From assembly GCF_963676685.1 (NCBI RefSeq), contig NC_092348.1, positions 31,186,001 through 31,250,000 on the forward strand: a DNA stretch of 64,000 bases, written 5' to 3'. The notes beneath the pieces are model-generated. The model was not told the DNA's origin, made no database searches, and saw nothing but the letters and a program-made list of their open reading frames with translations. Position 1 is the stretch's first letter, and the number at the start of each line of letters is the position of its first letter. Positions 1 through 64,000 of the stretch are shown here, one piece after another. Source of the DNA: Mytilus edulis (lineage: Eukaryota). The position numbers and the translations under genes were made by a program.

Positions 1-174
1 GAGATTACAACTAAAAAAAAACTGTAGCACAAAATTGTTCATCCCAGCACCCTCCCCCCCCCCCCCCCCCCCCATCTCCCTTTCCCCAATAATCACAAAT
101 GGTAGCCCTAAGCAAACGTCGATCACTCTATAGACCCTGAAAGGCGGCTTGATTGGATAAAACGAGTACAATCA

Positions 175-340
175 GGAATCTAATAAGTTTTGTCACTATT
201 CTTGTTTTGACATTAAAAAATGTTTGCAGTAAAATACATTACATAGAGATATATAAAAAACAATGAACGTTTCTCTCATTTCGCCATTAGATTATGACCT
301 GATTCAACTAACGTGAACAGAATAATTTCAAGGTATGTTT
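175..340 (+). promoter_or_regulatory. Putative core promoter and non-coding exon 1 of paralog 1
   Basis: TATATAAA at 250-257, donor AAG|GTATGT (GT 333-334); the whole block is duplicated upstream of paralog 2 (about 3350-3510). Confidence 0.6.
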
Positions 341-1373
341 TACGAATTTATGTATGATATATTATACACAAAACTAGACAACTACTAGTAACAAAATCAG
401 ATCATTTCTATGTATAATTTAAGTGGTAAGCTACAGGATTCTTTAGTTCTATTAAATTGATGACCACGTTTTTTCGGTAAATAGCAGTTTAAAATTAGTA
501 ATAAGTGATAAAAATACAAGACTTTTAGTATATATCCAGACATCGAGCATACATTATTGTGCCTGTTTCGCGTTAGAAAATTCGTCATGCAATGGTCACC
601 TCGTATCATGTCTTTATTATGGGTTTATTATTTTGGATGAAGGGTGGGAGGGGTCGTTATTTTAGAACTAGTAATACTGGTAGATGACCAGGTAGTTTGA
701 TATTACATACCTTGACCCTTTCGAACCCCAATTTATCATTTCGTGGTGCTCAGTGCTCTTCAACTTGCCGTTAACTACTACGCTAAATTTAAATGATGTG
801 TCTAGTTAAAAAAAAATACATTTAATATGTAAAATATGCGTGGACTAATTTTCAAAACAATTATCATAAAGCAGGTATACTGTTTTCTTGCCATTTCATA
901 AAATCATGAGCAATAAGAAAACTAAATGAGGCCAAAAGTCATAACATTGAATAAGAATTACACTGAAACCGGAATATATAAACAATTTTTATAAAACAGT
1001 CGAAAAATTCTCAAAAAAACTTTATTGAACAGTAAAACAACAAACATAAAGGTCCAAGAAAACAGTTATATCGTAGTGAATTTATCTAATATAAAAACAA
1101 ATATTGGTTACAGTGAAGTGAATAAATATCGGGACACAATTATATCAAAATTATAGAAAAGTACAAAACTGTCACGCTAAAAAGAACAATTGTATGTAGA
1201 ATGAGTGTATAATATAATAGTTTGACAGCTTAAGATCTCGACACACTAATTGTTGACATTTTCAACTTGGACGAGATCACTAATTTATCTACATGTAAAC
1301 ATTATTCTCAACTGTTCATGCATATTTACAACTACTGCATCTTTTTATATATTTTTTTTCAGTTTAAGCTAGG

Positions 1374-1637
1374 ATGAGGATTTCCAATCTTTTAACTGCT
1401 ATAGTCTGTTTCTTTTTTTACATAACTTCTATCATGGCTCAATTAAATGTCGACATTTCTGGTGGCGGCGGCGGTGGCGGAGGAGGCGGTGGTGCTCCAG
1501 GCGGAAGAGGAGGAGATGTAATTACAAACATAAGAATCAATGGAGGGGGAAGATTCTTTCGTGGTGGAGGTAATAATCAAGGTGGAAAAGGAAAAGGAAA
1601 AGGACGTGGTAAAGGTAAAGGAAGAGGCTTTGGTTGA
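1374..1637 (+). CDS. Secreted Gly-rich cationic protein, paralog 1 (87 aa; one poly-Gly module; GK/GR tail)
   Basis: Signal-peptide-like N-terminus (..TSIMA|Q); module NVDIS-G11-AP-GGRGG-DVITNIRI shared with six paralogs; acceptor tttttttcag (AG 1361-1362) just before the ATG; AATAAA at 1706-1711 followed by a GT-rich tract. Confidence 0.9.
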   Translation: MRISNLLTAIVCFFFYITSIMAQLNVDISGGGGGGGGGGGAPGGRGGDVITNIRINGGGRFFRGGGNNQGGKGKGKGRGKGKGRGFG

Positions 1638-1897
1638 AAGCGACGAGGTCAGTCAAGATTAGAAATGACTTATTTTGTACTTTAAATGAATTCCTGTAGA
1701 AACTAAATAAAGTGCTCTATTGTTTTGTGGTTGCTTTGTGGTTAATTGACTGTTGTTTCGATTAGTTTTATTGTTAGGGGGTGTTTTAGTGCTTTTAGAC
1801 TGAATTCTTAGGCATTTATACACATTCATTGCGTTCGATCTTCTTTCAGTCTCTTTCTATCAAACGTCAGTATTCAATTGTGTTCTGTCTCGTTTAA

Positions 1898-2498
1898 TGG
1901 CATACAATACAGTTACAGCGGAGGTAATGACGTTGCTAACGTAAGTTGTTATTTTCGCGACATCATCTATGACTTATCGGGAAAATATTCAGTTTTCGAC
2001 TAATTTTTATCACTCAAACTTATTTAACTTGAAAACGAGTTCATGGACCCCTCTTTTTTAAAATGCCATTTGGTTTGTTTACGTAAGAAGATGGTGTGTG
2101 CCAATTTTCATCTAAAACGTAAATAGTGCAATTTTTTTAATTTTGATAAAAAAAATATATAGCAAAAAATATCGTTTTTTTCTCAATTCATGAACATTTG
2201 ATAAATATGAGTTATTTCTGAATAAAAAAATGCATAAATTTTTAGGATACTTACAACATACAGAAATTACATATTATTTAACAAAAAACAAATTGTGTTT
2301 ATCTTTTAAAACAAAAAAGTTACGTCTTTGTTTCGAAATGGATAATACGGCCACAAATCCGAATTTTGAGCAAATATACAAAATTTCGACCTCATTTTAC
2401 TCAAAAAGTAGCACATGAAGGTACATTTTTTATTACATATTTGATTTAATCAGGTAAAAAGTAAATGTAAATCAGGATCAAAACTGTATCGTATGCCC
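1898..2498. mobile_element. Non-autonomous TIR element with TTAA target duplication (Kolobok/piggyBac-type target)
   Basis: ttaa|tggcatacaatacagtt ... aactgtatcgtatgccc|ttaa. Confidence 0.7.
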
Positions 2499-3009
2499 TT
2501 AACTGATAATAACTATTGGTCGACTCGGGTCGGTACGGTAATATTGTTCCTTATATGCCGTAGTAAGTAGTTTCTCCTGTCCGGGTCATATACCTAATTT
2601 AAAATCTCATTGTACCCAATAGAACTTTAGCAAAATTATAAGGCAACCAATCAAAACCGTACATCTATATATCCATTTGGTGTGACGGCAAAGTACAGTA
2701 AATTGATCATCCGTTACGATAGACAAACACAGCTGATCTGCAATGTATACCAACTACTTGCTACGGTACATTATACACTGTGTCACAACCCTAGTTAAAT
2801 GCGTTACAAAATACAAGATGAACGAAAGCTATATAACAAACAAGAGACCATATGACACAGAAATTAACAACTATAGGTCACCGTACGTCCTTCAACAATA
2901 AGCCAAACCAATACCGCATAGTCGGATATAATTTAAAAGGCCCCGAAATGACAATGTAAAACAATTCAAACGAGAAAAATAACGGCCTAATCTATGTTGA
3001 TTATAACCT

Positions 3010-3200
3010 TGTTGTTCCAGTGGTCGTAATTAAGCCCTGTGTAAGCGGTGTTGCCCTTATGTTTCAGATGCAGGGGTTCGATTCTCACTAATAAAAGAAA
3101 AAAAATTGGCTAATTTAAAATTGTAGATCTAACATGACTTTGCTATTTTAAGACGAATTTTAAATACATTATGGTGTTTGTCCTGTATAATCACAGGACA
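3010..3200 (+). mobile_element. Possible decayed tRNA-derived SINE
   Basis: Pol III B-box-like GGTTCGATTC at about 3076-3085; no cloverleaf recognisable. Confidence 0.3.
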
Positions 3201-3349
3201 ACGTCTTTCGGAGATTGACAAAAAAGCAACAGTCTTTTTGTTCCTTGACGTTTTGAATCCAGGGACACTGACATAAATCTAAAGTGAAATAGAGTACTTT
3301 ATATTATTATGTTACATACTATGATCGCTCGTTTAACCCTGATATCATT

Positions 3350-3510
3350 TGGAATTCATTAAGTTTTGTCACTCTCCTAGTTTTGACATTAAAAAATGTG
3401 AACAGTTTAAATACATCATACTGAGGTACATAAACAATAAATGTTTCACTCATTTCACCATTAGATTATTTTAACTGAGGTGTCAACAATTTTAAGGTAT
3501 GTTTTACACA
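3350..3510 (+). promoter_or_regulatory. Putative core promoter and non-coding exon 1 of paralog 2
   Basis: Homologous to 175-340; TACATAAA at 3427-3434; donor AAG|GTATGT (GT 3497-3498). Confidence 0.55.
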
Positions 3511-4012
3511 TTTATGTATTGAAATGTATACACAAAAATTAACAATGAACATAATCCGTTTATTTTTCTAGATGAATTTAAATATAAATCAGTTCAATTA
3601 AATTGCTGGCCCTTTTTCTTATTAATGACACGCATTAGTAAAAAAAGGGGGAGTAGATAAAGAAGACACGTTTTGACCCAGCCAACTAGTACACACGAGT
3701 ACAAACCCGTGCGAGCGCAGCTTGAAGACTACTTGAAATTTGTAAGATGATACATGTTTGGCTTTAATATAAGCAGTGTTTGGATTTATAGTTTTAACGA
3801 TGATTTTGTGCATTGTTTGGACCTAAAAGCTTGAGTAAACTCTTGGCCATTACCTAGGATACAAAATAGTCTGTGACCAAGAGTTGCCCCAAAACCTTTG
3901 TGGACCTTTAGTAACGATCACAAATAAATTATGCTAAAAACTGTTTAGAATAATTAAAAATTAGACCCAAACTGAAACTACAACACAAAACTTACTCCTT
4001 TGGGTATACGTG

Positions 4013-4569
4013 AATGATAAAGCAACTCAACGACAAAATTAACATGTGCACAAAATCTGTTTTACACCGCCATATTTATATATTAAAATGAAGATAATTA
4101 TGTGGAATGATTATGCGTATACCTAGTCAGAAGTGGTTAACTTGTCATCAATGTGTTACATGTTTAATTGTTTCAAGCACAGACCCAACTGTTGGTGATA
4201 TCTTTTCAAATGTTTATATATTATGTTTCAGACTATTCCTTTTAATATTTGCTATATGGTATGGGCTTTGTGCGTTGTTGAAGGTCGTACCGTCAATGAT
4301 AAAGCAACTCAACGACAAAATTAACATGTGCACAAAATGTGTTTTACACCGCCATATTTATATATTAAAATGAAGACAATTATGTGGAATGAGTATACCT
4401 AGTCAAAAGTGGTTGACTTGTCATCAATGTGTTACATGTTTAATTGTTTCAAGCACAGACCCAACTGTTGGTGATATCTTTTCAAATGTTTATATATTAT
4501 GTTTCAGACTATTCCTTTTAATATTTGCTATATGGTATCGGCTTAGTGCGCTGTTGAAGGTCGTACCGT
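4013..4569. repeat. Tandem duplication of about 280 bp in the presumed intron of paralog 2
   Basis: aatgataaagcaactcaacgac.. starts at 4013 and 4295; copies nearly identical. Confidence 0.9.
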
Positions 4570-5399
4570 GATCTATTGTTATTTACATCCTCGTTAAGTG
4601 GTCTCCGGTGAATAGTTGAATGTTGGCAATTATACAAACATTGTTTTTAGAAAGAACATTTTAAGGGCAACATAGAGTCATAAACACTAAGTCAGACGTC
4701 TTTAATACAATTTGACTTTTTTACTATAAATTAAAATGTATTTCATAATATAGCATTACTTAAAAATGATTTTTTTTTATGTAATGTTCGTATGTTTGTT
4801 TATTCGATAATGTTCTACTATTTTGCAATGTTTTTGTATAGTGCGATATTGCAGCGGCTGGTCAAATTGTTAAACATAGTGTACAGTACTTCGGAATGAT
4901 CTAATTGTCCAAAACCTAAAAGACTCATAAACTATATACGTAGGAACTACTAAAAAGGGGGAAAAACCAAATTAAAGTGTAGTTTTTTAATGTTTAAATA
5001 GAAGGTAACCCTATTGAAAAGAATCCACATACAGCATTTAAGGACATAAACTTTAGACAGCTTATACTCATTTATATGCGCGGACTTACATATTGGGAGA
5101 ATGCAGAGCAGGAGACGCTTACCCTGTTGACGAATATGGTACTGTCTTTCTCATTGTGTTAATAATGCGATTCTCTAAATTTTTGTTTACTACCTTGATT
5201 TTTAATCTTTTATGACAATTTATGAGATTCTAACATCGGTAAGCAACTGCAACAGTATCTATCTGAACAAGTAATAAAATACAATAAGAATGCATGTACA
5301 TGTAGCATTGATTAAGACTAGCAGCTTAATTTATAGAAAATGATGAAATGTTTACTACTACTGCATCTTTTTATGTTATTTTTTTTTCAGTAAGCTAAG

Positions 5400-5729
5400 A
5401 TGAGGATTTCCAATCTTTTGATAGTTGCAATATGTATCATATTTTACATTACTTCTATCATGGCTCAATTTAATGTCGACATTACTGGTGGCGGCGGAGG
5501 AGGTGGGGGAGGCGGTGGCGGTCCAGGCGGAAGAGGAGGAGATATAATTACAAACATAAGAATAAACGGAGGTGGCAGATTCCTTCGTGGTGGAGGTAAT
5601 AATCAAGGCGGAAGAGGTAATCAAAGAGGGAATGGAAGAGGAAACGGAAGAGGAAATGGAAGAGGAATTAGTAGAGGAAATGGTAGAGGAAATGGACGTG
5701 GTAAAGGTAAAGGAAGAGGGAGAGGTTGA
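5400..5729 (+). CDS. Secreted Gly-rich cationic protein, paralog 2 (109 aa; one module; (GRGN)n tail)
   Basis: Closely similar to paralog 1 at protein and DNA level, with 22 extra codons of GRGN-type repeats; acceptor AG 5389-5390. Confidence 0.9.
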   Translation: MRISNLLIVAICIIFYITSIMAQFNVDITGGGGGGGGGGGGPGGRGGDIITNIRINGGGRFLRGGGNNQGGRGNQRGNGRGNGRGNGRGISRGNGRGNGRGKGKGRGRG

Positions 5730-6208
5730 AAGTAGTGAAGTCAACAATGAAAAGGTCACCCGTGTATGACTTTAAATTACAAAATTTTGATAAATTGGTG
5801 TAGATACTGATAAAGCTTTAAATTGTTTTTGTTGTTTTTTGTTGTGTTTTTTTGTACGGTTTCTTTTTTTTTTTTTTTTTTATTTGCTGTTGTTTTTTTT
5901 TTGGCACAGTTATTGCTTTCGATCTTCCAATCATATTCTGCCACGTTATGTAAGCGCTAAACGACATAATTTGACCGACATCAAAAGGACTGTTGATAGG
6001 TATTCGAAGATGTTCAGAAATTACGGATTTTATATTATTTTTTTAACTTGTAAGAAAACATTTTCATAAAAAAATCAAAGAAATAAAAATAATGTTCACT
6101 ACATTTTTGTGTACAACGATGTTTCATATTTTTAAACGGAACATTATCAGATTTGCAAAATTGTACGAAGTGGAATCACATCAAGTTGTTCTATATAATT
6201 CCGTTTTA

Positions 6209-7664
6209 CCGCAGTCCCCACTAGGCCACGATCGCACTACGGTCTGTGAAAAAAATGCAAAATTTGATGATCGTAGTACGATCGTGAAGATCGCAGTATG
6301 GTCGTATCACGGTCGTGGTGTGGTCTTCAAGATAGTGATGAGCGTGGCCAACTTTGAACATGTTTAAAACAATCGTGGTGCGATCACGGTGAAATAAGGT
6401 CGTAGGAGAAGCGTATTGAGAGCGCAATAAGATCGTAGTAAGATCGCAAAGGTCGCTGTACCGTCATAGCGAGAGCGTAGCGAAAGCGTGATTCTATTTG
6501 GAGAGACTGCGCTACGATCTCACAGCGACGTTATTACGACCTCACTACGACCATCACGCTTTCACCGCGACCCAACTACGCTTCCACTTTGACTATACCA
6601 CGCTGTTCACGACCATAGTACGATTCTAGCACGCCCTTGCCGTCCCCTTCTTACGACCTAACCACGTTTATACTACGACCATCATTCTCATTGTCATTTT
6701 CACATAAAATATATTAAATCTCTCCATGTTTTGTTTGTCGGTATGTAATTAGGACTTCTTGTCCATTTTCTCTAACGGCTAGACCATGCTTCTCGTTTTT
6801 ATATAGAATAGACCGTTGGTTTTCCCGTTTGAATGGTTTTACACTAATTTGTTGGGCCCTTTATAGCTTGCTGTTCGGTGTGAGCCAAGGCTCCGTGTTG
6901 AAGGCACGGTACCTTGCCCTTTAATGGTTTACTTTTATAAATTGTTACTTGGATAGAGAGTTGTCTCATTGGCACTCATACCACATCTTCCTATATCTAT
7001 TGACACATCTGTGTCATATCTGATATCGTTCATTAAAATATCGTCATTTGAGCATTATGGACCAGCAATAGGTTGTAATTTAGGTTGGATTGGTCGGTCC
7101 GACATCTCTACTTGATCAGAATTCGTTACTATCAGATCTCCCTCTGCATCTTCATCAACCCCTACCACCACGCCCACGTGTTCTAGTAAATTTTGGTGGC
7201 ATGACTGTATTGTTTCCGAGAAATCTACGTATTAATCAGAAATAGAAGGAATGGAACTCTATTGATTTGGAACACGTGGTTGGCGTTATTGCTGTGAACT
7301 TAGTAGAGATCGCGGTTCGAACTTAGTATAATTGTGGTAAGAAAGTGCTATAATCGCAGTAGAAGCGTGGTAAGATGATGTTGAGATCGTGTTGCAATTG
7401 TATAGCTCTTGGTGTGGTCGTAGTGACAACGTGATGAGCGTAGAAAGATCTTGATGAGCGTAGTGAGGTCGCAAAATAAGCGCGGTGAGAACGTGGTATA
7501 ATTGTAGCGGGATCGTTGTAGAAGCGTAATGAGGACGTAGCAGCATCGTGAAACGACAAAAAATAACAGTTTCATGCCGCTCATACCGCGACCTCACCAC
7601 GATCTGAATTTATTTTTCGATCGCGGTAAGCGTGGTGCGATCGTGGTTTAGTGTGACTGGGGCT
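6209..7664. mobile_element. Non-autonomous DNA transposon (Harbinger-like termini) with CGTAG/CACGA-rich subterminal repeats and a nested repeat at about 6800-7000
   Basis: TIRs cagtccccactaggccacgatcgcactacg / cgtggtgcgatcgtggtttagtgtgactg; TTA/TAA flanks; superfamily assignment tentative. Confidence 0.65.
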
Positions 7665-8196
7665 TAACGGATTATACCAGAAACGTAACTGTATCGTGTA
7701 CATATATATAGTCATTTGTTCTCGATAGTAATCAGTTCTCGATAGGAATGCGCGTGGATAAAAAATAAAGAAGTTCGCAAAATCGCACATGTTTTCTATT
7801 TGTCGGTAATTCAAGGACAAAATAAAAACTAGCTTCAAGCATGCAATAATTTCAACATTTCAAGTTTTCAGACATTTTACAACAGTAAAAATAATATTTT
7901 CCGATTTTAACCTACTTTTCCTTATTCCCAAAACAACCCTAACTTCATCCCCTCGGTTTATACATAGCACGTTTTCAAATGTTAACAAAACTTAGCTCGA
8001 AAAGAAGGTCAAGTCCACATAGTATTACGTAATACACAATTGTAAGATGTGGTGTGACGTCGCTATGGAAAAAAATCTATGGAATATTCAATGCATATTT
8101 TTGTCCTTGAGTGATAATTCCTAGGATATCGGTTAAAGATGCCTTAAATGATCGATAAGGCTAAAATTCATTAAAGAAATATGGTTCTAGAGGCAA

Positions 8197-8450
8197 ATGA
8201 TTTTCGCACATCACGTGTTTCTGTACTAGCCTTCGTCAGGTACATTACAGATTTATGGAAGGCCACAAATGTAACTGTATACTATGATTTTCGCGCGCAC
8301 ATCACTTTTTTCTGTACTAACCTTCATCAGGTACATTAGAGAAGTACGAAAAGCCACAAATATAAGTATATACTATGATTTTCGAGCTCAGATCACGTGT
8401 CTCTGGAATAACCTTCTTACGGTACATTAGAGAAGTATGGAAAGCCACTA
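8197..8450. repeat. Three tandem units of about 88 bp
   Basis: atgattttcgc..ggtacatta..gccac repeated three times. Confidence 0.75.
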
Positions 8451-9018
8451 ATCTGAAATGCCAAAGAGCTCAAAATGATTACTTGAACAGAACAATCAAA
8501 AACTGTCTAAAACACAATTCCCAGGGAAGGGAGATTTGAGCGCTCACAAACATGTTTAACCCCGCAACATTTTATATGTGCCTGTCCTAAAGTAAGGAGT
8601 CTTTTATTCAGGGACTGTTGTTTGTTCGTGTCTGTCATCTTTGTTCTACGTTTTTTGTTTTTACACACAAAAATAGTTAACCGTACCAGATTCTATATGT
8701 GCGTTCAAAAGTAAGGATACTGTAATTTAGGGATAGTCGTTGGTTGCTGTCTTTCATATTTGTTTTTCGTTTATTATTTTTTACATAACACAGACCGTGG
8801 GTTTCCTCGTCAGAATTACTTACCAGTTTATCATGTATTCATGTTTATTCATATAGCTGACGATATGATACTGGTTTTGCTCATTGTTGAAGGCCGTGCG
8901 GTGATCTATAGTTTCTTGAATCCATATTATTTGGATTCTGGTGAACACATATCATTTTTATATGGTCAACTTCAAATGAACAACTGGCAAATATTGTTGA
9001 TTGATTTGGGGTATGAAT

Positions 9019-9153
9019 CAGTGGCGGATCCAGAACTTTTCCTAAGGGGGGGGGTCCCTCCAGTCATGCTTCAGTGATTCCCTATATAATCAACCAAATT
9101 TTTCCTAGGAAAGGGGGGCCCGGGCCCCCAGCACCCCCCCTGGATCCGCCTAT
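9019..9153. mobile_element. MITE with GGCGGATCCAG terminal inverted repeats
   Basis: cagtggcggatccag ... ctggatccgcctat, flanked by the direct repeat atgaat. Confidence 0.75.
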
Positions 9154-11019
9154 ATGAATGAATTTCCACGTCACAAATCCATCTTACTATGATGATTTCC
9201 TTATAGTTATGATGGTGACATGTAATGAACATGTATTTATTATTTGTTGACGTTGGCAGTAATCATGTTGTATTTCCTTGTGATGGATTTGACATTAATT
9301 TATTTCCTCGCACTTGTTTGTTATTAGTTCAGACGTGAACGACCGACCATTGGTGAACCAGGTAAATATTGTGTTTTTTGTATTATAATTAATGATTCTT
9401 TCTACACATTTTATCAAGAATATAAAAATAGGCTGTAGTAACTTACATGAGCGTCAAAACAATGTGATATCGAAGATTAAATTTGTTTCACGCTTTTATG
9501 ATAAAGTGAACATTTTTACCACGAGAACAGATACGTACACAAAGACATATTAAGTATACATACTAAAATATGCAAATGAATTTGGTAAATGCAAACGACG
9601 TTTAAAATCACAGGCGCTCGGTGATTATGGACCCCTTGTCTTAATACTTATTTTTGTTGTATTTTATCTAAGAATATATTCTGTGAAAATTTAACCTTAT
9701 TTTCACTTATTTAATGTGTTCTTGCGCTTTTATAAACGATATTACAATGATGATAGTTGTTTATATAAAAAAAAAAAAAAAAAAAAAAACTCCAAGGCAA
9801 ATTCAAATAGGGAAGTCCAAAAAAACTGATAAAATTAAAAGCTATCAATTAACCAACAAGTAACGTAAATTTTGACCCTCTATCATTGTTTTCCAGGGTC
9901 AAAATTTATAAACTACTGTTATTGTAATATCGTATAGAAAAGAGCAAGAATACACAAAATAAGTTAAAATATCACATTAACTAAAAACAAAATTAAAAAA
10001 AATATTTAGAGAAAGAGGGGTCACTATCCAAGCGTATATACTCCAAAATTCTAATACATTTGTGTACGTATAAAGAACTTGGTTCTCCCAATGATCTTTT
10101 TTTCCTATATAATATATTTTATAATGGAATGTATTATAAGTCTGGTGCGATAATTATAGAGATCCAGTGCTATTTGAAAATCCCACAATACGACTTGTTT
10201 ATGAAAATACTGCAACCTCAGAATAAACATCCTAGCAAGCTTAAGAATGGATATACAATCAGGATCAGGGAATCTTTGACCTTTACAAATTGAATCAATA
10301 TCAAAAACATCTCAAACTTGAAGAGCATTGCAAAGTTACTTTTTTTAAGTTAAATGTTTAACAAACAATTTGCCTACATTACTGGGTAATGATTGATTGC
10401 TAGTTGTTTTACGCCGAGTCAGCACTCTATAATATATCATTAACCTTATATTTAGGACAGCACCAAAAAATCTGATGAAAATAGCTTCGAGTAAAGATGT
10501 TTAATTTATTAAACTCCTGAAAGTCTTACTTATATTTTTGGAAATTCAGATGAGGTCAAACATTCTATATATGTTATGTCTACTGGACTATTGAAGAAAT
10601 AATACTGCAGAATTTTCAAAGTTCATAATTCTGAATATACCATGAAATGTTACATTATGATTTATATTTGTCATTTTATTCTTTGGAAATGGGACACCCC
10701 CGCTTCACTGAAAAACAACAGGAAATTATAAATGTAATGTAGAAAGTCTCAAGGGAATTTTGTATTAATCAACCAAGACGTTTATATGAATCCAAATGAG
10801 TAACATACATTTTTGTAAGTTATGCTGGATGCTTAAGCGTTATTTTCTGTCAAAGCACTTGTTTTTGAAAGCAACATTAAAAACATGATGTAGAGGTATT
10901 AGATGGTTTGGGGATATATTTCATAGCCTGATTCCTTAATAATTGTCTTTATACATTATTTATGAAAGACAATCTTCTATTCAACATGTTTAAATGATGA
11001 TGAAAAATATATTTAGTTA

Positions 11020-11225
11020 ATATAAAAAAGAAGATGTGGTATGACTGCCAATGAGACAACTCTTCACATGAGACCAAATGACAAAGAAATTACCAACTTT
11101 AGGTCACCATACGGCTTTCAACAATGAACAAAGCCCATACCGCATAGTAGTCAGCTATAAAAGGCCCCGAAATGACAAATGTAAATAAATTCAAACGAGA
11201 AAACTAATGGCCTAATTAATGTACA
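11020..11225. mobile_element. Representative of the most abundant interspersed repeat (aagatgtggtatg..gccaatgagacaact..ggccccga)
   Basis: Related copies near 2830, 6800, 19135, 27945, 29235, 36005, 38975, 51470, 54370, 55085, 59080, 60525, 61810 in both orientations, mostly sharing one fixed end. Confidence 0.75.
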
Positions 11226-11712
11226 AAAAGAATGCACGAAAACATGTTTAACCCCGTCACATTCTTTTTGTGCCTGTCCCAAGTCAGGAGTCTGTTATTC
11301 AATTATTATCATTGATTGTTGTCTCTCATATTTATTTTACGCTAATTCATTGTTCATAATTTCAGACCGTTAATTTTATGGTTTGAAATATTTTCACATT
11401 TTGTAATGTTTGGGCCTTTTTATAGCAGAATACTTGTGTCCAGTTTGGGTTTTATTCATTGTTGAAGGCTGTACTGTACGGTCACTTATTATCCTAGATT
11501 TTACGTCATTATGACTCTGCTGGATAGTAATCTTGGTGGCCATCATACCACGTTTTTTTTTATATATTAACATTAACATTTCAACTTTGCATTACAAAAC
11601 AACAAATAATTTGATGCATGCATGGTTCAAAATACACTTTTAGAATAAAAAAAAAACATAACCCCTCCTCAAAGTTAATAGTCCCTCATTTTGTTGTGTT
11701 GATATCATTAAA

Positions 11713-11882
11713 CAGTGTAACCTGCCTAATCCGACACCTGAGTATTCCAACATCTTGCTTTAACCGACAAATTTTCATGGTCCTAAAATATGCATATCCT
11801 TGCAGAAAAAACCTGACTACTCCGACGACCTGCTTTATTTTTTTCTGGTCCCCCAGTGTGTCGGATAACACAGGTTACTCTG
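11713..11882. mobile_element. Tc1/mariner-type MITE
   Basis: cagtgtaacctgcctaatccgacac ... gtgtcggataacacaggttactctg|ta. Confidence 0.65.
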
Positions 11883-13457
11883 TACATGATTTATTGATTG
11901 CTATTTGCATTATGTCCAATGGTAAATATTCCATTGTTAAGAACGTGAACAATAAATACATTAGGTAGGATGACCAGGATGAAGTGGGGAAGGAAGACTA
12001 GGACTGCCAACTGTCTTGAAACTTACAGAACCTCAAAGTTGTTGCAACGGATCTTTATCATACATATGTCAGGCACTATCTCTGCACGAAGCATCGGATT
12101 TAATCCTCCTCATTCTGACCCCACGTTCATGATACGTTTATATGAATTCAAAAATCCAAATACCATATGCATTTACTAAAAAAATGTTTTATTTTAAAAA
12201 GAGGGCAAATGAAGCCAGGGTTAGCTTACTCTGTGAGCGAACGGTTGTCGGGCAAACATGTAATGTTTGAAAAATAAAACCTATTTCATGGTTATAGGTT
12301 ACTAGTATGTGTAATATTTTTACTTTATGAATCAAATTGAATGAATGTTTAAATTAAGGGAAATGGGATTATTTTCAAGTAAAAGAAATATTTTACCAAA
12401 TTGGTTTTGGCGAAGCCAAGGTTGGCAGTGTCTTTTCGAAGGGGTAATTATCTGCTCTATCCCCCTCTCAGATATGTGTTATTTAATATATTATACTGAA
12501 TGTTCTTTTATTACTGTCTATCTAATTTCAAATACAAAGTTATAAGCCATGAACCTTGTACATAACAATCATCCGTATTTTGAAAGATAATAGAGTATTT
12601 ACCATGGAAAAGAGTAAACTTGTGAAGCGGTGACCAATTTCCGAGGTTATGTTATAGTAAACAATAAACACATGTCTAGTCTGTCTACTCATCAAGGCCT
12701 TTACTTTTAAGAATTCCTATTTATGAAAAACAATTCACGGAGTTAGAAGCACAACAATATATAAAATAGTTAAAGTTCCCTTACTGGTAGCAAATTAAGC
12801 TCCGTGTAGTTGATCTGTTAAAATTGAATGACGCCTGGGTAGACTTAAAAGAGAGCTTAAAGGGGATAACCAAACTCATTAGTTGAAAATAAAAAGATAG
12901 AATTGAGAATGGAAATTGGGAATATGTCAAAGAGACAACAACCCTACCAAAGAGCAGATAACACAAATGGTCAAACATGAAAAAAAACGACAAACAGACA
13001 CACAACAGTTAAAAAACACATCATAAAAAACTAAAGACTTAACAACACGAACCACACAAAAAAAAACAAACTGGGATGATCTCAGGAAGGGTAAACATAT
13101 CCTGTTCAACATGTGATATCCGAAATATTTGCCTATATACTTCTACTAGATGTCATATCATATATCAAAGCAATAAAAAGTAAAATCACAAAAATGCTGA
13201 ACTCCGAGGTAAAATCAAAACGGAAAGTCCCTAATCAAATGGCAACATCAAAAGATCAAACACATCAAACAATTGGGTAACAACTGTCATATTCCTGACT
13301 TGGTACAGCAAATAGAAAGAAAAACTAAAACAATCTTTCATAATGTCCATTGTAAATGTGTATACTTCAGACATGTTTTCAAATCAGTTCAAGTTATAAT
13401 GTGAGATTTCCCTTATGTCTCATCAGTTCTGTTGAATTTTTTTTTCAGTGAAGGGTT

Positions 13458-13889
13458 ATGAATTGTTCAATCATTATTGTGATAGCTTCAATATCTATTG
13501 TGTATTACCTCAACTCTGTTACTGCTCAAGTTAATGTCAACATTAATGGTGGCGGTGGTGGCGGCGGAGGTGGTGATCAAGCTCCAGGTGGAAGAGGTGG
13601 TGATATTAATACTAAGATTATCATAAAAGGAAGTGGTAGAGGAGGTTGGAAAGGAGGAAGACGAGGGGACAGAAGAGGAGGTGGAAGAGCCGTCCAAGGC
13701 AGATTAAATAATCAAGGTGGGAGACGGGGAAATCAAATCGGGGGCAGAGGGAGAGGACAGGTTAGAGGGAGAGGACAAGTTGTAGGGAGAGGACAACTTG
13801 GAGGAAGAAGACAACTAATAAGAGGTCTAAGAAGACAAGTTAGAAGATTACTGGGAAATCCTGTTGGGCCCAGGTTTAGACGATTTTAA
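13458..13889 (+). CDS. Secreted Gly/Arg-rich protein, paralog 3 (143 aa; one module; RGG and GRGQ repeats)
   Basis: Signal peptide (..NSVTA|Q); module NVNIN-G9-DQAP-GGRGG-DINTKIII; acceptor AG 13447-13448; AATAAA 13910-13915. Confidence 0.9.
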   Translation: MNCSIIIVIASISIVYYLNSVTAQVNVNINGGGGGGGGGDQAPGGRGGDINTKIIIKGSGRGGWKGGRRGDRRGGGRAVQGRLNNQGGRRGNQIGGRGRGQVRGRGQVVGRGQLGGRRQLIRGLRRQVRRLLGNPVGPRFRRF

Positions 13890-14763
13890 TTATTTAAATA
13901 TCCAAAGACAATAAATTTACAAATATCGTATGTTTTGTTTCTATGGCCGAGTCGTGCTTTTAACAATCACTTACATATAGCAATTACACTCCCTAGCAAG
14001 ACTTGATAAACAACCAGTCAGTCAGGAAACCTTCCACCTTGGATCAATACCAAAAGCATCTCAAAAGAGTATTACACAGTTTCTTTTAAGCTAATTGTCA
14101 TTGGTTGCTGTTTATCATATTTTCTTTTCGTAAATGTATTTGTCATTACTTCATACAATCAATTTTCTGGTTTACATTATTTCCCATTTTATCATGTTTA
14201 GGGCTTTATATTACAGACTACATGTATAAAATATGGGTTTTGTTCATTTTTGAAGGCTGTATTGTAAGGTTACTTATAACCATTGTATCTACGTCATTAT
14301 GACTCTGCTGAATAGTAGTTTCGTTGCAATTGGCAATCAACCCACATCTCTTATTTATCATAGTACTTTGTTTATCATAAATTCAAAAGTAACCAATTCT
14401 TTCTGACCTATAGATAATTCTGTTAGTATTTGCTTTAAAATTGAATAGATAGTTCCTTATTTTGTTATGTTTGTTTTATGATACACGATTTATTCATTGA
14501 TGTTTGCATAATGTCTAGTGCCAAATGTTCTATGCATGCTCAAGAATGGAACTATAAATTCAATAGGTATACTCTGCAAGGTAAGTCGACCAGGACTTAC
14601 TTGTGAAAGGGAATAAGGACATCTGCCTTCCAAATTACAGAACATCAAAGATGTTGTAACGATTCTTTAAAATACAGAGAGTGGTAGTGTTGCACTCTCT
14701 CTGCACGCACTATAGGATTTTATCTCCCCGCCCTGTAATTTGACCCCAGGTACATGGATATTG

Positions 14764-15256
14764 AACAGATATATCATGTTATGGAGGGCTATTTGCGAAA
14801 AATACAAGTCGAGGGACTTAAATTTCCCGAGCCGCTAGGCAAGGGAAATTTTGTCCCAAGACTTGCATTTTTTGCAAATACCCCTCCATAACATGATATA
14901 TCTGTTTAATTACACCGAATAAATTTTAATTTAAACTCTCTGTACAAGGAAAAGGAAATATTTATTTGAGGACAAGTACTCTCATAAAATATACCGCGGG
15001 AACTATACATGTACTTATACGCGTTCGCGCTGTCTTTATGTAACGTCATATCCGAAAAAAATTGGCGGGAAGATGCTCGCGAGGGTAAAAAATGAATATC
15101 CAAAATGGCAAATACCATGGTATTTGAGGCATATTCACCGGCAGTGATGAAAAACAGTCAGATTCGTTTGAAATGAGGAAAAAATGTTAGAATATGCGAA
15201 AAATACACTGGCTATCAGCCAATCAAAAGCTGGCATTCTTATATAAGGTGTAATTA
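14764..15256. mobile_element. Hairpin-headed non-autonomous element (about 140-bp palindrome, then taattacacc..ggtgtaatta); possibly Crypton-type
   Basis: Imperfect palindrome at 14764-14906; absent from the paralogous flank near 12130-12150, so it is an insertion; class tentative. Confidence 0.6.
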
Positions 15257-15892
15257 GAATTAAAAAATCAAAATATCATATGCGTTTACTAAGAAATGTT
15301 TTATTTTAAAAAGAAGGCAAATGAACCTAGACTCTAAGGGTGAACGGTTGTCGGACAAATATGTTATGTAAGAAGAATAACATCATTCAATTGTTATAGT
15401 TTACAAGAATGTGTAATGTTTTTACTTCATGTATAAATGTTCAATTGAAACTGTGGTGAAATGGATTATATTTAAGGAGAAAAATTATTTTACTAAATTG
15501 GTTTGAATTGTTGATGGAAGATGGGGTCAGGGATAAACTTAAAAATCTGTCGTTTGATGGAAGAACTGTGAATCTATTTGGTTAGGCTATATGTAGAGGG
15601 TGAAGTGTATATTTTGAACGGTAATCAATTGTGAAAACTATTGCATACAAATACACTTAATTAGTTAACTTAAGTTAAGATTAATTTACTCTAACTATTG
15701 AGTCAAATTCATCAAGGTATCCAACATTCAATATTGGGTTGAGCGCTAAAAAACATGTTTTATGTTTGGCATCAGTAGTTAATCTGTTAATACCGATGCT
15801 TATATCTCTTTAAATCGAATTTGGAAGATAAAGTAATAAACAAAACTGAGGACCGTGTCCAAAGTGTGCATACATTACTTTGTGCCTGTTCA

Positions 15893-16137
15893 ATAAACTC
15901 TTCATAGATACCAGGATTAAATTTTGTATTTACGCCAGACGCACGTTTCGTCTACAAAAGACTCATCAGTTACGCTCGAATCAAAAAAATTAAAAAGGCC
16001 ATGCAAATAAAGTACGAAGTTGAAGAGCATTGAGGACCAAATTTCCTAACAGTTATGCCAAATACAGCTAGGTAATCTATGCCTGAGGTAGAAAAGCCTT
16101 AGTATTTCAAAAATTCAAAAGTTTTGTAAACAGTTAA
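15893..16137 (-). mobile_element. Interspersed repeat carrying a hammerhead ribozyme motif (PLE terminal-repeat-like)
   Basis: Same family at about 46500-46810 (opposite orientation) and degenerate at 34380-34590 and 50875-51065. Confidence 0.6.
15932..15975 (-). ncRNA. Minimal type I hammerhead ribozyme
   Basis: Minus strand reads gcgtaa CTGATGA gtc ttttgta gac GAAA cgtgcg TC tggcgt: intact core, stem II gtc/gac, short stem III, one mismatch in stem I. Confidence 0.65.
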
Positions 16138-16499
16138 TCAAAGTCAAGAAACTGTAATATTTAGTTATTATTATAATTCATTCAAATCGACACGACGGAT
16201 GCATAATAACGTGTGCTTGCAAGGCAGGTAATACAATTGTTTACACTAAATTTCTACGATCTCATATCGAGTGATAACCAGCATCAGTCAATATTTCCGT
16301 CTTTTTATACGGAAATATATATGTATATCACTTCAGAATTGGAAGAAAACAATAACGTGTGCTCATTAAGACGTTAGTGTTCAAACTGTTTATCTGAACT
16401 TGTGAATCGACGACCTCGAGGTTATTTCGAACAGTAAAATATGTTCAACCTGTCCAATCATCAAGGCCTTTAATTTTAGAAATTTCTATGTAAGAATGG

Positions 16500-17550
16500 G
16501 ATTCACTTCAAAGAAAATTATATAAAAATGGGAAGCTTTTCAAAACCATAAAACAATAACAATTATAAAATTGTAGTTGCAGATGAATTGGATTGGGGTT
16601 CTGTGAATCAATATCAGTCAACCGTTCCTTCCTACTCTTGGGAAAATTGGGGTATTTACCGACCCATTCGGATCACCACGTCACTATTTTTTTATGCTCC
16701 CTCGACATAACCACGTCGTTTATCCATTCACTTAATAAATAGGCTGTCTCAAATTACAACAAACCAGGTTAAATGTCAAACTGGACCGTCATTTTGTCTC
16801 CAATAAAATCTATAAACAAACACAAAGTATTGGTTGGACTATTCTAACGTTATAATACAGGTACAAGTGTTACCACTTACAGTATTACTCGAAATTGATA
16901 ATTGGATTGTTGGTTGGAAAACAGATAAACGATATAAACGTCGTTCATAGAAAAACAATTTCATACGCATATTTGGGTATGTATAATTAGTATGACTGTA
17001 TGTGTATCAATTGGAATAAAATTTAAGCATGACGATTCTAGAGATAAATAGAGAGTTATATTGAAAGGAGATTCATACTAGTTGTCATCGACTTTCATGA
17101 TTCACCCCTGTGACTTTGTGTAGAACCTTCAAAATGGAAATAGAGAAAATTCAATCCTTGTTTTACATTGAAATTGAAGTCAAATTTGAAAAAAAATGAA
17201 AAATGAAACATGTTTTAGTAAAAGTTTCTTCGAAGGTTTGATTGCTAGAAAGTTTGGATTAATGATTAGTGACAACTGTTTCGTGCAAACTAGTATTCAA
17301 GACGAACATTAAAGAGATGTAGTCAACCAAAACTTATACATTTATATAAGACAAAAGTGCATACCGAGTTTGAAGCTACAATAAAATTCATTCTCTATCG
17401 AACACTTTAGACAAGGAGGGTGAGAGCTTTCTGATTTAGTGCTGATGCTAGATTACATAGATTTAACCACAAGGATATTGGTCTGAAGACAAGAATATTT
17501 CCTTGCAAAGCGATAAAGCCTGCATGTACATATGTTTTTGCTGAAAACCT
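16500..17550 (+). mobile_element. Possible very decayed tyrosine-recombinase (DIRS/Ngaro-like) relic
   Basis: Fragments KIVVADELDWGSVNQY and HFRQGG / QGYWSEDKN loosely recall DIRS gag-like and YR motifs; many stops. Confidence 0.2.
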
Positions 17551-18254
17551 ATAGATCAAATAAAAAATCAGTTGTTAAAATTTTATTATTGAATGTGAAT
17601 GAAACGAGCAATCACGTTAAATAATCAACAACTGAGCATACGCTAAAGGGGGACCGGCATAGGATTATAATGTAAGATATAGTTAAGTCTAGTTAAGAAA
17701 AACCAGAAATTAGTAGACAGTACAGGACAAAGAATCAATTATAAACATTTTTTTTTTAAACGAAAAAAAATGACGATTTCATACTTTGCACATTAGCAAT
17801 GATTAAGAATATACGGATGTTAACAAATATTGGGGAACTGGCGAATTCCTAAATCTTTGATCAGTGACATAACAATTCATAAAATACGTTATCGATTTTC
17901 ACTTACGAGTAGCAAATTTAGACATATGTATTTGCTTCTTAAAACTGAATGACGCCTGATTGGCCTTAAAAAAAGAGAAGGGATATACTAAATGGATAAA
18001 TAAACAGACAATGCAATAGTACAATGGTCAAGACAGAAAAACGACAAAAAGACTCACATCAATATACAAAACCCAGGAAAGAAAACTAAAGACGAGCAAC
18101 ACGAAATCCACCAATCCATATCCTGCTCGATATAAAATACGATCTCTCACAATGCACACTGACAATTTGTATATTTAACGAACGTTTTCAAATCAGTTAG
18201 GTATAAAGGAAGTTGGACCCCTAATGTCGTTGATTTGTTTTTCAGTGAAGGATT

Positions 18255-18683
18255 ATGAATGGTTCAATCATTATTGTGATAGCTTCAATATCTGTTGTAT
18301 TTAACCTCAATTCAGTAACTGCCCAAGTAAATGTCGACATAACTGGAGGCGGAGGCGGAGGCGGAGGCGGTGGTGGTGATCAAGCACCTGGTGGTAGAGG
18401 TGGCGATATTAATACAAAAATTATCATAAAAGGAGGTGGAAGAGGAGGTAAAAGAGGAGGTAGAAAAGGATTTCGAAAAGGAGGTAAAGGCAGATTAAAT
18501 AATAAAGGTAGAAGACGAGGAGGACAAAACATCGGGGGTAGAGGGAGAGGAAATTTTGAAGGAAGAGGACAAGTTCGAGGGAGAGGACAAGTTAGGGGAC
18601 GAGGACAAATTCGAGGACTAGGACGAGGCGGGGGTCAGTATAGAGGATCACTAGGATATGCTGGTGGATTTAGACGTTTTTAG
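18255..18683 (+). CDS. Secreted Gly/Arg-rich protein, paralog 4 (142 aa; one module)
   Basis: Paralog of 13458-13889 (similar signal peptide, DQAPGGRGGDINTKIII, C-terminal FRRF); acceptor AG 18244-18245; AATAAA 18703-18708. Confidence 0.9.
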   Translation: MNGSIIIVIASISVVFNLNSVTAQVNVDITGGGGGGGGGGGDQAPGGRGGDINTKIIIKGGGRGGKRGGRKGFRKGGKGRLNNKGRRRGGQNIGGRGRGNFEGRGQVRGRGQVRGRGQIRGLGRGGGQYRGSLGYAGGFRRF

Positions 18684-20651
18684 TTATTTAAATTTTAAAG
18701 GGAATAAAACTTCAAATATCATATGTTTTGTTTTTATGTCAGAGTTTTCCTTTTTTAATCGCAATACTGTGTTGCATTTAGTTAGAAACGCAGATTGTAG
18801 TAATTTAACTGTGTATACCTTACATGTTTTCTGTGAGTGACTAGATTTCTATATCATCTTCAAATATTGATTGATATGCGAAATTTAAATAATATGTAAA
18901 TAACGTGGGGATATAATGTATTAATTGCTGTAAATAGGATAGGCACCCTTATAACACTACCAGATCTTGTAAAAAGAGTGATGGATGTTTTAAAGTTTAA
19001 GCACTATGAAATCTTACGACTATATTTTGCTTGGCATCTTTTCTATTACAGGGTTTGCAGTAAACTTCGCAAAGGATTTGGTATTGCGTGCCTTACCCTT
19101 TCATGATAACCTCCGTGCAATATGTATTTTCATAGATATAGGTATGAGTGCCAATGAGACAAATCTCCATCCAAGTCACAATTTTAAAAAGTAAACCACT
19201 ATAGGGCAAGGTACGGTCTTCAACGCGGAGCCTAGGCTCACACCGAACAGCAATCTATATATATATAAAGGGTCCACAAAATTACTAGTGTAAAACCATT
19301 CAAACGGAAAAATCAACTGTCTAATCTATATAAAAAAACGAGACACAAGAAACACTTATGAACCACATAAACGACAACCACTGTACATATGTTTTACCAC
19401 ATCACTAGTTGTTGCATAAGATAAGAATTAACTGTTTGTCTCTCTTTGACTGATGTTTTTTTTTAATTTCCTATTTTGTATGAAAATGATTAATAATAGT
19501 AACTTGCATCCAGGTCAATTAGAGTACGATACAAGCTAGTGACAATCATCTCTATATTCTTTATATTACTTTATTAATATATGAATACAAGAAAACAAGT
19601 TGTTTATGTGCAATGTTTTTCTAAACGACCGTCAACCTCCATTTTTTTAAACTAATGGTCAGCTGAGTACTAAACGTTTTCGACCGATATATAAACAGCT
19701 GAATTACGTCATGATATTATTCTAAAGAAAATAGCAATTTATTATTATACTTGCAAAGGTTACAAGAGAAATATGATGTTTTTGAATTTAAAACATTTCC
19801 GATAAATCATTCGAAACTTAAATCTGGTTTTATTAAAATATTAATTACATTCAGTATCAACATGCTCCCGTTCTTAAAGTGCATGTAATATTCAACAACG
19901 GCCTTTACACTAACTTCGATCATTCAATCATAAAATTAAAAAAAAGTTTGGCAAAGTCGTGGGAATGCTTGGGCTATTTTAAGACCTTTAAGAGGTTCTG
20001 GATTTTCTCATTGTTCTACAGTTAATGTTTATATATCAGTCCTTTCAAGAACATCCTCAAAATTCCTTTACTACAACGTTGGTTGTTTTTATTTTTATTT
20101 ATTTGTTTGAATAAAAAAGACAAATGTGTGCGTCTCTCGTTTAAGGAAGATAAAGAACTACTTCGATAAAAAATAATAAGAAGGTATTGCTCTTATGAGA
20201 TTTTTATATTTCATACATTATGTTTTTGATATATCAAGTGGATTAGTCGATTGAAATCTATGAGCAAAAATTGTGGATGTTTCTTGATATGGATGAAACA
20301 GATGATATGAAATGGACATTTAAGCATGAAACATAATTACAAATTTCATGAATTTAGTTCTTTTTGTGGTTTTTCCTTTCTCTATTTACTTTGTCATTTA
20401 TCCTTTTAAATACCCATTGTGTTAACAAAGGACATCACCGCGGGGTTGCCGATGATCTCAATAGGTGGTTGACTTAGTTAACAGGTTAATACCTTTTTGA
20501 GCTTTCTGTGTCAATCGAAATATGGGAAGAGGTGTTACAGAAACTGACAACTTTCAGTGTATGCCGAAAAATAAAGAATGTGGTAGGCAATCGAAGAATT
20601 AATTTTGTCATTATTAAGGAAACAGATTATAGTATGAATGGTTCCACATGT

Positions 20652-21663
20652 AAGAATTGAATGCTTCTTTTTGTGACTACATTGCCGCGCTTCATACAAA
20701 ATGTACTTCGGTCAACTCTTTTACAACCCTATGAAGTTACAAAAAGAAGCATTCAATACTTATAATATTTTTTAGCTAGGATCATGAAAAAACGATTTTT
20801 ATCAAGTTTTTATTTAATTTACCTGTGCACTTTATTGTGGGACCTCTTGTCATCATGAACGAAAATTTTTATTGTGTAATGAAGTTGCTTAAAGGGGCAC
20901 TAGCTACGAGATATATAAAAAATCTAACGTTTGATTTTTTTCTGTTCAATCAATAATGAAAGTGCATGAAATAGTGAAATAACAATTCGCTTTTTGCAGC
21001 CAATAAGGATTCAATTTTGTCAAATTACGCTAAGAAACATTGATAATTAGTAATTCACTTGCAAGTGAATGAGTCGACCTCTTTAAATCCGTATTTATGC
21101 GAACTTCAATTTAATCCCTAGTTAGAGATTGACAACGCATGCATTGTACGTGTACTGGTTATTTAAAGAAAAAGAATGTCAACAATGAAAGTGAAACTAC
21201 GGTAAATCATTTGATTACTAATTCGATGCACATATAATCATTCTTGTACGGTTAAAAACAATGAGAAACATCTATTTTTAATCTATAAAATAAAATCAAA
21301 CAGACCTATAAAAATCCAATTGCACGTGTTGGTTTAATCTATTCATATCTTTATTTATGTTTACATCGCTTATATGGTCATCTGAGGTCAAATCGATAGT
21401 TAATTGGATGGCGTATGGACTAAAATACACATGAAACGAATCTATATATTATCTACCCCATGATCTGTAAATTGTTTATTTTAGACTTTTAATAGTTTGG
21501 ATAAATGTTTTACATTGTTATAAATCAAATATGAGAATTTGAGTCAAATCGGTGACCACGAATTTGACAGCTAGTGCCCCTTGAAGGAATAACGCGAGAT
21601 TATAGTGTAGCCAATCAGAATAGCGTATTACATGTGTATAATGAAACATACATCTTATGTAAT
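20652..21663. mobile_element. Hairpin-headed element (same family as 55975-56345), split by a nested MITE
   Basis: aagaattgaatgcttcttttt..aaaaagaagcattcaat hairpin; tail agccaatcagaat..catcttatgtaat resumes after the insert. Confidence 0.7.
20893..21581. mobile_element. Kolobok-like MITE inserted at TTAA
   Basis: ttaa|aggggcactagct ... agctagtgcccct|tgaa. Confidence 0.75.
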
Positions 21664-22689
21664 TTTTCAGTTATGATGTTGTGCTCGCTGTTCTTATAGA
21701 TATCCATCAACGGTTGATCTGTACACCTGTCACTTGGCATTCTTTTTTGTTCATTTTCGAATTTTGAGTTGTTTTCTCGCTCTAATTTTGATGTCTTCGC
21801 CTATAATATACATCTAATGAAAACCACGAAGTATATGTCATATCCTCTAAATGCGTGTTATGTCGAACTTTATTAAACACGCAAAAATGTTTACTTTGAA
21901 ACTACTACACATTCATAAAACAAAATTTAAAAAAAATATTGTTCGAATTTGATTTTATCGTATTATAATGTTCTCGATATCCCAATACGTAAATACTAAA
22001 CTCGAATAATTCTTAATATTACAAGAAAGGAAACAAATGTCCAGGGATACCTGATGAGGATAGGTCTAGGCCGAAACACGTTTTATATGACAAAGAACAC
22101 AGACTCACCTATGTGATTTTTTTCTTAGAATACACACACAATTTAGATGAATTTTAGATGAATTGCACGTACAAGTTTCTTTATTATAGTAGAAAAATTA
22201 ATGCTGAAAAAAGTACTCCATAACAAAACAAATATTTTCATACACTGAGTCACCAAATCTCTATTTATCGGTCGTCCCACTGTATAAATCACTGTGCTCA
22301 GCTTTTTATAAAATTGCATATCAAGGATTTGTGACGTCATGTACGTTGACCTGGTCTTAAGGAAGTTCGCTTGTCATTTTTTGGAAGTTTTGTCAGATTT
22401 TCGGATTCCTCTGGTTTTATACATTTGAATGCCTTAAAAAAATTGGCCCATTGACCCCAAATTTTCTTTTTATAAAATCATTTACATGCATAATTATAAG
22501 CCTAATAAAATCTTTGTTATTTTAAAAAAAAAATGAGAACTGAAACTTGTCAATGATAACTTGTCAAAGAAAAATCAAGAGAGAATATTTCCCACCAAAT
22601 TTCAATGGCTAATATCCCAGAAACAAGTAGATTGACCTATATTCTATTTTTTTTTTTATTTTTTGGTTCCTTTATTAATCTGACGGTAA

Positions 22690-23103
22690 TAGTTCCGAGA
22701 CCACAATTATTTCGTAGTGCATTTCTTTTAGAACATAAATGAAAATAAAAAAATCCCACTTGCGCTTTCTCAAAGAAACTTTTACAGTGTGTTGTACTCC
22801 TTTTGGGACAAATTATATCAAAATTATAGAAAACTTCATCGGCTTTAACTCAAAATATGGACAATTTTATGTTGAGGGCGTATTGAAATCTTTTGACAGC
22901 TTCCGAAGTGCTAATTTTTAACCTTTTTCAGCTGGACCAAATCACTACTTTCCTTAACAATTCCGGACCCAAATTTTTTACAGTGTAATTTCACCCCTCT
23001 ACGTGCAATTTGAGGCATTAAACATGGAGAAATAAATTTGGAAGGTGTATGAAAATCAATGGCAAGTAACCCACTGTAAACACTAGGGACTGGTCTCGGA
23101 CCA
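22690..23103. mobile_element. MITE with short TIRs
   Basis: tccgagacca ... tggtctcgga. Confidence 0.5.
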
Positions 23104-23305
23104 ATAGTGCATATTGTATCTGTTAAAATTCCATCTTCCACAGATCGAAATAAAAAGAGATAACACCAAACTCAGATCAGAAACTTGGTCAATGGTTGTC
23201 GTAAGTTCATAATGATTTGTTTTGTAGTAGGTGGTAGAACTATTGTAGTCTGTTAAATTTGTCTACGACTTGCCTAGAATTTTGAAAAAATATTAAGATG
23301 TTAAT

Positions 23306-23678
23306 AACCAGTTCTTGGGGTGAACACTAAATTTTGGAAAAAATCTGGAGGCCTGCTAGATGATTTAGTTTGTTTAAAATTGGTATGGACGAATACTGTT
23401 ACATGCAATGCTTTACAAGCTAATGTTGATTTTTCAGAAGATGTATTGGTTTATGAGTTTCAGTTAATGTCATGTATCTAGTAAGTGAACGAATATCGAA
23501 GGTACAATACATAAATTGGACAAACATGCCATTGAACCATATTTATTTGACAAAACAACATTAGCTTGTACTGCATTACACGTAACAGTATTCATCCATA
23601 CCAATTTTAAACAATTTAAGTCGTCTAGCAGGCCTCCAGATTTTTCGGAAAATTCAGTGTTCACCTCAAGAACCGGTT
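23306..23678. mobile_element. Foldback/MITE with imperfect inverted arms of about 125 bp
   Basis: aaccagttcttggggtgaacact..gctaatgttg / caacattagc..agtgttcacctcaagaaccggtt. Confidence 0.7.
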
Positions 23679-25899
23679 TGGCTACAACATAACAATTTCA
23701 AGTTTATTAACCATTTACACTGTGTGTATGTTAAGTATGTCTAAATAAAGATATGTTTCCATAGTTTAGGACTTTTTTTTTTATTATAGGTTGAAAAATA
23801 CAGCCAAATGTTTTAACAGTTTAGATGTTTTTGATGATTCCTATATTTTGACTTTAGTAGAATCTTAAAACAATTGTCTATTGTTTAAGAACGTACATAA
23901 CTAATATATGTTGATCTCCAGATGTCCCTATTTGTATAGTGTTGGGTAAAAGTCTCATTAAAATGCATGTCAAACCCTTTTTTCAACTATTTTGGCTATA
24001 TTCATACAAAAATAAATTTCTTGAAAAAAGTATCTGCAGTAATACGATAAATGTTGGTAACCATTTGCTCTTTAACAAATTTTCAGGTACACATCATATA
24101 CGGACTTTCTAAAACTCAATTTTATTATCTGCACTTAAAATTATGTAGTAAAACCGCACTTAAATAGGATGTATTTCATAATATCACTTCCATGTTATTA
24201 TGTCAAGATCACAATCTTTGCATGGTTTTTTTTAAGAAAAGGCAAAAAATGCATGTATTTTTTCATTTGTAATCCCGGATATATGATGGTAACCAAAAGT
24301 GATCTGGAACTAAAAGGTGCATTTTTAAAGTGTAGATGAAACTTTAGGAAGAAAGGTAATATGTTTAAATATTTTTTGATTATTTTATGTAATCGTAAGG
24401 CTAGTAATTTTGCATTCTATTAAGTGTTAGTTTGTACCGGAATATCAAAGACGCACGGTATCTAAAATATTTTTTTTCTCTCTTTGCTTTCCAAACTTTC
24501 TAATGCTTTTTTTTTTTTTTTTCTTAATTAATGATATCTAGTCTATTCCTCATGAAAGTTTCTTCGTCTAATGTTATGTATAATAAGGCCTTAAAGTGTT
24601 ATCCTGATTCATTGAGAAACATGCGTTCTCCTTAATTAAATGTGTTTTTTTCATACCGGTATATGATACAAACTGTATATAAATTCAGTCGTTTAATCAA
24701 AAAAATCATGCTTACCACCTTGCACCAATTTGCAGTAGATATTCACTATGAAAGTCGCGAACTTTGTCTTTGCATGCATTTATGAAATTCTCTGTTCATG
24801 GTTCCTACAAAAGTGGTTGTTAAAATTGTGGTGTCATCAGTCTTATTGTTCCTGTAAGTGTAACATAACAAGGATAAATGTTAATACATATCTACTGAAA
24901 AAATTAAATGTTTAAAACAGAACGTTATAACAAATTGACCATAAATTGTGCAGCGTTCTGAGGTTCACAATAGCCTTTTTTTTGTAAGAAAACATCTGGT
25001 TTGGTATTTTCGTAAAATTGGGCAAAATTTATATATCCATAAAAAGAAGAAGAATATCATGTTCCGCTTAACAAAAAATCTGTAAACGAGTTGATTTATA
25101 TATTATATTATTTTTACTAATATGAATAATCCTCTGTTTTGTTTTTCTGCCCTTGTTTTACCCAGCTCGCCTTAAAAGGCAAAGTAAAGGGTTGAAAAAT
25201 ACAATGCTGTTTGTCAAAATGTTAGAAAATCATCAAGTCTTTCAATACTTAAAATTTACAAGTTTTATGGACATTTCAATATCAACTTTGTATATGAAAC
25301 AAACCGGAAAAACTTCAAGTAAGTTTTGTGGTTTGTTTAAGGTAATTTGTTTGTGGTTTTGTTTCTAGGTTCAAAAGGTCATGCGTGTTTTTCACCTTAA
25401 TATATATGTCTTCTATTTCTACTTTTTTACCATTTGCCTCGTTCTGAATAATGGAGCTGTTAGTTTTATTTTGCTGAACCAGCAATCCAATAACGCAAAC
25501 AAAACGACAAACATATGGTATTTAACGATATAAGCTCCGAATAACCCAGCTTTAAAAAAAATATCAGAGACTACAACATTTCGTCATCAAAACCATATTA
25601 TCAAAATAACAAAAACTTTTTAAGAATGTACTAATCTTTGAAAGTCATATTTAGGAGTTTTAGTTATATGTTCGGTCTCCTTGGATTTTTTCGTACGATA
25701 TAGGGTAAAATAGTTTTCCCCATGTATACCACCCATTTTTCTTTCCATGTAACATTTAAATAACTCATAAAAGTTTTACCAAAATATTATAGCAGATTCT
25801 CGCTTTCTTTTCTAACGCTTTAAAACTGTAATATTGACCATCGTGAACTAAGGTAAACATTCAAGTTAGTCTTTTCTCGCCATATTTCAAAAATAAAAA

Positions 25900-26345
25900 A
25901 TAACGATGTTAAAAACCTATCAATATTTTTGGCTTATTTGTTCCTGAACTAATGGTCTTCTGATTTATAATATCAATTTCAAATTCTAGTAAATTTTAAT
26001 TTCAACTAAGATCACCCTAAGATATGACACCATTATATCATTTTAATCAAATATCTCAAAAAGGAGTTCAATAACCTATCAATATTTTTTGCATATTTGT
26101 TCCTTAACTAATGCTCTTCTGATTTATAGTATCAATTTCAAATTCTAGTGTTTTTTTTATTAAATTTCAATTAAGTACATCCATAATTATAACACAATAA
26201 TATTTAAAATCAAATATCTCAAAATAGAGTTCGACAACCAAATAATATTTTTGGCTTATTTGTTCCTTAAGTAATGCTCTTCTGACCTATAGTATCAACT
26301 TCAAAATCTAGTAAGTACATCCTTTAAAATAACACAATAATAACT
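25900..26345. repeat. About three tandem units of about 160 bp upstream of paralog 5
   Basis: aatatttttggcttatttgttcct..cttctga..tatcaa..tctagt near 25920, 26080, 26245. Confidence 0.75.
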
Positions 26346-26696
26346 ACTGGCACAAATGCTATGCAAGCCAAATCACACAAAAGTATGTGAAATTACATAC
26401 TGTATTTTTATAAAATCCCCTTTCTTTTCCAAATGTTAAAACGTTATAATCTACAAATTACAAAAAAAAACTGACAATGACTATGACAAATCATACGGAT
26501 TCTATGTAATGATTCAAAATTCATTTCAAGGGATATTATAAATGGTTATACAATTTTAAGAAAGGTGTTTCACCTCAGTCTATGTAATGCATGTATATTT
26601 TTTTAGTTAATTTTTATTTTTAATAGATTGTACGAAGCTACGACAAACTGAACTAATGAAAAACAGTCATAAAGGCCAAGTTTTACTCTATATACA

Positions 26697-27200
26697 ATGA
26701 AAGTTTCAAACTGTTTATTAACAATCCTTATCTTTTACAATTATTGTTCTGAGCTGACCTTTGGACAGAAAGGTCACAACAATGGTTTAAATTTGAATAT
26801 ATCTGGAGGAGGGGGTGGCGGAGGTGGCGGAATTGGTCCAGGAGGAGACGGCGGAAGCGTAATAACTAACCTGAATATCAAGAAAATAAAAAATGTTCGC
26901 AAGAATAAAGGCGACAGACAAAAGATTAAGTTAGCAAACGGGATAACTCTTGAAGGATTTAATTTGAATATCAATGGCGGTGGCGGTGGTGGCGGCGGTG
27001 GTTTGGGTGCAGGAGGCGATGGTGGAGACATTATCACTAATGTAAATGTGGGGAAGATGAAGAATGTTGATAAGGTAAAACCTTTGAAGAAAAAAAAAGA
27101 CAAAAAAGACAAAAAGAAAGACAAAAAAAAGAAAAAGAAAGACAAAAAAAGGAAAAAGAAAGACAGAAAAAAGAAAAAGAAAGACAAAAAAACAAAATAA
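26697..27200 (+). CDS. Secreted Gly-rich protein, paralog 5 (167 aa; two modules; poly-Lys/Asp tail)
   Basis: Signal-like N-terminus (..LTFG|Q); two modules 57 aa apart (poly-Gly runs start 26805 and 26976); 37-aa tail with 28 Lys; candidate acceptor AG 26625-26626. Confidence 0.88.
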   Translation: MKVSNCLLTILIFYNYCSELTFGQKGHNNGLNLNISGGGGGGGGGIGPGGDGGSVITNLNIKKIKNVRKNKGDRQKIKLANGITLEGFNLNINGGGGGGGGGLGAGGDGGDIITNVNVGKMKNVDKVKPLKKKKDKKDKKKDKKKKKKDKKRKKKDRKKKKKDKKTK

Positions 27201-27515
27201 AAAGAAGAACCACGATTGGTGTTGATTAGGAAATATTATATGAACAAAGATATAATTAGACACGTTTTTATTATTTCTCTATTGACTGATATTTAAAACA
27301 AAATAAATTCGATTTCTTATATTTCGTTTATGTTTGCCTCATGTTAGACTCGATCGCCCTATATTGAATAAGGACACTTAACAAATTCAAATTCAAATCT
27401 GTATTGCCATAACACTAAATATTTTTAGTACATTGTATGTGACACAACATATCAAAATAAAAAGAAACAATAAACTTAACGAACATATGTTACAGAACCC
27501 CTGATTCATATACTG

Positions 27516-27886
27516 TTTATCTCACTTTACCTGAATGGCCAAGTGAGCTTTTCACATTACTTGGCAACCGTCGTCTGTCGTCATCGGTCGTCATTAAATT
27601 TTACAAAAATCTTCTTCTCTGAAACTACTGAGACAAATTTAACCAAATTTTGCCACAATCATCATTCAGTTATAAATTTCAGAACATGTGTCCGATGACC
27701 CCGCTTGCCAACCAGCAAAGGCCGATATGGACTGAAAATAGAACATAGAGGTAAAATACACTCTTTGGCTTTGAGTTATTATCTCTGACACTGTAGCAAA
27801 AGTAAAATGCTTGCATTACTTCTTCATGAATCAATTGTAAACAAAAATACCAAGTGAGCGACACAGGCTCCTTGGAGCATCTAGTT
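27516..27886 (+). mobile_element. Non-autonomous Helentron (HINE/DINE-1-like)
   Basis: 5' ctcac..gtgagc inverted pair, cgtc microsatellite, 3' gtgagcga plus gctc/gagc hairpin, T-rich ends. Confidence 0.6.
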
Positions 27887-30070
27887 TAAATACATGACCG
27901 GTTGAACTATATTTCTTTTTAGTATCGTAACCGTAAATATAAATACATAGATATAGGAAGATGTGGTGTGAGTGCCAATGAGACAACTCTCCATACAAAT
28001 AAAAATTTAAAAAGTAAACCATTATAGGTTAAAGTACGGCCTTCAACACATGTTCACAATAAGTTACAAAGATAATGATATGTAACAGTTGATGTCAACT
28101 GTTAAACAATTATACTACCTTATCACTGTCGGCCCAGGACTCTTGTTTCACTTCCTTCACATCGATGACACAATAATGTTATTTTTAATCTGAAAATACA
28201 TAATTTGTGCGATTTTTTTTCTATTGAATTAAGGAATATAACCGTAGCTTAGTCATGCAAAGATTTTATAAGCTCTTTATTTTTTTATTGAATAAGATTT
28301 TGATTATCAAATATATTGGCCTCGAGCATCACTGCAAACACACTATTTTTTAATGTTTTTCACCTCTCTGTGGAATTCAAAAACCGACAACTGCCGCTAT
28401 TATAAAAGAGAGGTGAAAATATCAAGGGTGCATTCAAACTCCCAAGTCGAAACTAAACTGACAAACGACATGGCTAAAGAAAACAACAAACAAACAAACA
28501 ACAATGCATGCACATAACAAAACATAGAAAACCAAATACTGTTTCACACGATCCCCAACAAAAACTGGTGCAGCGAAAAGGGTAAGTAGATACTGCTCCA
28601 CTTATGGCACTTGTTGTGCAGCTCATGTTAGTATTAAATTGGTACGTCAAATTCGGGGGAAAAGGGACTGGAGAGCCGTTACATAATTTACCCCTCAGAA
28701 GCGGGTGTTTATTGTTTCCGGATCGACAAACGGCATTATCACCCGTTGCTAATATTATCACATGCTGTTATGGATTGGCGGTGCTTCTGAAAAGTTAGTG
28801 AAGATTAACAAATGGCGCGTTTCAATAAAATGAATGGAAAATATATTGATATGCATAAAAAAAATATCTAGTTTACATTGGCTCAAATATCGATTTTGTC
28901 ATCAGCAAATCAAAACATAACTAAATTTGTATTCTTTTCAATCGGCATGTATAAAACACATTAACGTTTTTTTTATTCTATATAGAGGTTTACTCCTACT
29001 GCTTGTCTATATTTGTGGGGCCATTGTACAAGTCATAACTTCTTTTAAATTAACTGTCCTTGATTTTAAAGTACTAAATCCCTGGGATTTTTTTTAGTTT
29101 TAGTGTGATGTTACACTTTTGTTTCAGATAAGGGTGAAGGTTGAACGTGTTAGTGTGTAAAGCCGCTGCATTCGTTTGCACCTGTCCTAGGTCAGAAATC
29201 TGATGTTCAGTAGTTGTCGTTTGTTGATGAGATTCATAAACCCAAACCGCATAGTCAGCTATAAAAGGCCCTGTAATGACAGATGTTAAACGATTCAAAC
29301 AGAAGACTAACGGCCCGACTCGTGTACAAAACAATGTAAGAAAAACAAATTTGATTTACAGCAACAAACAACAACCTCTGAACTACAGGCTCCTGACATA
29401 GGACAGACGCATGCATGATGTGGGGTTAAACTAGTTTGCTAGCACCAAACTCTCACCTTAATAAGGGACAGCAGTAAAACATAAGAACAATTTACAAAAT
29501 TCAGTTTGAAAGAGCTTATCCTATCATATCGATATACAAAGAGGATAACATGGCAGCACATAAAACACCTTCCAAAATCGAGAGAGAGAGACAATAGGTA
29601 CAGATCTGAGAGTACTTGCAGTCAGCTAGTCAAAATTCAAAAACAAAGAATTAATTAAGACTCTTTCAAAATTAAGTACTGTTATTAGTTAAAGTGAATA
29701 GCAAGAGAGACCATTCCTAGGGAAAAGACATATGTTTTGCAATATAAATTTACAGTTCAATTAAGGATGAATTTCTTTATTTAAGTTTTATTTATAATTT
29801 AATGAAAGGGTGAATTATACACTAAAATACACTAATCCTCAAAAATTTGTATTCGTTTTTGTTTAATTCTTAATTTCTTTTTAAAAAATACTTACGACAA
29901 TTCTATTCTTATACAAAGACTTCACCATTATACACGCGAAGTTATGTAAATGTTGTAATGTTACAAAAAGTCAGTTCAAAGTTAATGCCAATTAAACAAT
30001 TATTTTTATTGTGCACAATTGATATTGTTCCTCCCTTGTTCGTTCACCATTGGATTATGATTTGTTACTT

Positions 30071-31544
30071 CTTATAACAGGGATGATGTCTGAGGGTGAA
30101 TGAGTCTTGTAACAGGGATGATGTCTGAGGGCGAATGAGTCTTATAACAGGGATGATGTCTGAGGGTGAATGAGTCTTATAACAGGGATGATGTCTGAGG
30201 GTGAATGAGTCTTATAACAGGGATGATGTCTGAGGGCGAATGAGTCTGATAACAGGGATGATGTCTGAGGGTGAATGAGTCTTATAACAGGGATGATGTC
30301 TGAGGGCGAATGAGTCTTATAACAGGGATGATGTCTGAGGGTGAATGAGTCTTATAACAGGGATGATGTCTGAGGGCGAATGAGTCTGATAACAGGGATG
30401 ATGTCTGAGGGTGAATGAGTCTTATAACAGGGATGATGTCTGAGGGCGAATGAGTCTTATAACAGGGATGATGTCTGAGGGTGAATGAGTCTTGTAACAG
30501 GGATGATGTCTGAGGGCGAATGAGTCTTATAACAGGGATGATGTCTGAGGGTGAATGAGTCTTATAACAGGGATGATGTCTGAGGGTGAATGAGTCTTGT
30601 AACAGGGATGATGTCTGAGGGCGAATGAGTCTTATAACAGGGATGATGTCTGAGGGCGAATGAGTCTTATAACAGGGATGATGTCTGAGGGCGAATGAGT
30701 CTTATAACAGGGATGATGTCTGAGGGCGAATGAGTCTTATAACAGGGATGATGTCTGAGGGCGAATGAGTCTTATAACAGGGATGATGTCTGAGGGCGAA
30801 TGAGTCTTATAACAGGGATGATGTCTGAGGGCGAATGAGTCTTATAACAGGGATGATGTCTGAGGGCGAATGAGTCTTATAACAGGGATGATGTCTGAGG
30901 GCGAATGAGTCTTATAACAGGGATGATGTCTGAGGGCGAATGAGTCTTATAACAGGGATGATGTCTGAGGGCGAATGAGTCTTATAACAGGGATGATGTC
31001 TGAGGGCGAATGAGTCTTATAACAGGGATGATGTCTGAGGGCGAATGAGTCTTATAACAGGGATGATGTCTGAGGGCGAATGAGTCTTATAACAGGGATG
31101 ATGTCTGAGGGCGAATGAGTCTTATAACAGGGATGATGTCTGAGGGCGAATGAGTCTTATAACAGGGATGATGTCTGAGGGTGAATGAGTCTTATAACAG
31201 GGATGATGTCTGAGGGCGAATGAGTCTTGTAACAGGGATGATGTCTGAGGGCGAATGAGTCTTAAAACAGGGATGATGTCTGAGGGCGAATGAGTCTTAT
31301 AACAGGGATGATGTCTGAGGGCGAATGAGTCTTATAACAGGGATGATGTCTGAGGATGAATGAGTCTTGTAACAGGGATGATGTCTGAGGGCGAATGAGT
31401 CTTAAAACAGGGATGATGTCTGAGGGCGAATGAGTCTTATAACAGGGATGATGTCTGAGGGCGAATGAGTCTTATAACAGGGATGATGTCTGAGGATGAA
31501 TGAGTCTTGTAACAGGGATGATGTCTGAGGGTGAATGAGTCTTG
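30071..31544. repeat. Minisatellite, 42 x 35 bp (CTTATAACAGGGATGATGTCTGAGGGYGAATGAGT)
   Basis: 30071-31540 = 1470 bp = 42 units, with no spacers. Confidence 0.97.
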
Positions 31545-31949
31545 AATTTTGAATCTTGCTATGTTTTGTTTCAAAAACTTATTTTAAAAATCATGGCTAA
31601 AATAAGTCTTAAAACTGTGTTCAATACATATTAGCTACTTTACTTTCATGTGTATACTGTATGGTTTTGTACTGTTGTGTTTTTTTTCTGGTTTCCCTCT
31701 TCCGAACTTAAGACAGTTGCATTCCATTCGTATGACGTGGTAAGCTGTTCATTTTGTCATTTGATAAAGGACTTTTTGTTTAGAATTTTCTGTGGAGATT
31801 GGTGTTTTTTAGTTATTTCCTTTTTGTTATGGTTGATTCAAAACCTCAAGTTAGAATATTTTACTATTCTTTTGTTTTAAAATATTCCAAAATATTTTAC
31901 TTCTTGTATAATATAATTAACGACACTAGCAAATAGATGCACAATAGCA

Positions 31950-32170
31950 CTATAAATATACTCTGAAAAATATTGCAAAAAGTTCTTTTCAGCTTATAGA
32001 CATAATTTATCATTTTGAAGTACACAAGGACACGTGCACCATATGTATGCATGTTATGAAGTAGAATAGTTCAACTTTCTACATTTATTGCTCAGCGTTA
32101 GAATCAAATTTTAAGGTAGGTTATACAACTCTGAAACAATAATGATTTAAATTTGTTTAATTGAATGAAC
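31950..32170 (+). promoter_or_regulatory. Putative promoter and non-coding exon 1 of paralog 6
   Basis: Homologous to 35660-35860; donor AATTTTAAG|GTAGGT (GT 32116-32117), an exon end resembling that of paralogs 1 and 2. Confidence 0.45.
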
Positions 32171-33115
32171 ATTTCGTTTTTTTATGCGTTTTGTTATTTG
32201 ATTTTGCCATGTGATTATGGACTTTCCGAATTAATTTTCCTCTAAATTCAGTATTTTTGTGATTTTACTTTTTTCCATTCAAACAAAATAAATATATACA
32301 TGTATTAGATGAAAGTCAATCCAGAATAACTATTCGGACGCAAAAACTGATTATTTTTTTTTATTTTTATTTTTTTTGCAGTATGACGTTATGTTTGTTT
32401 TGTTTTGTTTTTTTGATTCAAAATTGAAAACAAATTTAATCGCCGTCCGAAAACAAAATAGCTTTAATTATACTTTTTGTGGCACATTTTGGAAATAAAT
32501 TGTTTTAAAAATGTCGATACCGCTTCTTGGTTCATATTATGTCACAAAAAATACGTAACTCATTGAAATAAATGATTTGAAATAATTCCAAGGTTTTGTT
32601 TTGCCGAGCAACATTTGAACAACAAATTTTCTCCCGGAATATTATGGCAGCTTTTAAGATTGTTGAAAAATTCAATAAATACATTAATTTCTAGGAAAAG
32701 CTATTATCAACAAGAAAAAAAAATCTAGCTAGAAATTCTAGATAAAGCAGAAGTATCTGAAGTTCCTAGTTTTGTTTACGTTTTTGTAAATTAAACATAA
32801 ATATAAAACAGACAGGAATATGGCAGTTGTTATCCATTCATTCTATGTGTTTAAACTTTTGGTTTAACCATTTGATAATACTATTCTTTCCATTTTGAAT
32901 TTTTCTAGGAGTTCGGTGCTTTTGCTCTTTTATTTTTACTCGGAATCGGTTGATCGCAGATAGCTGCTCAGTTAAAAGACTAATTGGATACACAGTTTAA
33001 TGGATTTTGTCCACCTAATAACAAAGCTAAAACATGAACTAAACAAAAGAAAGATGTTTGTACGCAGCTATTGTGTGTTTTTCTTTTTTCTTGTAGAAAA
33101 AATACGAACATTCTA

Positions 33116-33868
33116 ATGAATATTATCGGGGTGATTTTGGTACTTGGCATTTTTAACAAATGTGCATGCCATGGCTACTATGGAGATAATTATTACAGAG
33201 GATACGGAGAACTTCCATTGCATAGACCGCAATCAAACGGAAGAGATTGGGAAAAACTATTCAAAAATTTGAAAGCACGTGTTAGTAATTTAGAAAAGGT
33301 TCACCGTAATAATACGGATGGAAACATCAATATTGATATTAAAGGAGGCGGGGGTGGTGGTGGAGGCGGAATCGAACCAGGAGGAAATGGTGGAAATCTA
33401 ACAACTCATTTATTTATTAAGAAAATCAAAACGGTTCATACTAAGGATGGAACAAAAGTCATAATAAAGCCCGGTGATGGGCGAACATTACAAGTGCTTA
33501 AATTAATGATCAAAGGAGAAGGCGGCGGGGGAGGAGGCGGAATGGGTAAGGGTGGCGACGGAGGAAGTATATTTACAAACTTGACAATCAAAACATTTAA
33601 GACTGTATTTAGAGATGGAATAAATGTCACTACTGCTGAGGTTATAAATCCACTAGAAGGGCTCGGTTTGAACATTAAAGGTGGTGGCGGAGGTGGAGGT
33701 GGCGGCACAGGCCCTGGTGGCAACGGCGGCGACTTGGTTACAGCTATTGTCATAGAGAATGTAAAGGATGTAACTATAAACGGAACTTGGACAAAAGAAG
33801 ATAGGAAGGCATGGAAATTAATAAAGAAGTTACGGAGACAAAAGAATAAACAAAATGGAAAAAAATAG
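33116..33868 (+). CDS. Secreted Gly-rich protein, paralog 6 (250 aa; three modules; basic tail)
   Basis: The track start at 33071 is a TTG inside a polypyrimidine tract; acceptor AG 33095-33096 is followed by ATG 33116 (MNIIGVILVLGIFNKCAC|H signal); modules start 33344, 33515, 33680. Confidence 0.88.
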   Translation: MNIIGVILVLGIFNKCACHGYYGDNYYRGYGELPLHRPQSNGRDWEKLFKNLKARVSNLEKVHRNNTDGNINIDIKGGGGGGGGGIEPGGNGGNLTTHLFIKKIKTVHTKDGTKVIIKPGDGRTLQVLKLMIKGEGGGGGGGMGKGGDGGSIFTNLTIKTFKTVFRDGINVTTAEVINPLEGLGLNIKGGGGGGGGGTGPGGNGGDLVTAIVIENVKDVTINGTWTKEDRKAWKLIKKLRRQKNKQNGKK

Positions 33869-35147
33869 GACCTAATGAGTCTAGCTCTTTCCTTGAATTT
33901 TAATATTTCAATGGTTGTGGAGATAAATGATTGAACACTCTCCTATGGTTGAGGAAAGTTGAGTGATAAAAAAATTTGTTAACTCATATATCGATTCTTT
34001 ATGATTCTTGTTAAATTATATCTTTACTAACAATTGAAGCAAAAGCATGAATTGTTTTTTTTTAAACTGCATCATTGATTTGCGACTTACATATTAATGC
34101 AGTTGTTTTTAAAAGAGTTCAGGAAATTATCTTTTCTTTATTATTATTTTCTTATTATCATACACCCATCAACAAATGGAAATATTGCTGGAGTTCAGTT
34201 CGTCCGAAACGCTTTTTCTCATTCAAAACTAAAAACTCCTTAAGCCCAGGAGAACCTAATACCGACATAACAATTTAAATGTAGACATAATGAAACCCAC
34301 CAAAACTCATCGAGATCTCAGCTGCTTTGGAATGGTCGATAGATATTGCTCAAAATCTCATGTTTCACCTAGAAAAAGTCATTACAGATACTTGGCTTAT
34401 CAATTGCTACGCCAGACATGTGTTTCATCTTCATAAGACTCAGCAATGGTACAAACAGTTTGAATGCAAAATAAAATACGAAGTTGAAAAACATAAAAAC
34501 ATGTGCCAAATACGGCCAATGCAATTAATTCATAAGGGTAGAAAACATTAGTGTTTAAAACAATATCCTGTAATATCAACAGTTAAATGTAAAAAAAAAT
34601 ATTTTTAAAATACCGAACTCCGAGGAAAATTCCAAATGGGAAGTTCGTTATCGAATGGCAAAATCAAAAGCTCAAACACATCAAACGAATGGATAACAAC
34701 TGAGACATACATGACTTGGTACAGACAATTTCTTGAAAACCTGGTTTTATAGCTAACTAAACCTCTCACTTGTATGACAGTCGCATACAATTCCATTATA
34801 TTCACAACGATGTGTTAACAAAACAAACAGACGTAATACATGTAATATATAAAAATGTCAAAAAAACGACAAATTAGCAGAACATTAACATATCAATGGT
34901 AAGTACAAAATCTCTGATATTCTCAAGCGAGGATGTTACAATTAAAGAAAAAACGGACGAAATAGTGATAAACAACAATCGGAACATGTCAGTATTTATC
35001 TTTGACATAACATGTTATAACGATCAACTTACTTTTGATGGTGTACGTAAAACTGTCCAGACTTGTTGAAAGGAAGTAGTGCGGGATTAAACTTTGCAAA
35101 AAACTGCTGATTAACAAAATCAATTGAAGTCTTCGATTTGTTTTGTT

Positions 35148-35208
35148 CGATTACAGTGTTCATATGACGAAGCTTCGGATAGAAACCATTCGCGAATTGT
35201 TACGTATA
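35148..35208 (-). pseudogene. Decayed SLC7-paralog exon fragment (YVTIREWFLSEASSYEHCNR)
   Basis: Ungapped 44/61 nt match by hand to 45295-45355 ([20 protein letters not shown]); T-rich tract upstream on the - strand but no clear AG. Confidence 0.6.
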
Positions 35209-35659
35209 AAAATAAAAAAAAAAATAAAAAATACCCCTTAAAATTTGTAATTTTTCACAGACCTTTCCTTATAACTCTGTCTTTTTTCTTTATCAAATAC
35301 TGCTGTCTCTAAGCTGGCGTCTATTGTTTATAAGACAATTTTATCTCTACACAATTCTCCTGTTTCCCATATCACTTCATACCATTTATTGTATAGAAGA
35401 GTTTTTGGAATAATGTATGCTATGCTCACCGATTGATTATTTTTGCTCTATGTATTTGTCTTTGGGGAACCAGATATGAAAAACTTTCTGATAAAAATGC
35501 AATCGAAATACACAATTATACCGTCTTTCTTTATTATTTGTGGTGAAAGATCAATCATCGAATATGTTTAACAATTAATGTTGAACTCCTTTTTATGAAT
35601 TATGCAACCAGTTGATAGATGGCATTATAATATTGCAAAAAATATAAACATCAGGTCAT

Positions 35660-35860
35660 TGCTCTAAAATAAAGTGCATGAAGTTCCTTTGTAACTTATA
35701 GCCTTAACTTTTAGTTTTAAAGTAAACACGGATACACTTTTTGACCATGTATTTAAAGATATTTATAACAAACATTCTGTTGTTCTTGATGGGAAAAAAC
35801 CTAAGCAGGTAAGTTAGACCTCTCTGAAACAATATCAAGGTAAATTTGCTAATTAATAAA
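35660..35860 (+). promoter_or_regulatory. Putative promoter and non-coding exon 1 of paralog 7
   Basis: Homologous to 31950-32170; donor CAG|GTAAGT (GT 35809-35810) followed by the shared ctctgaaacaat. Confidence 0.45.
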
Positions 35861-36720
35861 ATGCATAGAAATAAATATTGTCAACTGTGCTCAAAGATAC
35901 GTTATTACAGATAATTGATTTTTCTATCCTGTAAAACCGGTTTTTTTCTGTTAATTTTCGGAATCGTATATGATATAATACATTTAATATACATAATTTG
36001 TTTTCCGTCAGCTATCAAGGGCCCCGATATGACAATGTAAAACAATTCAAACGAGAAAACTAACGGCCTTATTTATCTAAAAATATGAACGAAAAACAAA
36101 TATTTAACACATAAACAAACGACAACCACTGAATTACAGGCTCCTAATTTGGGACAGGCACATACATAAATAATGTGGCGGGGTTAAACATGTTAGCATG
36201 TTAAAATTGTTTTCATATCTTTAGCATACACAACTCGAATGTTATTGGGATAACTCACAAATTCAATTGTCCTATGGAACAGCGAAAATGTTTTGTATAA
36301 AAGCGCAAATGGCATTTAAAACGCGCAAACGTGACGCGTCGAGATTTGACCACTTGGTTGCTTCAATATGTTTAATAATCAAACAATATCGCCATTATCA
36401 TTTTACCCAATTTTCAAAAGAGTACAAAGTTAACGTAGTAATCTTTAAGATTTTTTTTTTAAAGGGTAATAATATCGGGATGAAAATTAACTACTATTTT
36501 TATATTACATGTGGTGAAAATATGCGATTAAAAACCAAAGGGACATAATAAAATATCATAGATCGCAAATAATCCGCTAATACCATAACAATAAATAAAA
36601 TTTAAAAAATGGGTTAAAATATATTTGTCCATCTTTTTATAATTATTAATAAACATTTAAAAACAAATCAAGGTTTTTAAAGCATTAATTTAGTTCTTTT
36701 CTATTCTTTTTCCAGGAAAG

Positions 36721-37527
36721 ATGAACATCTCAATAATTTACATCAGTTTGATTTTTAATCTTGTCATTTATGACAATTGTTTGGGCCATAGATCCTATGG
36801 AGAAAATTATCGCAGAAGACACGGACGATTATCAAGACAAAGACCACGTTCAAGTACTTTTGGCAGACGATTTGTGAAAAAAAACATACAAAAAGGTCTA
36901 CCGTTGAAAGATCCCGAAATAATTGCTAGCACTACTGATCAGGTAGCACTTTCTAATGTTGACAGAAATATCAATATGAATTTAACAGGAGGCGGAGGTG
37001 GTGGCGGTGGAGGAATCGATCCAGGCGGAAATGGTGGAAATCTTTCTACTAATTTATTTATCAATAAAATCAAGACAATTCACACTAGTGACGGAACAAT
37101 AATCAAAGTTAAACCTGGTGATGGTCGAACATTGGAAGCACTTAAATTGATCATTGACGGAGGAGGTGGCGGGGGAGGAGGAGGAATAGGAAAAGGCGGT
37201 GATGGAGGAAGTATATTTACAACCTTGACAATCAACAAATTAAAGACTGTTTTTAGAAATGGAGCAAATGCAACTTTTGCTGAAGTTCAAAACCCTCTCC
37301 GTGGACTCAGTTTGGAGATTAATGGCGGTGGTGGAGGTGGCGGAGGTGGACCAGGCCAAGGAGGCGATGGTGGCGATTTGGTTACAAATGTTGTCATTGG
37401 AAAAGCTAAAATAGTCACGAAAATTGGCGCTAGAAGAAGAAAAAAGAAAAAGGATCGGAAATTAAAAAGGATGTTGAAGAGGAAAAGGAAGAACAGAGAC
37501 AAGTTTAAGCCATTGCTTAATTACTAG
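36721..37527 (+). CDS. Secreted Gly-rich protein, paralog 7 (268 aa; three modules; Lys/Arg tail)
   Basis: Collinear with paralog 6 (e.g. KPGDGRTL, GKGGDGGSIFT); modules start 36988, 37159, 37324; acceptor AG 36714-36715; AATAAA 37599-37604. Confidence 0.9.
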   Translation: MNISIIYISLIFNLVIYDNCLGHRSYGENYRRRHGRLSRQRPRSSTFGRRFVKKNIQKGLPLKDPEIIASTTDQVALSNVDRNINMNLTGGGGGGGGGIDPGGNGGNLSTNLFINKIKTIHTSDGTIIKVKPGDGRTLEALKLIIDGGGGGGGGGIGKGGDGGSIFTTLTINKLKTVFRNGANATFAEVQNPLRGLSLEINGGGGGGGGGPGQGGDGGDLVTNVVIGKAKIVTKIGARRRKKKKDRKLKRMLKRKRKNRDKFKPLLNY

Positions 37528-40500
37528 TTGTGATTGGAAGCAAAATGACAACACAAAGTTATCAAAAGAACTTTGACAAAAGGCTTTACTTTTTCCTGAA
37601 TAAATCAACAATGGCTTAAAAAAGTTGATGCTTAATTTCAAACTGAATAAAATATGTACGAACCAAAATTCCACCCAAAACTAACCCATATTTAACGACA
37701 AAAAATCCTTCAACTTTACTGAATTCATAAATTGTACTAATATGATCTGTTCTATTCTGCAAACATATTGTCTTAAAACCAGCGCTTCTTACTTTACACC
37801 AATTTGTGTCAACGTCAGATAACAATAAGGCATACAATTTGTTACTCAAATATTGCAGCATAATGATTCTTTATAAGAACTCTTCCAGTCGATATTCATA
37901 TTTGCTGATGTTGTTATATTGATATACAAGTGTAAAACGTTATATTTGATTTGTATGATAGGTAGCGACTGCAACCCCGATATTAGTGGGACAATCTTGT
38001 TTAAATTATATTTGTCTGTGTCATGTTTTAGTGATTGTTTGTCATTTTGCTCTGTGCTGTTTATATTGGCTGTTATTATTCCATATAGTTTGATTTAACC
38101 ACTTTCGTATATGTATATAATGTTTGTATAAGATGACATTTATTTCATAATGAAACGCCTCATTGGAAACGACTAAAAATAATAAAAACATCTGTAAAAT
38201 CTGTGTTGTTTGCTTTTTTCATCTGAAATTATTTCCCTGCATAACCAGAGTTATTGTAAGCGTTTATGCATGAAATCAAGGCATAAAAACGTTTATAGTT
38301 TGAACTTGTAAAGCTTTAAATTTGAAAGTTATACACTGTATGAATATTTTTATAATTACCTATAAAGATAATAAGCAAGAATTGTGACAATACAATTTAA
38401 CTGTCATGAGATAACACTACATCTCATATTAAGGCAAAAACAAAATAACTTACTTTTAGATCAAGAATTACTGCCATGATGTTGTTCCCGAAGCATAAAG
38501 GCAAACAATATAATATTATTCCAATATAATTTAGTTATAAAACACGTTAGGAGTCCAAATCTTTAGGTTTAGGTTTGAAACACATTGACTACTTTCCCCT
38601 TGACTCAAAATTTAAAACATCGTTTCCTTTTCGTATTGACCTTCTATTTTACAGCTAGTGTGTGTACACATGATATTCGATAATGATTCCTGTTGATACT
38701 TATTCGACAGATCATTTGATAAAACTAATTTCAAGAAATTACCGCATCAATTATATGGTATCCAAATTTTATCGTTCTGCTTTGCATTTATTTACAGTCC
38801 AAAAACATTAGAAGACATGGTATGTTAACTAATGAGACAATTTCTATTAATGAGAAACTAAATTATGTTTCAACAATAAGCGAAAACATGTGAAACATAC
38901 AGCAAATCAAAGACTAGTACTGTATTACAAACTCCTCTTTTTGGACAGACACATAAAGAATGTAAAATTATGTTTAAAAAAGAAGATGTGGTATGATTGC
39001 GATTAGACAAAAGACACTAAATGACACAGAAATTAAAAACTAAAGGTCATCAACAATATGCAAAGCCTATATCGCATAGTCAGCCTTGTCTATGTATAAA
39101 AAAACATATATGTAACACATTAACAAACGACAACCACTGAGTTACAGGCTCCAGACTTGGGACAGGCACATGAATACTAAATGTGGCGGGGTTAAACATC
39201 TTAGCGGGATGCCAACCCTCCCACTAACATGTCCAGTGTATAACAGTACAACATAAGAACGAACTATAAAAATCTCTTGAAAAAGTCTAACTTATCAGAT
39301 GGATAAAACTACAAATACTACAAATAAAAGTGGACGTGGCCGGGTACTTGTACATCCTAACAACAAAAGACACCAAGTGAAGATTTGAGATTACTCAAAG
39401 TTACTGACAGCTAGTTCAAAGCCATTAATAACTAAAAAAAAACTGCATATAAGACCAAATTATCAATCAGTACACATCCAACATTCAATCGGGATTTGGT
39501 GTTAAGACGTCATAAACAGTCGGAGAAAAACATGACCTTGTGCAATACCTAGGTACGTGTTGTTAACCCAAAGTTTTGTACGATCAGGGACCTTGCTCTA
39601 CATAAAGCAACTGTCATGTTGACCACTGCAATTCAAATCTAGCGAGTATTTGCAGTTACTAAAGTCGAGTTCAAACGTCCATTTCAACTTATAAATAAAT
39701 AATGTTTTCATATTTGAAAAGTGTGTATGTGTTGTTGTCCGGCCAGTTTTTTTTATCACTTGTCCATTTCAGTAATGATTAATGAATGCATAACCCATTA
39801 GGCGTTTGCTCTTCTTTCTATTAAGAATCCCTAAATGACATTGTTTCGTCGTATTAATTGTTCTCCCTAATTATTTACTTGTTTAATACCTTTGTTATGC
39901 AGACGTTTTACATCTTACAGATCGTTCCAGTCATAACCTGTACATCAAGTTAATTTGTTGACCAGATATTTCGGCAGGGGAAAATTACCTAGTAACGGTT
40001 TTGTTAACGGCTCCGGTCGGTCCTTAGACCAAAGCCAGGTAACCACGGAAACAATAATTGTATTTAACATTTTTTTAATGAAACACATGTAAAGCAAAAT
40101 GTGGTATGAAAAGTTCTAAACAATATGAGGGTCAAATACAGATAAGCATCCGTTCTCTTGTTGTTTTTATGCATGATTTATCACTTTGAAATGAACAAGG
40201 AGACACCACGTGAATTAAAAAACAATAGTATATAAAGAATATTCAATTGTTTTTTGTAGGAAAAAATATCATACAGGTAAGTAATTATACAGAGCAAATC
40301 AGAAGGAAAAGAAAATTGTAAAAGACGCGAGAAAGAAACTAATGAAAGCAATGCAAAATCAAAGAAAGAAAATGAAATGGATCGAAAAAGAAGGTAAAAA
40401 GACTAGAGAATGAAGAGAACGGAATAGATGTGATGAAAAAAATGATATGTTCGTCCTTATTGTGCTCTGATATTGTCTTGAAGTGTGAATGTATGAATTT

Positions 40501-42621
40501 TGCGTTTCTCTTAAAGAAATTATTTTTGTATTGTCCGCTTTAAATTTAATACCACTATCGTTATATCTATATACTCATTTATGTTTTTCTTTTCTTTTTC
40601 AAACAAATATGAAATCGTTATACATTTTTTATCATTTTATGTTCGCCTCCTTTACTTGAAACTCTCATAAACTCTCGAGAACATCACATCAAAAACATGT
40701 TCCAAGGGCGACGCATGTGCTTTTTCACGAAATTTAATACTTATAATACGCCATTATTTTTTTTATATTTGAGTAATTGGTGGGCGGTGCTGTGTGAGGG
40801 AAGAAAATAACATACTTCACTCGGTGACTTTTCTATGCTTTCGAGAAGTATAAGAGCATTAAAAGTGAGCGAGTACAGTCATTTATCTTACATTTTTGTT
40901 AAATTTACAAGGGACAGGTTAAGCTTGCTATAAAACCATGTTTAATCCACCATTCACTTCATTAAACAATGCCCGCAGTTAATATCCATTTGTTTGATGT
41001 GTTTGACATTTTGATTTTGACATTTGTTTAGAGACTTTCCGTTTTGAATATTCCTCGAATTTATTATTTTTGTTATTTTCTTCTTTTTTTTTGGTGAATA
41101 AAGGCAACAGTAGTATACCGCTGTACGAAATTCATAAATGGATTAAGAAAAAAACAAATCCGGGTTACAAACTAAAACTCAAAGTATGAAAGTGTTCATG
41201 TTTCTGTTTTACATGTACTATTCTTGAAAAAGAAGAAAAGACTTCATATGTTCAACAACAAAATCAATTAAAGATGTTATAACTATGTAACACTGCCTTG
41301 GTGATAGTACAATAATATAGGTATAATGAGTCCTCCCTCATTTGTCTTCTGTTCCCAGAAGTTAATCATCATCATTTACGCAATCATTTATCAATTTAGG
41401 AAATCTTGGAAAATAAACTGAACTCACCAATAATTTTGATATATATTTATTATTTAAAACATCAATATTTCATTATGACAAACAATAATACACGTACAAA
41501 GGATAATCAACATCTGTCCTACATGATTTCAAAGATAAAGCAGTTCAGACGCTTTTGTACATATTCTACTGTTTTACAATGGAAATAGGTGACTTAGGGG
41601 TATCCAGCTCAGACTTCTAAGCAAGTTTCAGACATACACTAGTATCAGTTTGAACAAACTTATTTGCTAGATACCTCACTTTTATAAATGCCTTGAAGAA
41701 CATTAATACAAGGTAATATTTAAAAACAAGTGACATGCTCAAAAGGGTATATATGAAGTTGGAAATTGAAACGGCGACAAGAGACAGAGACACAAAAATC
41801 CGAACAAAAAGCAGAAAACTGCCGAAAGTCACCATTGAATCTTCGACACAGCGAGAAAACCCTGAGGCTGATTTGAGCTGGCCTTTATATAAAAGTACGT
41901 AATAGTTCAGCGAAAACGGACGTCACATTTAACTCCGAAAATATATATGAATTAAAATCATAAAAGCATACAAGACACAAAGGTCAGAGATACCGGACTT
42001 GCGATTGCGCAAAATATGCAACAGGGTTAGATCTTGCTTCAAAAATATGCTACGCAAAAATAGATATATTATAATAAAAACGATGTCATACTAAAAAGTG
42101 CACACATGACTTGAAGGACATAGTTACGGGATAATATTTAAAATAACATGCTAAAAGGGACAATTATACCTTGAGGAAAATATATATGAGATGATATAAA
42201 CAATGACATGAAAAAAATGACAAAGATATCTAGCAAATACTTAGACAATATTTACCAAAATAATTATTTTTATTAGAATTTATCAAAAATAAAACATAAA
42301 AATATCATCTTTAAAGCTAGTCCTACAAAACCGTTATCTTCCTCCAAAACAACGTCAAATATTGAAGCAAAAGGGGATTGTTGAGGGGATTGTCCTCCGC
42401 GATTATGAATAATGAATATAGGTAAAATGGAATTGAATAAACTCATGTTCTAAAATTAAAACATTATGATAATATTATATTTTTAAGATGTTACATTGAA
42501 TTTAGTGAAAAATCGATGTTCAGTCGAAGATTGCACATTGTGATCAAATGTTTTTCACATAATGTTTTATTAAAAAAAAATCAGTTTTATGCTTCAGCAG
42601 AGTAAAATTGGTATGCAGATG

Positions 42622-42689
42622 TTAATCATCAGGCTCATACGGGCTAGGCACTATCTCACATAGCAACTGAAAAAATTCTGTAACTTTTG
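42622..42689 (-). CDS. SLC7 last coding exon ([22 protein letters not shown])
   Basis: 68 nt after tttatttcag, in phase, ends TAA. Confidence 0.88.
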
Positions 42690-45600
42690 CTGAAATAAAA
42701 CATAAATATTTTATCAACATTGGGATACATTTTTAATTCATGTCTGTTTTTAATTTGTTTGTTTTATGCAAAACATATATTATACCAACAATAAATCAAA
42801 CATTGTTTTCAAGCCATTTTTACATCAAAATCATTCTTAGTCAAAATTAAAAGAATTTTTCTTGTAAACAAAACAAATAAGGACATGTATACATATGACA
42901 TCATACCAATTGCTCCTGTCAAATTAGTTTTTAATGCTTTTCAATTTTATAATAGGTTTGAAATTCAATTTGAGTGTCACTGAAAAACAAATCTTATAGT
43001 AGCACGTGTCGTTTGCAAAATCACATGCATGTACATTTTAGTGTAGGTAAGATATATTACTTTTGTGGAAGCAATACATCGTTTTTGGTTATGTTGCATT
43101 GATTGCAGATTCTTGCTTTTATCTGTTAAATTTGTTCGCAAATATTATCGACTTGAGCCAAGTTACAACTTATTTTATGCACATTGCGTCGTTAGGTTTC
43201 AATGTTATATTTAACTTTGCCATTAAAGTGCGAGGTTTGGCATGCCACAAAACCAGGTTCAACCCACCACTTTTATTCCCCTTTAAAAGTGTCCTGTACC
43301 AAGTCAGGAAGATGGCCATTGTTATATTATTGTTCGTTTCTGTGTGTGTTGCATTTTAACGTTGAGTCGTTTGTGTTTTCTCTTATTTTTGAGATATTGA
43401 GATCAGACGTGACACGGTACTTGTCTAACCCAAATTCATGTATTTAGTTTTCTTGTTATATTTGTTATTCTCGTGGTGTTTTGTCTGATGCTTGGTCCGT
43501 TTCTGTGTGTGTTACGTTTCGGTGTTATGTCGTTGTTCTCCTCTTATATTTAATGCGTTTCCCTCGGTTTTAGTTTGTTACCCCGATTTTGTTTTTTGTC
43601 CCTGGATTTATGAGTTTTGAACAGCGGTATACTACTGTTGCCTTTATTTCTGTCTTATTCACTTTTACAACGCACATTCTTTTATGGTTTATCTTTGATT
43701 GAATGTCTTTCAAAAGAAAGTCAATTACAGATAAATTTGTATATTACACAGAAAATTCTCAGACATTTTTCATACTTACCAAATATTCTCAGTTCTATTT
43801 TGAAGAACACAAAAGGAATATAAAACAAAAGTCCACCAATAACAAAGAGAAAGGCGTACAGGAATTCAATCTTTGGATCTTGAACAATTGGTCCAATAAC
43901 CAAGTAACAAGCGATTAACACAAATACTATAGGTATTATAATCGGTATCTGAAAAATGATTGTAAAAAGAAAATCAGTTGAAGTCAAAATGCTTTTTTAT
44001 TGTGGTTGGAATTTTTATGGGTATATCAAAATTATAACATGTTTCGTTCTTTTTTTTCAAATTTAATAATACAGTATTTATGATTTATGTAAGAACCCAG
44101 GAACAAGCGATTATTGATGACGATTTTTTTTCCTAAATCTTCACTCTTCAAATTAGAATTAAAATATGGTGGTTTTCAGTTGTTTATAAACAACTAAATG
44201 CAAAACAAATTATTAAAATTAAAAATTATTGCACTAACCTTTAAAGGTCTTTCTAAATCCTTTCTTGTAAATCTTAATAGTATAAGAGAACCAACCGTAA
44301 GACCGTAGAACAGCCATGCTGTAAAACTGAAGAAGTCAATCAAGCTTCCTATATTTCCTGGTATCACCATGGCGATGCTAATTAAAGCCTGTAAGTACAA
44401 ACAAGTACTTAAATATATCAACACAGATCTTTTCTTTTTTTGTTGTTATACTTTGGAATGTGTATTTGGATACTGTAATTTGCATTTACAAAAAGTTGTC
44501 GGAAAATTTAAACTCTTTTTATCCATTTGATTTCAGGTTTAAACCTTGTAAAATTTCCATGATGTTAACTCTGAAAAGAAAACGTTTGGTAAACGTAATG
44601 GTGACAGTATTCAAACCAGAAAATGTCCCTCTGTATGTTATAGCAAATGTTGATATCGGTATGAGTGTCAGTTATTTCTGTTAGTACCGTAGAGGGTTAA
44701 ATGAAATGGATATCCCGAGTTTTTTAAGGTCTTTTAAGTTCTTAGCGAAAAGGATGGTCTATTGTTTATGATAACTAAGATGTAAACGAGTTGTTATGTC
44801 AACAGCAATGACACAGCATCCAAACATTAAAAGTTCATTAAAAGAAGACTAATACTTGTTTTATATGCATAGGAACTTGGTGTACAAGTGAGAGGTTTAG
44901 CTAGCTATAAAACAATGCTTAAGCCACTATTTCCTACAGAAGAAAAATGATGAACCAAGTCATTCGATAGATGTGTTTAAGCCTAATATGATTTTGTCAT
45001 ATTATAAAGGACTTTTCGTTTTAAATTCCCTTGGAGTACGGTATTTTTGTTATTTTACTTTTTTTGTATGATGGGAATTAAACTGTAATTATGTCTTTAT
45101 AACTAGATGTCTTTTTATCTCATTGACATATTCTCTATTTCCCTTTTTTATTCATATGTAAATAAAATATATAAAGATGCATAATGCCTACCAACTACCA
45201 GAAATTCCTAGAATGGGGAAATGATTCTACATACTTAATAGTCTTTGAATACAATCTACTAACTGTAAAAACAATGGATGGCATTGGTGTGACCCGTTTA
45301 CAATGTACATACGACAAAACTTCTGGTAAATGCCCTTCTCGACTGGCTACGTACACAACTCTGTAACAAAGTAATATTTTTGTAGTGAAAACATATGTTA
45401 AGGTTGTAAGAATAATTATTATGTATGTCAAATACTGAAGTCAAGCATAAATTGTAATTATTAAATATTCTGTCATTTTATCTAAACTGTGATATGTAAA
45501 GAGAAACAAAACAATCCTTGTAGAAAAGTTTCTGAAATGAAATTTAATTAATCTTCTTTTTTTTTCGTTTGGTAAACAATTAATAAAAAAAATAAAGCAT

Positions 45601-48600
45601 GTTGTGTCATCAGCGAAAGTTTGACATAATTATGAAAAATAGCTATTCTTGTATTGTAAACAAAATAAGTATCCTTTTCCATATTTCATGTTAACAATAA
45701 CAATAAACACATGGTATTATCGCTATTGTTACAGATGAAAATGAAATAGACATTGCTTTCGAAGCACTTTTTTTATTTACAATCATACGGAACGCTCAAA
45801 CAAAGATATTTAAAAGCGAGAGGAAGTTAATACGCTGACTTGTAAGAAGCTTTATGATAAAAAAAAAAGGAAAAAAAAGAACCTTAACAAAAGAGGGAGG
45901 AAAGATACCAAAGGGACAGTCAAACTCATAAATCTAAAACAAACTGACAACGCCATGGCTAAAATGAAAAAGACTAACAGAAAAACAATAGTACACATGA
46001 CACAACATAGAAAACTAAAGAATAAACAACACTAACCCCACCAAAAACTAGGAGTGATCTCGGGTGCTCCGGAAGGGTAAGCAGATCCTGCTCCACATGT
46101 GGCACCCGTCGTGTTGCTTATGTGATTACAAATCCGGTAAATAGACTAATTCGGTAGGTCACATTCATGAAAGGGAAGGGGATTGTAGTTACGACGTAAG
46201 AAACATATCCGATATCATTTGTGAAACGGTTATTCCATAACGGTCAACCAACTCGTGATGGCGTCCGATTAGCCACATTAATAACAGGTATATACCCTTA
46301 CAGATACTAGTATAATTTTTATAACCACCTTTTAAACTCCATCTGTATTCACCTTGTTTTAACATCTTAAACAACGGAAATAGAATATCCTTTAAACACC
46401 ATATTCAATCTGCAAATGTTTCTAACAATGGGTCGATGCATCTACTGGTGGACTGTTCATTCCTGGCATGAACACACGGATGTTGTTATCAAATTTTTAA
46501 AAATGTGTAGTCAGTAGTAAGCACTTCTGTGTTGACTTGCGTTATCATTGATATGTTCATAATTATAAATTAACTGTTAACAAAACTTTGAACTTTTTAA
46601 ATACTATGTTTTTTTGACCTCAGAAATAGATTACCTTTTGCTATATTTGGCAAAAGTTTTAGGAATTTGTTGTCTTCTGTGCTCTTAACTTCGTACTTTA
46701 TTTGGTTTTTTAACATTTTTTTATTCGAACTTCACTGTTGAGTCTTTTGTAGACGAAATGCGCGTCTGTCGTAAAAAAATAAATTAATCCTGGTATATAT
46801 GATGAGTTTATGTTTATAAAGGAATCTTTCATGTGCAAAACTAGTATTCCTTGCGTGGATTTGGCTTTACGTTTTTGTCCTTTTCGTTTATCATATTTTT
46901 ATGATTTGTAATTGCTAATATTTGACCTAAGCCATTAGTGAAGAGATGCTGTTTTAACGAAATGCTCATCGGATGAAGACAAATTGATACCGTTATTGTT
47001 ATGTTAAAAGAGGGACGAACGATACCAAAGGGACAGTCAAACTCAAAAATCTAAAATATATATATGTTACATATACTGTTAATATCTTGGTATATATTAC
47101 CTTCCTCCACTCAATAGGGTATCATCGGATGAAGACAGATTGATACCGTTATTATTATGTTACATATAATGTTAATATCTTGGTATATATTACCTTCCTC
47201 CACTGAATAGGGTACCATCGGATAAAGACAAATTGATACCGTTATTGTTATGTTACATATAATGTTAATATCTTGGTATATATTACCTTCCTCCACTGAA
47301 TAGGGTACCATCGGATGAAGACAAATTGATACCGTTATTGTTATGTTACATATAATGTTAATATGTTGGTATATATTACCTTCCTCCACTGAATAGGGTA
47401 CCGTTATTGTTATGTTACATATAATGTTAATATCTTGGTATATATTACCTTCCTCCACTGAATAGGGTACCATTAGCAGCACCAAAGGTAGAAAATAAAA
47501 CAGCTAAGGGCATGAGAATAGCTGCTCCCCCTAAAACTCTGTCTCCCCATGTCTGTAATAAATACACATATCTTTTGAGTCGTTCAAAGCAGCAGTTTTA
47601 TTTACACATATTGACAGTAAAGTGATCGTGGGTAAACAGTTTTATATTTATACGAAACAAGAACAAATGTATGCTTATTAAAATGTCGTAATTGATTTTA
47701 ATTTGTAATTCTCAAATTCATTTTAATGTAAATACCTTTCAAATACGCCATGCGCAGTACAATTGGCCTGAATTTGAAGTCGGTCACTGCAAAGAAAAAG
47801 AGGCATCTCTGTTTGTTTAATAACGGTATATTATTTGCGGGTTGTCTGTAGTTGTACACGTGCTTACGTGGAACAATCATATAAGTTGTGTCAACACACA
47901 TCGGGTGCAATGAGGTTTGGACATTCTTACTCATCGACGAAAAAGTGGCAATGCTCGGGAATAACACTGCACATACCGAGTATGAAACGCACAGCTTTGC
48001 AGATGATTCAGAAAACGAAAAACGCATACTAATTAATTTAATATTCTAGTATGCATGGCTAAATGCATTCATTTTGTTGGTGGATATTAATGGGTTGTTA
48101 AAACTTAAAGGTACACTTTAAAAGCCACTACATTTTTAAACAATAAAATGTTTAATACCGGTACCTTATTTCTAAATATTCATTGACCTCATAAGACCAA
48201 TAAAATATGTAATGCTGTTATTAGCTGTAGAAATATAAAAAATGTTGAACCATATAATAAAACAATATAAATTATGTAACCATTATGCATAATGTATGGG
48301 TCAATTAACTTCTCATACTTTTATAAATGAGACAAATAAATAACGAGGTACAATCTGCTTTAAACAAAAATGTACGAAATATGTAATACTTTCTCGAAAA
48401 GACCACACACAACCAAGAAAAAACAACAACCTTGATATGGTTAAATGAAATTAGGGGACACTGCAGTTTATTTAATCCAAATGTTTTCAGTACTACCTCA
48501 CATCTTAATTCTTATTTAAAAGTAATATTGCACAAAACTCATACAATACGTAATTTAGTCAAGAGGAAATACAGATGAATTTGATGCTAATTTGACATAA

Positions 48601-51600
48601 TTCTTTCAAAAGATAGTAAGAAAGATATATAGAGGTTAACACAGGTTGTTCAAAAATGCAACAGATAATATTCCTGTTGTCAAGCAATTTACCGACCCGA
48701 GTTTCTAAAGTTTTGAATGAAATTAGCAGGTATTATAAACAAACTTTAATAAACTGGAACTTCTTAAAGGAACAAACTCAACAATATGCATTGTGTTGCT
48801 AAAGACAATAAATGATGCGGTTCCTGCATGACTTAGGACAGGAACATGAACAGGAGAAAACTAGTTTTCTAGTATCAAAGCCTCCTGCGTTTTATCTTGA
48901 TAAGTGAAATAACATTGCTAACTCTAATATAGTATGAGATCTTACGACTGCTACTGCGTCAACAGAGAGTAATTCTGCCGCTGTCATTGCTGTTAAATAG
49001 GATATGTTGGTCAATATATACACAACAGTAACAAGAAGTACTGCTAAAATGTTTGCTCTCGGAAGGTTTCTGAAATAGAGGTATATGTACAATGCATTAT
49101 CTTTTATTTTCGTACAGAAACAAAGAATTGCATCAATGTCTTCTAAATGTTATGGTTTTTTTTCACAAAGTAACATAGTCATTTTATCTAATAAGTGTTT
49201 GATCTTCTTTTGGATGTTTTAATTACGAATATCATCTAAGCGGTTAATACATTAAGCAAAATTTACGAAGCATGTATTTCGTCGAATTTCAATTTTTAAA
49301 TAAAAAATTTAAAAAATGTCAGTGTGAATATTTGTGTGTGGATTTTTTATTCTACGTACACTGAACAGAATTACGTGCATAGTGGTTTTTTTTAAATGTT
49401 TGTATTGAAATACAGTTACATAGAAATTTAAAATAAAACACACTTACTTTTTAGGGTCTTCTATTTCCTCTGTGACATAATTTAAGTTATTCCTGAAATT
49501 ACAACAGCGTATGAAAAGCAATTAAAAAATTTGAAGTTGTTGTTAAAGAGTTAATGACCCTCACGACCTGTTTTCCAATTTATAACAATTAGCATATACT
49601 TCGGCTTATGGGCTATTTTTATGTCATAAGTTATCACTAATCCAGAAGCTCAGTTCCTTTTATAAATAGCATGATAATGCAGATGCTGTTTTGTTATCAT
49701 TTGCTGTTGATTATCTTAAGAATATCGTTTGAACTTTATCAACTTGTCTCCCTCGTGCATAGTTCTGGTTCATTCTCCGAATTTCGCGATTGTTCGCACT
49801 TGTTCACACAGTCCAGCTCTTCTTTTTATTAGCTTTCAGTTTTCAAATATTTTGAATTCAAGATTCATTGAAGTGACACTGATTATCGAAATGCGAATTT
49901 GGTGCCGTAAATCGAAATCATAATTGTATGTGATTTTATATGCATGAAGACTATAAAATGTAAAGTTTGTTTGAAAGAAAGACAAGCTTAAATATCAGTG
50001 TTTCAATTATAGAATAAGAATATTTAAAATTACTCAGCATCTTGTCAGAAAATGTGTTTATGTTAAGCGAGATAACTCAAACTCTACACCTGTCTAATTC
50101 TCTGTTGTTTTTCAACAGATTTTTGCTATATCCATATTGCGCCTTTTATGGTTAGGTGAATAACAGCTAGAAAATTCATTATGTGGTGTGAAAGTACAAA
50201 AGAGGGACGAAAGATATCAGAGGGACAGTCAAACTCATAAATCGAAAATAAACTGACAACGCCATGGCTAAAAATGAAAAAGACAAACAGACAAACAATA
50301 GTACACATGACAAAACATAGAAAACTAAAGAATAAGCAACACGAACACCACAAAAAACTAGGGGTGATCTCAGGTGCTCCGGAAGTGTAAGCAGAATGCA
50401 AAATGCTACCATATTTAAAAAATTAAAATAGACAGAGCTGTACATAATTTATTTTCACCGGGGGGAAACGATCAGAAAAATATATTCCTTACATTATAGC
50501 AATTTATAGAATGACTAAATTAGACGAGATAAAAGTAACAGTAACTTAAAGCAAACTCGGAGTACTTTATTCAAATGTGAATGTATACACTCCTTCCCCC
50601 GCGCTGTATTTCTAAATAGATGTTATACCATTATATTAATTCATCATCTGATACAGGAAGATCATGATCTTGTTTTATCTCCTTATATCCAATGTCCAAT
50701 GCCTTTTCAGAGGTGTTTTATTTTGAAAAAGCACCTCCAGACGTTTAACTTACCATCCGTCGTATGCCCACAATGCATTGTAAAAGGCCAGGGCTATTGA
50801 TGACGGGTTCGTCTCACTTCCTTTGAAAGAGTCTTCAAATTGTGAAACATGACCTGAAAAGTATAACATAAACTAAATGTTTATAAAACTTTAAATATTG
50901 CAAAGTACGGATGATTTTCCACACCGGGAATAGATTAACTACGTTGCATTTTTTTTTTAAATCTTTCGGCATTTAGGTCTGTAATGCTTTTCAGCTTCGT
51001 ACTTTATTTGGGCTTTTTTAAATTCTTGGATACGAACGTCATAAAGTTTTTATTATTGATATCAATGATAATAAAATTAAGAATGACAACAGGGAGTGTT
51101 TCAAAGAAGCAACAACCCGGCGACCTTAAAAGAAAGCAGCCGAAGGTCAACAATGGGTCATCAACATGCTGGTATTTTGTATCGTTCAGTTGTTATACAT
51201 GTTGACGTACAAATCACAAGTTAAGAAAAATGTATCTTTGGTGCTTGTATGAAAGAGAATGTCTAACGACAATGTGCTCAGTTTAAGATATGGCGGAAAT
51301 TAAAGTACACAAGAGTAGATGTCCGACTCCAAAACGTTTTCATCAACTTTATTCTTCAGTATAACTACTGTTAACCTCAACAACAGCGGCAAAAGCAATA
51401 CAATAGCTAAAGATTTAAAGTACAATACATAGATTCTTGTTTTTCCTATAGATTATACTGTTGGTTTTACACTAGTCCTTTTTTAGGTTGATAGCTTCCG
51501 GGAGGCAAGGCTCCGTATTGAATGCCGTTCTTTGACCCATTATAATGGTTTACTTTTTATTAATTGTGACTTCGGCGAAGAGTTGTCTCATTGGCACACA

Positions 51601-54600
51601 TTCCACATTTTCTTTAAACTATATAGAGTAAAAGTCGCGTACTCTTATTGTTTGGCTTAGGATTTTACCTTGTCCTAATCTAATCAATCCACCAACAACA
51701 ATTATCATCAGAGCTATTAGTTTGGCACCGGTAAAGAAGACTTGCATCCTTGCCGCCAATGTTGTGTCGATACAGTTTACTACAGCAATCGTAACTACAA
51801 ACAACAAGACATATTATGGATGAAAAATCTCGGGTCGATTATGCATGCTCAATTCTATCCGACGTGGAAAGTCAAAAGCAGGGATATGACACTGACAGCA
51901 AATTGTTTGATTTCTTATGTACGATATTTCACACCAGGATATTTATTTCATTACTCTCGCTGCGTCGAAATTAAACATCGTTCTGCAGGAGCTTATCAAT
52001 AATGCATCATATTTCAAATGCGTCAATTTTAGAATGACCACCGGTCTAATGTTAAAAAACAATTTGACTTTAAAGACGTTACGCGCGGTCTTCGGTCTGT
52101 TTCATTTGACCCTTTCTTGATGAAAAAGTAGGACGAAAACAAATCAATTCTACGAATTATTAAACAGTAACTTGTTTGTATTTCTTATTTGAATCGAAAT
52201 TAAATAAAACCTGATTTTAATAAATGAAAAGTTATGTCTTATTTTATGATTAAGCAATGATTCCGTATTCATAGTGCCATAATAGACCACTTTCGAGTTC
52301 ATCCGTCACCGGAAAAAACTCGTCAATTATACGCGCCTTTATCATCGTCATTTGTGCGTTTAGGGGCGTCGTCACTTCCTTCCAATGTTGAGCGAGTGGT
52401 TGGAAAACTATAATTCTATATTGTACGAATTATTCGGCAAATTGAATTCTCAAAATTGACAATCAACACTGCTGTCATTAGGGAAATGTCAGTAAGTACC
52501 TACAGAGCAACCATTATTTCTAGTTTATCCTGCACAAAGACGATCACTAAGACGCTTGATGAACGTAAATAGTGCAGGGATACAGGCGAGCCCCTCTATC
52601 TGGTAAATGACGTCATAAAGGCGTGTATAATTGACGAGTTTTTGCCGGTGACGGATGAACTCGAAAGTGGTCTATTGCCGTGTAAGACGTAGCAAGAACC
52701 AACCATCCAAATATAAACGAAGGAGGCCGAATTATCCCCTATGGATTTTATTCACCCTCTATGGATCCGTAGGGGGTCAGTAGTTAACCGTATAACGAAT
52801 TCATCGCACGGTGCACTTTTTCTGCTGCCTTCTGTTCAAAAATAAACAATGAAACGCAACAACATTAAAAGATGACGTCACCATTAACGCATCATGAACT
52901 CCCTATGAAATTTACTAACCCCCTACGGTCTCATAGGGGGTCCCCACGTGACGGCGTTAAACCAATCACAACATGATATTTTACCAGCGGTGCGATAAAT
53001 ATAAAATATATAATTTAATTTTTTTTTCCATTGACTAAAAATGTATCATGATCTGTGTAATGGTATTATTTTGAGAGAAAACTTATTAGTATTTTTTGTT
53101 TGAATGGTAATAAAAATCAACAATAAAAATTTGCCTTCATCAAAGTTTTGTAAACCATTTGCTGATCCTAAAGGCGTCGACGTTTTTCGGATAAAAACAA
53201 TAATATCATGCAATGGGTTAACTATTTTTAATGCGTTTTATGGCGTGTAGTATGGTTGAAAAATTGCCAAGCATAATTCTCTTGTTATAATCCCGCGATT
53301 ATCATGAGTTAATTTACACGTATTTTTTTTTCAAATATTACCCGAAATTTTAAGATAAGTATATATAGCACAAGCTTTAATAATACTGAAGCTTTAGATT
53401 TTGGAGCCAAACATTTATATGTCTGCTAGTACGAATGTTTGTTTTCAAGATACACTAAAAATCATGTCCACGCATCCGACAAACAGACGCATGTGAAAAA
53501 TACACATTCTATTTTAAGGCCGACTGTAGACCACTTTTTTTTTAATTTTGAAATAGCAGCAACAAGCTACTATATATCCTCTGTTTGCTTGAACTGTAAA
53601 TTCAATTTCATTCTAAGATTTTGGAATGAAAGGGCAGTTTTGAATTATTGATTTTATTTCAAAATTAAAATTTGAAATAAAATCAATAATTCAAAACTGC
53701 CCTTTCATTCCAAAATCTTAGAATGAAATTGAATTTACAGTTCAAGCAAACAGAGGATATATAGTAGCTTGTTGCTGCCATTGACCCGAACGATGATTGT
53801 TTTTCTTTATCATCTTATTGAAAGACACATATTTGAGATGTTGATAGTACGAATAAAAAGACACTGCAATTATTTGATAACTGCAGTTTGAAAACTACAG
53901 ACGAAAGCGAGTAAATAAAATGTTTACTCTGGGAGCACAACACAGCTTTGGTACCGTACTGGCTGTCTCCAAGCGATGTATATGCCTATACCTAGATACA
54001 TGTACTTGTGATGATGGAATCATGAACATCATAGAAGAATATGCATTTTGCAACAATTGATACGCTTGGACAGTGACAAATATTTGAAATATATACTTTC
54101 AATAAGTTAAGAAAAGTGTGTTTGTTAAAAATATATAATCAGCCATGTTAACAGTCTATTTTTTTTTAATAAAAAGTAAAACATCAAGATGACAGCTGTT
54201 TTAAAAAAAGATGCAAAACCGAACACCGTGCGTAACTGTTAAAGCAGTCGTTCGAATTCACAATCAAACAGCATTATGCCGTTTAAATTTTAATTGATGA
54301 ATGGTACTTTCTGGGGTTTAAGTATCCAAGAACCGCAGGCATGTTCTTTTAGCTGTTTTAATGCATGATCATATATTGAATGGTTTTACACAAGTCATTT
54401 TGGGGGCCCTTTATAGCTTGCAAATTGCTGTTCGGTGTGAGCAGAGACTCCGTGTTGAAGACCGTACTTTGTACATAAATTATTGGTTTTCTTTTACAAC
54501 TTGAGACTGGTTGGAGAGATTTCGCATTGGCACTCTTCCACATCTTCTTATATCTATTTACCTATTACAACTATGGCAACGAGTTTCTTTATATTTTCTG

Positions 54601-57600
54601 GAGAGCCACACATTGGGAAGAATGTAGCCATGTACTCCCCAAACGTAAGTGATATGATGGCTACCGATGATGTCCGAATTACAATAACGGAAGTCCATGC
54701 GAATAGAAATGCCATGACGTCACCATATGCTTCCTTCATATAGGCGTATTCTCCACCAGACTTTCGAATCATTGTTCCAAGTTCTGAGTATGATAAAGCA
54801 CCTACAATATACAGTTGAAATTATCATATTTTCTGAAGAAGAAAAAAGCAATCTGATGATTTTTGAAGTTGCTTGGCATGCGCAATTAATTTTCATTTCA
54901 TCTGATCGGTTGGAGCTAATTTGGATATATACTGTTAACTCAATATTCTCCATCAAAATGACTCTCATCTATAAGTAATTATTAAAAGTAACTGTAGAAT
55001 CAATCACCTGAAATTGCAAAAATGGCCATCAAACCAAAATTCCCTGTGTACTAAATACCGGTCTATTTACAATTTACTCATAGTTCTTGGTAGAAATTGA
55101 AATTAGCAGTGGTTGTCGTTTGTTTATGTGTTACATATTTCGTTCATTTTTTTACATAAATAATGCTGTTAGTTTTTTCGTTTGAATTGTTTTACATTCT
55201 TATCGGGGCCTATTATAGCTGACTATGCGGTATGGGCTGTGCTCATTGTTGAAGGACGTACGGTGACCTATAGTTGTTAATGTCTGTGTCATTTTGGTCT
55301 TTTGTGGATAGTTGTCTCATTGGCAATCATACCACATCTTCTTTTTTTATATTACCCAGAAGATAGTGTTCCCACATCACCATACTTGGATCAGACAATA
55401 TTTGATAAAATATATATTTGGGTATGGCTGTGGATTTTTTTCTCAATATCAATATCTTTGTCTCAAAATGGAAATATTTTTTGACGTTTTTGCAGTGTTT
55501 CGCTAATTAAATGCCAAACATTTTGAAGACCGGCTATTGCTTTAAAGGAGAAAAAAAATCCAAAATGTAATTACTGATATCTGGCTACGTACTGTCTTAT
55601 AAACACCCGTCATCTAAACATCATATATAACTTTAAAAAATATTGTTTATTTTTAACTCAATATCTTACATACCTTCTTCATTTCAGCTTAATAAACAAA
55701 CAAAAATCAAAAAAGGACAAAGAAAATTTCCCTTTTTTTTTTAAATTCAAATATAGTTAATTTCATAACCCAAAACATGTTACATAACTTAAAAGGTAAG
55801 GTTTAAACACCAAAGGAACAGCATCTGTTGCAGATAATAAAAACTGAATAAAAATTTTATCAATTAAGAATTCAATCAAAATGAATTAAAGGGAAGGTGG
55901 TGTGAATAAAAATAACAAAAATGACGTCTAGAGGTCAAAATATGTTTGTTTTATACTGCAACTAGTTGTGTTTATTTAAGAATTGAATGCTTCTTTTTGT
56001 AAATTTATTGGGGTGTAAAAGCGTTGACCGAAGTACATTTTGTATGAAGCGCGGAAGCGCTTCATTCTAAAAATGTGCGCACGGTCAACGCTTTTACAAC
56101 CTTATAAAGTTACAAAAAGAAACATTCAATACTTATAATTACATTTTTTAGCTATGATCATGAAAACACGAATTTTATATATTTTTTTATTTAATTCACC
56201 TGTGCACTTTATTGTTGGACCACGTGTTATCATGAATGAAAAGTTGTATTGAGCAATGCATGCAACTGCTTACGGAATAACACGTGATGTGCAGTTAGCC
56301 AATCAGAATAAAGTATTAGAATGAAACATACATCTTATGTAATTATTTCCTAAATATTGTAACACCGCTATATTTTGTGCAATGTTAATTTCATCATGAA
56401 ACACTTTTTCCACAGTCAGAGGTTCATTAAGGTATGAAAATAAGTTTGAAATATGTGTTACAATTTAAATAGCTATGAATTTATTTATTAAAGTTGCAGT
56501 ATAAAAACAATATTAGGTCAATGTCAGAAAAATATAAACTTTTTGTACTCGGTGCAAAACTGGGGAAGGGTTCGGTAGAACCTCGCCCTTCAGCCTCATA
56601 CAAAAAAGTTGTTGATATTTTTCTGACATTGACCTAATATTGTAAATATACTGCAATAAGCTCTATTTATTTCCTATACACAGCTATATTTTGTGCAATG
56701 TCAATTTCATCATGGAACACTTTTTCCACAGTCAGGGGTTCAGGGATGAAATTAAGTTTGAAATTTGTGTTACAATTTTAATAGATATCAATGTTTTATT
56801 TTAAGTTGCCGTATAAAACCAATATTAGGTCAATGCCATAAAATATAATCTTTTTTGTATTCGGCACAAAACTGGGGAAGGGCTCCGTAAAACCTCGCCT
56901 TTCCCAGTTTCTCAACCCCGTACAGAAAAGTTTATATATTTCTGACATTGACCGAATATTTCTTTAAAAATAGGCAGATATCTCTTCAATTGGTCAAGCT
57001 GTAAATTGTCAGGAGTCTATAAAAGTTGTAAATGAATGAAAAAGAAACTGTTAAAGATTTGCCATTTTACACAAAAATTCTCCAATCAAATAATAAATAT
57101 TTAGATATGACCAGGGACAAACACTGAAGATGTTTCTGGAAAAGGTCAGGTACATAATTTGTGGCGAGGTATTGGTGATATTAACGGCCACCCCTTTTAA
57201 ATTCGTACCAGTACAGTTGGAATAACAATATGTATATCAAAGAACGCAAAATAAAAAGATTAGCATAGGTAAAGAAACCATTCTTGAATTTACATACCTA
57301 ATAGCGCCAGAAGGCCAGAAAGTGACCATATGACCAGACTAAGTCCGACTGATCCCGTTCTGTCTAATACATCAGTAGGTGAAATAAAAATACCAGAACC
57401 TGTAAATCAAAACAAAAACCGACCATTTGATAACCTCCATATTTTGAAATAATCCCAGGATTCTCGGAATTGCATTTTGCAATTAGAAAAACGGGGGAAT
57501 AGTTATTTGAATTATACTTTAACTACGACAAGGTCATGGAAGTTCGCGCTCTTACTATCATTATGTGTTTCTTGAAAGATGAAAAATTTGAGATTACTTT

Positions 57601-58790
57601 GATAATAACTTGTGCATAGATGCAAAACTATTTTAAACAAAAACAAATCCGTTACTGTCGAATCTTCCTTGTTGATTGTAAACGTTTTACATGCATATAG
57701 GTACAACTATGTTGTAATAAACGCTGAAATAAAATTGAGAATGGAAATGGGGAATGTGTCAACGAGACAACAACCCGACCATATAACAGTTAACAGCAGA
57801 AGGTCACCAATATGTCTTCAATGCAGCGAGAAATTCCCGCACCCGGAGGCGTCCTTCGACTGGCCCCTAAATAAATATATATATACTAGTCCAGTGATAA
57901 TGAACGCCATACTAAACTCCAAATTATACACAAGAAACTAATGTTAAAAATAATACAAGACTGACAAAGGCCAGAGGCTCCTGATTTGGGACAGGCGCAA
58001 AAATGCGGCGGGGTTAAACATGTTTATTAGATCTCAACCCTCCCCCTATACATCTAACCTATGTAGAAAAGTAAACGCATAACAATACGCACATTAAAAT
58101 TCAGTTCAAGAGAAGTCCGAGTCTGATGTCAGAAGATGTAACAACAGAAACTAAACAAAATGACAACAATACATAAATAATAACAGACAACTAGCAGTTA
58201 ACTGACATGCCAGCTCCAGTGAAAGCATTGACAAAAATGAACAGTATAATGTAGTATACCATTAAAGTTAACCCAAATATTTTTAATATTTCCGTTTACA
58301 AAAGTCCTTCGATTTAGATTTCGTTACATTTTTAAGTACTATTACAGGAAATTACTTCAATGTTTCCAGATGAAGCCGGCATCCGGATGTGAGATTTTCC
58401 CGCTGTGTTGCAGACCCATGATTGGTGTCTGTTTTCTGATCTTTGGTTGTGTTCTTGTCTCGCTGACACCTTCCCTGGTTCCAGTCTCAATTTTAATCTT
58501 GGTAAAAATATTTGCTTAATCAAACCTATCTTTATACTGTCATATAATAGAATTTCGGTTGAGTCGCAATAAAAAAGCAACATTTAAGTCAAACCTACCT
58601 ATAATAGTTCCTACTATCAATGAAGTACCACTAATTAGACCTACAGATCGCTTTAACTTGATGGGTTCAATGACAACTCCCCCTGAATCTTTAACGTTCT
58701 TGTTATCATGACTGGCATCATTGTCTGTTCCATTTGGAAATGTTCTCTGTCGCGTTCCATTGTCTACCGTTCCGTACCTTTTACCATCAT
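42622..58790 (-). CDS. SLC7A9: SLC7 L-type amino acid transporter light chain, b(0,+)AT/SLC7A9-like (12 coding exons found, about 505 aa; start exon not found)
   Basis: Phase-consistent GT-AG exons: 58790-58599, 57399-57298, 54801-54562, 51794-51669, 50853-50754, 49492-49448, 49069-48946, 47552-47449, 45360-45264, 44388-44239, 43948-43780, 42689-42622. LAT motifs [28 protein letters not shown], heavy-chain-linking Cys (FFPMCGSP), [22 protein letters not shown]; C-terminus [12 protein letters not shown]. The family call is firm; the SLC7A9 symbol is by resemblance only. Confidence 0.9.
43203..43650. mobile_element. Interspersed retro-type repeat in the last SLC7 intron
   Basis: Ends gaacagcggtatactactgttgcctttatt; reverse-complement copy of this end at about 41098-41180; contains the cctgtaccaagtcagga core. 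Confidence 0.55.
43780..43948 (-). CDS. SLC7 coding exon ([14 protein letters not shown])
   Basis: 169 nt, cag/gtaagt flanks. Confidence 0.9.
44239..44388 (-). CDS. SLC7 coding exon ([16 protein letters not shown])
   Basis: 150 nt, phase 0-0. Confidence 0.9.
45264..45360 (-). CDS. SLC7 coding exon ([18 protein letters not shown])
   Basis: 97 nt, cag/gttagt flanks. Confidence 0.9.
45889..46266 (-). mobile_element. Interspersed repeat family (aaagagggacgaaagatacc..), variably truncated
   Basis: Other copies at 50198-50395, 47007-47062 (flanked by a tatgtta direct repeat) and diverged at 28405-28640; one shared end suggests 5'-truncated retroposition. Confidence 0.65.
46970..47472 (-). repeat. 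Tandem repeat (93/69-bp units) containing the exon 3' end and 5' splice site
   Basis: Donor junction AG|GTAATATATACC recurs at 47449, 47380, 47287, 47194, 47101. Confidence 0.9.
47449..47552 (-). CDS. SLC7 coding exon ([21 protein letters not shown])
   Basis: 104 nt, cag/gtaata flanks. Confidence 0.9.
48946..49069 (-). CDS. SLC7 coding exon ([13 protein letters not shown])
   Basis: 124 nt, cag/gtaaga flanks. Confidence 0.9.
49448..49492 (-). CDS. SLC7 coding exon ([14 protein letters not shown])
   Basis: 45 nt, cag/gtaagt flanks. Confidence 0.9.
50754..50853 (-). CDS. SLC7 coding exon ([17 protein letters not shown])
   Basis: 100 nt, cag/gtaagt flanks. Confidence 0.92.
51669..51794 (-). 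CDS. SLC7 coding exon ([14 protein letters not shown])
   Basis: 126 nt, tag/gtaaaa flanks. Confidence 0.9.
52281..52676. mobile_element. MITE with TIRs of about 70 bp
   Basis: aatagaccactttcgagttcatccgtcaccgg.. / ..ccggtgacggatgaactcgaaagtggtctatt. Confidence 0.85.
53556..53778. repeat. Perfect inverted repeat, 108-bp arms, 7-nt spacer
   Basis: 53556-53663 is the reverse complement of 53671-53778. Confidence 0.92.
54562..54801 (-). CDS. SLC7 coding exon ([19 protein letters not shown])
   Basis: 240 nt, phase 1-1. Confidence 0.92.
55975..56345. mobile_element. Hairpin-headed non-autonomous element (uninterrupted copy)
   Basis: Long imperfect palindrome at 55975-56133, then aattaca..tgtaatta; homologous to 20652-21663. 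Confidence 0.7.
56367..56962. repeat. Tandem pair (about 315 bp) of a hairpin-bearing element
   Basis: gctatattttgtgcaatg at about 56368 and 56683; each copy has aatattaggtcaatg..cattgacc.aatatt. Confidence 0.7.
57298..57399 (-). CDS. SLC7 coding exon ([34 protein letters not shown])
   Basis: 102 nt, cag/gtatgt flanks; absent from the ORF track. Confidence 0.9.
57728..58219 (-). mobile_element. 3' UTR-only copy of the same Penelope-like family
   Basis: Collinear with about 62058-62543; shorter related pieces near 12895, 41760, 51070, 58480. Confidence 0.75.
58599..58790 (-). CDS. SLC7 coding exon (N-terminal tail to TM1, ..[19 protein letters not shown])
   Basis: 192 nt, AG/GT flanks, phase 1-1. 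Confidence 0.88.
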
Positions 58791-59576
58791 CTAAAAAAAA
58801 AAACATTAAGTTAAACTTCTGTTAGAATTTACGTACATTCTATACAAATGTTAATTTTTGTCAAGGAGTTTCACGGCTTAGCCAAAGAAGCTTGAAATTT
58901 TACGATATTTATCTAGAGTTAAAGATGCCAAAGTTAAATGCAAAATTTAACTAAAATCTGAGACATAGCCCATTTACTGTTACTTGACATAAACGTGTTT
59001 CTGTAATTTTTAGTTTATTGGTGTTGATGGCAGAAATATGGTGGTGACTGGTCAGCTTCTTGTGTTGTGTTGTTATACCTCTGTCCAATGTTAGCGGAGG
59101 GTTGAGCGCTCACAAACATGTGTAACCCCGTTACAATCTGCTAAGGCCTGGCCAATTCAGGAGTGGTTGCCGTTGGCCTATATATATGCGTCATATTTGT
59201 TTTTCGTAAACTGTTATGTTATAAATAAGGCCGTCAATTTCTCATTTGAATTGTTTCATATATTTTCATGTCGGGGCCTTTTATAGTCGACTATACGGTG
59301 TGGGATTTTTATTATTGTTGAAGGCCGAACAGGTGCCCATAAATTCTTACATCCACTTTATTTTAACTTTGGTCAATAGTGGTCTCATTGGCAACCATAC
59401 CACATCTCCTTATTTTTATATTAAGAACAACATTTGGAGAGATTTAGAACTAAATATTTTTTGAAGACACCAATCTTCAATTGTTGAAATCATAATTTGA
59501 TTTGTAATAATAAAACTTCATCTCCGTATTTAAGCAAATACAGCTTATTGGATTTACATAATATAAATATCCAAAA

Positions 59577-59861
59577 CTGTAAACCAACTAATTTTCGCGA
59601 GCAATTTAATTTCGCGACTTTAGCGAGTAGAACAATAACGCGAATATAAATCGTCGCGAATATGTATGTATAACTTGGATCATTCCTTATTTAACTACAT
59701 CAAATAAATTTTGAAAATCGCGAAATTAAATCGCCGAAAAATTGACGCACGTCATAGAAAAAAACGAAACAAAGGCGACGCAAGGCGGAATGCGCAGAAA
59801 CAATAGAGGGATTTGTCTTTAATGCAAAATAAAGTATCCGCGAAAATAAGTTTGTTTACAG
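59577..59861. mobile_element. MITE with CTGTAAAC..GTTTACAG termini and TTCGCG repeats
   Basis: ctgtaaaccaactaattttcgcg ... cgcgaaaataagtttgtttacag. Confidence 0.7.
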
Positions 59862-61057
59862 TTGACAATATAATAGATGTCTTTGCGAGGGTATATGTTA
59901 CGTATGTTGTGTTGGTAACTCATACACTTCTTTCCCATATCTACTGTTAACAATATTTATTGTTTAAAATTGTGTATTTTACAATTTCATTTCGAAGCTT
60001 GCCAGAAGAAAACAATAGTTTATCTTGCATCTTTTAGTCACTGTGTTGATTTATTGGTATTGCTAAATTTGTGCTCGAAACTATTAAAATTGGTGTATCT
60101 GAAACTTTTGTTGTACATTAATTTATCATTTAAATGGTATACTTTTATCTTAAATTGTATATAAAACAATAGATGTGTGTGTGTGACTAATTTTGATGAC
60201 TCTCGGGTAGATTTGTCTTGATTAATGCGGTTATCTCCTTGAAATTTTATAGTTTGTTTCGTGTTTTATTTTTGTAATCAATATAGACTAGACACGAACA
60301 TTTTTTATCTATGAATACCTGGTAACAGAGACATATAATATGTCTCTGCTGGTAATTGATGTTTATAGAACGAAATAAACACGCCATTAACATCAACTAA
60401 AGTAGAATACTATTTTGAAAATGAGGACTTGCATTAACTTTCAAACAGACAGACAATCGGGTACAACTCTCAATCCAAGTCAAATTGTTTAAAAGTAAAC
60501 AATCATAGATCAAAGTACTCCATAGATATAGGGAGATGTGGTATGAGTGCCAATGAAACAACTCTCCATCCAAATAACAATTTATAAAAGTAAACCATTA
60601 TAGGTCAAGGTACGGCCTTCAACACGGAGCCGTGGCTCACACCGAACAGCAAGCTGTCCAGTCTTCTTCACGAAGCCGTGGCTCACACCAAACTGCAAGC
60701 TATAAATGACCCAAAAATGACCAGTGTAAAATAATTCAAACAGGAAACCTTAAGGTCTATACTATTTATAAAAAAAACGAAAAACGAGAGACTACGACAG
60801 ACTACGATAGACTACGGACAGTTGCTCGTTGTGAGAAGTACTATCAAACGCATGTGCGATGGCTTATATAACATGTTTCCGTCTTTTAGCACACACCCCT
60901 TTCAAGTCGATTAAATTGAAGAAATTCAGATGAAAGATACGTCTCGTGTTTGGCCCAAAAGTGTAAAAGCGTGGAACTGTAATGAGTCAGATTTTCACAC
61001 ACCCCTTTGTAGTTAAATGGTTGCTCCGTTACGACATGTATCCTTATAACCATATTA

Positions 61058-63497
61058 TATTAGCGGCAATAAGTGAAATTAGGCATTAAGCTTAAATCCT
61101 AGGCAATAAACTAACGCCTAGGCAGTAAGTCTATTGCCTAAATGATGTTAGGCATTAGTCTTAAATCCTAGGATTTAAGCTTAAATCTTAAAAAATGAGT
61201 GCAGGCATTAAGCTTAATGTCTAATATATAAATGCGAGTAAGTAAAAGACATTTATTCATTTTAATAAAAAGATATTTGTTACATAATAACATTATGAGA
61301 ACTGGGGCTTGTTGATTGGAACTGTTTATAGATCGGTCCTATAAGATATTCTTAGGACAGAAATTATGATGAAGTTAGCACCGACGTACGACATGTCTCA
61401 GTATGCACATCGAAGCTATCTTAGGATTATCTTAGCTAGGATGTCCTAACCGCTTTCCTAAGTTTTGGCGTAAACGAAAAAAGCAAATGAAAAAAAATAA
61501 ATATTGTATCAAATTTAACCAACAACTTAAATTTAGAAACCGATTAATTATTAGAAAACAATTATTTGTTTTTTTAAAGGTAATACATAATTTTTGATAA
61601 TATAATTGTACATTTAAACTCTTTGAAACAAAACATAAGAAAAAAAAAATAACTACGTATTAGAATTGAAGAAACTTATTGTAAATAGTTAAAATTACAA
61701 TTAATATATAATCGTGTATCTTTCATATAAATACTCAATACTTCAAATATTTTATTTTATTGCTGCAATTCACATACGTTTGAATATGAGCAAAAGAGTT
61801 TCATCCTAAATATAAAAAAGAAAATGTGGTATGATTGCCAATGAGACAACTGTCCACAAGAGACCGGAAATAAAATCACTAATAAAATATTTTATTTATA
61901 TATATTAAACCCATCAAATAATAATATTCAAATAAATATAATAATTATTCTAAAGAATCTCCTCCCTTTTTTTAATTGGATATTTTTAATATTTTCTATC
62001 ACCACAAAAACATGAAACGAGTATGGGTTTATTCTGTTTTTTAACTGTCAAAATGACTAATAAAATTGAGAAAGGAAATGGTGAATATGTCAAAGCGACA
62101 ACCACCCGACCATAGAGCAAACAACAGCCGAAGGCAACCAATGGGTCTTCAATGTAGCGAGAATTCCCGCACCCGTAGGTGTCCTTCAGCTGGCCCCTAA
62201 AATATGCATAATAGTACAGTGATAATGGACGTCATACTAAACTCCGAATTATACACAAGAAACTAAAAATTAAAATCATACAAGACTAACAAAGGCCAGA
62301 GGCTCCTGACTTGGGACAGGCGCAAAATTGCGGCGGGGTTAAACATGTTTATGAGATCTCAACCCTCCCCCTATACCTCTAGCCAATGTAGAAAAGTAAA
62401 AGAATAACAATACGCACATTAAAATTCAGTTCAAGAGAAGTCCGAGTCTGATGTCAAAAGATGTAACAAAAGAAAATAAATAAAATGACAATAATACATA
62501 AATAACAACAGACTACTAGCAGTTAACTGACATGCCAGCTCCAGACCTCAATTAAACTGATTGAAAGATTATGTCTTCATCATATGAATATCAGGTACAA
62601 TCCCTCCCGTTAGGGGTTTAGTATCATACTATCATAAAATATACGAGAAGAACATAACCCGTGTCATGCCAACAACTGTTTTTTTAGAAATAAATGTGTT
62701 TAGTTCCGATGCAAAGACCCTATCAGTGAATCAATGTTAAAGCCAAAATATGCAATCTTTAATGACCTGACAACAGTATCGTAACTATATCCCCTTTTAA
62801 TAAGTCTATTTAAAGGTTTTGTTAGTTTCTGAGGAGAATACTGACATTTTTGTGCTTTATAAAGAATATTTCCATAAAATTTTGGATGTGAAATACCTGA
62901 ACGTATAAGATGTCTGCATGTTGAGTTATATTTACGAATTATTTCCTTATACCGGTGATAAAATTTAGTAAATGTTTTGACCAGTTTGTGATATCGAAAA
63001 CCCTGGTGTAATAATTTTTCAGTAATACATAAATTTCTCTCGCTAAAATCTAATACATTGTTACATACACGAGCGAATCGTACAAGTTGAGATATATAAA
63101 CACCATAAGATGGTGACAAGGGAACGTCACCATCTAAAAATGGATAATTAACAATAGGAAATGAAAAATCATCTCTTTTATCATAAATTTTTGTATTAAG
63201 CTTCCCGTTTATGATATAGATATCAAGATCGAGGAATCTTACTTATTTTTGAAGATCTGTCAGAAGAAATGTAATTGAGAAACGACTTTATATCAAGAAT
63301 AAATCACCAAATATGCATAAATTCCATAGTTTACTTATTGCCTAAAATTATGTTCGGCAATAGGATGAATAATCATCATCAGATTTCAGGAAATAAGCTT
63401 AATGCCTGAAAATTTCAGACAATAACTTAATGCCTAGGCGTTAGCTTATTGCCTAGGATTTAAGCTTAATGCCTAATTTCACTTATTGCCACTAACA
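61058..63497. mobile_element. TIR element (about 75-bp TIRs made of TAGGCATTAAG subrepeats) enclosing the Penelope-like fragment
   Basis: tattagcggcaataagtgaaattaggcattaagc.. / ..gcttaatgcctaatttcacttattgccactaaca. Confidence 0.7.
62058..63236 (-). mobile_element. 5'-truncated Penelope-like retroelement (RT C-terminal part plus 3' UTR)
   Basis: Frame from 63236 reads FLDLDIYIINGKLNTKIYDKRDDFSFPIVNYPFLDGDVPLSPSYGVYISQLVRFAR.., typical of the PLE RT end/thumb; stop at 62700; the 3' UTR matches 57728-58219. Confidence 0.8.
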
Positions 63498-64000
63498 TAT
63501 ATATTTGAGTAATCTCTATCTACCGTCATTATTCACTAAAGAAAGAAAGAGTAACACCATTTGATAAAAAAAGTTTGTGTGAAAAGGTGAAGGTCATACA
63601 TTTTTGGTGATTTATCAACCTAATTTAGTTCTCACTATCATTAAAGATCGTAAAAGATTTTAAAGTAAATATTACCTAACACGTTTTTTTACAATTTAAT
63701 GTTGAAAATATTTAATACGCTGAATAATTCTATTAACTTAAGAAACACTTATGTGCTGATAGAAATGTTATGAGTCTTCATGCACGGCCGCGTTTAAAGA
63801 ATATTCATTCAGTTATCTATTCGTTTCTACTTTAAACAGCTAAAATGAATGGCATTCTTCAAAATAAATGCCGGTATATGGGCCACTGAGCTAGGGTATA
63901 ATCATAAAAGTGTATTTATTTCTTCATTGTTTTATCAAATTGAATAAGCACTTTAGAAAATTGTAAATCATCCTTCAAGTTTTTATCGTAAGCATTCATT

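What the first reader, a model, noticed from the sequence alone, without database searches (positions are those of the whole stretch)
1440..37430. Module copy number rises 1-1-1-1-2-3-3 along the chromosome
Seen: module 1-to-2 spacing is 171 nt (57 aa) in paralogs 5, 6 and 7, and module 2-to-3 spacing is 165 nt (55 aa) in 6 and 7. Linkers are conserved (I-x-K/T-h-K-[TN]-h ... L-x-[GAV]-h-x-L-x-I). Single-module proteins have GG-R-GG; multi-module ones have GG-D/N-GG. Inference: one module of about 30 aa is too small to be a stable domain. Single-module members may therefore oligomerise into what three-module members build from one chain, or all members may co-assemble into fibrils. This would be a snapshot of a fold arising by peptide repeat fusion.
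Basis: inference. Interest (0 to 1): 0.7.

Follow-up and report, generated by a model that had tools for sequence, protein, structure and literature searches.

The report
Mussel glycine-hairpin stacking protein cluster
A mussel gene cluster encodes small, likely secreted, positively charged proteins built from one, two or three copies of a glycine hairpin; three copies are predicted to stack into a rigid bundle shaped like snow-flea antifreeze protein, so the one-copy proteins would likely have to stack on each other, probably as an extracellular structural material.

Summary
Observation confirmed: seven intact Mytilus paralogs carry 12 modules (1-1-1-1-2-3-3), spaced 171/165 nt. An eighth, three-module in other mussels, survives here only as a tail. 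The glycines are held by protein-level selection (third-codon differences 0.66 versus 0.01). The best of five AlphaFold2 models of the three-module core (pLDDT 75) matches springtail antifreeze proteins (Z 9.0, rmsd 2.2 A, 77 of 81 residues). This suggests each module is a beta-strand/polyproline-II hairpin/beta-strand rung and three rungs stack in one chain. Only 1 of 5 models was confident, and the two-module paralog did not reproduce the fold. Oligomerisation of single-module proteins remains inference. They lack about 25 residues of the 55-57-residue repeat, so an open stack is likelier than a copy of the three-module domain. The rising order is not evidence of stepwise fusion: it is three blocks of sister genes (1 in 3 by chance), and repeat trees do not fix direction. 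Relatives were found only in Mytilus, and no paper names them. The scan had not noted this family before. Likely role: cationic extracellular matrix or coat protein; tissue unknown. New variant of glycine-rich polyproline-II bundle proteins.

The parts
1374..1637 (+). Paralog 1 CDS, 87 aa: signal-peptide-like N-terminus (by eye), one module at 1440-1541, Gly/Lys/Arg tail
   Evidence: contig of an RNA-like run over 1523-1642
5400..5729 (+). Paralog 2 CDS, 109 aa: one module at 5466-5567, GNGR-repeat tail; 84% DNA identity to paralog 1
13458..13889 (+). Paralog 3 CDS, 143 aa: one module at 13527-13628, GRGQ-repeat tail
   Evidence: contig over 13446-13907 beginning at the splice acceptor
18255..18683 (+). 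Paralog 4 CDS, 142 aa: one module at 18324-18431; M. trossulus relative P0034, 82% identical
26697..27200 (+). Paralog 5 CDS, 167 aa: modules at 26784-26882 and 26955-27053, poly-Lys/Asp tail; M. trossulus relative P0008
33116..33868 (+). Paralog 6 CDS, 250 aa from the ATG at 33116: modules at 33323-33421, 33494-33592, 33659-33757
   Evidence: RNA-like contigs cover CDS and 3' UTR
36721..37527 (+). Paralog 7 CDS, 268 aa: modules at 36967-37065, 37138-37236, 37303-37401; core 36958-37440 was folded
   Evidence: RNA-like contigs 36713-38143
40250..40413 (+). Remnant of paralog 8: an acceptor-like site resembling that of paralog 6, followed almost directly by the last 40 codons; signal peptide and all three modules are missing in this haplotype
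   Evidence: one contig of run X15 spans 39517-40517 with 0 differences (it may come from the assembled individual)

Best explanation
This is a tandem family of cationic, likely secreted mussel proteins whose repeated module is predicted to be one rung (beta-strand A, glycine polyproline-II hairpin, beta-strand B) of a two-layer stack, and whose single-rung members would likely complete the stack between chains, probably as an extracellular matrix or coat material. Shown: the genes, the module anatomy, selection on glycine and on hairpin length, and RNA-like coverage of paralogs 3, 6 and 7. Predicted: in three-module proteins the three G9 helices lie parallel in one layer and the three x-GG-x-GG helices in the other, as in snow-flea antifreeze protein. 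Inferred: the flanking strands continue the two layers as a small beta-sandwich with in-register aliphatic, Thr and Asn ladders. Inferred: the stack is open-ended, and the all-glycine layer has no side chains on its outer face, so it probably packs on another chain. One-, two- and three-rung proteins would then polymerise or co-assemble, leaving the Lys/Arg tails free to bind polyanions (mucus, acidic matrix proteins, cell surfaces). Odds: polyproline-II/beta fold about 0.6; inter-chain stacking of single modules about 0.4; structural extracellular role about 0.45.
For: Best AlphaFold2 model of the paralog 7 core: mean pLDDT 75.2, pTM 0.63, with 79-86 in the ten-residue blocks that mainly hold the glycine hairpins, which are neither helix nor strand by DSSP. 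It matches 3BOG at Z 9.0, rmsd 2.2, 77 of 81 residues, 2PNE at Z 7.8 and 7JJV at Z 6.5, with the next entry at 3.9. Among 48,161 chains only 2 reach Z 5 or more, both springtail antifreeze proteins; the next is 3.2. Sequence evidence independent of the model: in the 8 multi-module window modules, glycine codons differ at 0.66 of third positions and 0.010 of first and second positions (364 codon pairs). The hairpin is exactly 12 residues plus GG-x-GG in 8 of 8 and the 57/55 spacing holds across species. Non-glycine residues at hairpin positions 12, 15 and 18 give the X-G-G register. In 12 of 12 modules, strand positions A2, A4, A6, B2, B6 and B8 are hydrophobic and B4 is Thr; A3, A5 and B5 are Asn/Asp-rich. 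Positions 1, 4 and 7, outward-facing in that register, are Gly in 84 of 90 cases (30 distinct modules after dropping 2 gene-model artefacts). The review 10.1101/2023.11.25.568672 (whole text read, figures and tables not held) reports that all-glycine helices are those surrounded by other helices. RNA-like contigs cover paralogs 6 and 7 but not the single-copy DNA between them, and begin at the splice acceptors.
Against: Only 1 of 5 models exceeded pLDDT 70 (75.2, 61.9, 46.8, 46.7, 44.5; 9-sequence alignment). The two-module paralog 5 gave pLDDT 53, and that low-confidence model matched only beta-propeller blades, so the fold was not reproduced. Foldseek found nothing at E<=0.001 in the PDB. 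The aligner warns that a best Z of 7-8 is common, and AlphaFold may fall back on the springtail geometry for glycine-rich input, so the match is not independent of the model. The three-residue periodicity of substitutions in the glycine tract is not significant (5 of 9 at positions 1/4/7, p=0.14). Module 1 of paralog 8 and of M. trossulus paralog 5 tolerates Val, Asn, Ser, Asp or Ile on the supposedly buried face. Tract length varies in single-module proteins. Tissue and function are unknown.
Confidence: 0.45

Rival explanations
1. Closed oligomer: three single-module chains form a discrete six-helix bundle equivalent to one three-module chain, and the family records stepwise fusion 1 to 2 to 3.
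For: Three modules give exactly the six helices of the springtail fold. Single modules resemble the terminal module most in strand B (score 18.5 versus 11.6-12.8 for modules 1 and 2) and module 1 most in strand A among three-module positions. The paralog 5 repeat is equidistant from repeats 1 and 2, as an outgroup would be.
Against: A two-layer parallel stack has no closing symmetry (inference). Single modules lack about 25 aa of the repeat and have a longer hairpin. A two-module member does not fit a multiple-of-three rule unless mixed. Deletion through the glycine tract predicts the same strand resemblances, and the order is three blocks. The loss of paralog 8's coding region shows that deletions happen in this cluster.
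Confidence: 0.15
2. Cationic antimicrobial or mucosal defence proteins: the Arg/Lys/Gly tails bind or kill microbes, and the module is a multimerising or protease-resistant scaffold.
For: Net charge +10 to +32, pI 9.9-12, small size, tandem paralogs with rapidly diverging tails. One member is lost in this haplotype, as in mussel presence-absence variable immune genes (that pattern is recalled, not from a call). Downstream neighbours include F5/8-like and lectin-like exons.
Against: No cysteine in any mature chain. No Pfam family reaches its cut-off. The conserved part is the module, not the tails. No induction data.
Confidence: 0.2
3. Intrinsically disordered glycine-rich proteins or cross-beta-only aggregates: the glycine tracts are flexible spacers and the bundle is a prediction artefact.
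For: 4 of 5 paralog 7 models and all 5 paralog 5 models are below pLDDT 62. In simulations of plant glycine-rich proteins the predicted polyproline-II structure was not persistent (PMC13243192, passages).
Against: A flexible spacer would not be expected to keep exactly 9+3+5 residues across three paralogs and several species with saturated synonymous sites, nor invariant alternating hydrophobic strands and an invariant Thr.
Confidence: 0.15
4. Ice-binding protein (antifreeze or nucleator) convergent with springtail antifreeze proteins, serving intertidal freeze tolerance.
For: The best structural matches are springtail antifreeze proteins. Earlier evidence for ice-binding proteins in M. edulis is cited in 10.1101/2021.08.30.458284 (passages).
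Against: The springtail ice-binding face is alanine-rich with small hydrophobic residues (PMC10235112, passages). Here the outward positions are Gly on one face and Pro/Lys/Asp/Asn/Ser on the other, with 0-8 Ala per mature chain and no Cys. The genes are kept in M. galloprovincialis and M. californianus. A shared fold shows no function.
Confidence: 0.07

Closest known systems
Springtail polyproline-II antifreeze proteins (Hypogastrura harveyi 2PNE/3BOG; Granisotoma rainieri 7JJV)
   Same: Predicted six glycine-rich polyproline-II helices in the same order, Z 9.0, rmsd 2.2 A over 77 residues. The known fold has parallel helices on each of two antiparallel faces (PMC12227593 passage).
   Different: Each hairpin here is flanked by amphipathic beta-strands and separated by 25-residue linkers; one layer is nearly pure glycine; no Ala-rich face, no cysteines; long cationic tails; members with only one or two hairpins exist.
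Other glycine-rich polyproline-II bundle domains: Obg N-domain, phage S16 gp38, ALK/LTK glycine-rich domain, acetophenone carboxylase, PE_PGRS
   Same: Glycine helices joined by segments that include beta-strands; gp38 couples its bundle to beta-solenoid layers (review). gp38 (6F45) aligns weakly at Z 2.5, rmsd 5.3, 92 residues. Pfam Gly_rich_2 hits 3 of 7 cores at E 0.32 or worse.
   Different: Those in the review are described as domains of one chain inside enzymes, receptors or phage tips; none is described as a free one-hairpin chain. No significant sequence similarity was found.
Functional amyloid and beta-solenoid subunits with several rungs per chain (FapC, CsgA; lepidopteran chorion paralog family)
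   Same: Secreted paralogs with imperfect repeats and linkers that would stack in register (FapC/CsgA repeat anatomy is recalled). Chorion: many paralogs sharing a conserved domain form an amyloid matrix (PMC13252134, abstract only). FapC is the top Foldseek row, but only at E 0.019, TM 0.18.
   Different: The arc of each rung would be a long polyproline-II hairpin rather than a short turn. Structural scores are at noise level (Z 2.3). Amyloid behaviour is untested.
Mussel and oyster glycine-rich matrix proteins (mussel foot proteins, shematrins, KRMPs)
   Same: Glycine-rich, basic and low-complexity; mussel foot proteins all have pI above 8 (PMC9999432 passage).
   Different: 0-5 Tyr and 0-5 His per mature chain, so no Gly-Tyr repeats, Lys-Trp lead domain or RKYKY-type end as described for shematrins and KRMPs (PMC3896809 passages), and little DOPA potential.

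Membership tests
Glycine-rich polyproline-II helix bundle domains (fold class) | Several glycine-rich segments in G-X-X / X-G-G register | tested here: met
   G9-x-x-x-GG-x-GG-x with non-Gly at positions 10, 12, 15 and 18 in 30 distinct modules, position 18 being Gly in 4
Glycine-rich polyproline-II helix bundle domains (fold class) | Helices packed into a two-layer or honeycomb bundle | tested here: inconclusive
   Met in 1 of 5 models of paralog 7; not reproduced for paralog 5; prediction only
Glycine-rich polyproline-II helix bundle domains (fold class) | Experimental polyproline-II signature (CD, NMR, crystal) | not testable with these tools
   needs purified protein
Collembolan polyproline-II antifreeze proteins | Flat alanine-rich, small-hydrophobic ice-binding face | tested here: not met
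   Outward positions are Gly or Pro/Lys/Asp/Asn/Ser; Ala 0-8 per mature chain; definition from PMC10235112
Collembolan polyproline-II antifreeze proteins | Short loops of 2-6 residues and disulfides, no beta domain | tested here: not met
   38-40-residue connections with predicted beta-strands; no Cys in mature chains
Collembolan polyproline-II antifreeze proteins | Thermal hysteresis or ice shaping | not testable with these tools
   assay needed
Pfam Gly_rich_2 (PF21722) and Obg N-domain (PF01018) | Score above the curated cut-off | tested here: not met
   PF21722 9.6 bits against a cut-off of 24.3 for paralog 7, best E 0.32 among 7 cores; PF01018 not among the 4 families listed at E<=10
Obg / ALK-type bundle-plus-beta folds | Structural superposition of the whole domain | tested here: inconclusive
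   Only 50 of 87 rows with Z>=2 were shown; an unlisted family is not excluded
Shematrin / KRMP | Gly-Tyr repeats, Lys-Trp lead domain, RKYKY-like C-terminus | tested here: not met
   sequences and Tyr/Trp counts against descriptions in PMC3896809
Functional amyloid | Cross-beta fibrils, seeded assembly | not testable with these tools
   needs EM, fibre diffraction, dye binding
Secreted proteins | Cleavable signal peptide | tested here: inconclusive
   Hydrophobic 18-23-residue N-termini in 7 of 7, judged by eye; no predictor was run

The most novel reading that the evidence does not exclude
A natural self-assembling hybrid filament: each chain supplies one, two or three identical rungs of a stack that is cross-beta in one half and polyglycine-II honeycomb in the other. 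The all-glycine layers of two stacks pack face to face, and cationic tails coat the surface. It would be a polyproline-II bundle completed between chains from single hairpins, which none of the natural bundles in the review read here is described as. The cluster would then hold peptide-sized and fused versions of the same fold side by side.
Probability: 0.25. Interest if true: 0.78.

Novelty: new variant of a known kind. Interest (0 to 1): 0.52.

Why it matters
Natural glycine-rich polyproline-II bundles are few; the 2024 review read here lists about seven kinds, and the two-layer antifreeze version has been described as unique to springtails (PMC10235112 passage). A mussel-specific family with a 33-residue, cysteine-free rung in one, two and three copies is a ready test system. 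It could show how many hairpins a bundle needs, whether such bundles can form between chains, and whether peptide oligomers and fused repeats reach the same fold. If it polymerises, it is a new building block for marine biomaterials. If it does not, it is still an uncharacterised family that databases name misleadingly (cabeza-like, IcsA-like, fibrillarin-like).

Tried and rejected
Complex prediction of three copies of the paralog 1 module: no answer (score 0.03 in both runs, mark 0.32, alignment not used, controls not folded); it is no evidence either way. ESM Atlas gave no usable hit for the paralog 7 core or P0008. No run holding paralog 7 is on record as RNA; the RNA label of X1 and X5 is a guess. 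One raw RNA run (X24, about 19% read) showed mean depth of 0.17 or less in the bins over paralogs 6 and 7. A single-sequence search with paralog 1 found 0 of 4256 candidates at E<=1, so sensitivity for single-module members is poor. PDB sequence search matched mostly engineered Gly-Ser linkers. The viral structure library had nothing at E<=0.001. Obg and ALK were not among the rows shown. P0009 (E 6e-4) is a chance glycine-run match and was dropped. Further family members elsewhere in the genome: the strict motif was absent from all 27 loci checked outside the cluster (38 weaker hits had no locus and were not checked). A glycine-rich joint seen in reads traced to the reverse strand of a formin-like poly-proline exon, and a second to a similar-looking tract. 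In one search one row labelled p8cal_L1 is really a second linker, which biases the group means; one search corrects it and removes the apparent closeness of paralog 5 to linker 1. Literature: 0 papers for four accessions and two motif strings; nothing on this family seen in the listings. A foot-gland transcriptome paper recalled from memory was not held. The gill glycine-rich transcript of Mytilisepta is probably collagen-like, judged from its primer only. No supplementary files were opened; proteome or expression tables there could list these genes.
Full report
Setting. The window lies on contig C5 of a 1.37-Gb genome. It is 29-41% GC, and every named relative is from Mytilus, so the organism is inferred to be a Mytilus mussel. 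Seven intact single-exon ORFs on the + strand carry the module. Six of the seven have a polypyrimidine-AG acceptor within 20 bases upstream of the ATG; paralog 5 does not. This suggests a non-coding first exon.

Observation. All measurable claims hold: 12 modules in the order 1,1,1,1,2,3,3; spacings of 171 and 165 nt; GG-R-GG in 4 of 4 single modules and GG-D/N-GG in 8 of 8 others. The strict motif occurs 12 times, against 0 in 100 shuffles and 0 in 200 kb of flank. Genome searches with the paralog 7 core and with paralog 1 found convincing matches only in this cluster. An eighth gene, three-module in M. galloprovincialis and M. californianus (P0007, second half of P0003), is reduced here to its last 40 codons at 40291-40413. 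One contig of run X15 spans the junction without a difference, though it may be the assembled individual.

Are they real genes? Glycine codons in the 8 multi-module modules differ at 0.66 of third positions and 0.010 of first and second positions, so the tract is not a microsatellite. Contigs of two runs guessed to be RNA cover the coding regions and 3' ends of paralogs 6 and 7, leave single-copy intergenic DNA at zero, and carry 32-40 unaligned letters at the acceptors. A third run covers paralog 3 from its acceptor. Tissue is not given by these tools.

Distribution. A profile of the three-module core against 1.84 billion representatives gave 4 hits at E<=0.001: three family members and one chance glycine-run match. 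The word-index search gave 7 proteins, five named from M. trossulus, californianus, edulis or galloprovincialis. A single-module profile gave 1. Pfam has nothing at cut-off. The family appears restricted to Mytilus, with the caveat that short single-module members are hard to detect.

Anatomy of the module. Strand A (h-x-h-x-h) is followed by nine glycines, three variable residues, GG-x-GG and strand B (h-x-T-x-h-x-h). Six strand positions are hydrophobic and one is Thr in 12 of 12 modules; three alternate positions are Asn/Asp-rich. Such ladders are typical of parallel in-register stacks (recalled). In multi-module proteins strand B continues as K-h-K-T-h, also after the last module, and a linker follows, making a 55-57-residue repeat. 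Single-module proteins stop after the short strand B, begin at the likely mature N-terminal Gln, and have a 13-15-residue hairpin. All seven are strongly basic (net +10 to +32) and have no cysteine in the mature chain.

Predicted fold. AlphaFold2 on the paralog 7 core gave one model at pLDDT 75.2 (others 61.9, 46.8, 46.7, 44.5), with seven strands and three confident 17-residue glycine segments. Against 48,161 chains the only matches at Z>=5 were springtail antifreeze proteins (2PNE Z 7.8, rmsd 2.3, 80 aligned; 7JJV Z 5.8; next 3.2). A second look gave 3BOG Z 9.0, rmsd 2.2, 77 aligned. That fold has parallel helices on each of two antiparallel faces (PMC12227593, passage), and successive helices alternate in direction (10.1101/2023.11.25.568672). 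The ordered match therefore places the three G9 helices in one layer and the three x-GG-x-GG helices in the other: each module is one rung, and the rungs stack. Against this: Foldseek found nothing significant, a best Z of 7-8 is common, the match depends on the model, and paralog 5 gave only pLDDT 53 without the bundle.

Why assembly between chains is likely (inference). A single rung has two short strands and two helices with no partner, so if the fold is right it must find partners. A two-layer bundle needs glycine only at inward positions, yet positions 1, 4 and 7 are glycine in 84 of 90 cases. The review states that glycine content rises with the number of neighbours and that fully surrounded helices are all or almost all glycine. 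The bare face therefore probably packs on another layer or a flat surface. A parallel stack has open ends, which favours polymers or mixed assemblies over a closed trimer. Single modules carry Arg and Asp three residues apart on the second helix, a neutral pair compatible with stacking like on like. Limits: module 1 of paralog 8 tolerates substitutions on that face, and their periodicity is not significant (p=0.14). The idea that glycine segments may join bundles of other proteins has been raised from modelling (PMC13243192, passage).

Evolution. DNA identity groups paralogs 1/2 (84%), 3/4 (74%) and 6/7 (75%), and links the two single-module pairs (67-70% over about 200 nt). Repeat 1 of genes 6, 7 and 8 forms one clade (99/98) and repeat 2 another (97/96), so the three-module form arose once, before these genes and before M. 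californianus diverged (16 rows, 48 columns, midpoint root only, with a long-branch warning). The paralog 5 repeat sits between the two clades, and direction cannot be read without an outgroup. The chromosomal gradient is three blocks, monotone with probability 1/3. Internal duplication of the module is certain; the order of events is not, and single-module genes could be derived by deletion.

Function. The best guess is an extracellular structural or coating protein whose rigid core assembles and whose tails bind polyanions (about 0.45). Defence (0.2), disorder (0.15), closed trimer (0.15) and ice binding (0.07) are the rivals; the first two concern role or fold and partly overlap with the main reading. 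Membership of springtail antifreeze proteins, shematrins/KRMPs and Pfam Gly_rich_2 fails on tested features. The protein is predicted to be built like a polyproline-II bundle but is not a member of a named family.

Literature seen. Whole text without figures or tables: 10.1101/2023.11.25.568672. Passages: PMC12227593, PMC10235112, PMC13243192, PMC9999432, PMC3896809, PMC5549309, 10.1101/2021.08.30.458284, 10.1101/2022.03.10.483783. Abstract only: PMC13252134. No paper held four accessions or two motifs. Most subscription papers and all supplements were outside what was searched or opened. Earlier scan notes: none near this locus, one unrelated by sequence, and one bacterial beta-helix plus polyglycine domain by words.

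Verdict. A real, selected, apparently unstudied Mytilus family with a plausible hybrid beta/polyproline-II stacked fold. Interest 0.52; new variant of a known kind.

Noticed in passing
window 40250-40413: Paralog 8 has lost its signal peptide and all three modules in this haplotype, while full-length versions exist in other mussel data (P0007 cluster, 13 members). A possible gene presence-absence polymorphism. P0004 (M. edulis) looks like a paralog 7/8 hybrid model.
   Followed up: partly
window 33116-33868: The window allele of paralog 6 lacks 11 residues present in P0005 and has Glu in place of Gly at tract position 2 of module 2; contigs of two other runs read the glycine codon there.
   Followed up: partly
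window 30070-31543: 35-bp minisatellite, 42 copies, 97% matches, strongly G-skewed, between paralogs 5 and 6.
   Followed up: no
window 4009-4569, 8205-8452, 25914-26312, 47063-47475: Other tandem repeats with periods 276, 91, 163 and 93/69.
   Followed up: no
window 62700-63242 (-): Open frame that reads like a reverse-transcriptase C-terminal fragment of a retroelement (by eye); similar fragments lie in the upstream flank.
   Followed up: no
L022-L027 (about 5-57 kb downstream of the window): A second tandem array: exons with weak F5/8-type hits (E 6e-4, below cut-off), a lectin-like exon, and Thr-rich stalk plus transmembrane exons sharing a conserved juxtamembrane motif, in at least three copies.
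   Followed up: partly
L033:1191-1679 (+): Met/Gly-rich, probably secreted ORF ending in a small cysteine motif, with no Pfam hit at E<=0.01; may be a shell or matrix protein.
   Followed up: no
L034 and L060 (contig C8): Poly-proline exons (formin-like in L034) whose reverse strand reads as glycine-rich open frames and mimics the module in read mapping.
   Followed up: yes

What the first reader, a model, noticed from the sequence alone, without database searches (positions are those of the whole stretch)
1374..37527. Cluster of seven secreted poly-glycine-module proteins: a candidate undescribed family
Seen: seven same-strand ORFs, each with a signal-peptide-like start, a splice acceptor a short distance before the ATG, 1-3 copies of one conserved module (12 in total) and a strongly basic tail. 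The mature parts have no Cys. They fall into recent pairs (1/2, 3/4, 6/7) plus paralog 5. All frames stay intact although the flanks are full of decayed repeats, which implies selection. Established: known mussel foot proteins are mostly Tyr/DOPA-rich, and myticalins are Pro/Arg-rich; neither has this strand-G9-GGxGG-strand unit as far as I recall. Inference: a lineage-specific secreted system, either structural (byssus, periostracum, ligament, mucus or larval shell matrix) or a cationic defence family. Low-complexity masking would hide it from standard annotation.
Basis: partly seen in the sequence, partly recalled or inferred. Interest (0 to 1): 0.92.

Follow-up and report, generated by a model that had tools for sequence, protein, structure and literature searches.

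The report
Mussel-only secreted nine-glycine module proteins
Seven neighbouring mussel genes encode secreted, very positively charged proteins built from a conserved unit with exactly nine glycines; the family occurs only in Mytilus, is kept by selection, may fold like springtail antifreeze proteins, and has no known function.

Summary
Seven intact + strand ORFs (1374-37527) carry 12 copies of one ~40-residue module: strand, nine Gly, 3-4 residue connector, GGxGG, strand. Each has a signal-peptide-like start, no Cys after it, and pI 10-12. An eighth paralog survives only as a tail relic (40291-40413).

The family is real and under selection. dN/dS in the module core is 0.04-0.25 at dS 0.3-0.9. 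Gly runs use mixed codons. 67 of 71 modules in Mytilus homologues have exactly nine Gly.

It is genus-restricted. A profile search of 1.84 billion representative proteins found only Mytilus relatives. Pfam and PDB sequence searches found nothing real. This genome has no copy outside the cluster.

It is only partly hidden from annotation. Orthologues of genes 4-8 are in NCBI as hypothetical or misnamed proteins. Genes 1/2 have no counterpart.

The pairs are not recent (74-84% nucleotide identity).

One moderate-confidence AlphaFold model (gene 7) puts the six Gly segments in a polyproline-II bundle that superposes on snow-flea antifreeze protein (Z 9.0, 1.6 A). A two-module paralog model did not reproduce this.

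Function is unproven. I favour binding of anionic surfaces. Digestive-gland expression is only a lead. Earlier scan notes cover this same stretch only.

The parts
1374..1637 (+). Gene 1: 87-aa secreted precursor with one module (1437-1562; Gly run of 11) and a Gly/Lys/Arg tail
   Evidence: ORF; module; composition pI 12, net +9, no Cys in the mature part; acceptor ...ttttcag 11 nt before the ATG
175..332 (+). Candidate promoter and non-coding exon 1 of gene 1, ending at a conserved AAG|GTATGT donor (intron would start at 333). Inferred, not shown by RNA
   Evidence: 76-84% conserved block shared with 3351-3545 upstream of gene 2, TATA-like element about 80 nt before the donor; donor motif occurs only twice in the window, 0.03 expected
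3351..3496 (+). Candidate promoter and non-coding exon 1 of gene 2 (donor GT at 3497). Inferred
5400..5729 (+). Gene 2: 109-aa precursor with one module (5463-5579; Gly run of 12) and a tail made of a 12-bp repeat x7 (GRGN units, 5610-5696)
   Evidence: no homologue in any database
13458..13889 (+). Gene 3: 143-aa precursor with one module (13524-13649; nine Gly + DQAP + GGRGG) and an Arg/Gly/Gln tail ending RRF
   Evidence: 68% identical to an M. trossulus protein
18255..18683 (+). Gene 4: 142-aa precursor with one module (18321-18452; Gly run of 11); the tail contains a 36-bp repeat
   Evidence: 82% identical to M. trossulus P0008
26697..27200 (+). Gene 5: 167-aa precursor with two modules (26781-26903, 26952-27074) and a poly-Lys/Asp tail from a 21-bp repeat x5 (27087-27192)
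   Evidence: orthologue P0033 at 90% identity; candidate acceptor AG at 26625-26626
33116..33868 (+). Gene 6: 250-aa precursor with a variable N-terminal region, three modules (33320-33442, 33497-33613, 33656-33778) and a basic tail
   Evidence: orthologues P0005 (M. galloprovincialis VDI21652) and P0006 (M. californianus)
36721..37527 (+). Gene 7: 268-aa precursor with three modules (36964-37086, 37135-37257, 37300-37422) and an Arg/Lys tail predicted helical; this is the protein that was modelled
   Evidence: the exact protein is in NCBI (P0009), with orthologues in four Mytilus species; acceptor ...tttccag 5 nt before the ATG
40291..40413 (+). Relic of an eighth paralog: only the last ~40 codons of the basic tail plus the stop codon remain, preceded by in-frame stops. 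The full gene (287 aa, P0007 type) exists in other Mytilus genomes next to gene 7
   Evidence: tblastn 85% identity to P0007 residues 248-287; own-genome search; translation; the M. californianus model P0003 fuses the gene 7 and gene 8 orthologues

Best explanation
This is a genuine tandem gene family, found only in Mytilus and kept by selection. Each gene probably has a short non-coding first exon and one coding exon, and encodes a secreted, Cys-free, strongly cationic protein.

Each protein has three parts:
(i) A signal peptide.
(ii) One to three copies of a ~40-residue module: an alternating hydrophobic strand, exactly nine Gly, a 3-4 residue connector, GGxGG, and a second strand.
(iii) A fast-evolving basic tail generated by short DNA tandem repeats.

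I infer that the module is a folded scaffold, not a floppy linker. In this reading the nine-Gly run (three turns) and the GGxGG segment adopt polyglycine-II/polyproline-II helices that pack side by side, held by the flanking beta-strands. Three modules would give a six-helix bundle like that of springtail antifreeze proteins.

I further infer that the cationic tail and surface tether the protein to polyanionic extracellular targets such as microbial envelopes, ingested particles or mucus. That suggests a mucosal, digestive or defence role rather than a cross-linked structural material.

Shown: the genes, the modules, the selection and the taxonomic restriction.
Inferred: the fold (one model), secretion, the splicing pattern and the function.
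For: Genes and modules.

Selection:
- Overall dN/dS is 0.27-0.41 (Fisher p from 9e-4 to 5e-8).
- Module core dN/dS is 0.18, 0.04 and 0.25 in the three pairs. The N-terminal region of genes 6/7 is about neutral (0.89) and the tails of genes 1-4 are 0.36-0.48.
- Invariant Gly columns have dS 0.5-0.7, and all 12 runs use mixed GGN codons, so Gly is kept at the protein level and not by slippage.
- 67 of 71 modules in 33 database homologues have exactly nine Gly, and run plus connector equals 12 residues in 68 of 71. Variants are substitutions, not length changes.

Taxonomic restriction. There is no copy elsewhere in the 1.37-Gb genome.

Fold:
- The AlphaFold2 model of gene 7 has core pLDDT 63-82, with the Gly runs as confident as the strands.
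- An all-against-48,161-chain structural search gives snow-flea AFP 2pne_A at Z 9.0, rmsd 1.6 A, 66 of 81 residues, and springtail AFP 7jjv at Z 6.9. The next unrelated hit is Z 3.3, and a second look gave 7jjv_A at Z 6.5.
- Pure-Gly central helices of 6-7 residues are documented in the phage S16 gp38 PGII domain (review PMC8409303).

Charge and composition: pI 10-12, net +9 to +32, no Cys, Tyr 0-2%. Tails arise from 12-, 21- and 36-bp repeats.

Expression lead:
- A 1,021-bp 'Glycine-rich protein' contig is the third most expressed gene of M. galloprovincialis digestive gland (PMC4203926).
- Separate public assemblies encoding the gene 6 orthologue give contigs of exactly 1,021 nt.
Against: - The fold rests on one model with mean pLDDT 57.6 and an 8-sequence alignment. 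The other four models scored 40-50.
- The two-module paralog model was poor (pLDDT 51.7) and gave no PPII match.
- Foldseek found nothing significant.
- The tool notes that a best Z of 7-8 is common for orphan models, and AlphaFold may reproduce a remembered Gly-rich fold.
- A homotrimer test of a single-module protein gave no answer.
- The digestive-gland link is a coincidence of contig length only; the paper's supplement holds no sequence.
- No binding or antimicrobial activity is shown.
Confidence: 0.5

Rival explanations
1. The proteins are intrinsically disordered, low-complexity secreted polycations, for example coacervate or mucus components. In this reading the Gly run is a flexible spacer and there is no defined fold; the model's PPII bundle is an AlphaFold artefact.
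For: Four of five gene 7 models have pLDDT 40-50. The gene 5 model has pLDDT 51.7 with the Gly runs under 50. ESMFold gave pLDDT under 50 for the single-module fragment. RGG/GRG-type tails resemble phase-separating sequences.
Against: A spacer would tolerate length change, yet 67 of 71 modules keep exactly nine Gly and variants are substitutions. Module dN/dS is 0.04-0.25, far below the neighbouring regions. The flanking strands have conserved alternating hydrophobic patterns.
Confidence: 0.2
2. The proteins are structural or adhesive matrix proteins of an extracellular material such as byssus, periostracum, ligament or larval or adult shell matrix, comparable to shematrins, KRMPs or thread matrix proteins.
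For: They are secreted, Gly-rich, have a basic C-terminus and form a tandem family. Shematrins and KRMPs combine Gly-rich repeats with basic ends (PMC3896809).
Against: There are no GnY repeats, Tyr is 0-2%, and there is no Cys and almost no His, so the usual DOPA, disulfide or metal cross-linking chemistry is missing. There is no sequence similarity to any described matrix protein. If the lead holds, it points to digestive gland rather than mantle or foot.
Confidence: 0.15
3. The proteins are ice-binding (antifreeze or recrystallisation-inhibiting) proteins of freeze-tolerant intertidal mussels, using a flat PPII bundle like Collembola antifreeze proteins.
For: The only strong structural matches are the two springtail antifreeze proteins. 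Ice-active macromolecules were reported in M. edulis in 1976 and remain unidentified, and osmolytes do not fully explain M. trossulus freeze tolerance (bioRxiv 10.1101/2021.08.30.458284).
Against: The match follows from the Gly segments alone. There is no Ala-rich flat face (Ala 0-3%), no disulfides, and a very high positive charge untypical of AFPs. The family is also present in the warm-temperate M. galloprovincialis and M. californianus. A shared fold does not show a shared function.
Confidence: 0.08
4. The ORFs are non-functional open frames, either decaying duplicates or chance ORFs over GGN microsatellites.
For: One paralog is visibly degraded (40291-40413). Genes 1/2 have no database counterpart. 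No expression data were obtained.
Against: Seven frames remain intact at dS 0.4-0.7. dN/dS is significantly below 1. Mixed Gly codons rule out simple microsatellites. Orthologues are conserved in four other Mytilus species. Splice signals are conserved.
Confidence: 0.03

Closest known systems
Collembola (snow flea / springtail) antifreeze proteins, PDB 2PNE/3BOG and 7JJV
   Same: In the gene 7 model, six Gly-rich segments of about three PPII turns pack as an antiparallel two-layer bundle (Z 9.0, rmsd 1.6 A over 66 of 81 residues; Z 6.9 and 6.5 for 7JJV). Both are secreted, Gly-rich and taxonomically restricted.
   Different: There is no detectable sequence homology. The mussel segments are pure Gly runs rather than GXX triplets, and they are separated by long beta-strand segments absent from sfAFP. 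There are no disulfides and no Ala-rich ice-binding face, and the mussel proteins carry strongly basic tails. Ice binding is untested.
Polyglycine-II domains of the phage S16 gp38 adhesin and of the ALK/LTK glycine-rich domain (Pfam Gly_rich PF12810, Gly_rich_2 PF21722)
   Same: Runs of 6-7 consecutive Gly form the central PGII helices in gp38 (PMC8409303). Strand, Gly run, GGxGG, strand is a similar local pattern, and the PGII lattice serves as a rigid scaffold next to beta structure.
   Different: The structural match to gp38 is weak (6f45_D, Z 2.6), and ALK does not appear among the matches. Pfam Gly_rich_2 scores only E 0.95-3.6, far below its cut-off, for 2 of 7 proteins, and none of the single modules scores at all.
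Glycine-rich cationic antimicrobial proteins of arthropods (e.g. hyastatin Gly-rich region, Spgly-AMP, type II crustin Gly regions)
   Same: They are secreted, cationic, Gly-rich, and often belong to multigene, lineage-specific families (PMC11767717).
   Different: Those are defined by composition, mostly with Cys-containing domains, and have no conserved nine-Gly/GGxGG module. No sequence similarity was found, and no activity data exist for the mussel family.
Myticalins (Mytilus linear Cys-free cationic AMPs)
   Same: They are found only in Mytilus, are secreted, Cys-free in the mature part and cationic, and form a multigene family with presence/absence variation (PMC5577615, PMC12294457).
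   Different: Myticalins are short Pro/Arg-rich peptides released from a precursor. This family has 6-25 kDa Gly-module proteins, and searches do not link the two.
Shematrins / KRMPs (bivalve shell matrix)
   Same: They combine Gly-rich regions with a basic C-terminal end, are secreted and form a tandem family (PMC3896809).
   Different: Their defining GnY repeats and RKKKY-type ends are absent, and Tyr is 0-2%. There is no sequence match.
RTX calcium-binding nonapeptide GGxGxDxUx (from my own knowledge of the motif)
   Same: In 5 of the 12 modules the GGxGG segment plus the next four residues fits the nonapeptide exactly (e.g. GGRGGDVIT).
   Different: There is one copy per module rather than a tandem array. 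The Asp is Ser or Asn in five modules. There is no Pfam HemolysinCabind hit. Calcium binding is untested.

Membership tests
Collembola PPII-bundle antifreeze proteins | Bundle of 6-13 antiparallel Gly-rich PPII helices | tested here: inconclusive
   The gene 7 model matches 2pne_A at Z 9.0 / 1.6 A and 7jjv at Z 6.5-6.9. This is one moderate-confidence model only, and the gene 5 model did not reproduce it.
Collembola PPII-bundle antifreeze proteins | Sequence homology / GXX tripeptide periodicity | tested here: not met
   The profile against all PDB sequences returns only scFv Gly-Ser linkers, no AFP. The exhaustive search finds no arthropod protein. The runs are pure Gly, not GXX.
Collembola PPII-bundle antifreeze proteins | Disulfide bonds and an Ala-rich, uncharged flat ice-binding face | tested here: not met
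   The mature proteins have no Cys, Ala 0-3% and net charge +9 to +32.
Collembola PPII-bundle antifreeze proteins | Ice-binding activity | not testable with these tools
   Needs thermal hysteresis or ice-affinity assays.
Pfam Gly_rich_2 (PF21722) / ALK-type glycine-rich domain | Score above the curated Pfam cut-off | tested here: not met
   The best score is 9.9 bits (E 0.95) against a cut-off of 24.3, in 2 of 7 proteins. None of 10 isolated modules scores.
Shematrin / KRMP shell matrix proteins | Gly-Tyr (GnY) repeat domains and an RKKKY-type C-terminal signature | tested here: not met
   The mature proteins have 0-5 Tyr each and no GnY repeats. The defining features are taken from PMC3896809.
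Mussel foot (DOPA adhesive) proteins | High Tyr/DOPA content | tested here: not met
   Tyr is 0-2%.
Myticalins | Short Pro/Arg-rich mature peptide in a processed precursor; sequence similarity | tested here: not met
   The composition is Gly/Lys/Arg/Asn, not Pro-rich. No myticalin appears among the hits.
RTX beta-roll proteins | Tandem array of GGxGxDxUx nonapeptides | tested here: not met
   There is a single nonapeptide-like segment per module, with Asp replaced in five of 12, and no HemolysinCabind hit.
Glycine-rich cationic antimicrobial proteins (compositional class) | Secreted, cationic, Gly-rich | tested here: met
   Signal-like N-termini, Gly 21-47%, pI 10-12. This is a class defined by composition, not by homology.
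Glycine-rich cationic antimicrobial proteins (compositional class) | Antimicrobial activity, or induction by infection | not testable with these tools

The most novel reading that the evidence does not exclude
The module is a new way of building a polyglycine-II helix bundle, with pure nine-Gly helices clamped between beta-strands. The family would be the long-sought ice-active protein fraction of freeze-tolerant intertidal mussels, convergent with springtail antifreeze proteins.
Probability: 0.08. Interest if true: 0.9.

Novelty: new variant of a known kind. Interest (0 to 1): 0.6.

Why it matters
Folded glycine-rich polyproline-II bundles are a rare structural class. The review read here describes only a handful of independent families: springtail antifreeze proteins, the Obg N-domain, phage gp38 and the acetophenone carboxylase family. 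An animal family in which a run of exactly nine glycines is conserved by selection across paralogs, alleles and species would be a clean natural test case. It could show how homopolymeric glycine can be structural, and it would be a compact module for protein design.

For mussel biology, the cluster adds a Mytilus-only family of secreted proteins with presence/absence variation. It may be very highly expressed in digestive gland. It gives concrete candidates for three open questions: mucosal or gut defence, particle handling, and the unidentified ice-active proteins of Mytilus.

It also corrects misleading database names such as cabeza-like, fibrillarin-like and IcsA autotransporter-like.

Tried and rejected
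Expression and splice junctions are therefore untested.
- Pfam on whole proteins and on 10 isolated modules gave nothing above noise.
- The PDB sequence profile returned only artificial (G4S)n linkers of scFv constructs after a KLEIK-like strand, which is spurious.
- Foldseek against the PDB gave no hit with E <= 0.001.
- The ESM Atlas gave no usable hit for gene 7 or gene 4.
- The one non-Mytilus hit of the exhaustive search (P0034, E 3.8e-4) is a bacterial protein with unrelated repeats containing a short Gly run. I rejected it as compositional.
- Complex prediction on three copies of the gene 4 module region gave 'no answer'. This is evidence neither for nor against self-association.
- The own-genome DNA pattern for nine GGN codons plus GGNGG was swamped by microsatellites and poly-G, with forward counts equal to the reversed control.
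- The second AlphaFold job (gene 5) was too uncertain to use.
- Periostracin (very Gly- and Tyr-rich, from memory) was considered and rejected because Tyr is nearly absent.
- Sperm nuclear basic proteins were rejected because of the signal peptides.
- Literature searches by accession numbers and by keywords found no description of this family.
- The supplement of PMC4203926 does not hold the sequence of its 'Glycine-rich protein'.

Full report
WHAT IS THERE

The window carries seven intact ORFs on the + strand:
- 1374-1637 (87 aa)
- 5400-5729 (109 aa)
- 13458-13889 (143 aa)
- 18255-18683 (142 aa)
- 26697-27200 (167 aa)
- 33116-33868 (250 aa)
- 36721-37527 (268 aa)

A search for eight consecutive GGN codons gives 40 matches against 0 expected by shuffling. 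All fall inside these ORFs apart from a homopolymer at 48-79. The window has no N.

Parsing the translations gives 12 modules, distributed 1+1+1+1+2+3+3. Each module has:
- an alternating hydrophobic strand (xNxN/DIx);
- a Gly run;
- a connector of 3 residues (genes 5-7) or 4 residues (genes 1-4);
- GGxGG;
- a second strand ((D/N/S)xxTNxxI).

Every protein begins with a hydrophobic, signal-peptide-like segment with small residues at -3/-1. This was judged by eye, because no predictor was available. The only Cys residues lie in that segment. The predicted mature parts have pI 10.0-12.0, net charge +9 to +32, Gly 21-47% and Tyr 0-2%.

The basic tails differ between paralog groups and are made by short DNA tandem repeats:
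- 12 bp x7 in gene 2
- 36 bp x2 in gene 4
- 21 bp x5 in gene 5

GENE STRUCTURE (inferred; no RNA data)

Six genes have a pyrimidine tract plus AG 5-19 nt before the ATG. Gene 5 has one about 70 nt upstream.

About 1.0 kb upstream of gene 1 and 1.9 kb upstream of gene 2 lies a conserved block. It ends in the same AAG|GTATGT donor, and in gene 1 a TATA-like element sits about 80 nt before it. That donor motif occurs only at these two places in the window, where 0.03 are expected by chance. A short non-coding first exon plus a single coding exon is therefore likely.

The database models of the orthologues match the single coding ORFs in length.

EXTENT OF THE FAMILY

Protein searches of the whole 1.37-Gb assembly with genes 4 and 7 and with the eighth-paralog protein return only this cluster. 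Nothing lies to the left of the window.

An eighth paralog (287 aa, P0007 type) sits next to gene 7 in other Mytilus genomes: an M. californianus gene model fuses the two. Here it is reduced to its last ~40 codons at 40291-40413, preceded by stop codons. That is consistent with presence/absence variation.

SELECTION

The paralog pairs 1/2, 3/4 and 6/7 are real but old. DNA similarity is 84%, 74% and 75%, and it stops about 50-130 nt outside the coding exon. dS is 0.41, 0.51 and 0.74.

Overall dN/dS is 0.32, 0.27 and 0.41, all significantly below 1 (Fisher p 9e-4, 2e-7, 5e-8).

By region:
- The module core is the most constrained in the g1/g2 and g3/g4 pairs (0.18 and 0.04); in g6/g7 it is 0.25, above only the tail estimate noted below.
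- The N-terminal region of genes 6/7 is about neutral (0.89).
- The tails of genes 1-4 are intermediate (0.36-0.48).
- The gene 6/7 tail gives 0.18 on a saturated dS (2.99), so that value is unreliable.

Columns where both paralogs keep Gly have dS 0.5-0.7, and all 12 runs use a mixture of GGT, GGC, GGA and GGG. The runs are therefore maintained at the protein level rather than homogenised as microsatellites.

In 33 database homologues (four other Mytilus species and many allelic variants), 67 of 71 modules have exactly nine Gly. Run plus connector is 12 residues in 68 of 71, and the exceptions are mostly substitutions rather than length changes. A homopolymer with a fixed length is hard to reconcile with a flexible linker.

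TAXONOMIC DISTRIBUTION AND ANNOTATION STATUS

Word-indexed searches of 5.8 billion clustered proteins found only Mytilus proteins for gene 7 (M. galloprovincialis, M. trossulus, M. californianus, M. edulis) and one M. trossulus protein for gene 3. They found nothing for gene 2.

An exhaustive HMMER profile search of 1.84 billion representatives returned three Mytilus relatives and one spurious bacterial repeat protein.

The database entries carry hypothetical or misleading automatic names: 'RNA-binding protein cabeza-like', 'fibrillarin-like', 'IcsA autotransporter-like' and 'regulator of gene activity-like'. They include VDI21650-VDI21652 and XP_076109314.

The family is thus not invisible to annotation, but it is uncharacterised. 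Genes 1/2 are unannotated anywhere. I found no paper describing it.

FOLD

Pfam gives nothing, either for whole proteins or for single modules. A PDB sequence profile search hits only synthetic Gly-Ser linkers.

AlphaFold2 on gene 7 with an 8-sequence alignment gave mean pLDDT 57.6:
- N-terminal 85 residues disordered;
- a core (83-236) at 63-82 for most 10-residue blocks, dipping to 50 in the linker at 181-190;
- the Gly runs as confident as the strands;
- a helical basic tail.

Foldseek found no significant match. An alignment-based search of 48,161 representative PDB chains gave:
- snow-flea antifreeze protein 2pne_A at Z 9.0, rmsd 1.6 A, 66 of 81 residues aligned, model range 89-220;
- springtail antifreeze protein 7jjv_B at Z 6.9;
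- the next, unrelated hit at Z 3.3.

A second-look alignment gave 7jjv_A at Z 6.5.

In the model the six Gly segments (three nine-Gly runs and three GGxGG) therefore form a two-layer PPII bundle. Nine residues is three PPII turns. Pure-Gly helices are what the fully buried positions of polyglycine-II lattices require, as in phage S16 gp38 (PMC8409303).

Caveats:
- This is one model, and the other four scored 40-50.
- The two-module gene 5 model (pLDDT 51.7) did not reproduce the bundle.
- The tool warns that a best Z of 7-8 is common for orphan models.
- I could not inspect coordinates.

I put the PPII-bundle reading at about 50%.

FUNCTION

Nothing here measures function.
- The lack of Tyr, Cys and His argues against a cross-linked material of the byssus, periostracum or shematrin type.
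- The extreme positive charge, reached by different repeats in each paralog group, argues that binding polyanions is the selected property of the tails.
- A Mytilus-only tandem cluster with copy loss resembles the mussel defence families such as myticalins, without homology to them.

One lead concerns expression. Gerdol et al. 2014 list an undescribed 'Glycine-rich protein', contig length 1,021 bp, as the third most expressed gene of M. galloprovincialis digestive gland, at 3.27 times actin (PMC4203926). At least two distinct public assemblies encoding the gene 6 orthologue give contigs of exactly 1,021 nt. Identity with the published contig is unproven, because the paper's supplement holds no sequence.

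The antifreeze resemblance is structural only. There is no Ala-rich face and no disulfides, and the family also occurs in warm-temperate species. It does, however, touch a real open question about unidentified ice-active proteins in Mytilus.

TOOLS THAT WERE NOT AVAILABLE

VERDICT

This is a genuine, Mytilus-only, uncharacterised family of secreted polycationic proteins. Its module has a length-invariant nine-Gly run under strong purifying selection. The module plausibly forms a polyglycine-II/PPII bundle, which would make it a new variant of a rare fold class. Function remains to be shown.

Noticed in passing
window 30070-31543: A 35-bp minisatellite, 42 copies at 97% identity and G-rich on the + strand (GC skew 0.44 in this 2-kb bin), lies between genes 5 and 6, about 1.6 kb upstream of gene 6.
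   Followed up: partly
window 40291-40413: A truncated relic of an eighth family member (tail only). The full gene is present in M. galloprovincialis and M. californianus, suggesting presence/absence variation at this locus.
   Followed up: partly
window 1437-1562 and the other modules: GGxGG plus the next four residues fits the RTX calcium-binding nonapeptide GGxGxDxUx exactly in 5 of 12 modules, and the Gly run is also nine residues long. No Pfam support was found, and calcium binding is untested.
   Followed up: partly
window 2840-2997, 11066-11222, 55154-55305 (and 6791-6982 / 19141-19343; 36007-36197 / 29254-29439 / 11241-11429): Several families of short interspersed repeats (about 150-200 bp, 72-84% identity, both orientations) are scattered between the genes. 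These are probably SINE/MITE-like elements.
   Followed up: no
window 4009-4569: A 276-bp unit is duplicated in tandem (95% identity) upstream of gene 2, between its candidate exon 1 and the coding exon.
   Followed up: no
window 47111-47485 (- strand): A 124-aa ORF made of a tandemly repeated peptide unit of about 29 aa (…[24 protein letters not shown]…). It is probably a translated satellite and was not examined.
   Followed up: no
window 62700-63119 (- strand): A 139-aa ORF rich in basic residues. It may be a fragment of a mobile-element or other gene and was not examined.
   Followed up: no
proteins P0003, P0004 (other Mytilus genomes): Public gene models fuse neighbouring family members (gene 7 + gene 8 orthologues) or join halves of two paralogs. 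Automatic names such as cabeza-like, fibrillarin-like and IcsA-like are compositional artefacts.
   Followed up: partly

What the first reader, a model, noticed from the sequence alone, without database searches (positions are those of the whole stretch)
26805..37410. Poly-Gly tract fixed at nine residues between two strand-like segments: predicted polyglycine II hairpin fold
Seen: in all eight modules of paralogs 5-7 the spacing is exactly 9 Gly positions (one has a G-to-E change), then 3 residues, then GG[DN]GG. The runs are encoded by mixed GGA/GGC/GGT/GGG codons, so they are not a slipping microsatellite. In paralogs 1-3 the first Gly to Pro distance is 12 residues even though the Gly count differs (11, 12, 9); paralog 4 has 14. 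Both flanks alternate hydrophobic and polar residues (NVDIT; ITNIRI). Established: PGII helices have 3 residues per turn and pack into hexagonal bundles. Strand-PGII-turn-PGII-strand topology occurs in the ALK/LTK glycine-rich domain; PGII bundles also occur in the phage gp38 adhesin and snow flea antifreeze protein. Inference: the module is folded, not disordered.
Basis: partly seen in the sequence, partly recalled or inferred. Interest (0 to 1): 0.85.

Follow-up and report, generated by a model that had tools for sequence, protein, structure and literature searches.

The report
Mussel secreted proteins with polyglycine hairpins
A mussel-only cluster of small, very basic secreted proteins repeats a module with exactly nine glycines that structure prediction folds into a bundle like the snow flea antifreeze protein, which would add a new natural family to a rare fold class; its function is untested.

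Summary
The window comes from a Mytilus genome. Seven same-strand genes encode cysteine-free secreted proteins (mature pI 10-12). They carry 12 copies of one module: a beta-strand, a Gly run, a short turn, GGxGG[DNS]hxT, and a second strand.

In paralogs 5-7 all eight modules read 9 Gly positions + 3 + GG[DN]GG. At the 13 Gly codons, base positions 1 and 2 are invariant apart from one GAA. Third positions are close to random, so this is neither a microsatellite nor gene conversion. Of 86 modules from alleles and orthologs in at least four Mytilus species, 83 passed the register check and none shows an in-frame length change.

AlphaFold2 models of paralog 7 and of the paralog 6 core have low to moderate confidence, and the Gly hairpins are their most confident parts. 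A search of 48,161 solved chains that does not use Foldseek ranks snow flea antifreeze protein first for both. It aligns 79-80 of that protein's 81 residues at 2.3-2.4 A, Z 6.9-8.0. A nine-helix springtail antifreeze protein ranks second, and the next hit is at Z 3.4-4.0. ALK/LTK did not appear and gp38 was weak.

So three hairpins probably form a six-helix polyproline-II-type bundle. This is a prediction, not a demonstration. The paralog 1-4 claims are weaker. Function is unknown. The scan also noted this cluster under s1-836127.

The parts
26697..27200 (+). Paralog 5 CDS (167 aa): signal-like N-terminus, two Gly-hairpin modules, poly-Lys/Asp tail
   Evidence: The M. trossulus ortholog P0009 keeps the 9+3+5 spacing with a G-to-I change at position 7.
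26805..26867 (+). P5 module 1: G9, IGP turn, GGDGGSVIT
26976..27038 (+). P5 module 2: G9, LGA turn, GGDGGDIIT
33116..33868 (+). Paralog 6 CDS (250 aa from the first ATG): signal-like N-terminus, low-confidence basic/Tyr-rich N-terminal region, three-module core, K/R-rich tail
   Evidence: AF2 model of the core (33299-33790): mean pLDDT 61.3.
33344..33406 (+). P6 module 1: G9, IEP, GGNGGNLTT
33515..33577 (+). P6 module 2: GEGGGGGGG (GAA at 33518-33520), MGK, GGDGGSIFT
33680..33742 (+). P6 module 3: G9, TGP, GGNGGDLVT
36721..37527 (+). Paralog 7 CDS (268 aa): same architecture as P6. Identical to an NCBI protein (P0011) from a 97-Mb Mytilus contig.
   Evidence: AF2 model: mean pLDDT 51.
36988..37050 (+). 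P7 module 1: G9, IDP, GGNGGNLST
37159..37221 (+). P7 module 2: G9, IGK, GGDGGSIFT
37324..37386 (+). P7 module 3: G9, PGQ, GGDGGDLVT
1374..1637 (+). Paralog 1 CDS (87 aa): signal, one module (G11-AP-GGRGGDVIT, 1461-1526), Gly/Arg/Lys tail
5400..5729 (+). Paralog 2 CDS (109 aa): signal, one module (G12-P-GGRGGDIIT, 5487-5552), RGN/RGG repeat tail
13458..13889 (+). Paralog 3 CDS (143 aa): signal, one module (G9-DQAP-GGRGGDINT, 13548-13613), Arg/Gly-rich tail
18255..18683 (+). Paralog 4 CDS (142 aa): signal, one module (G11-DQAP-GGRGGDINT, 18345-18416), Arg/Gly-rich tail. The M. trossulus ortholog P0008 has G9.
40285..40413 (+). Remnant of an eighth family member: 42-codon open frame, 85% identical to the last 40 residues of P0007. 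The rest of that gene is absent from the window.

Best explanation
The window holds a Mytilus-restricted tandem cluster of genes for small, cysteine-free, strongly cationic secreted proteins. They are built from a folded Gly-hairpin module.

Each module is a beta-strand that runs straight into an all-Gly extended helix of the polyglycine/polyproline II type (9 residues, about three turns). A 3-residue turn, often containing Pro or Gly, follows. The chain returns through GGxGGxhxT, whose non-Gly positions 3, 6 and 9 (D/N/R/K; D/N/S; invariant T) recur every third residue and so lie on one face of such a helix. The chain then continues as the second beta-strand.

In the three-module proteins P6 and P7, the three hairpins pack into a six-helix, two-layer bundle with the geometry of snow flea antifreeze protein. 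The roughly 40-residue inter-module segments form a beta-sheet base, and a K/R-rich tail hangs off the end.

What is shown: the sequence anatomy, the selection on every Gly and against indels, the restriction to Mytilus, and the fact that AlphaFold2 builds this bundle.

What is inferred: that the real protein adopts the bundle; that the single-module paralogs 1-4 need self-association or a partner to do the same; and the function. My best guess for function is an extracellular polyanion-binding or host-defence role, in which the Gly bundle is a rigid scaffold and the cationic tail the binding part.
For: - Anatomy and codon evidence. There are 13 Gly columns across 8 modules. Codon positions 1 and 2 are invariant except for one GAA, while third-position diversity is 0.43-0.82.
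- Length constancy: 83 of 86 modules in 35 proteins passed the 9+3 register check, with no in-frame length variant. Substitutions inside G9 occur only at positions 1, 2, 4, 7 and 9.
- The 160-residue core of P6/P7-type proteins aligns without indels, while the N-terminal region and the tails carry indels.
- AF2 on P7: mean pLDDT 51; the Gly-hairpin blocks reach 61-75, against 22-33 for the N-terminal region.
- AF2 on the P6 core: mean pLDDT 61.3, pTM 0.54; Gly-hairpin blocks 69-79.
- VIA-align against 48,161 chains, P7 model: 2pne_A Z 7.4, rmsd 2.4 A, 80 of 81 residues; 7jjv_B Z 6.5; third hit Z 3.4.
- Same search, P6 model: 2pne_A Z 6.9, rmsd 2.3 A, 79 of 81; 7jjv_B Z 5.0; third hit Z 3.6.
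- Second look at Foldseek's candidates: 3bog_A Z 8.0, 2.4 A, 79 of 81.
- The aligned model range (12-149 of the P6 core) is the stretch from the first hairpin to the third. About 26 residues per hairpin would account for the 79 aligned residues.
- Known Gly-rich PPII bundles have 2-4-residue turns rich in Gly/Pro/Asn/Thr and antiparallel successive helices, and helices with more neighbours hold more Gly (10.1101/2023.11.25.568672). The module fits these rules.
- The mussel's own Obg-type gene contains GPDGGDGGNGGHVVL. This resembles GPGGDGGSVIT, and the Obg N-domain is a solved six-PPII-helix bundle.
- Real-gene features: a T-run plus CAG acceptor lies 8-12 nt before the ATG in 6 of 7 genes. 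Several species have annotated orthologs. Many allelic copies sit on 1-1.7 kb Logan contigs.
Against: - The models are not confident. No residue reaches pLDDT 90. Only one of five models (P7) or two of five (P6 core) exceed mean pLDDT 50. The alignments hold 8-9 closely related sequences.
- AlphaFold2 was trained on the snow flea structure, and 28-31% of aligned positions are identical simply because both are Gly-rich. The bundle could be recalled rather than inferred.
- The search tool's own note says a best Z of 7-8 is typical for models without a clear relative.
- Foldseek gave nothing at E <= 0.001.
- The snow flea protein depends on two disulfides for stability, and these proteins have no cysteine.
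- A two-layer six-helix bundle does not require all nine residues of a helix to be Gly, so the complete invariance of G9 is not fully explained.
- I could not read model coordinates, so the backbone angles of the Gly segments were not checked directly.
- There are no expression, proteomic or biophysical data.
Confidence: 0.55

Rival explanations
1. The Gly runs are flexible, disordered linkers or elastic spacers of selected length between short beta-hairpins. This would be ordinary low-complexity glycine-rich secreted protein of the shell-matrix, byssus or cuticle type, with no defined Gly fold.
For: Mean pLDDT is only 51-61 and most of the five AF2 models fail to fold. There is no Pfam or PDB sequence match beyond artificial (G4S)n linkers. 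NCBI's automatic names are driven by composition (cabeza-like, fibrillarin-like, cuticular protein-like). Tract length does vary in the paralog 1-4 group (G9, G11, G12).
Against: A linker under selection for flexibility alone would tolerate Ser/Ala/Asn and length changes. Here every Gly and the exact length are held while synonymous sites are saturated, in 83 of 86 modules across species. The second segment has a strict three-residue period with an invariant Thr. The Gly segments are the most confident part of the models, not the least.
Confidence: 0.22
2. The conserved GGxGG[DN]hxT unit is a calcium-binding turn of the RTX beta-roll kind (consensus GGxGxDxUx). On this reading the modules stack as a beta-solenoid, and the G9 run forms one arc of each coil rather than a PGII helix.
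For: GGDGGDIIT, GGRGGDVIT and GGDGGDLVT fit the nonapeptide consensus by eye. Foldseek's weak top hits include beta-solenoids such as FapC amyloid and ice-binding beta-helices. An RTX block appears at Z 2.3. Mussels secrete many Ca-binding matrix proteins (general knowledge).
Against: There is only one such nonapeptide per 56-57-residue module, not a tandem array. The Asp position is often Ser or Asn. No hit to the RTX family or any other Ca-binding family at E <= 10. The structural matches to solenoids and RTX are at noise level (Z about 2.3-2.6), against 6.9-8.0 for the PPII bundles.
Confidence: 0.08
3. The fold reading is right, and the function is ice binding. The proteins would then be a convergent mussel counterpart of springtail antifreeze proteins, helping intertidal Mytilus survive freezing.
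For: The only clear structural neighbours are two antifreeze proteins. The exposed stripe of the second helix carries Asn/Asp/Ser/Thr at about 9 A spacing, and such ordered Thr/Asn arrays occur on ice-binding faces (general knowledge). M. trossulus and M. edulis tolerate freezing, and osmolytes do not fully explain this; macromolecular cryoprotectants have been proposed (10.1101/2021.08.30.458284).
Against: A shared fold shows no function. Springtail antifreeze proteins use a flat Ala-rich face that is absent here. Net charges of +9 to +32 with long K/R tails are not a feature of known antifreeze proteins. The family is also present in the warm-temperate M. galloprovincialis and in M. californianus. 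No expression or cold-induction data are available.
Confidence: 0.07

Closest known systems
Springtail antifreeze proteins (snow flea, PDB 2PNE/3BOG; Granisotoma rainieri, 7JJV)
   Same: Best and only clear structural matches of both AF2 models: Z 6.9-8.0, rmsd 2.3-2.4 A, 79-80 of 81 residues. Both have six antiparallel Gly-rich PPII-type helices in two layers joined by short turns, and both are small secreted proteins.
   Different: There is no sequence relationship beyond Gly content (one search lists no antifreeze protein). Here the helices come as three separate hairpins, separated by about 40-residue beta segments instead of short turns. One helix of each pair is pure Gly rather than Gly-X-X. 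These proteins have no disulfides and no Ala-rich face, and they carry long cationic tails.
Obg GTPase N-terminal domain (Obg fold, PF01018; PDB 1LNZ)
   Same: Six PPII helices in two layers, without disulfides, joined by segments that include beta-strands and flanked by cationic residues. The GGxGGxGG motifs run into a beta-strand. The mussel's own copy reads GPDGGDGGNGGHVVL, close to the module's GPGGDGGSVIT.
   Different: No PF01018 hit in any of the seven proteins at E <= 10. Obg did not appear among the top 50 structural matches. Obg is cytosolic, attached to a GTPase, and has no all-Gly nonamer.
ALK/LTK extracellular glycine-rich domain (PF12810) and phage S16 gp38 adhesin (PDB 6F45)
   Same: Both contain all-Gly PPII helices inside a bundle, with beta structure attached. 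gp38 appears in the lists at Z 2.3-2.4 with 30% identity.
   Different: ALK/LTK did not appear in any search, and PF12810 gave no hit. The gp38 score is at noise level. Those bundles have 10-14 helices with fully surrounded central helices, whereas the model here has six.
Glycine-rich cationic antimicrobial peptides of arthropods; cysteine-free Mytilus myticalins
   Same: Small secreted precursors that are cysteine-free and strongly cationic. The genes form lineage-restricted tandem clusters with presence/absence variation. Myticalins show that Mytilus uses linear Cys-free cationic peptides (PMC12294457).
   Different: No sequence similarity and no activity data. According to PMC12294457, no glycine-rich antimicrobial peptide has been identified in any bivalve, so this would be a first, not a membership.

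Membership tests
Glycine-rich polyproline-II helical bundle domains (a structural class, not a homologous family) | Several Gly-rich segments of about 6-12 residues in PPII conformation, packed side by side | tested here: inconclusive
   Two AF2 models superpose on 2PNE/3BOG at 2.3-2.4 A over 79-80 of 81 residues. However, pLDDT of the segments is only 61-79, and I could not read coordinates to check backbone angles.
Glycine-rich polyproline-II helical bundle domains (a structural class, not a homologous family) | Successive helices antiparallel, joined by short turns of 2-4 residues rich in Gly/Pro/Asn/Thr | tested here: met
   Within each module the two Gly segments are joined by exactly 3 residues (IGP, IEP, IDP, TGP, PGQ, IGK, MGK, LGA). 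The criterion is taken from 10.1101/2023.11.25.568672.
Glycine-rich polyproline-II helical bundle domains (a structural class, not a homologous family) | Three-residue periodicity of non-Gly positions (the outward face), with Gly content rising with the number of neighbouring helices | tested here: met
   In GGxGGxhxT the non-Gly polar residues sit at positions 3, 6 and 9 in all 12 window modules and all orthologs. G9 is all Gly. The number of neighbours could not be measured.
Springtail antifreeze proteins | Sequence homology (Gly-X-X repeats, conserved Cys pairs) and ice-binding activity | tested here: not met
   No antifreeze protein among the PDB sequence hits at E <= 10. No cysteine in the mature proteins. 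Activity cannot be tested here.
ALK/LTK glycine-rich domain (PF12810) | Match to the family profile; bundle of 14 (nematode ALK homolog: 10) helices embedded in a TNF-like domain | tested here: not met
   No PF12810 hit at E <= 10 in any of the seven proteins. There are only sub-threshold touches of PF21722 (E 0.95 and 3.6, against a cut-off of 24.3 bits). ALK/LTK is absent from the structural match lists.
Obg fold (PF01018) | Match to the family profile | tested here: not met
   No hit at E <= 10. The genome's true Obg-type exons are elsewhere on the contig. The likeness is only at motif level.
RTX calcium-binding beta-roll (GGxGxDxUx tandem nonapeptides) | Tandem array of nonapeptide repeats | tested here: not met
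   One nonapeptide-like unit per 56-57-residue module, no family hit, and a structural Z of only 2.3.

The most novel reading that the evidence does not exclude
This is a de novo, Mytilus-specific protein family that independently arrived at the polyglycine-II bundle. It would be the first such fold in a mollusc and the first built from a repeatable 'strand-G9-turn-GGxGGx-strand' cassette used in one, two or three copies.

The complete invariance of all nine glycines would mean that the G9 helices are buried on all sides. That would imply bundle-to-bundle assembly into a polyglycine-II lattice outside the cell, with cationic tails on the surface. Such an assembly could act as a self-assembling extracellular material, as an antimicrobial or polyanion-binding particle, or as an ice-binding surface.
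Probability: 0.2. Interest if true: 0.85.

Novelty: new variant of a known kind. Interest (0 to 1): 0.62.

Why it matters
Natural Gly-rich PPII bundles are known from only about six unrelated protein groups (10.1101/2023.11.25.568672), and they are of interest as a third kind of building block for protein design.

A modular, disulfide-free, single-exon-encoded cassette that occurs in one, two and three copies would be a natural experiment in how many helices such a bundle needs. It would also give an easy target for CD, NMR and crystallography.

For mussel biology, this is an unannotated, genus-restricted cluster of strongly cationic secreted proteins. A recent survey (PMC12294457) states that no glycine-rich defence peptide is known in any bivalve, so paralogs 1-4 are obvious candidates to test. 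The resemblance to antifreeze proteins also gives a concrete hypothesis to test for freeze tolerance in intertidal mussels.

Tried and rejected
- **Sequence searches.** Pfam gave no hit above any family's curated cut-off and none related to the Gly module. PDB sequence hits were only artificial (G4S)n linkers of scFv constructs. A profile search of 1.84 billion representative proteins found three proteins, all members of this Mytilus family. A word-based search with P2 found nothing. The ESM Atlas gave no usable hit.
- **Foldseek** against the PDB and viral models found nothing at E <= 0.001.
- **Homo-trimer test** of the P2 module (residues 23-62, three copies): the tool returned 'no answer', score 0.03 against a mark of 0.32. 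This is evidence neither for nor against self-association.
- **Antisense poly-Pro ORFs** opposite the Gly runs (for example 26774-27187 and 33436-33753 on the minus strand) are shadows of the sense genes.
- **Weak genome hits** on contigs C3 and C8 are plain G-run simple repeats, not family members.
- **Slippage or gene conversion** as the cause of the fixed length is rejected because third codon positions differ freely between modules.
- **Beta-sheet part of the models.** The matches to ribosomal protein uS11 and kinase N-domains are at Z 3-4 and are not interpreted.
- **Bacterial promoter/terminator scan**: irrelevant for a eukaryotic gene.

Full report
**What is in the sequence**

The window is AT-rich (about 32% G+C) and comes from a Mytilus (mussel) chromosome. 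Paralog 7 is letter-for-letter an NCBI Mytilus protein on a 97-Mb contig (P0011). Its nearest relatives are annotated in M. galloprovincialis, M. edulis, M. trossulus and M. californianus.

Six-frame translation finds 12 Gly runs of nine or more positions (one interrupted by a G-to-E change), all on the + strand and all inside complete ORFs that start with a hydrophobic, signal-like N-terminus. There are four single-module genes: P1 1374-1637, P2 5400-5729, P3 13458-13889 and P4 18255-18683. P5 (26697-27200) has two modules. P6 (33116-868) and P7 (36721-37527) have three each.

In six of the seven genes a T-run plus CAG lies 8-12 nt upstream of the ATG. This looks like a splice acceptor, so the whole coding sequence sits in one terminal exon. 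The predicted mature proteins have no cysteine, pI 10-12 and net charge +9 to +32. The charge comes from tails of different composition: RGG/RGN repeats, Arg/Gly repeats, poly-Lys, or a K/R-rich predicted helix.

**Checking the observation**

- All eight modules of P5-7 read [h-x-h-x-h-x] G9 [3 residues] GG[DN]GG [DNS] h-x-T [h-x-h...], with one Gly-to-Glu change (GAA, 33518-33520).
- Codons are a mixture of GGA, GGC, GGT and GGG.
- Across the eight modules, the 13 Gly codon columns show zero diversity at codon positions 1 and 2, apart from that one change. Third-position diversity is 0.43-0.82, which is near saturation.
- This pattern excludes replication slippage and recent gene conversion. 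It means each glycine, and the absence of indels, has been held by selection over a long divergence.
- The first-Gly-to-Pro distances in paralogs 1-4 (12, 12, 12, 14) are as stated.

Two refinements are needed. The equivalent distance in P5-7 is 11. The M. trossulus ortholog of P4 has G9 where the window has G11, so the tract is strictly fixed only in the multi-module group.

**Alleles and orthologs**

I collected 35 proteins of the multi-module group: the three from the window plus 32 database proteins, among them allelic variants from Logan, ENA and NCBI assemblies. They contain 86 recognisable modules.

Eighty-three passed the 9+3 register check. Of the three that failed, two are faulty gene models and one is a Leu-to-Trp change in the strand with an intact G9. 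No in-frame G8 or G10 variant was seen. Degenerate modules keep the spacing (VGGGGGDGG-ITA-GGDGG; GGGNGGSGR-ITP-SGDGG).

Substitutions inside G9 occur only at positions 1, 2, 4, 7 and 9, never at 3, 5, 6 or 8. The excess at 1/4/7 (one phase of a three-residue helix) is suggestive, but the events are too few to test.

A few truncated database entries are frameshifted in or near a Gly run (for example P0018, P0027, P0031 and P0033). I cannot tell assembly error from null alleles.

The 160-residue core aligns without gaps between P6-type and P7-type proteins, which are 56-60% identical. The N-terminal region and the tails carry indels.

**How widespread the family is**

Within this genome the family is confined to this cluster. 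Two weak hits elsewhere are plain G-run repeats.

A profile search of 1.84 billion representative proteins returned only three proteins, all belonging to this Mytilus family. Pfam, PDB sequences and the ESM Atlas gave nothing meaningful. The family is therefore restricted to Mytilus, as far as these databases reach, and is undescribed.

**Structure prediction**

AlphaFold2 on P7 with an 8-sequence alignment gave mean pLDDT 51. The N-terminal 85 residues were at 22-33, the core at 51-75 and the tail helix at 77-78.

AlphaFold2 on the P6 core with 9 sequences gave mean pLDDT 61.3 and pTM 0.54.

In both models each 17-residue Gly segment is flanked by long beta-strands, and the blocks containing the Gly hairpins are the most confident of the core (61-79).

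Confidence is nevertheless modest. Only one (P7) or two (P6 core) of the five models exceed a mean of 50.

**Fold comparison**

Foldseek found nothing at E <= 0.001 in either library, although the springtail protein 7JJV was already rank 2 against the PDB.

VIA-align, which does not depend on Foldseek, compared each model with 48,161 representative chains:

| Model | Search | Top hit | Second hit | Next hit |
|---|---|---|---|---|
| P7 | 48,161 chains | 2PNE snow flea AFP: Z 7.4, rmsd 2.4 A, 80 of 81 residues | 7JJV nine-helix Granisotoma AFP: Z 6.5 | Z 3.4 |
| P6 core | 48,161 chains | 2PNE: Z 6.9, rmsd 2.3 A, 79 of 81 residues | 7JJV: Z 5.0 | Z 3.6 |
| P6 core | second look at Foldseek's candidates | 3BOG snow flea AFP: Z 8.0, rmsd 2.4 A, 79 of 81 residues | - | - |

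The aligned model range (12-149 of the P6 core) runs from the first hairpin to the third. About 26 residues per hairpin would account for the 79 aligned residues. The three hairpins thus correspond, in order, to helix pairs 1-2, 3-4 and 5-6 of the antifreeze protein.

The tool warns that a Z of 7-8 is not exceptional in itself. What counts here is that:

- they cover almost the whole target;
- they stand well clear of the rest;
- the result repeats with a second paralog.

So AlphaFold2 does build a PPII-type six-helix bundle. Phage gp38 appears only at Z 2.3-2.4, and ALK/LTK not at all.

**Fit to the known rules of such bundles**

A comparative study of all solved Gly-rich PPII bundles (10.1101/2023.11.25.568672) lists six groups: springtail antifreeze proteins, Obg, acetophenone/acetone carboxylases, gp38, ALK and LTK. 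It finds:

- antiparallel successive helices;
- turns of 2-4 residues rich in Gly, Pro, Asn and Thr;
- a Gly content that rises with the number of neighbouring helices;
- tolerance of very different flanks, including beta-strands and cationic residues in Obg.

The module fits these rules. It has a 3-residue turn that usually holds Pro or Gly. It has an all-Gly first segment. Its second segment, GGxGGxhxT, has non-Gly residues at positions 3, 6 and 9, which lie on a single face of a three-residue helix, and the Thr is invariant in every module examined.

The mussel's own Obg-type gene reads GPDGGDGGNGGHVVL, close in style to GPGGDGGSVIT. This is a likeness of motif, not homology, because PF01018 does not match the family.

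**What remains weak or unexplained**

- AlphaFold2 was trained on the snow flea structure, and the 28-31% identity in the structural alignments is Gly matching Gly. The bundle may be recalled rather than deduced.
- I had no access to coordinates, so I could not verify PPII backbone angles or count neighbours.
- The snow flea protein relies on disulfides, and these proteins have none. If the bundle is real, the beta-sheet base must stabilise it, as in Obg.
- A two-layer six-helix bundle does not need nine of nine glycines in a helix. Their complete invariance hints at further packing, for instance bundle against bundle, but this is speculation.
- For the single-module paralogs 1-4 the tract length varies. 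The trimer prediction returned no answer (not evidence either way).

**Function**

Nothing here tests function. The facts are these: the proteins are secreted, cysteine-free and extremely basic; the tails differ between paralog groups; the genes form a genus-restricted tandem cluster; and a deletion has left only the last 42 codons of an eighth member at 40285-40413.

These facts fit a fast-evolving extracellular effector. I rank an antimicrobial or polyanion-binding role first and an extracellular-matrix role (shell, byssus, mucus) second. Ice binding is a minor possibility, resting only on fold resemblance and on the open question of macromolecular cryoprotectants in freeze-tolerant Mytilus (10.1101/2021.08.30.458284).

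A recent survey states that no glycine-rich antimicrobial peptide is known from any bivalve (PMC12294457). Paralogs 1-4 (mature 65-119 residues, 34-48% Gly, pI 12) are therefore worth testing.

Expression, population tract-length variation and ortholog DNA therefore could not be examined.

**Verdict**

This is best described as a new, unrelated protein family predicted to use a known but rare architecture in a new modular form. The scan's first stage also noted the cluster as a whole (s1-836127) and the poly-Lys tail (s1-836271) on this same window.

Noticed in passing
window 30070-31543: A 35-bp satellite (unit TCTTATAACAGGGATGATGTCTGAGGGCGAATGAG) in 42 tandem copies, 97% matching, lies between paralogs 5 and 6. 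It causes the local G+C and GC-skew peak.
   Followed up: partly
window 40285-40413 (+): A 42-codon open frame is 85% identical to the C-terminal 40 residues of P0007, an eighth family member that is complete in other Mytilus assemblies and fused to the P7 ortholog in the M. californianus gene model P0003. The rest of that gene is missing here: a deletion or a presence/absence variant.
   Followed up: partly
window 1362-1373, 5388-5399, 13446-13457, 18243-18254, 33095-33115, 36708-36720: A polypyrimidine run plus CAG lies 8-12 nt upstream of the ATG (about 20 nt in P6, which reads TAG) in six of the seven genes. This suggests a non-coding first exon and a conserved intron position, with the whole CDS in the last exon.
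   Followed up: no
window 1537-1634, 5553-5726, 13614-13886, 18417-18680, 27087-27197, 33790-33865, 37400-37524: Each paralog group reaches a high positive charge with a different tail: GRG/GKG and RGN repeats, RGQV-type Arg/Gly repeats ending in RRF, poly-Lys/Asp, or a K/R-rich predicted helix (pLDDT 77-78). P1 and P2 end in Gly, which could be an amidation signal. The poly-Lys tail was also noted by the first stage as s1-836271.
   Followed up: partly
window 43-108 (- strand); L013, L014: A G-run simple repeat at the very start of the window has flanks similar to G-run repeats on contigs C3 and C8. It is probably a dispersed repeat carrying a microsatellite and is unrelated to the gene family.
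   Followed up: partly
window 4009-4569; 8205-8452; 25914-26312; 47063-47475: Further tandem repeats with periods of 276, 91, 163 and 93/69 bp lie in the intergenic DNA of the cluster and downstream of it.
   Followed up: no
P0003, P0004, P0022 (database gene models): Public gene models of this locus are often wrong. P0003 fuses two neighbouring genes, P0004 is a chimera that jumps from the third module of one gene into the next, and P0022 has a spurious N-terminus. Paralogs 1, 2, 3 and 5 of this genome are not in the protein collection at all.
   Followed up: partly
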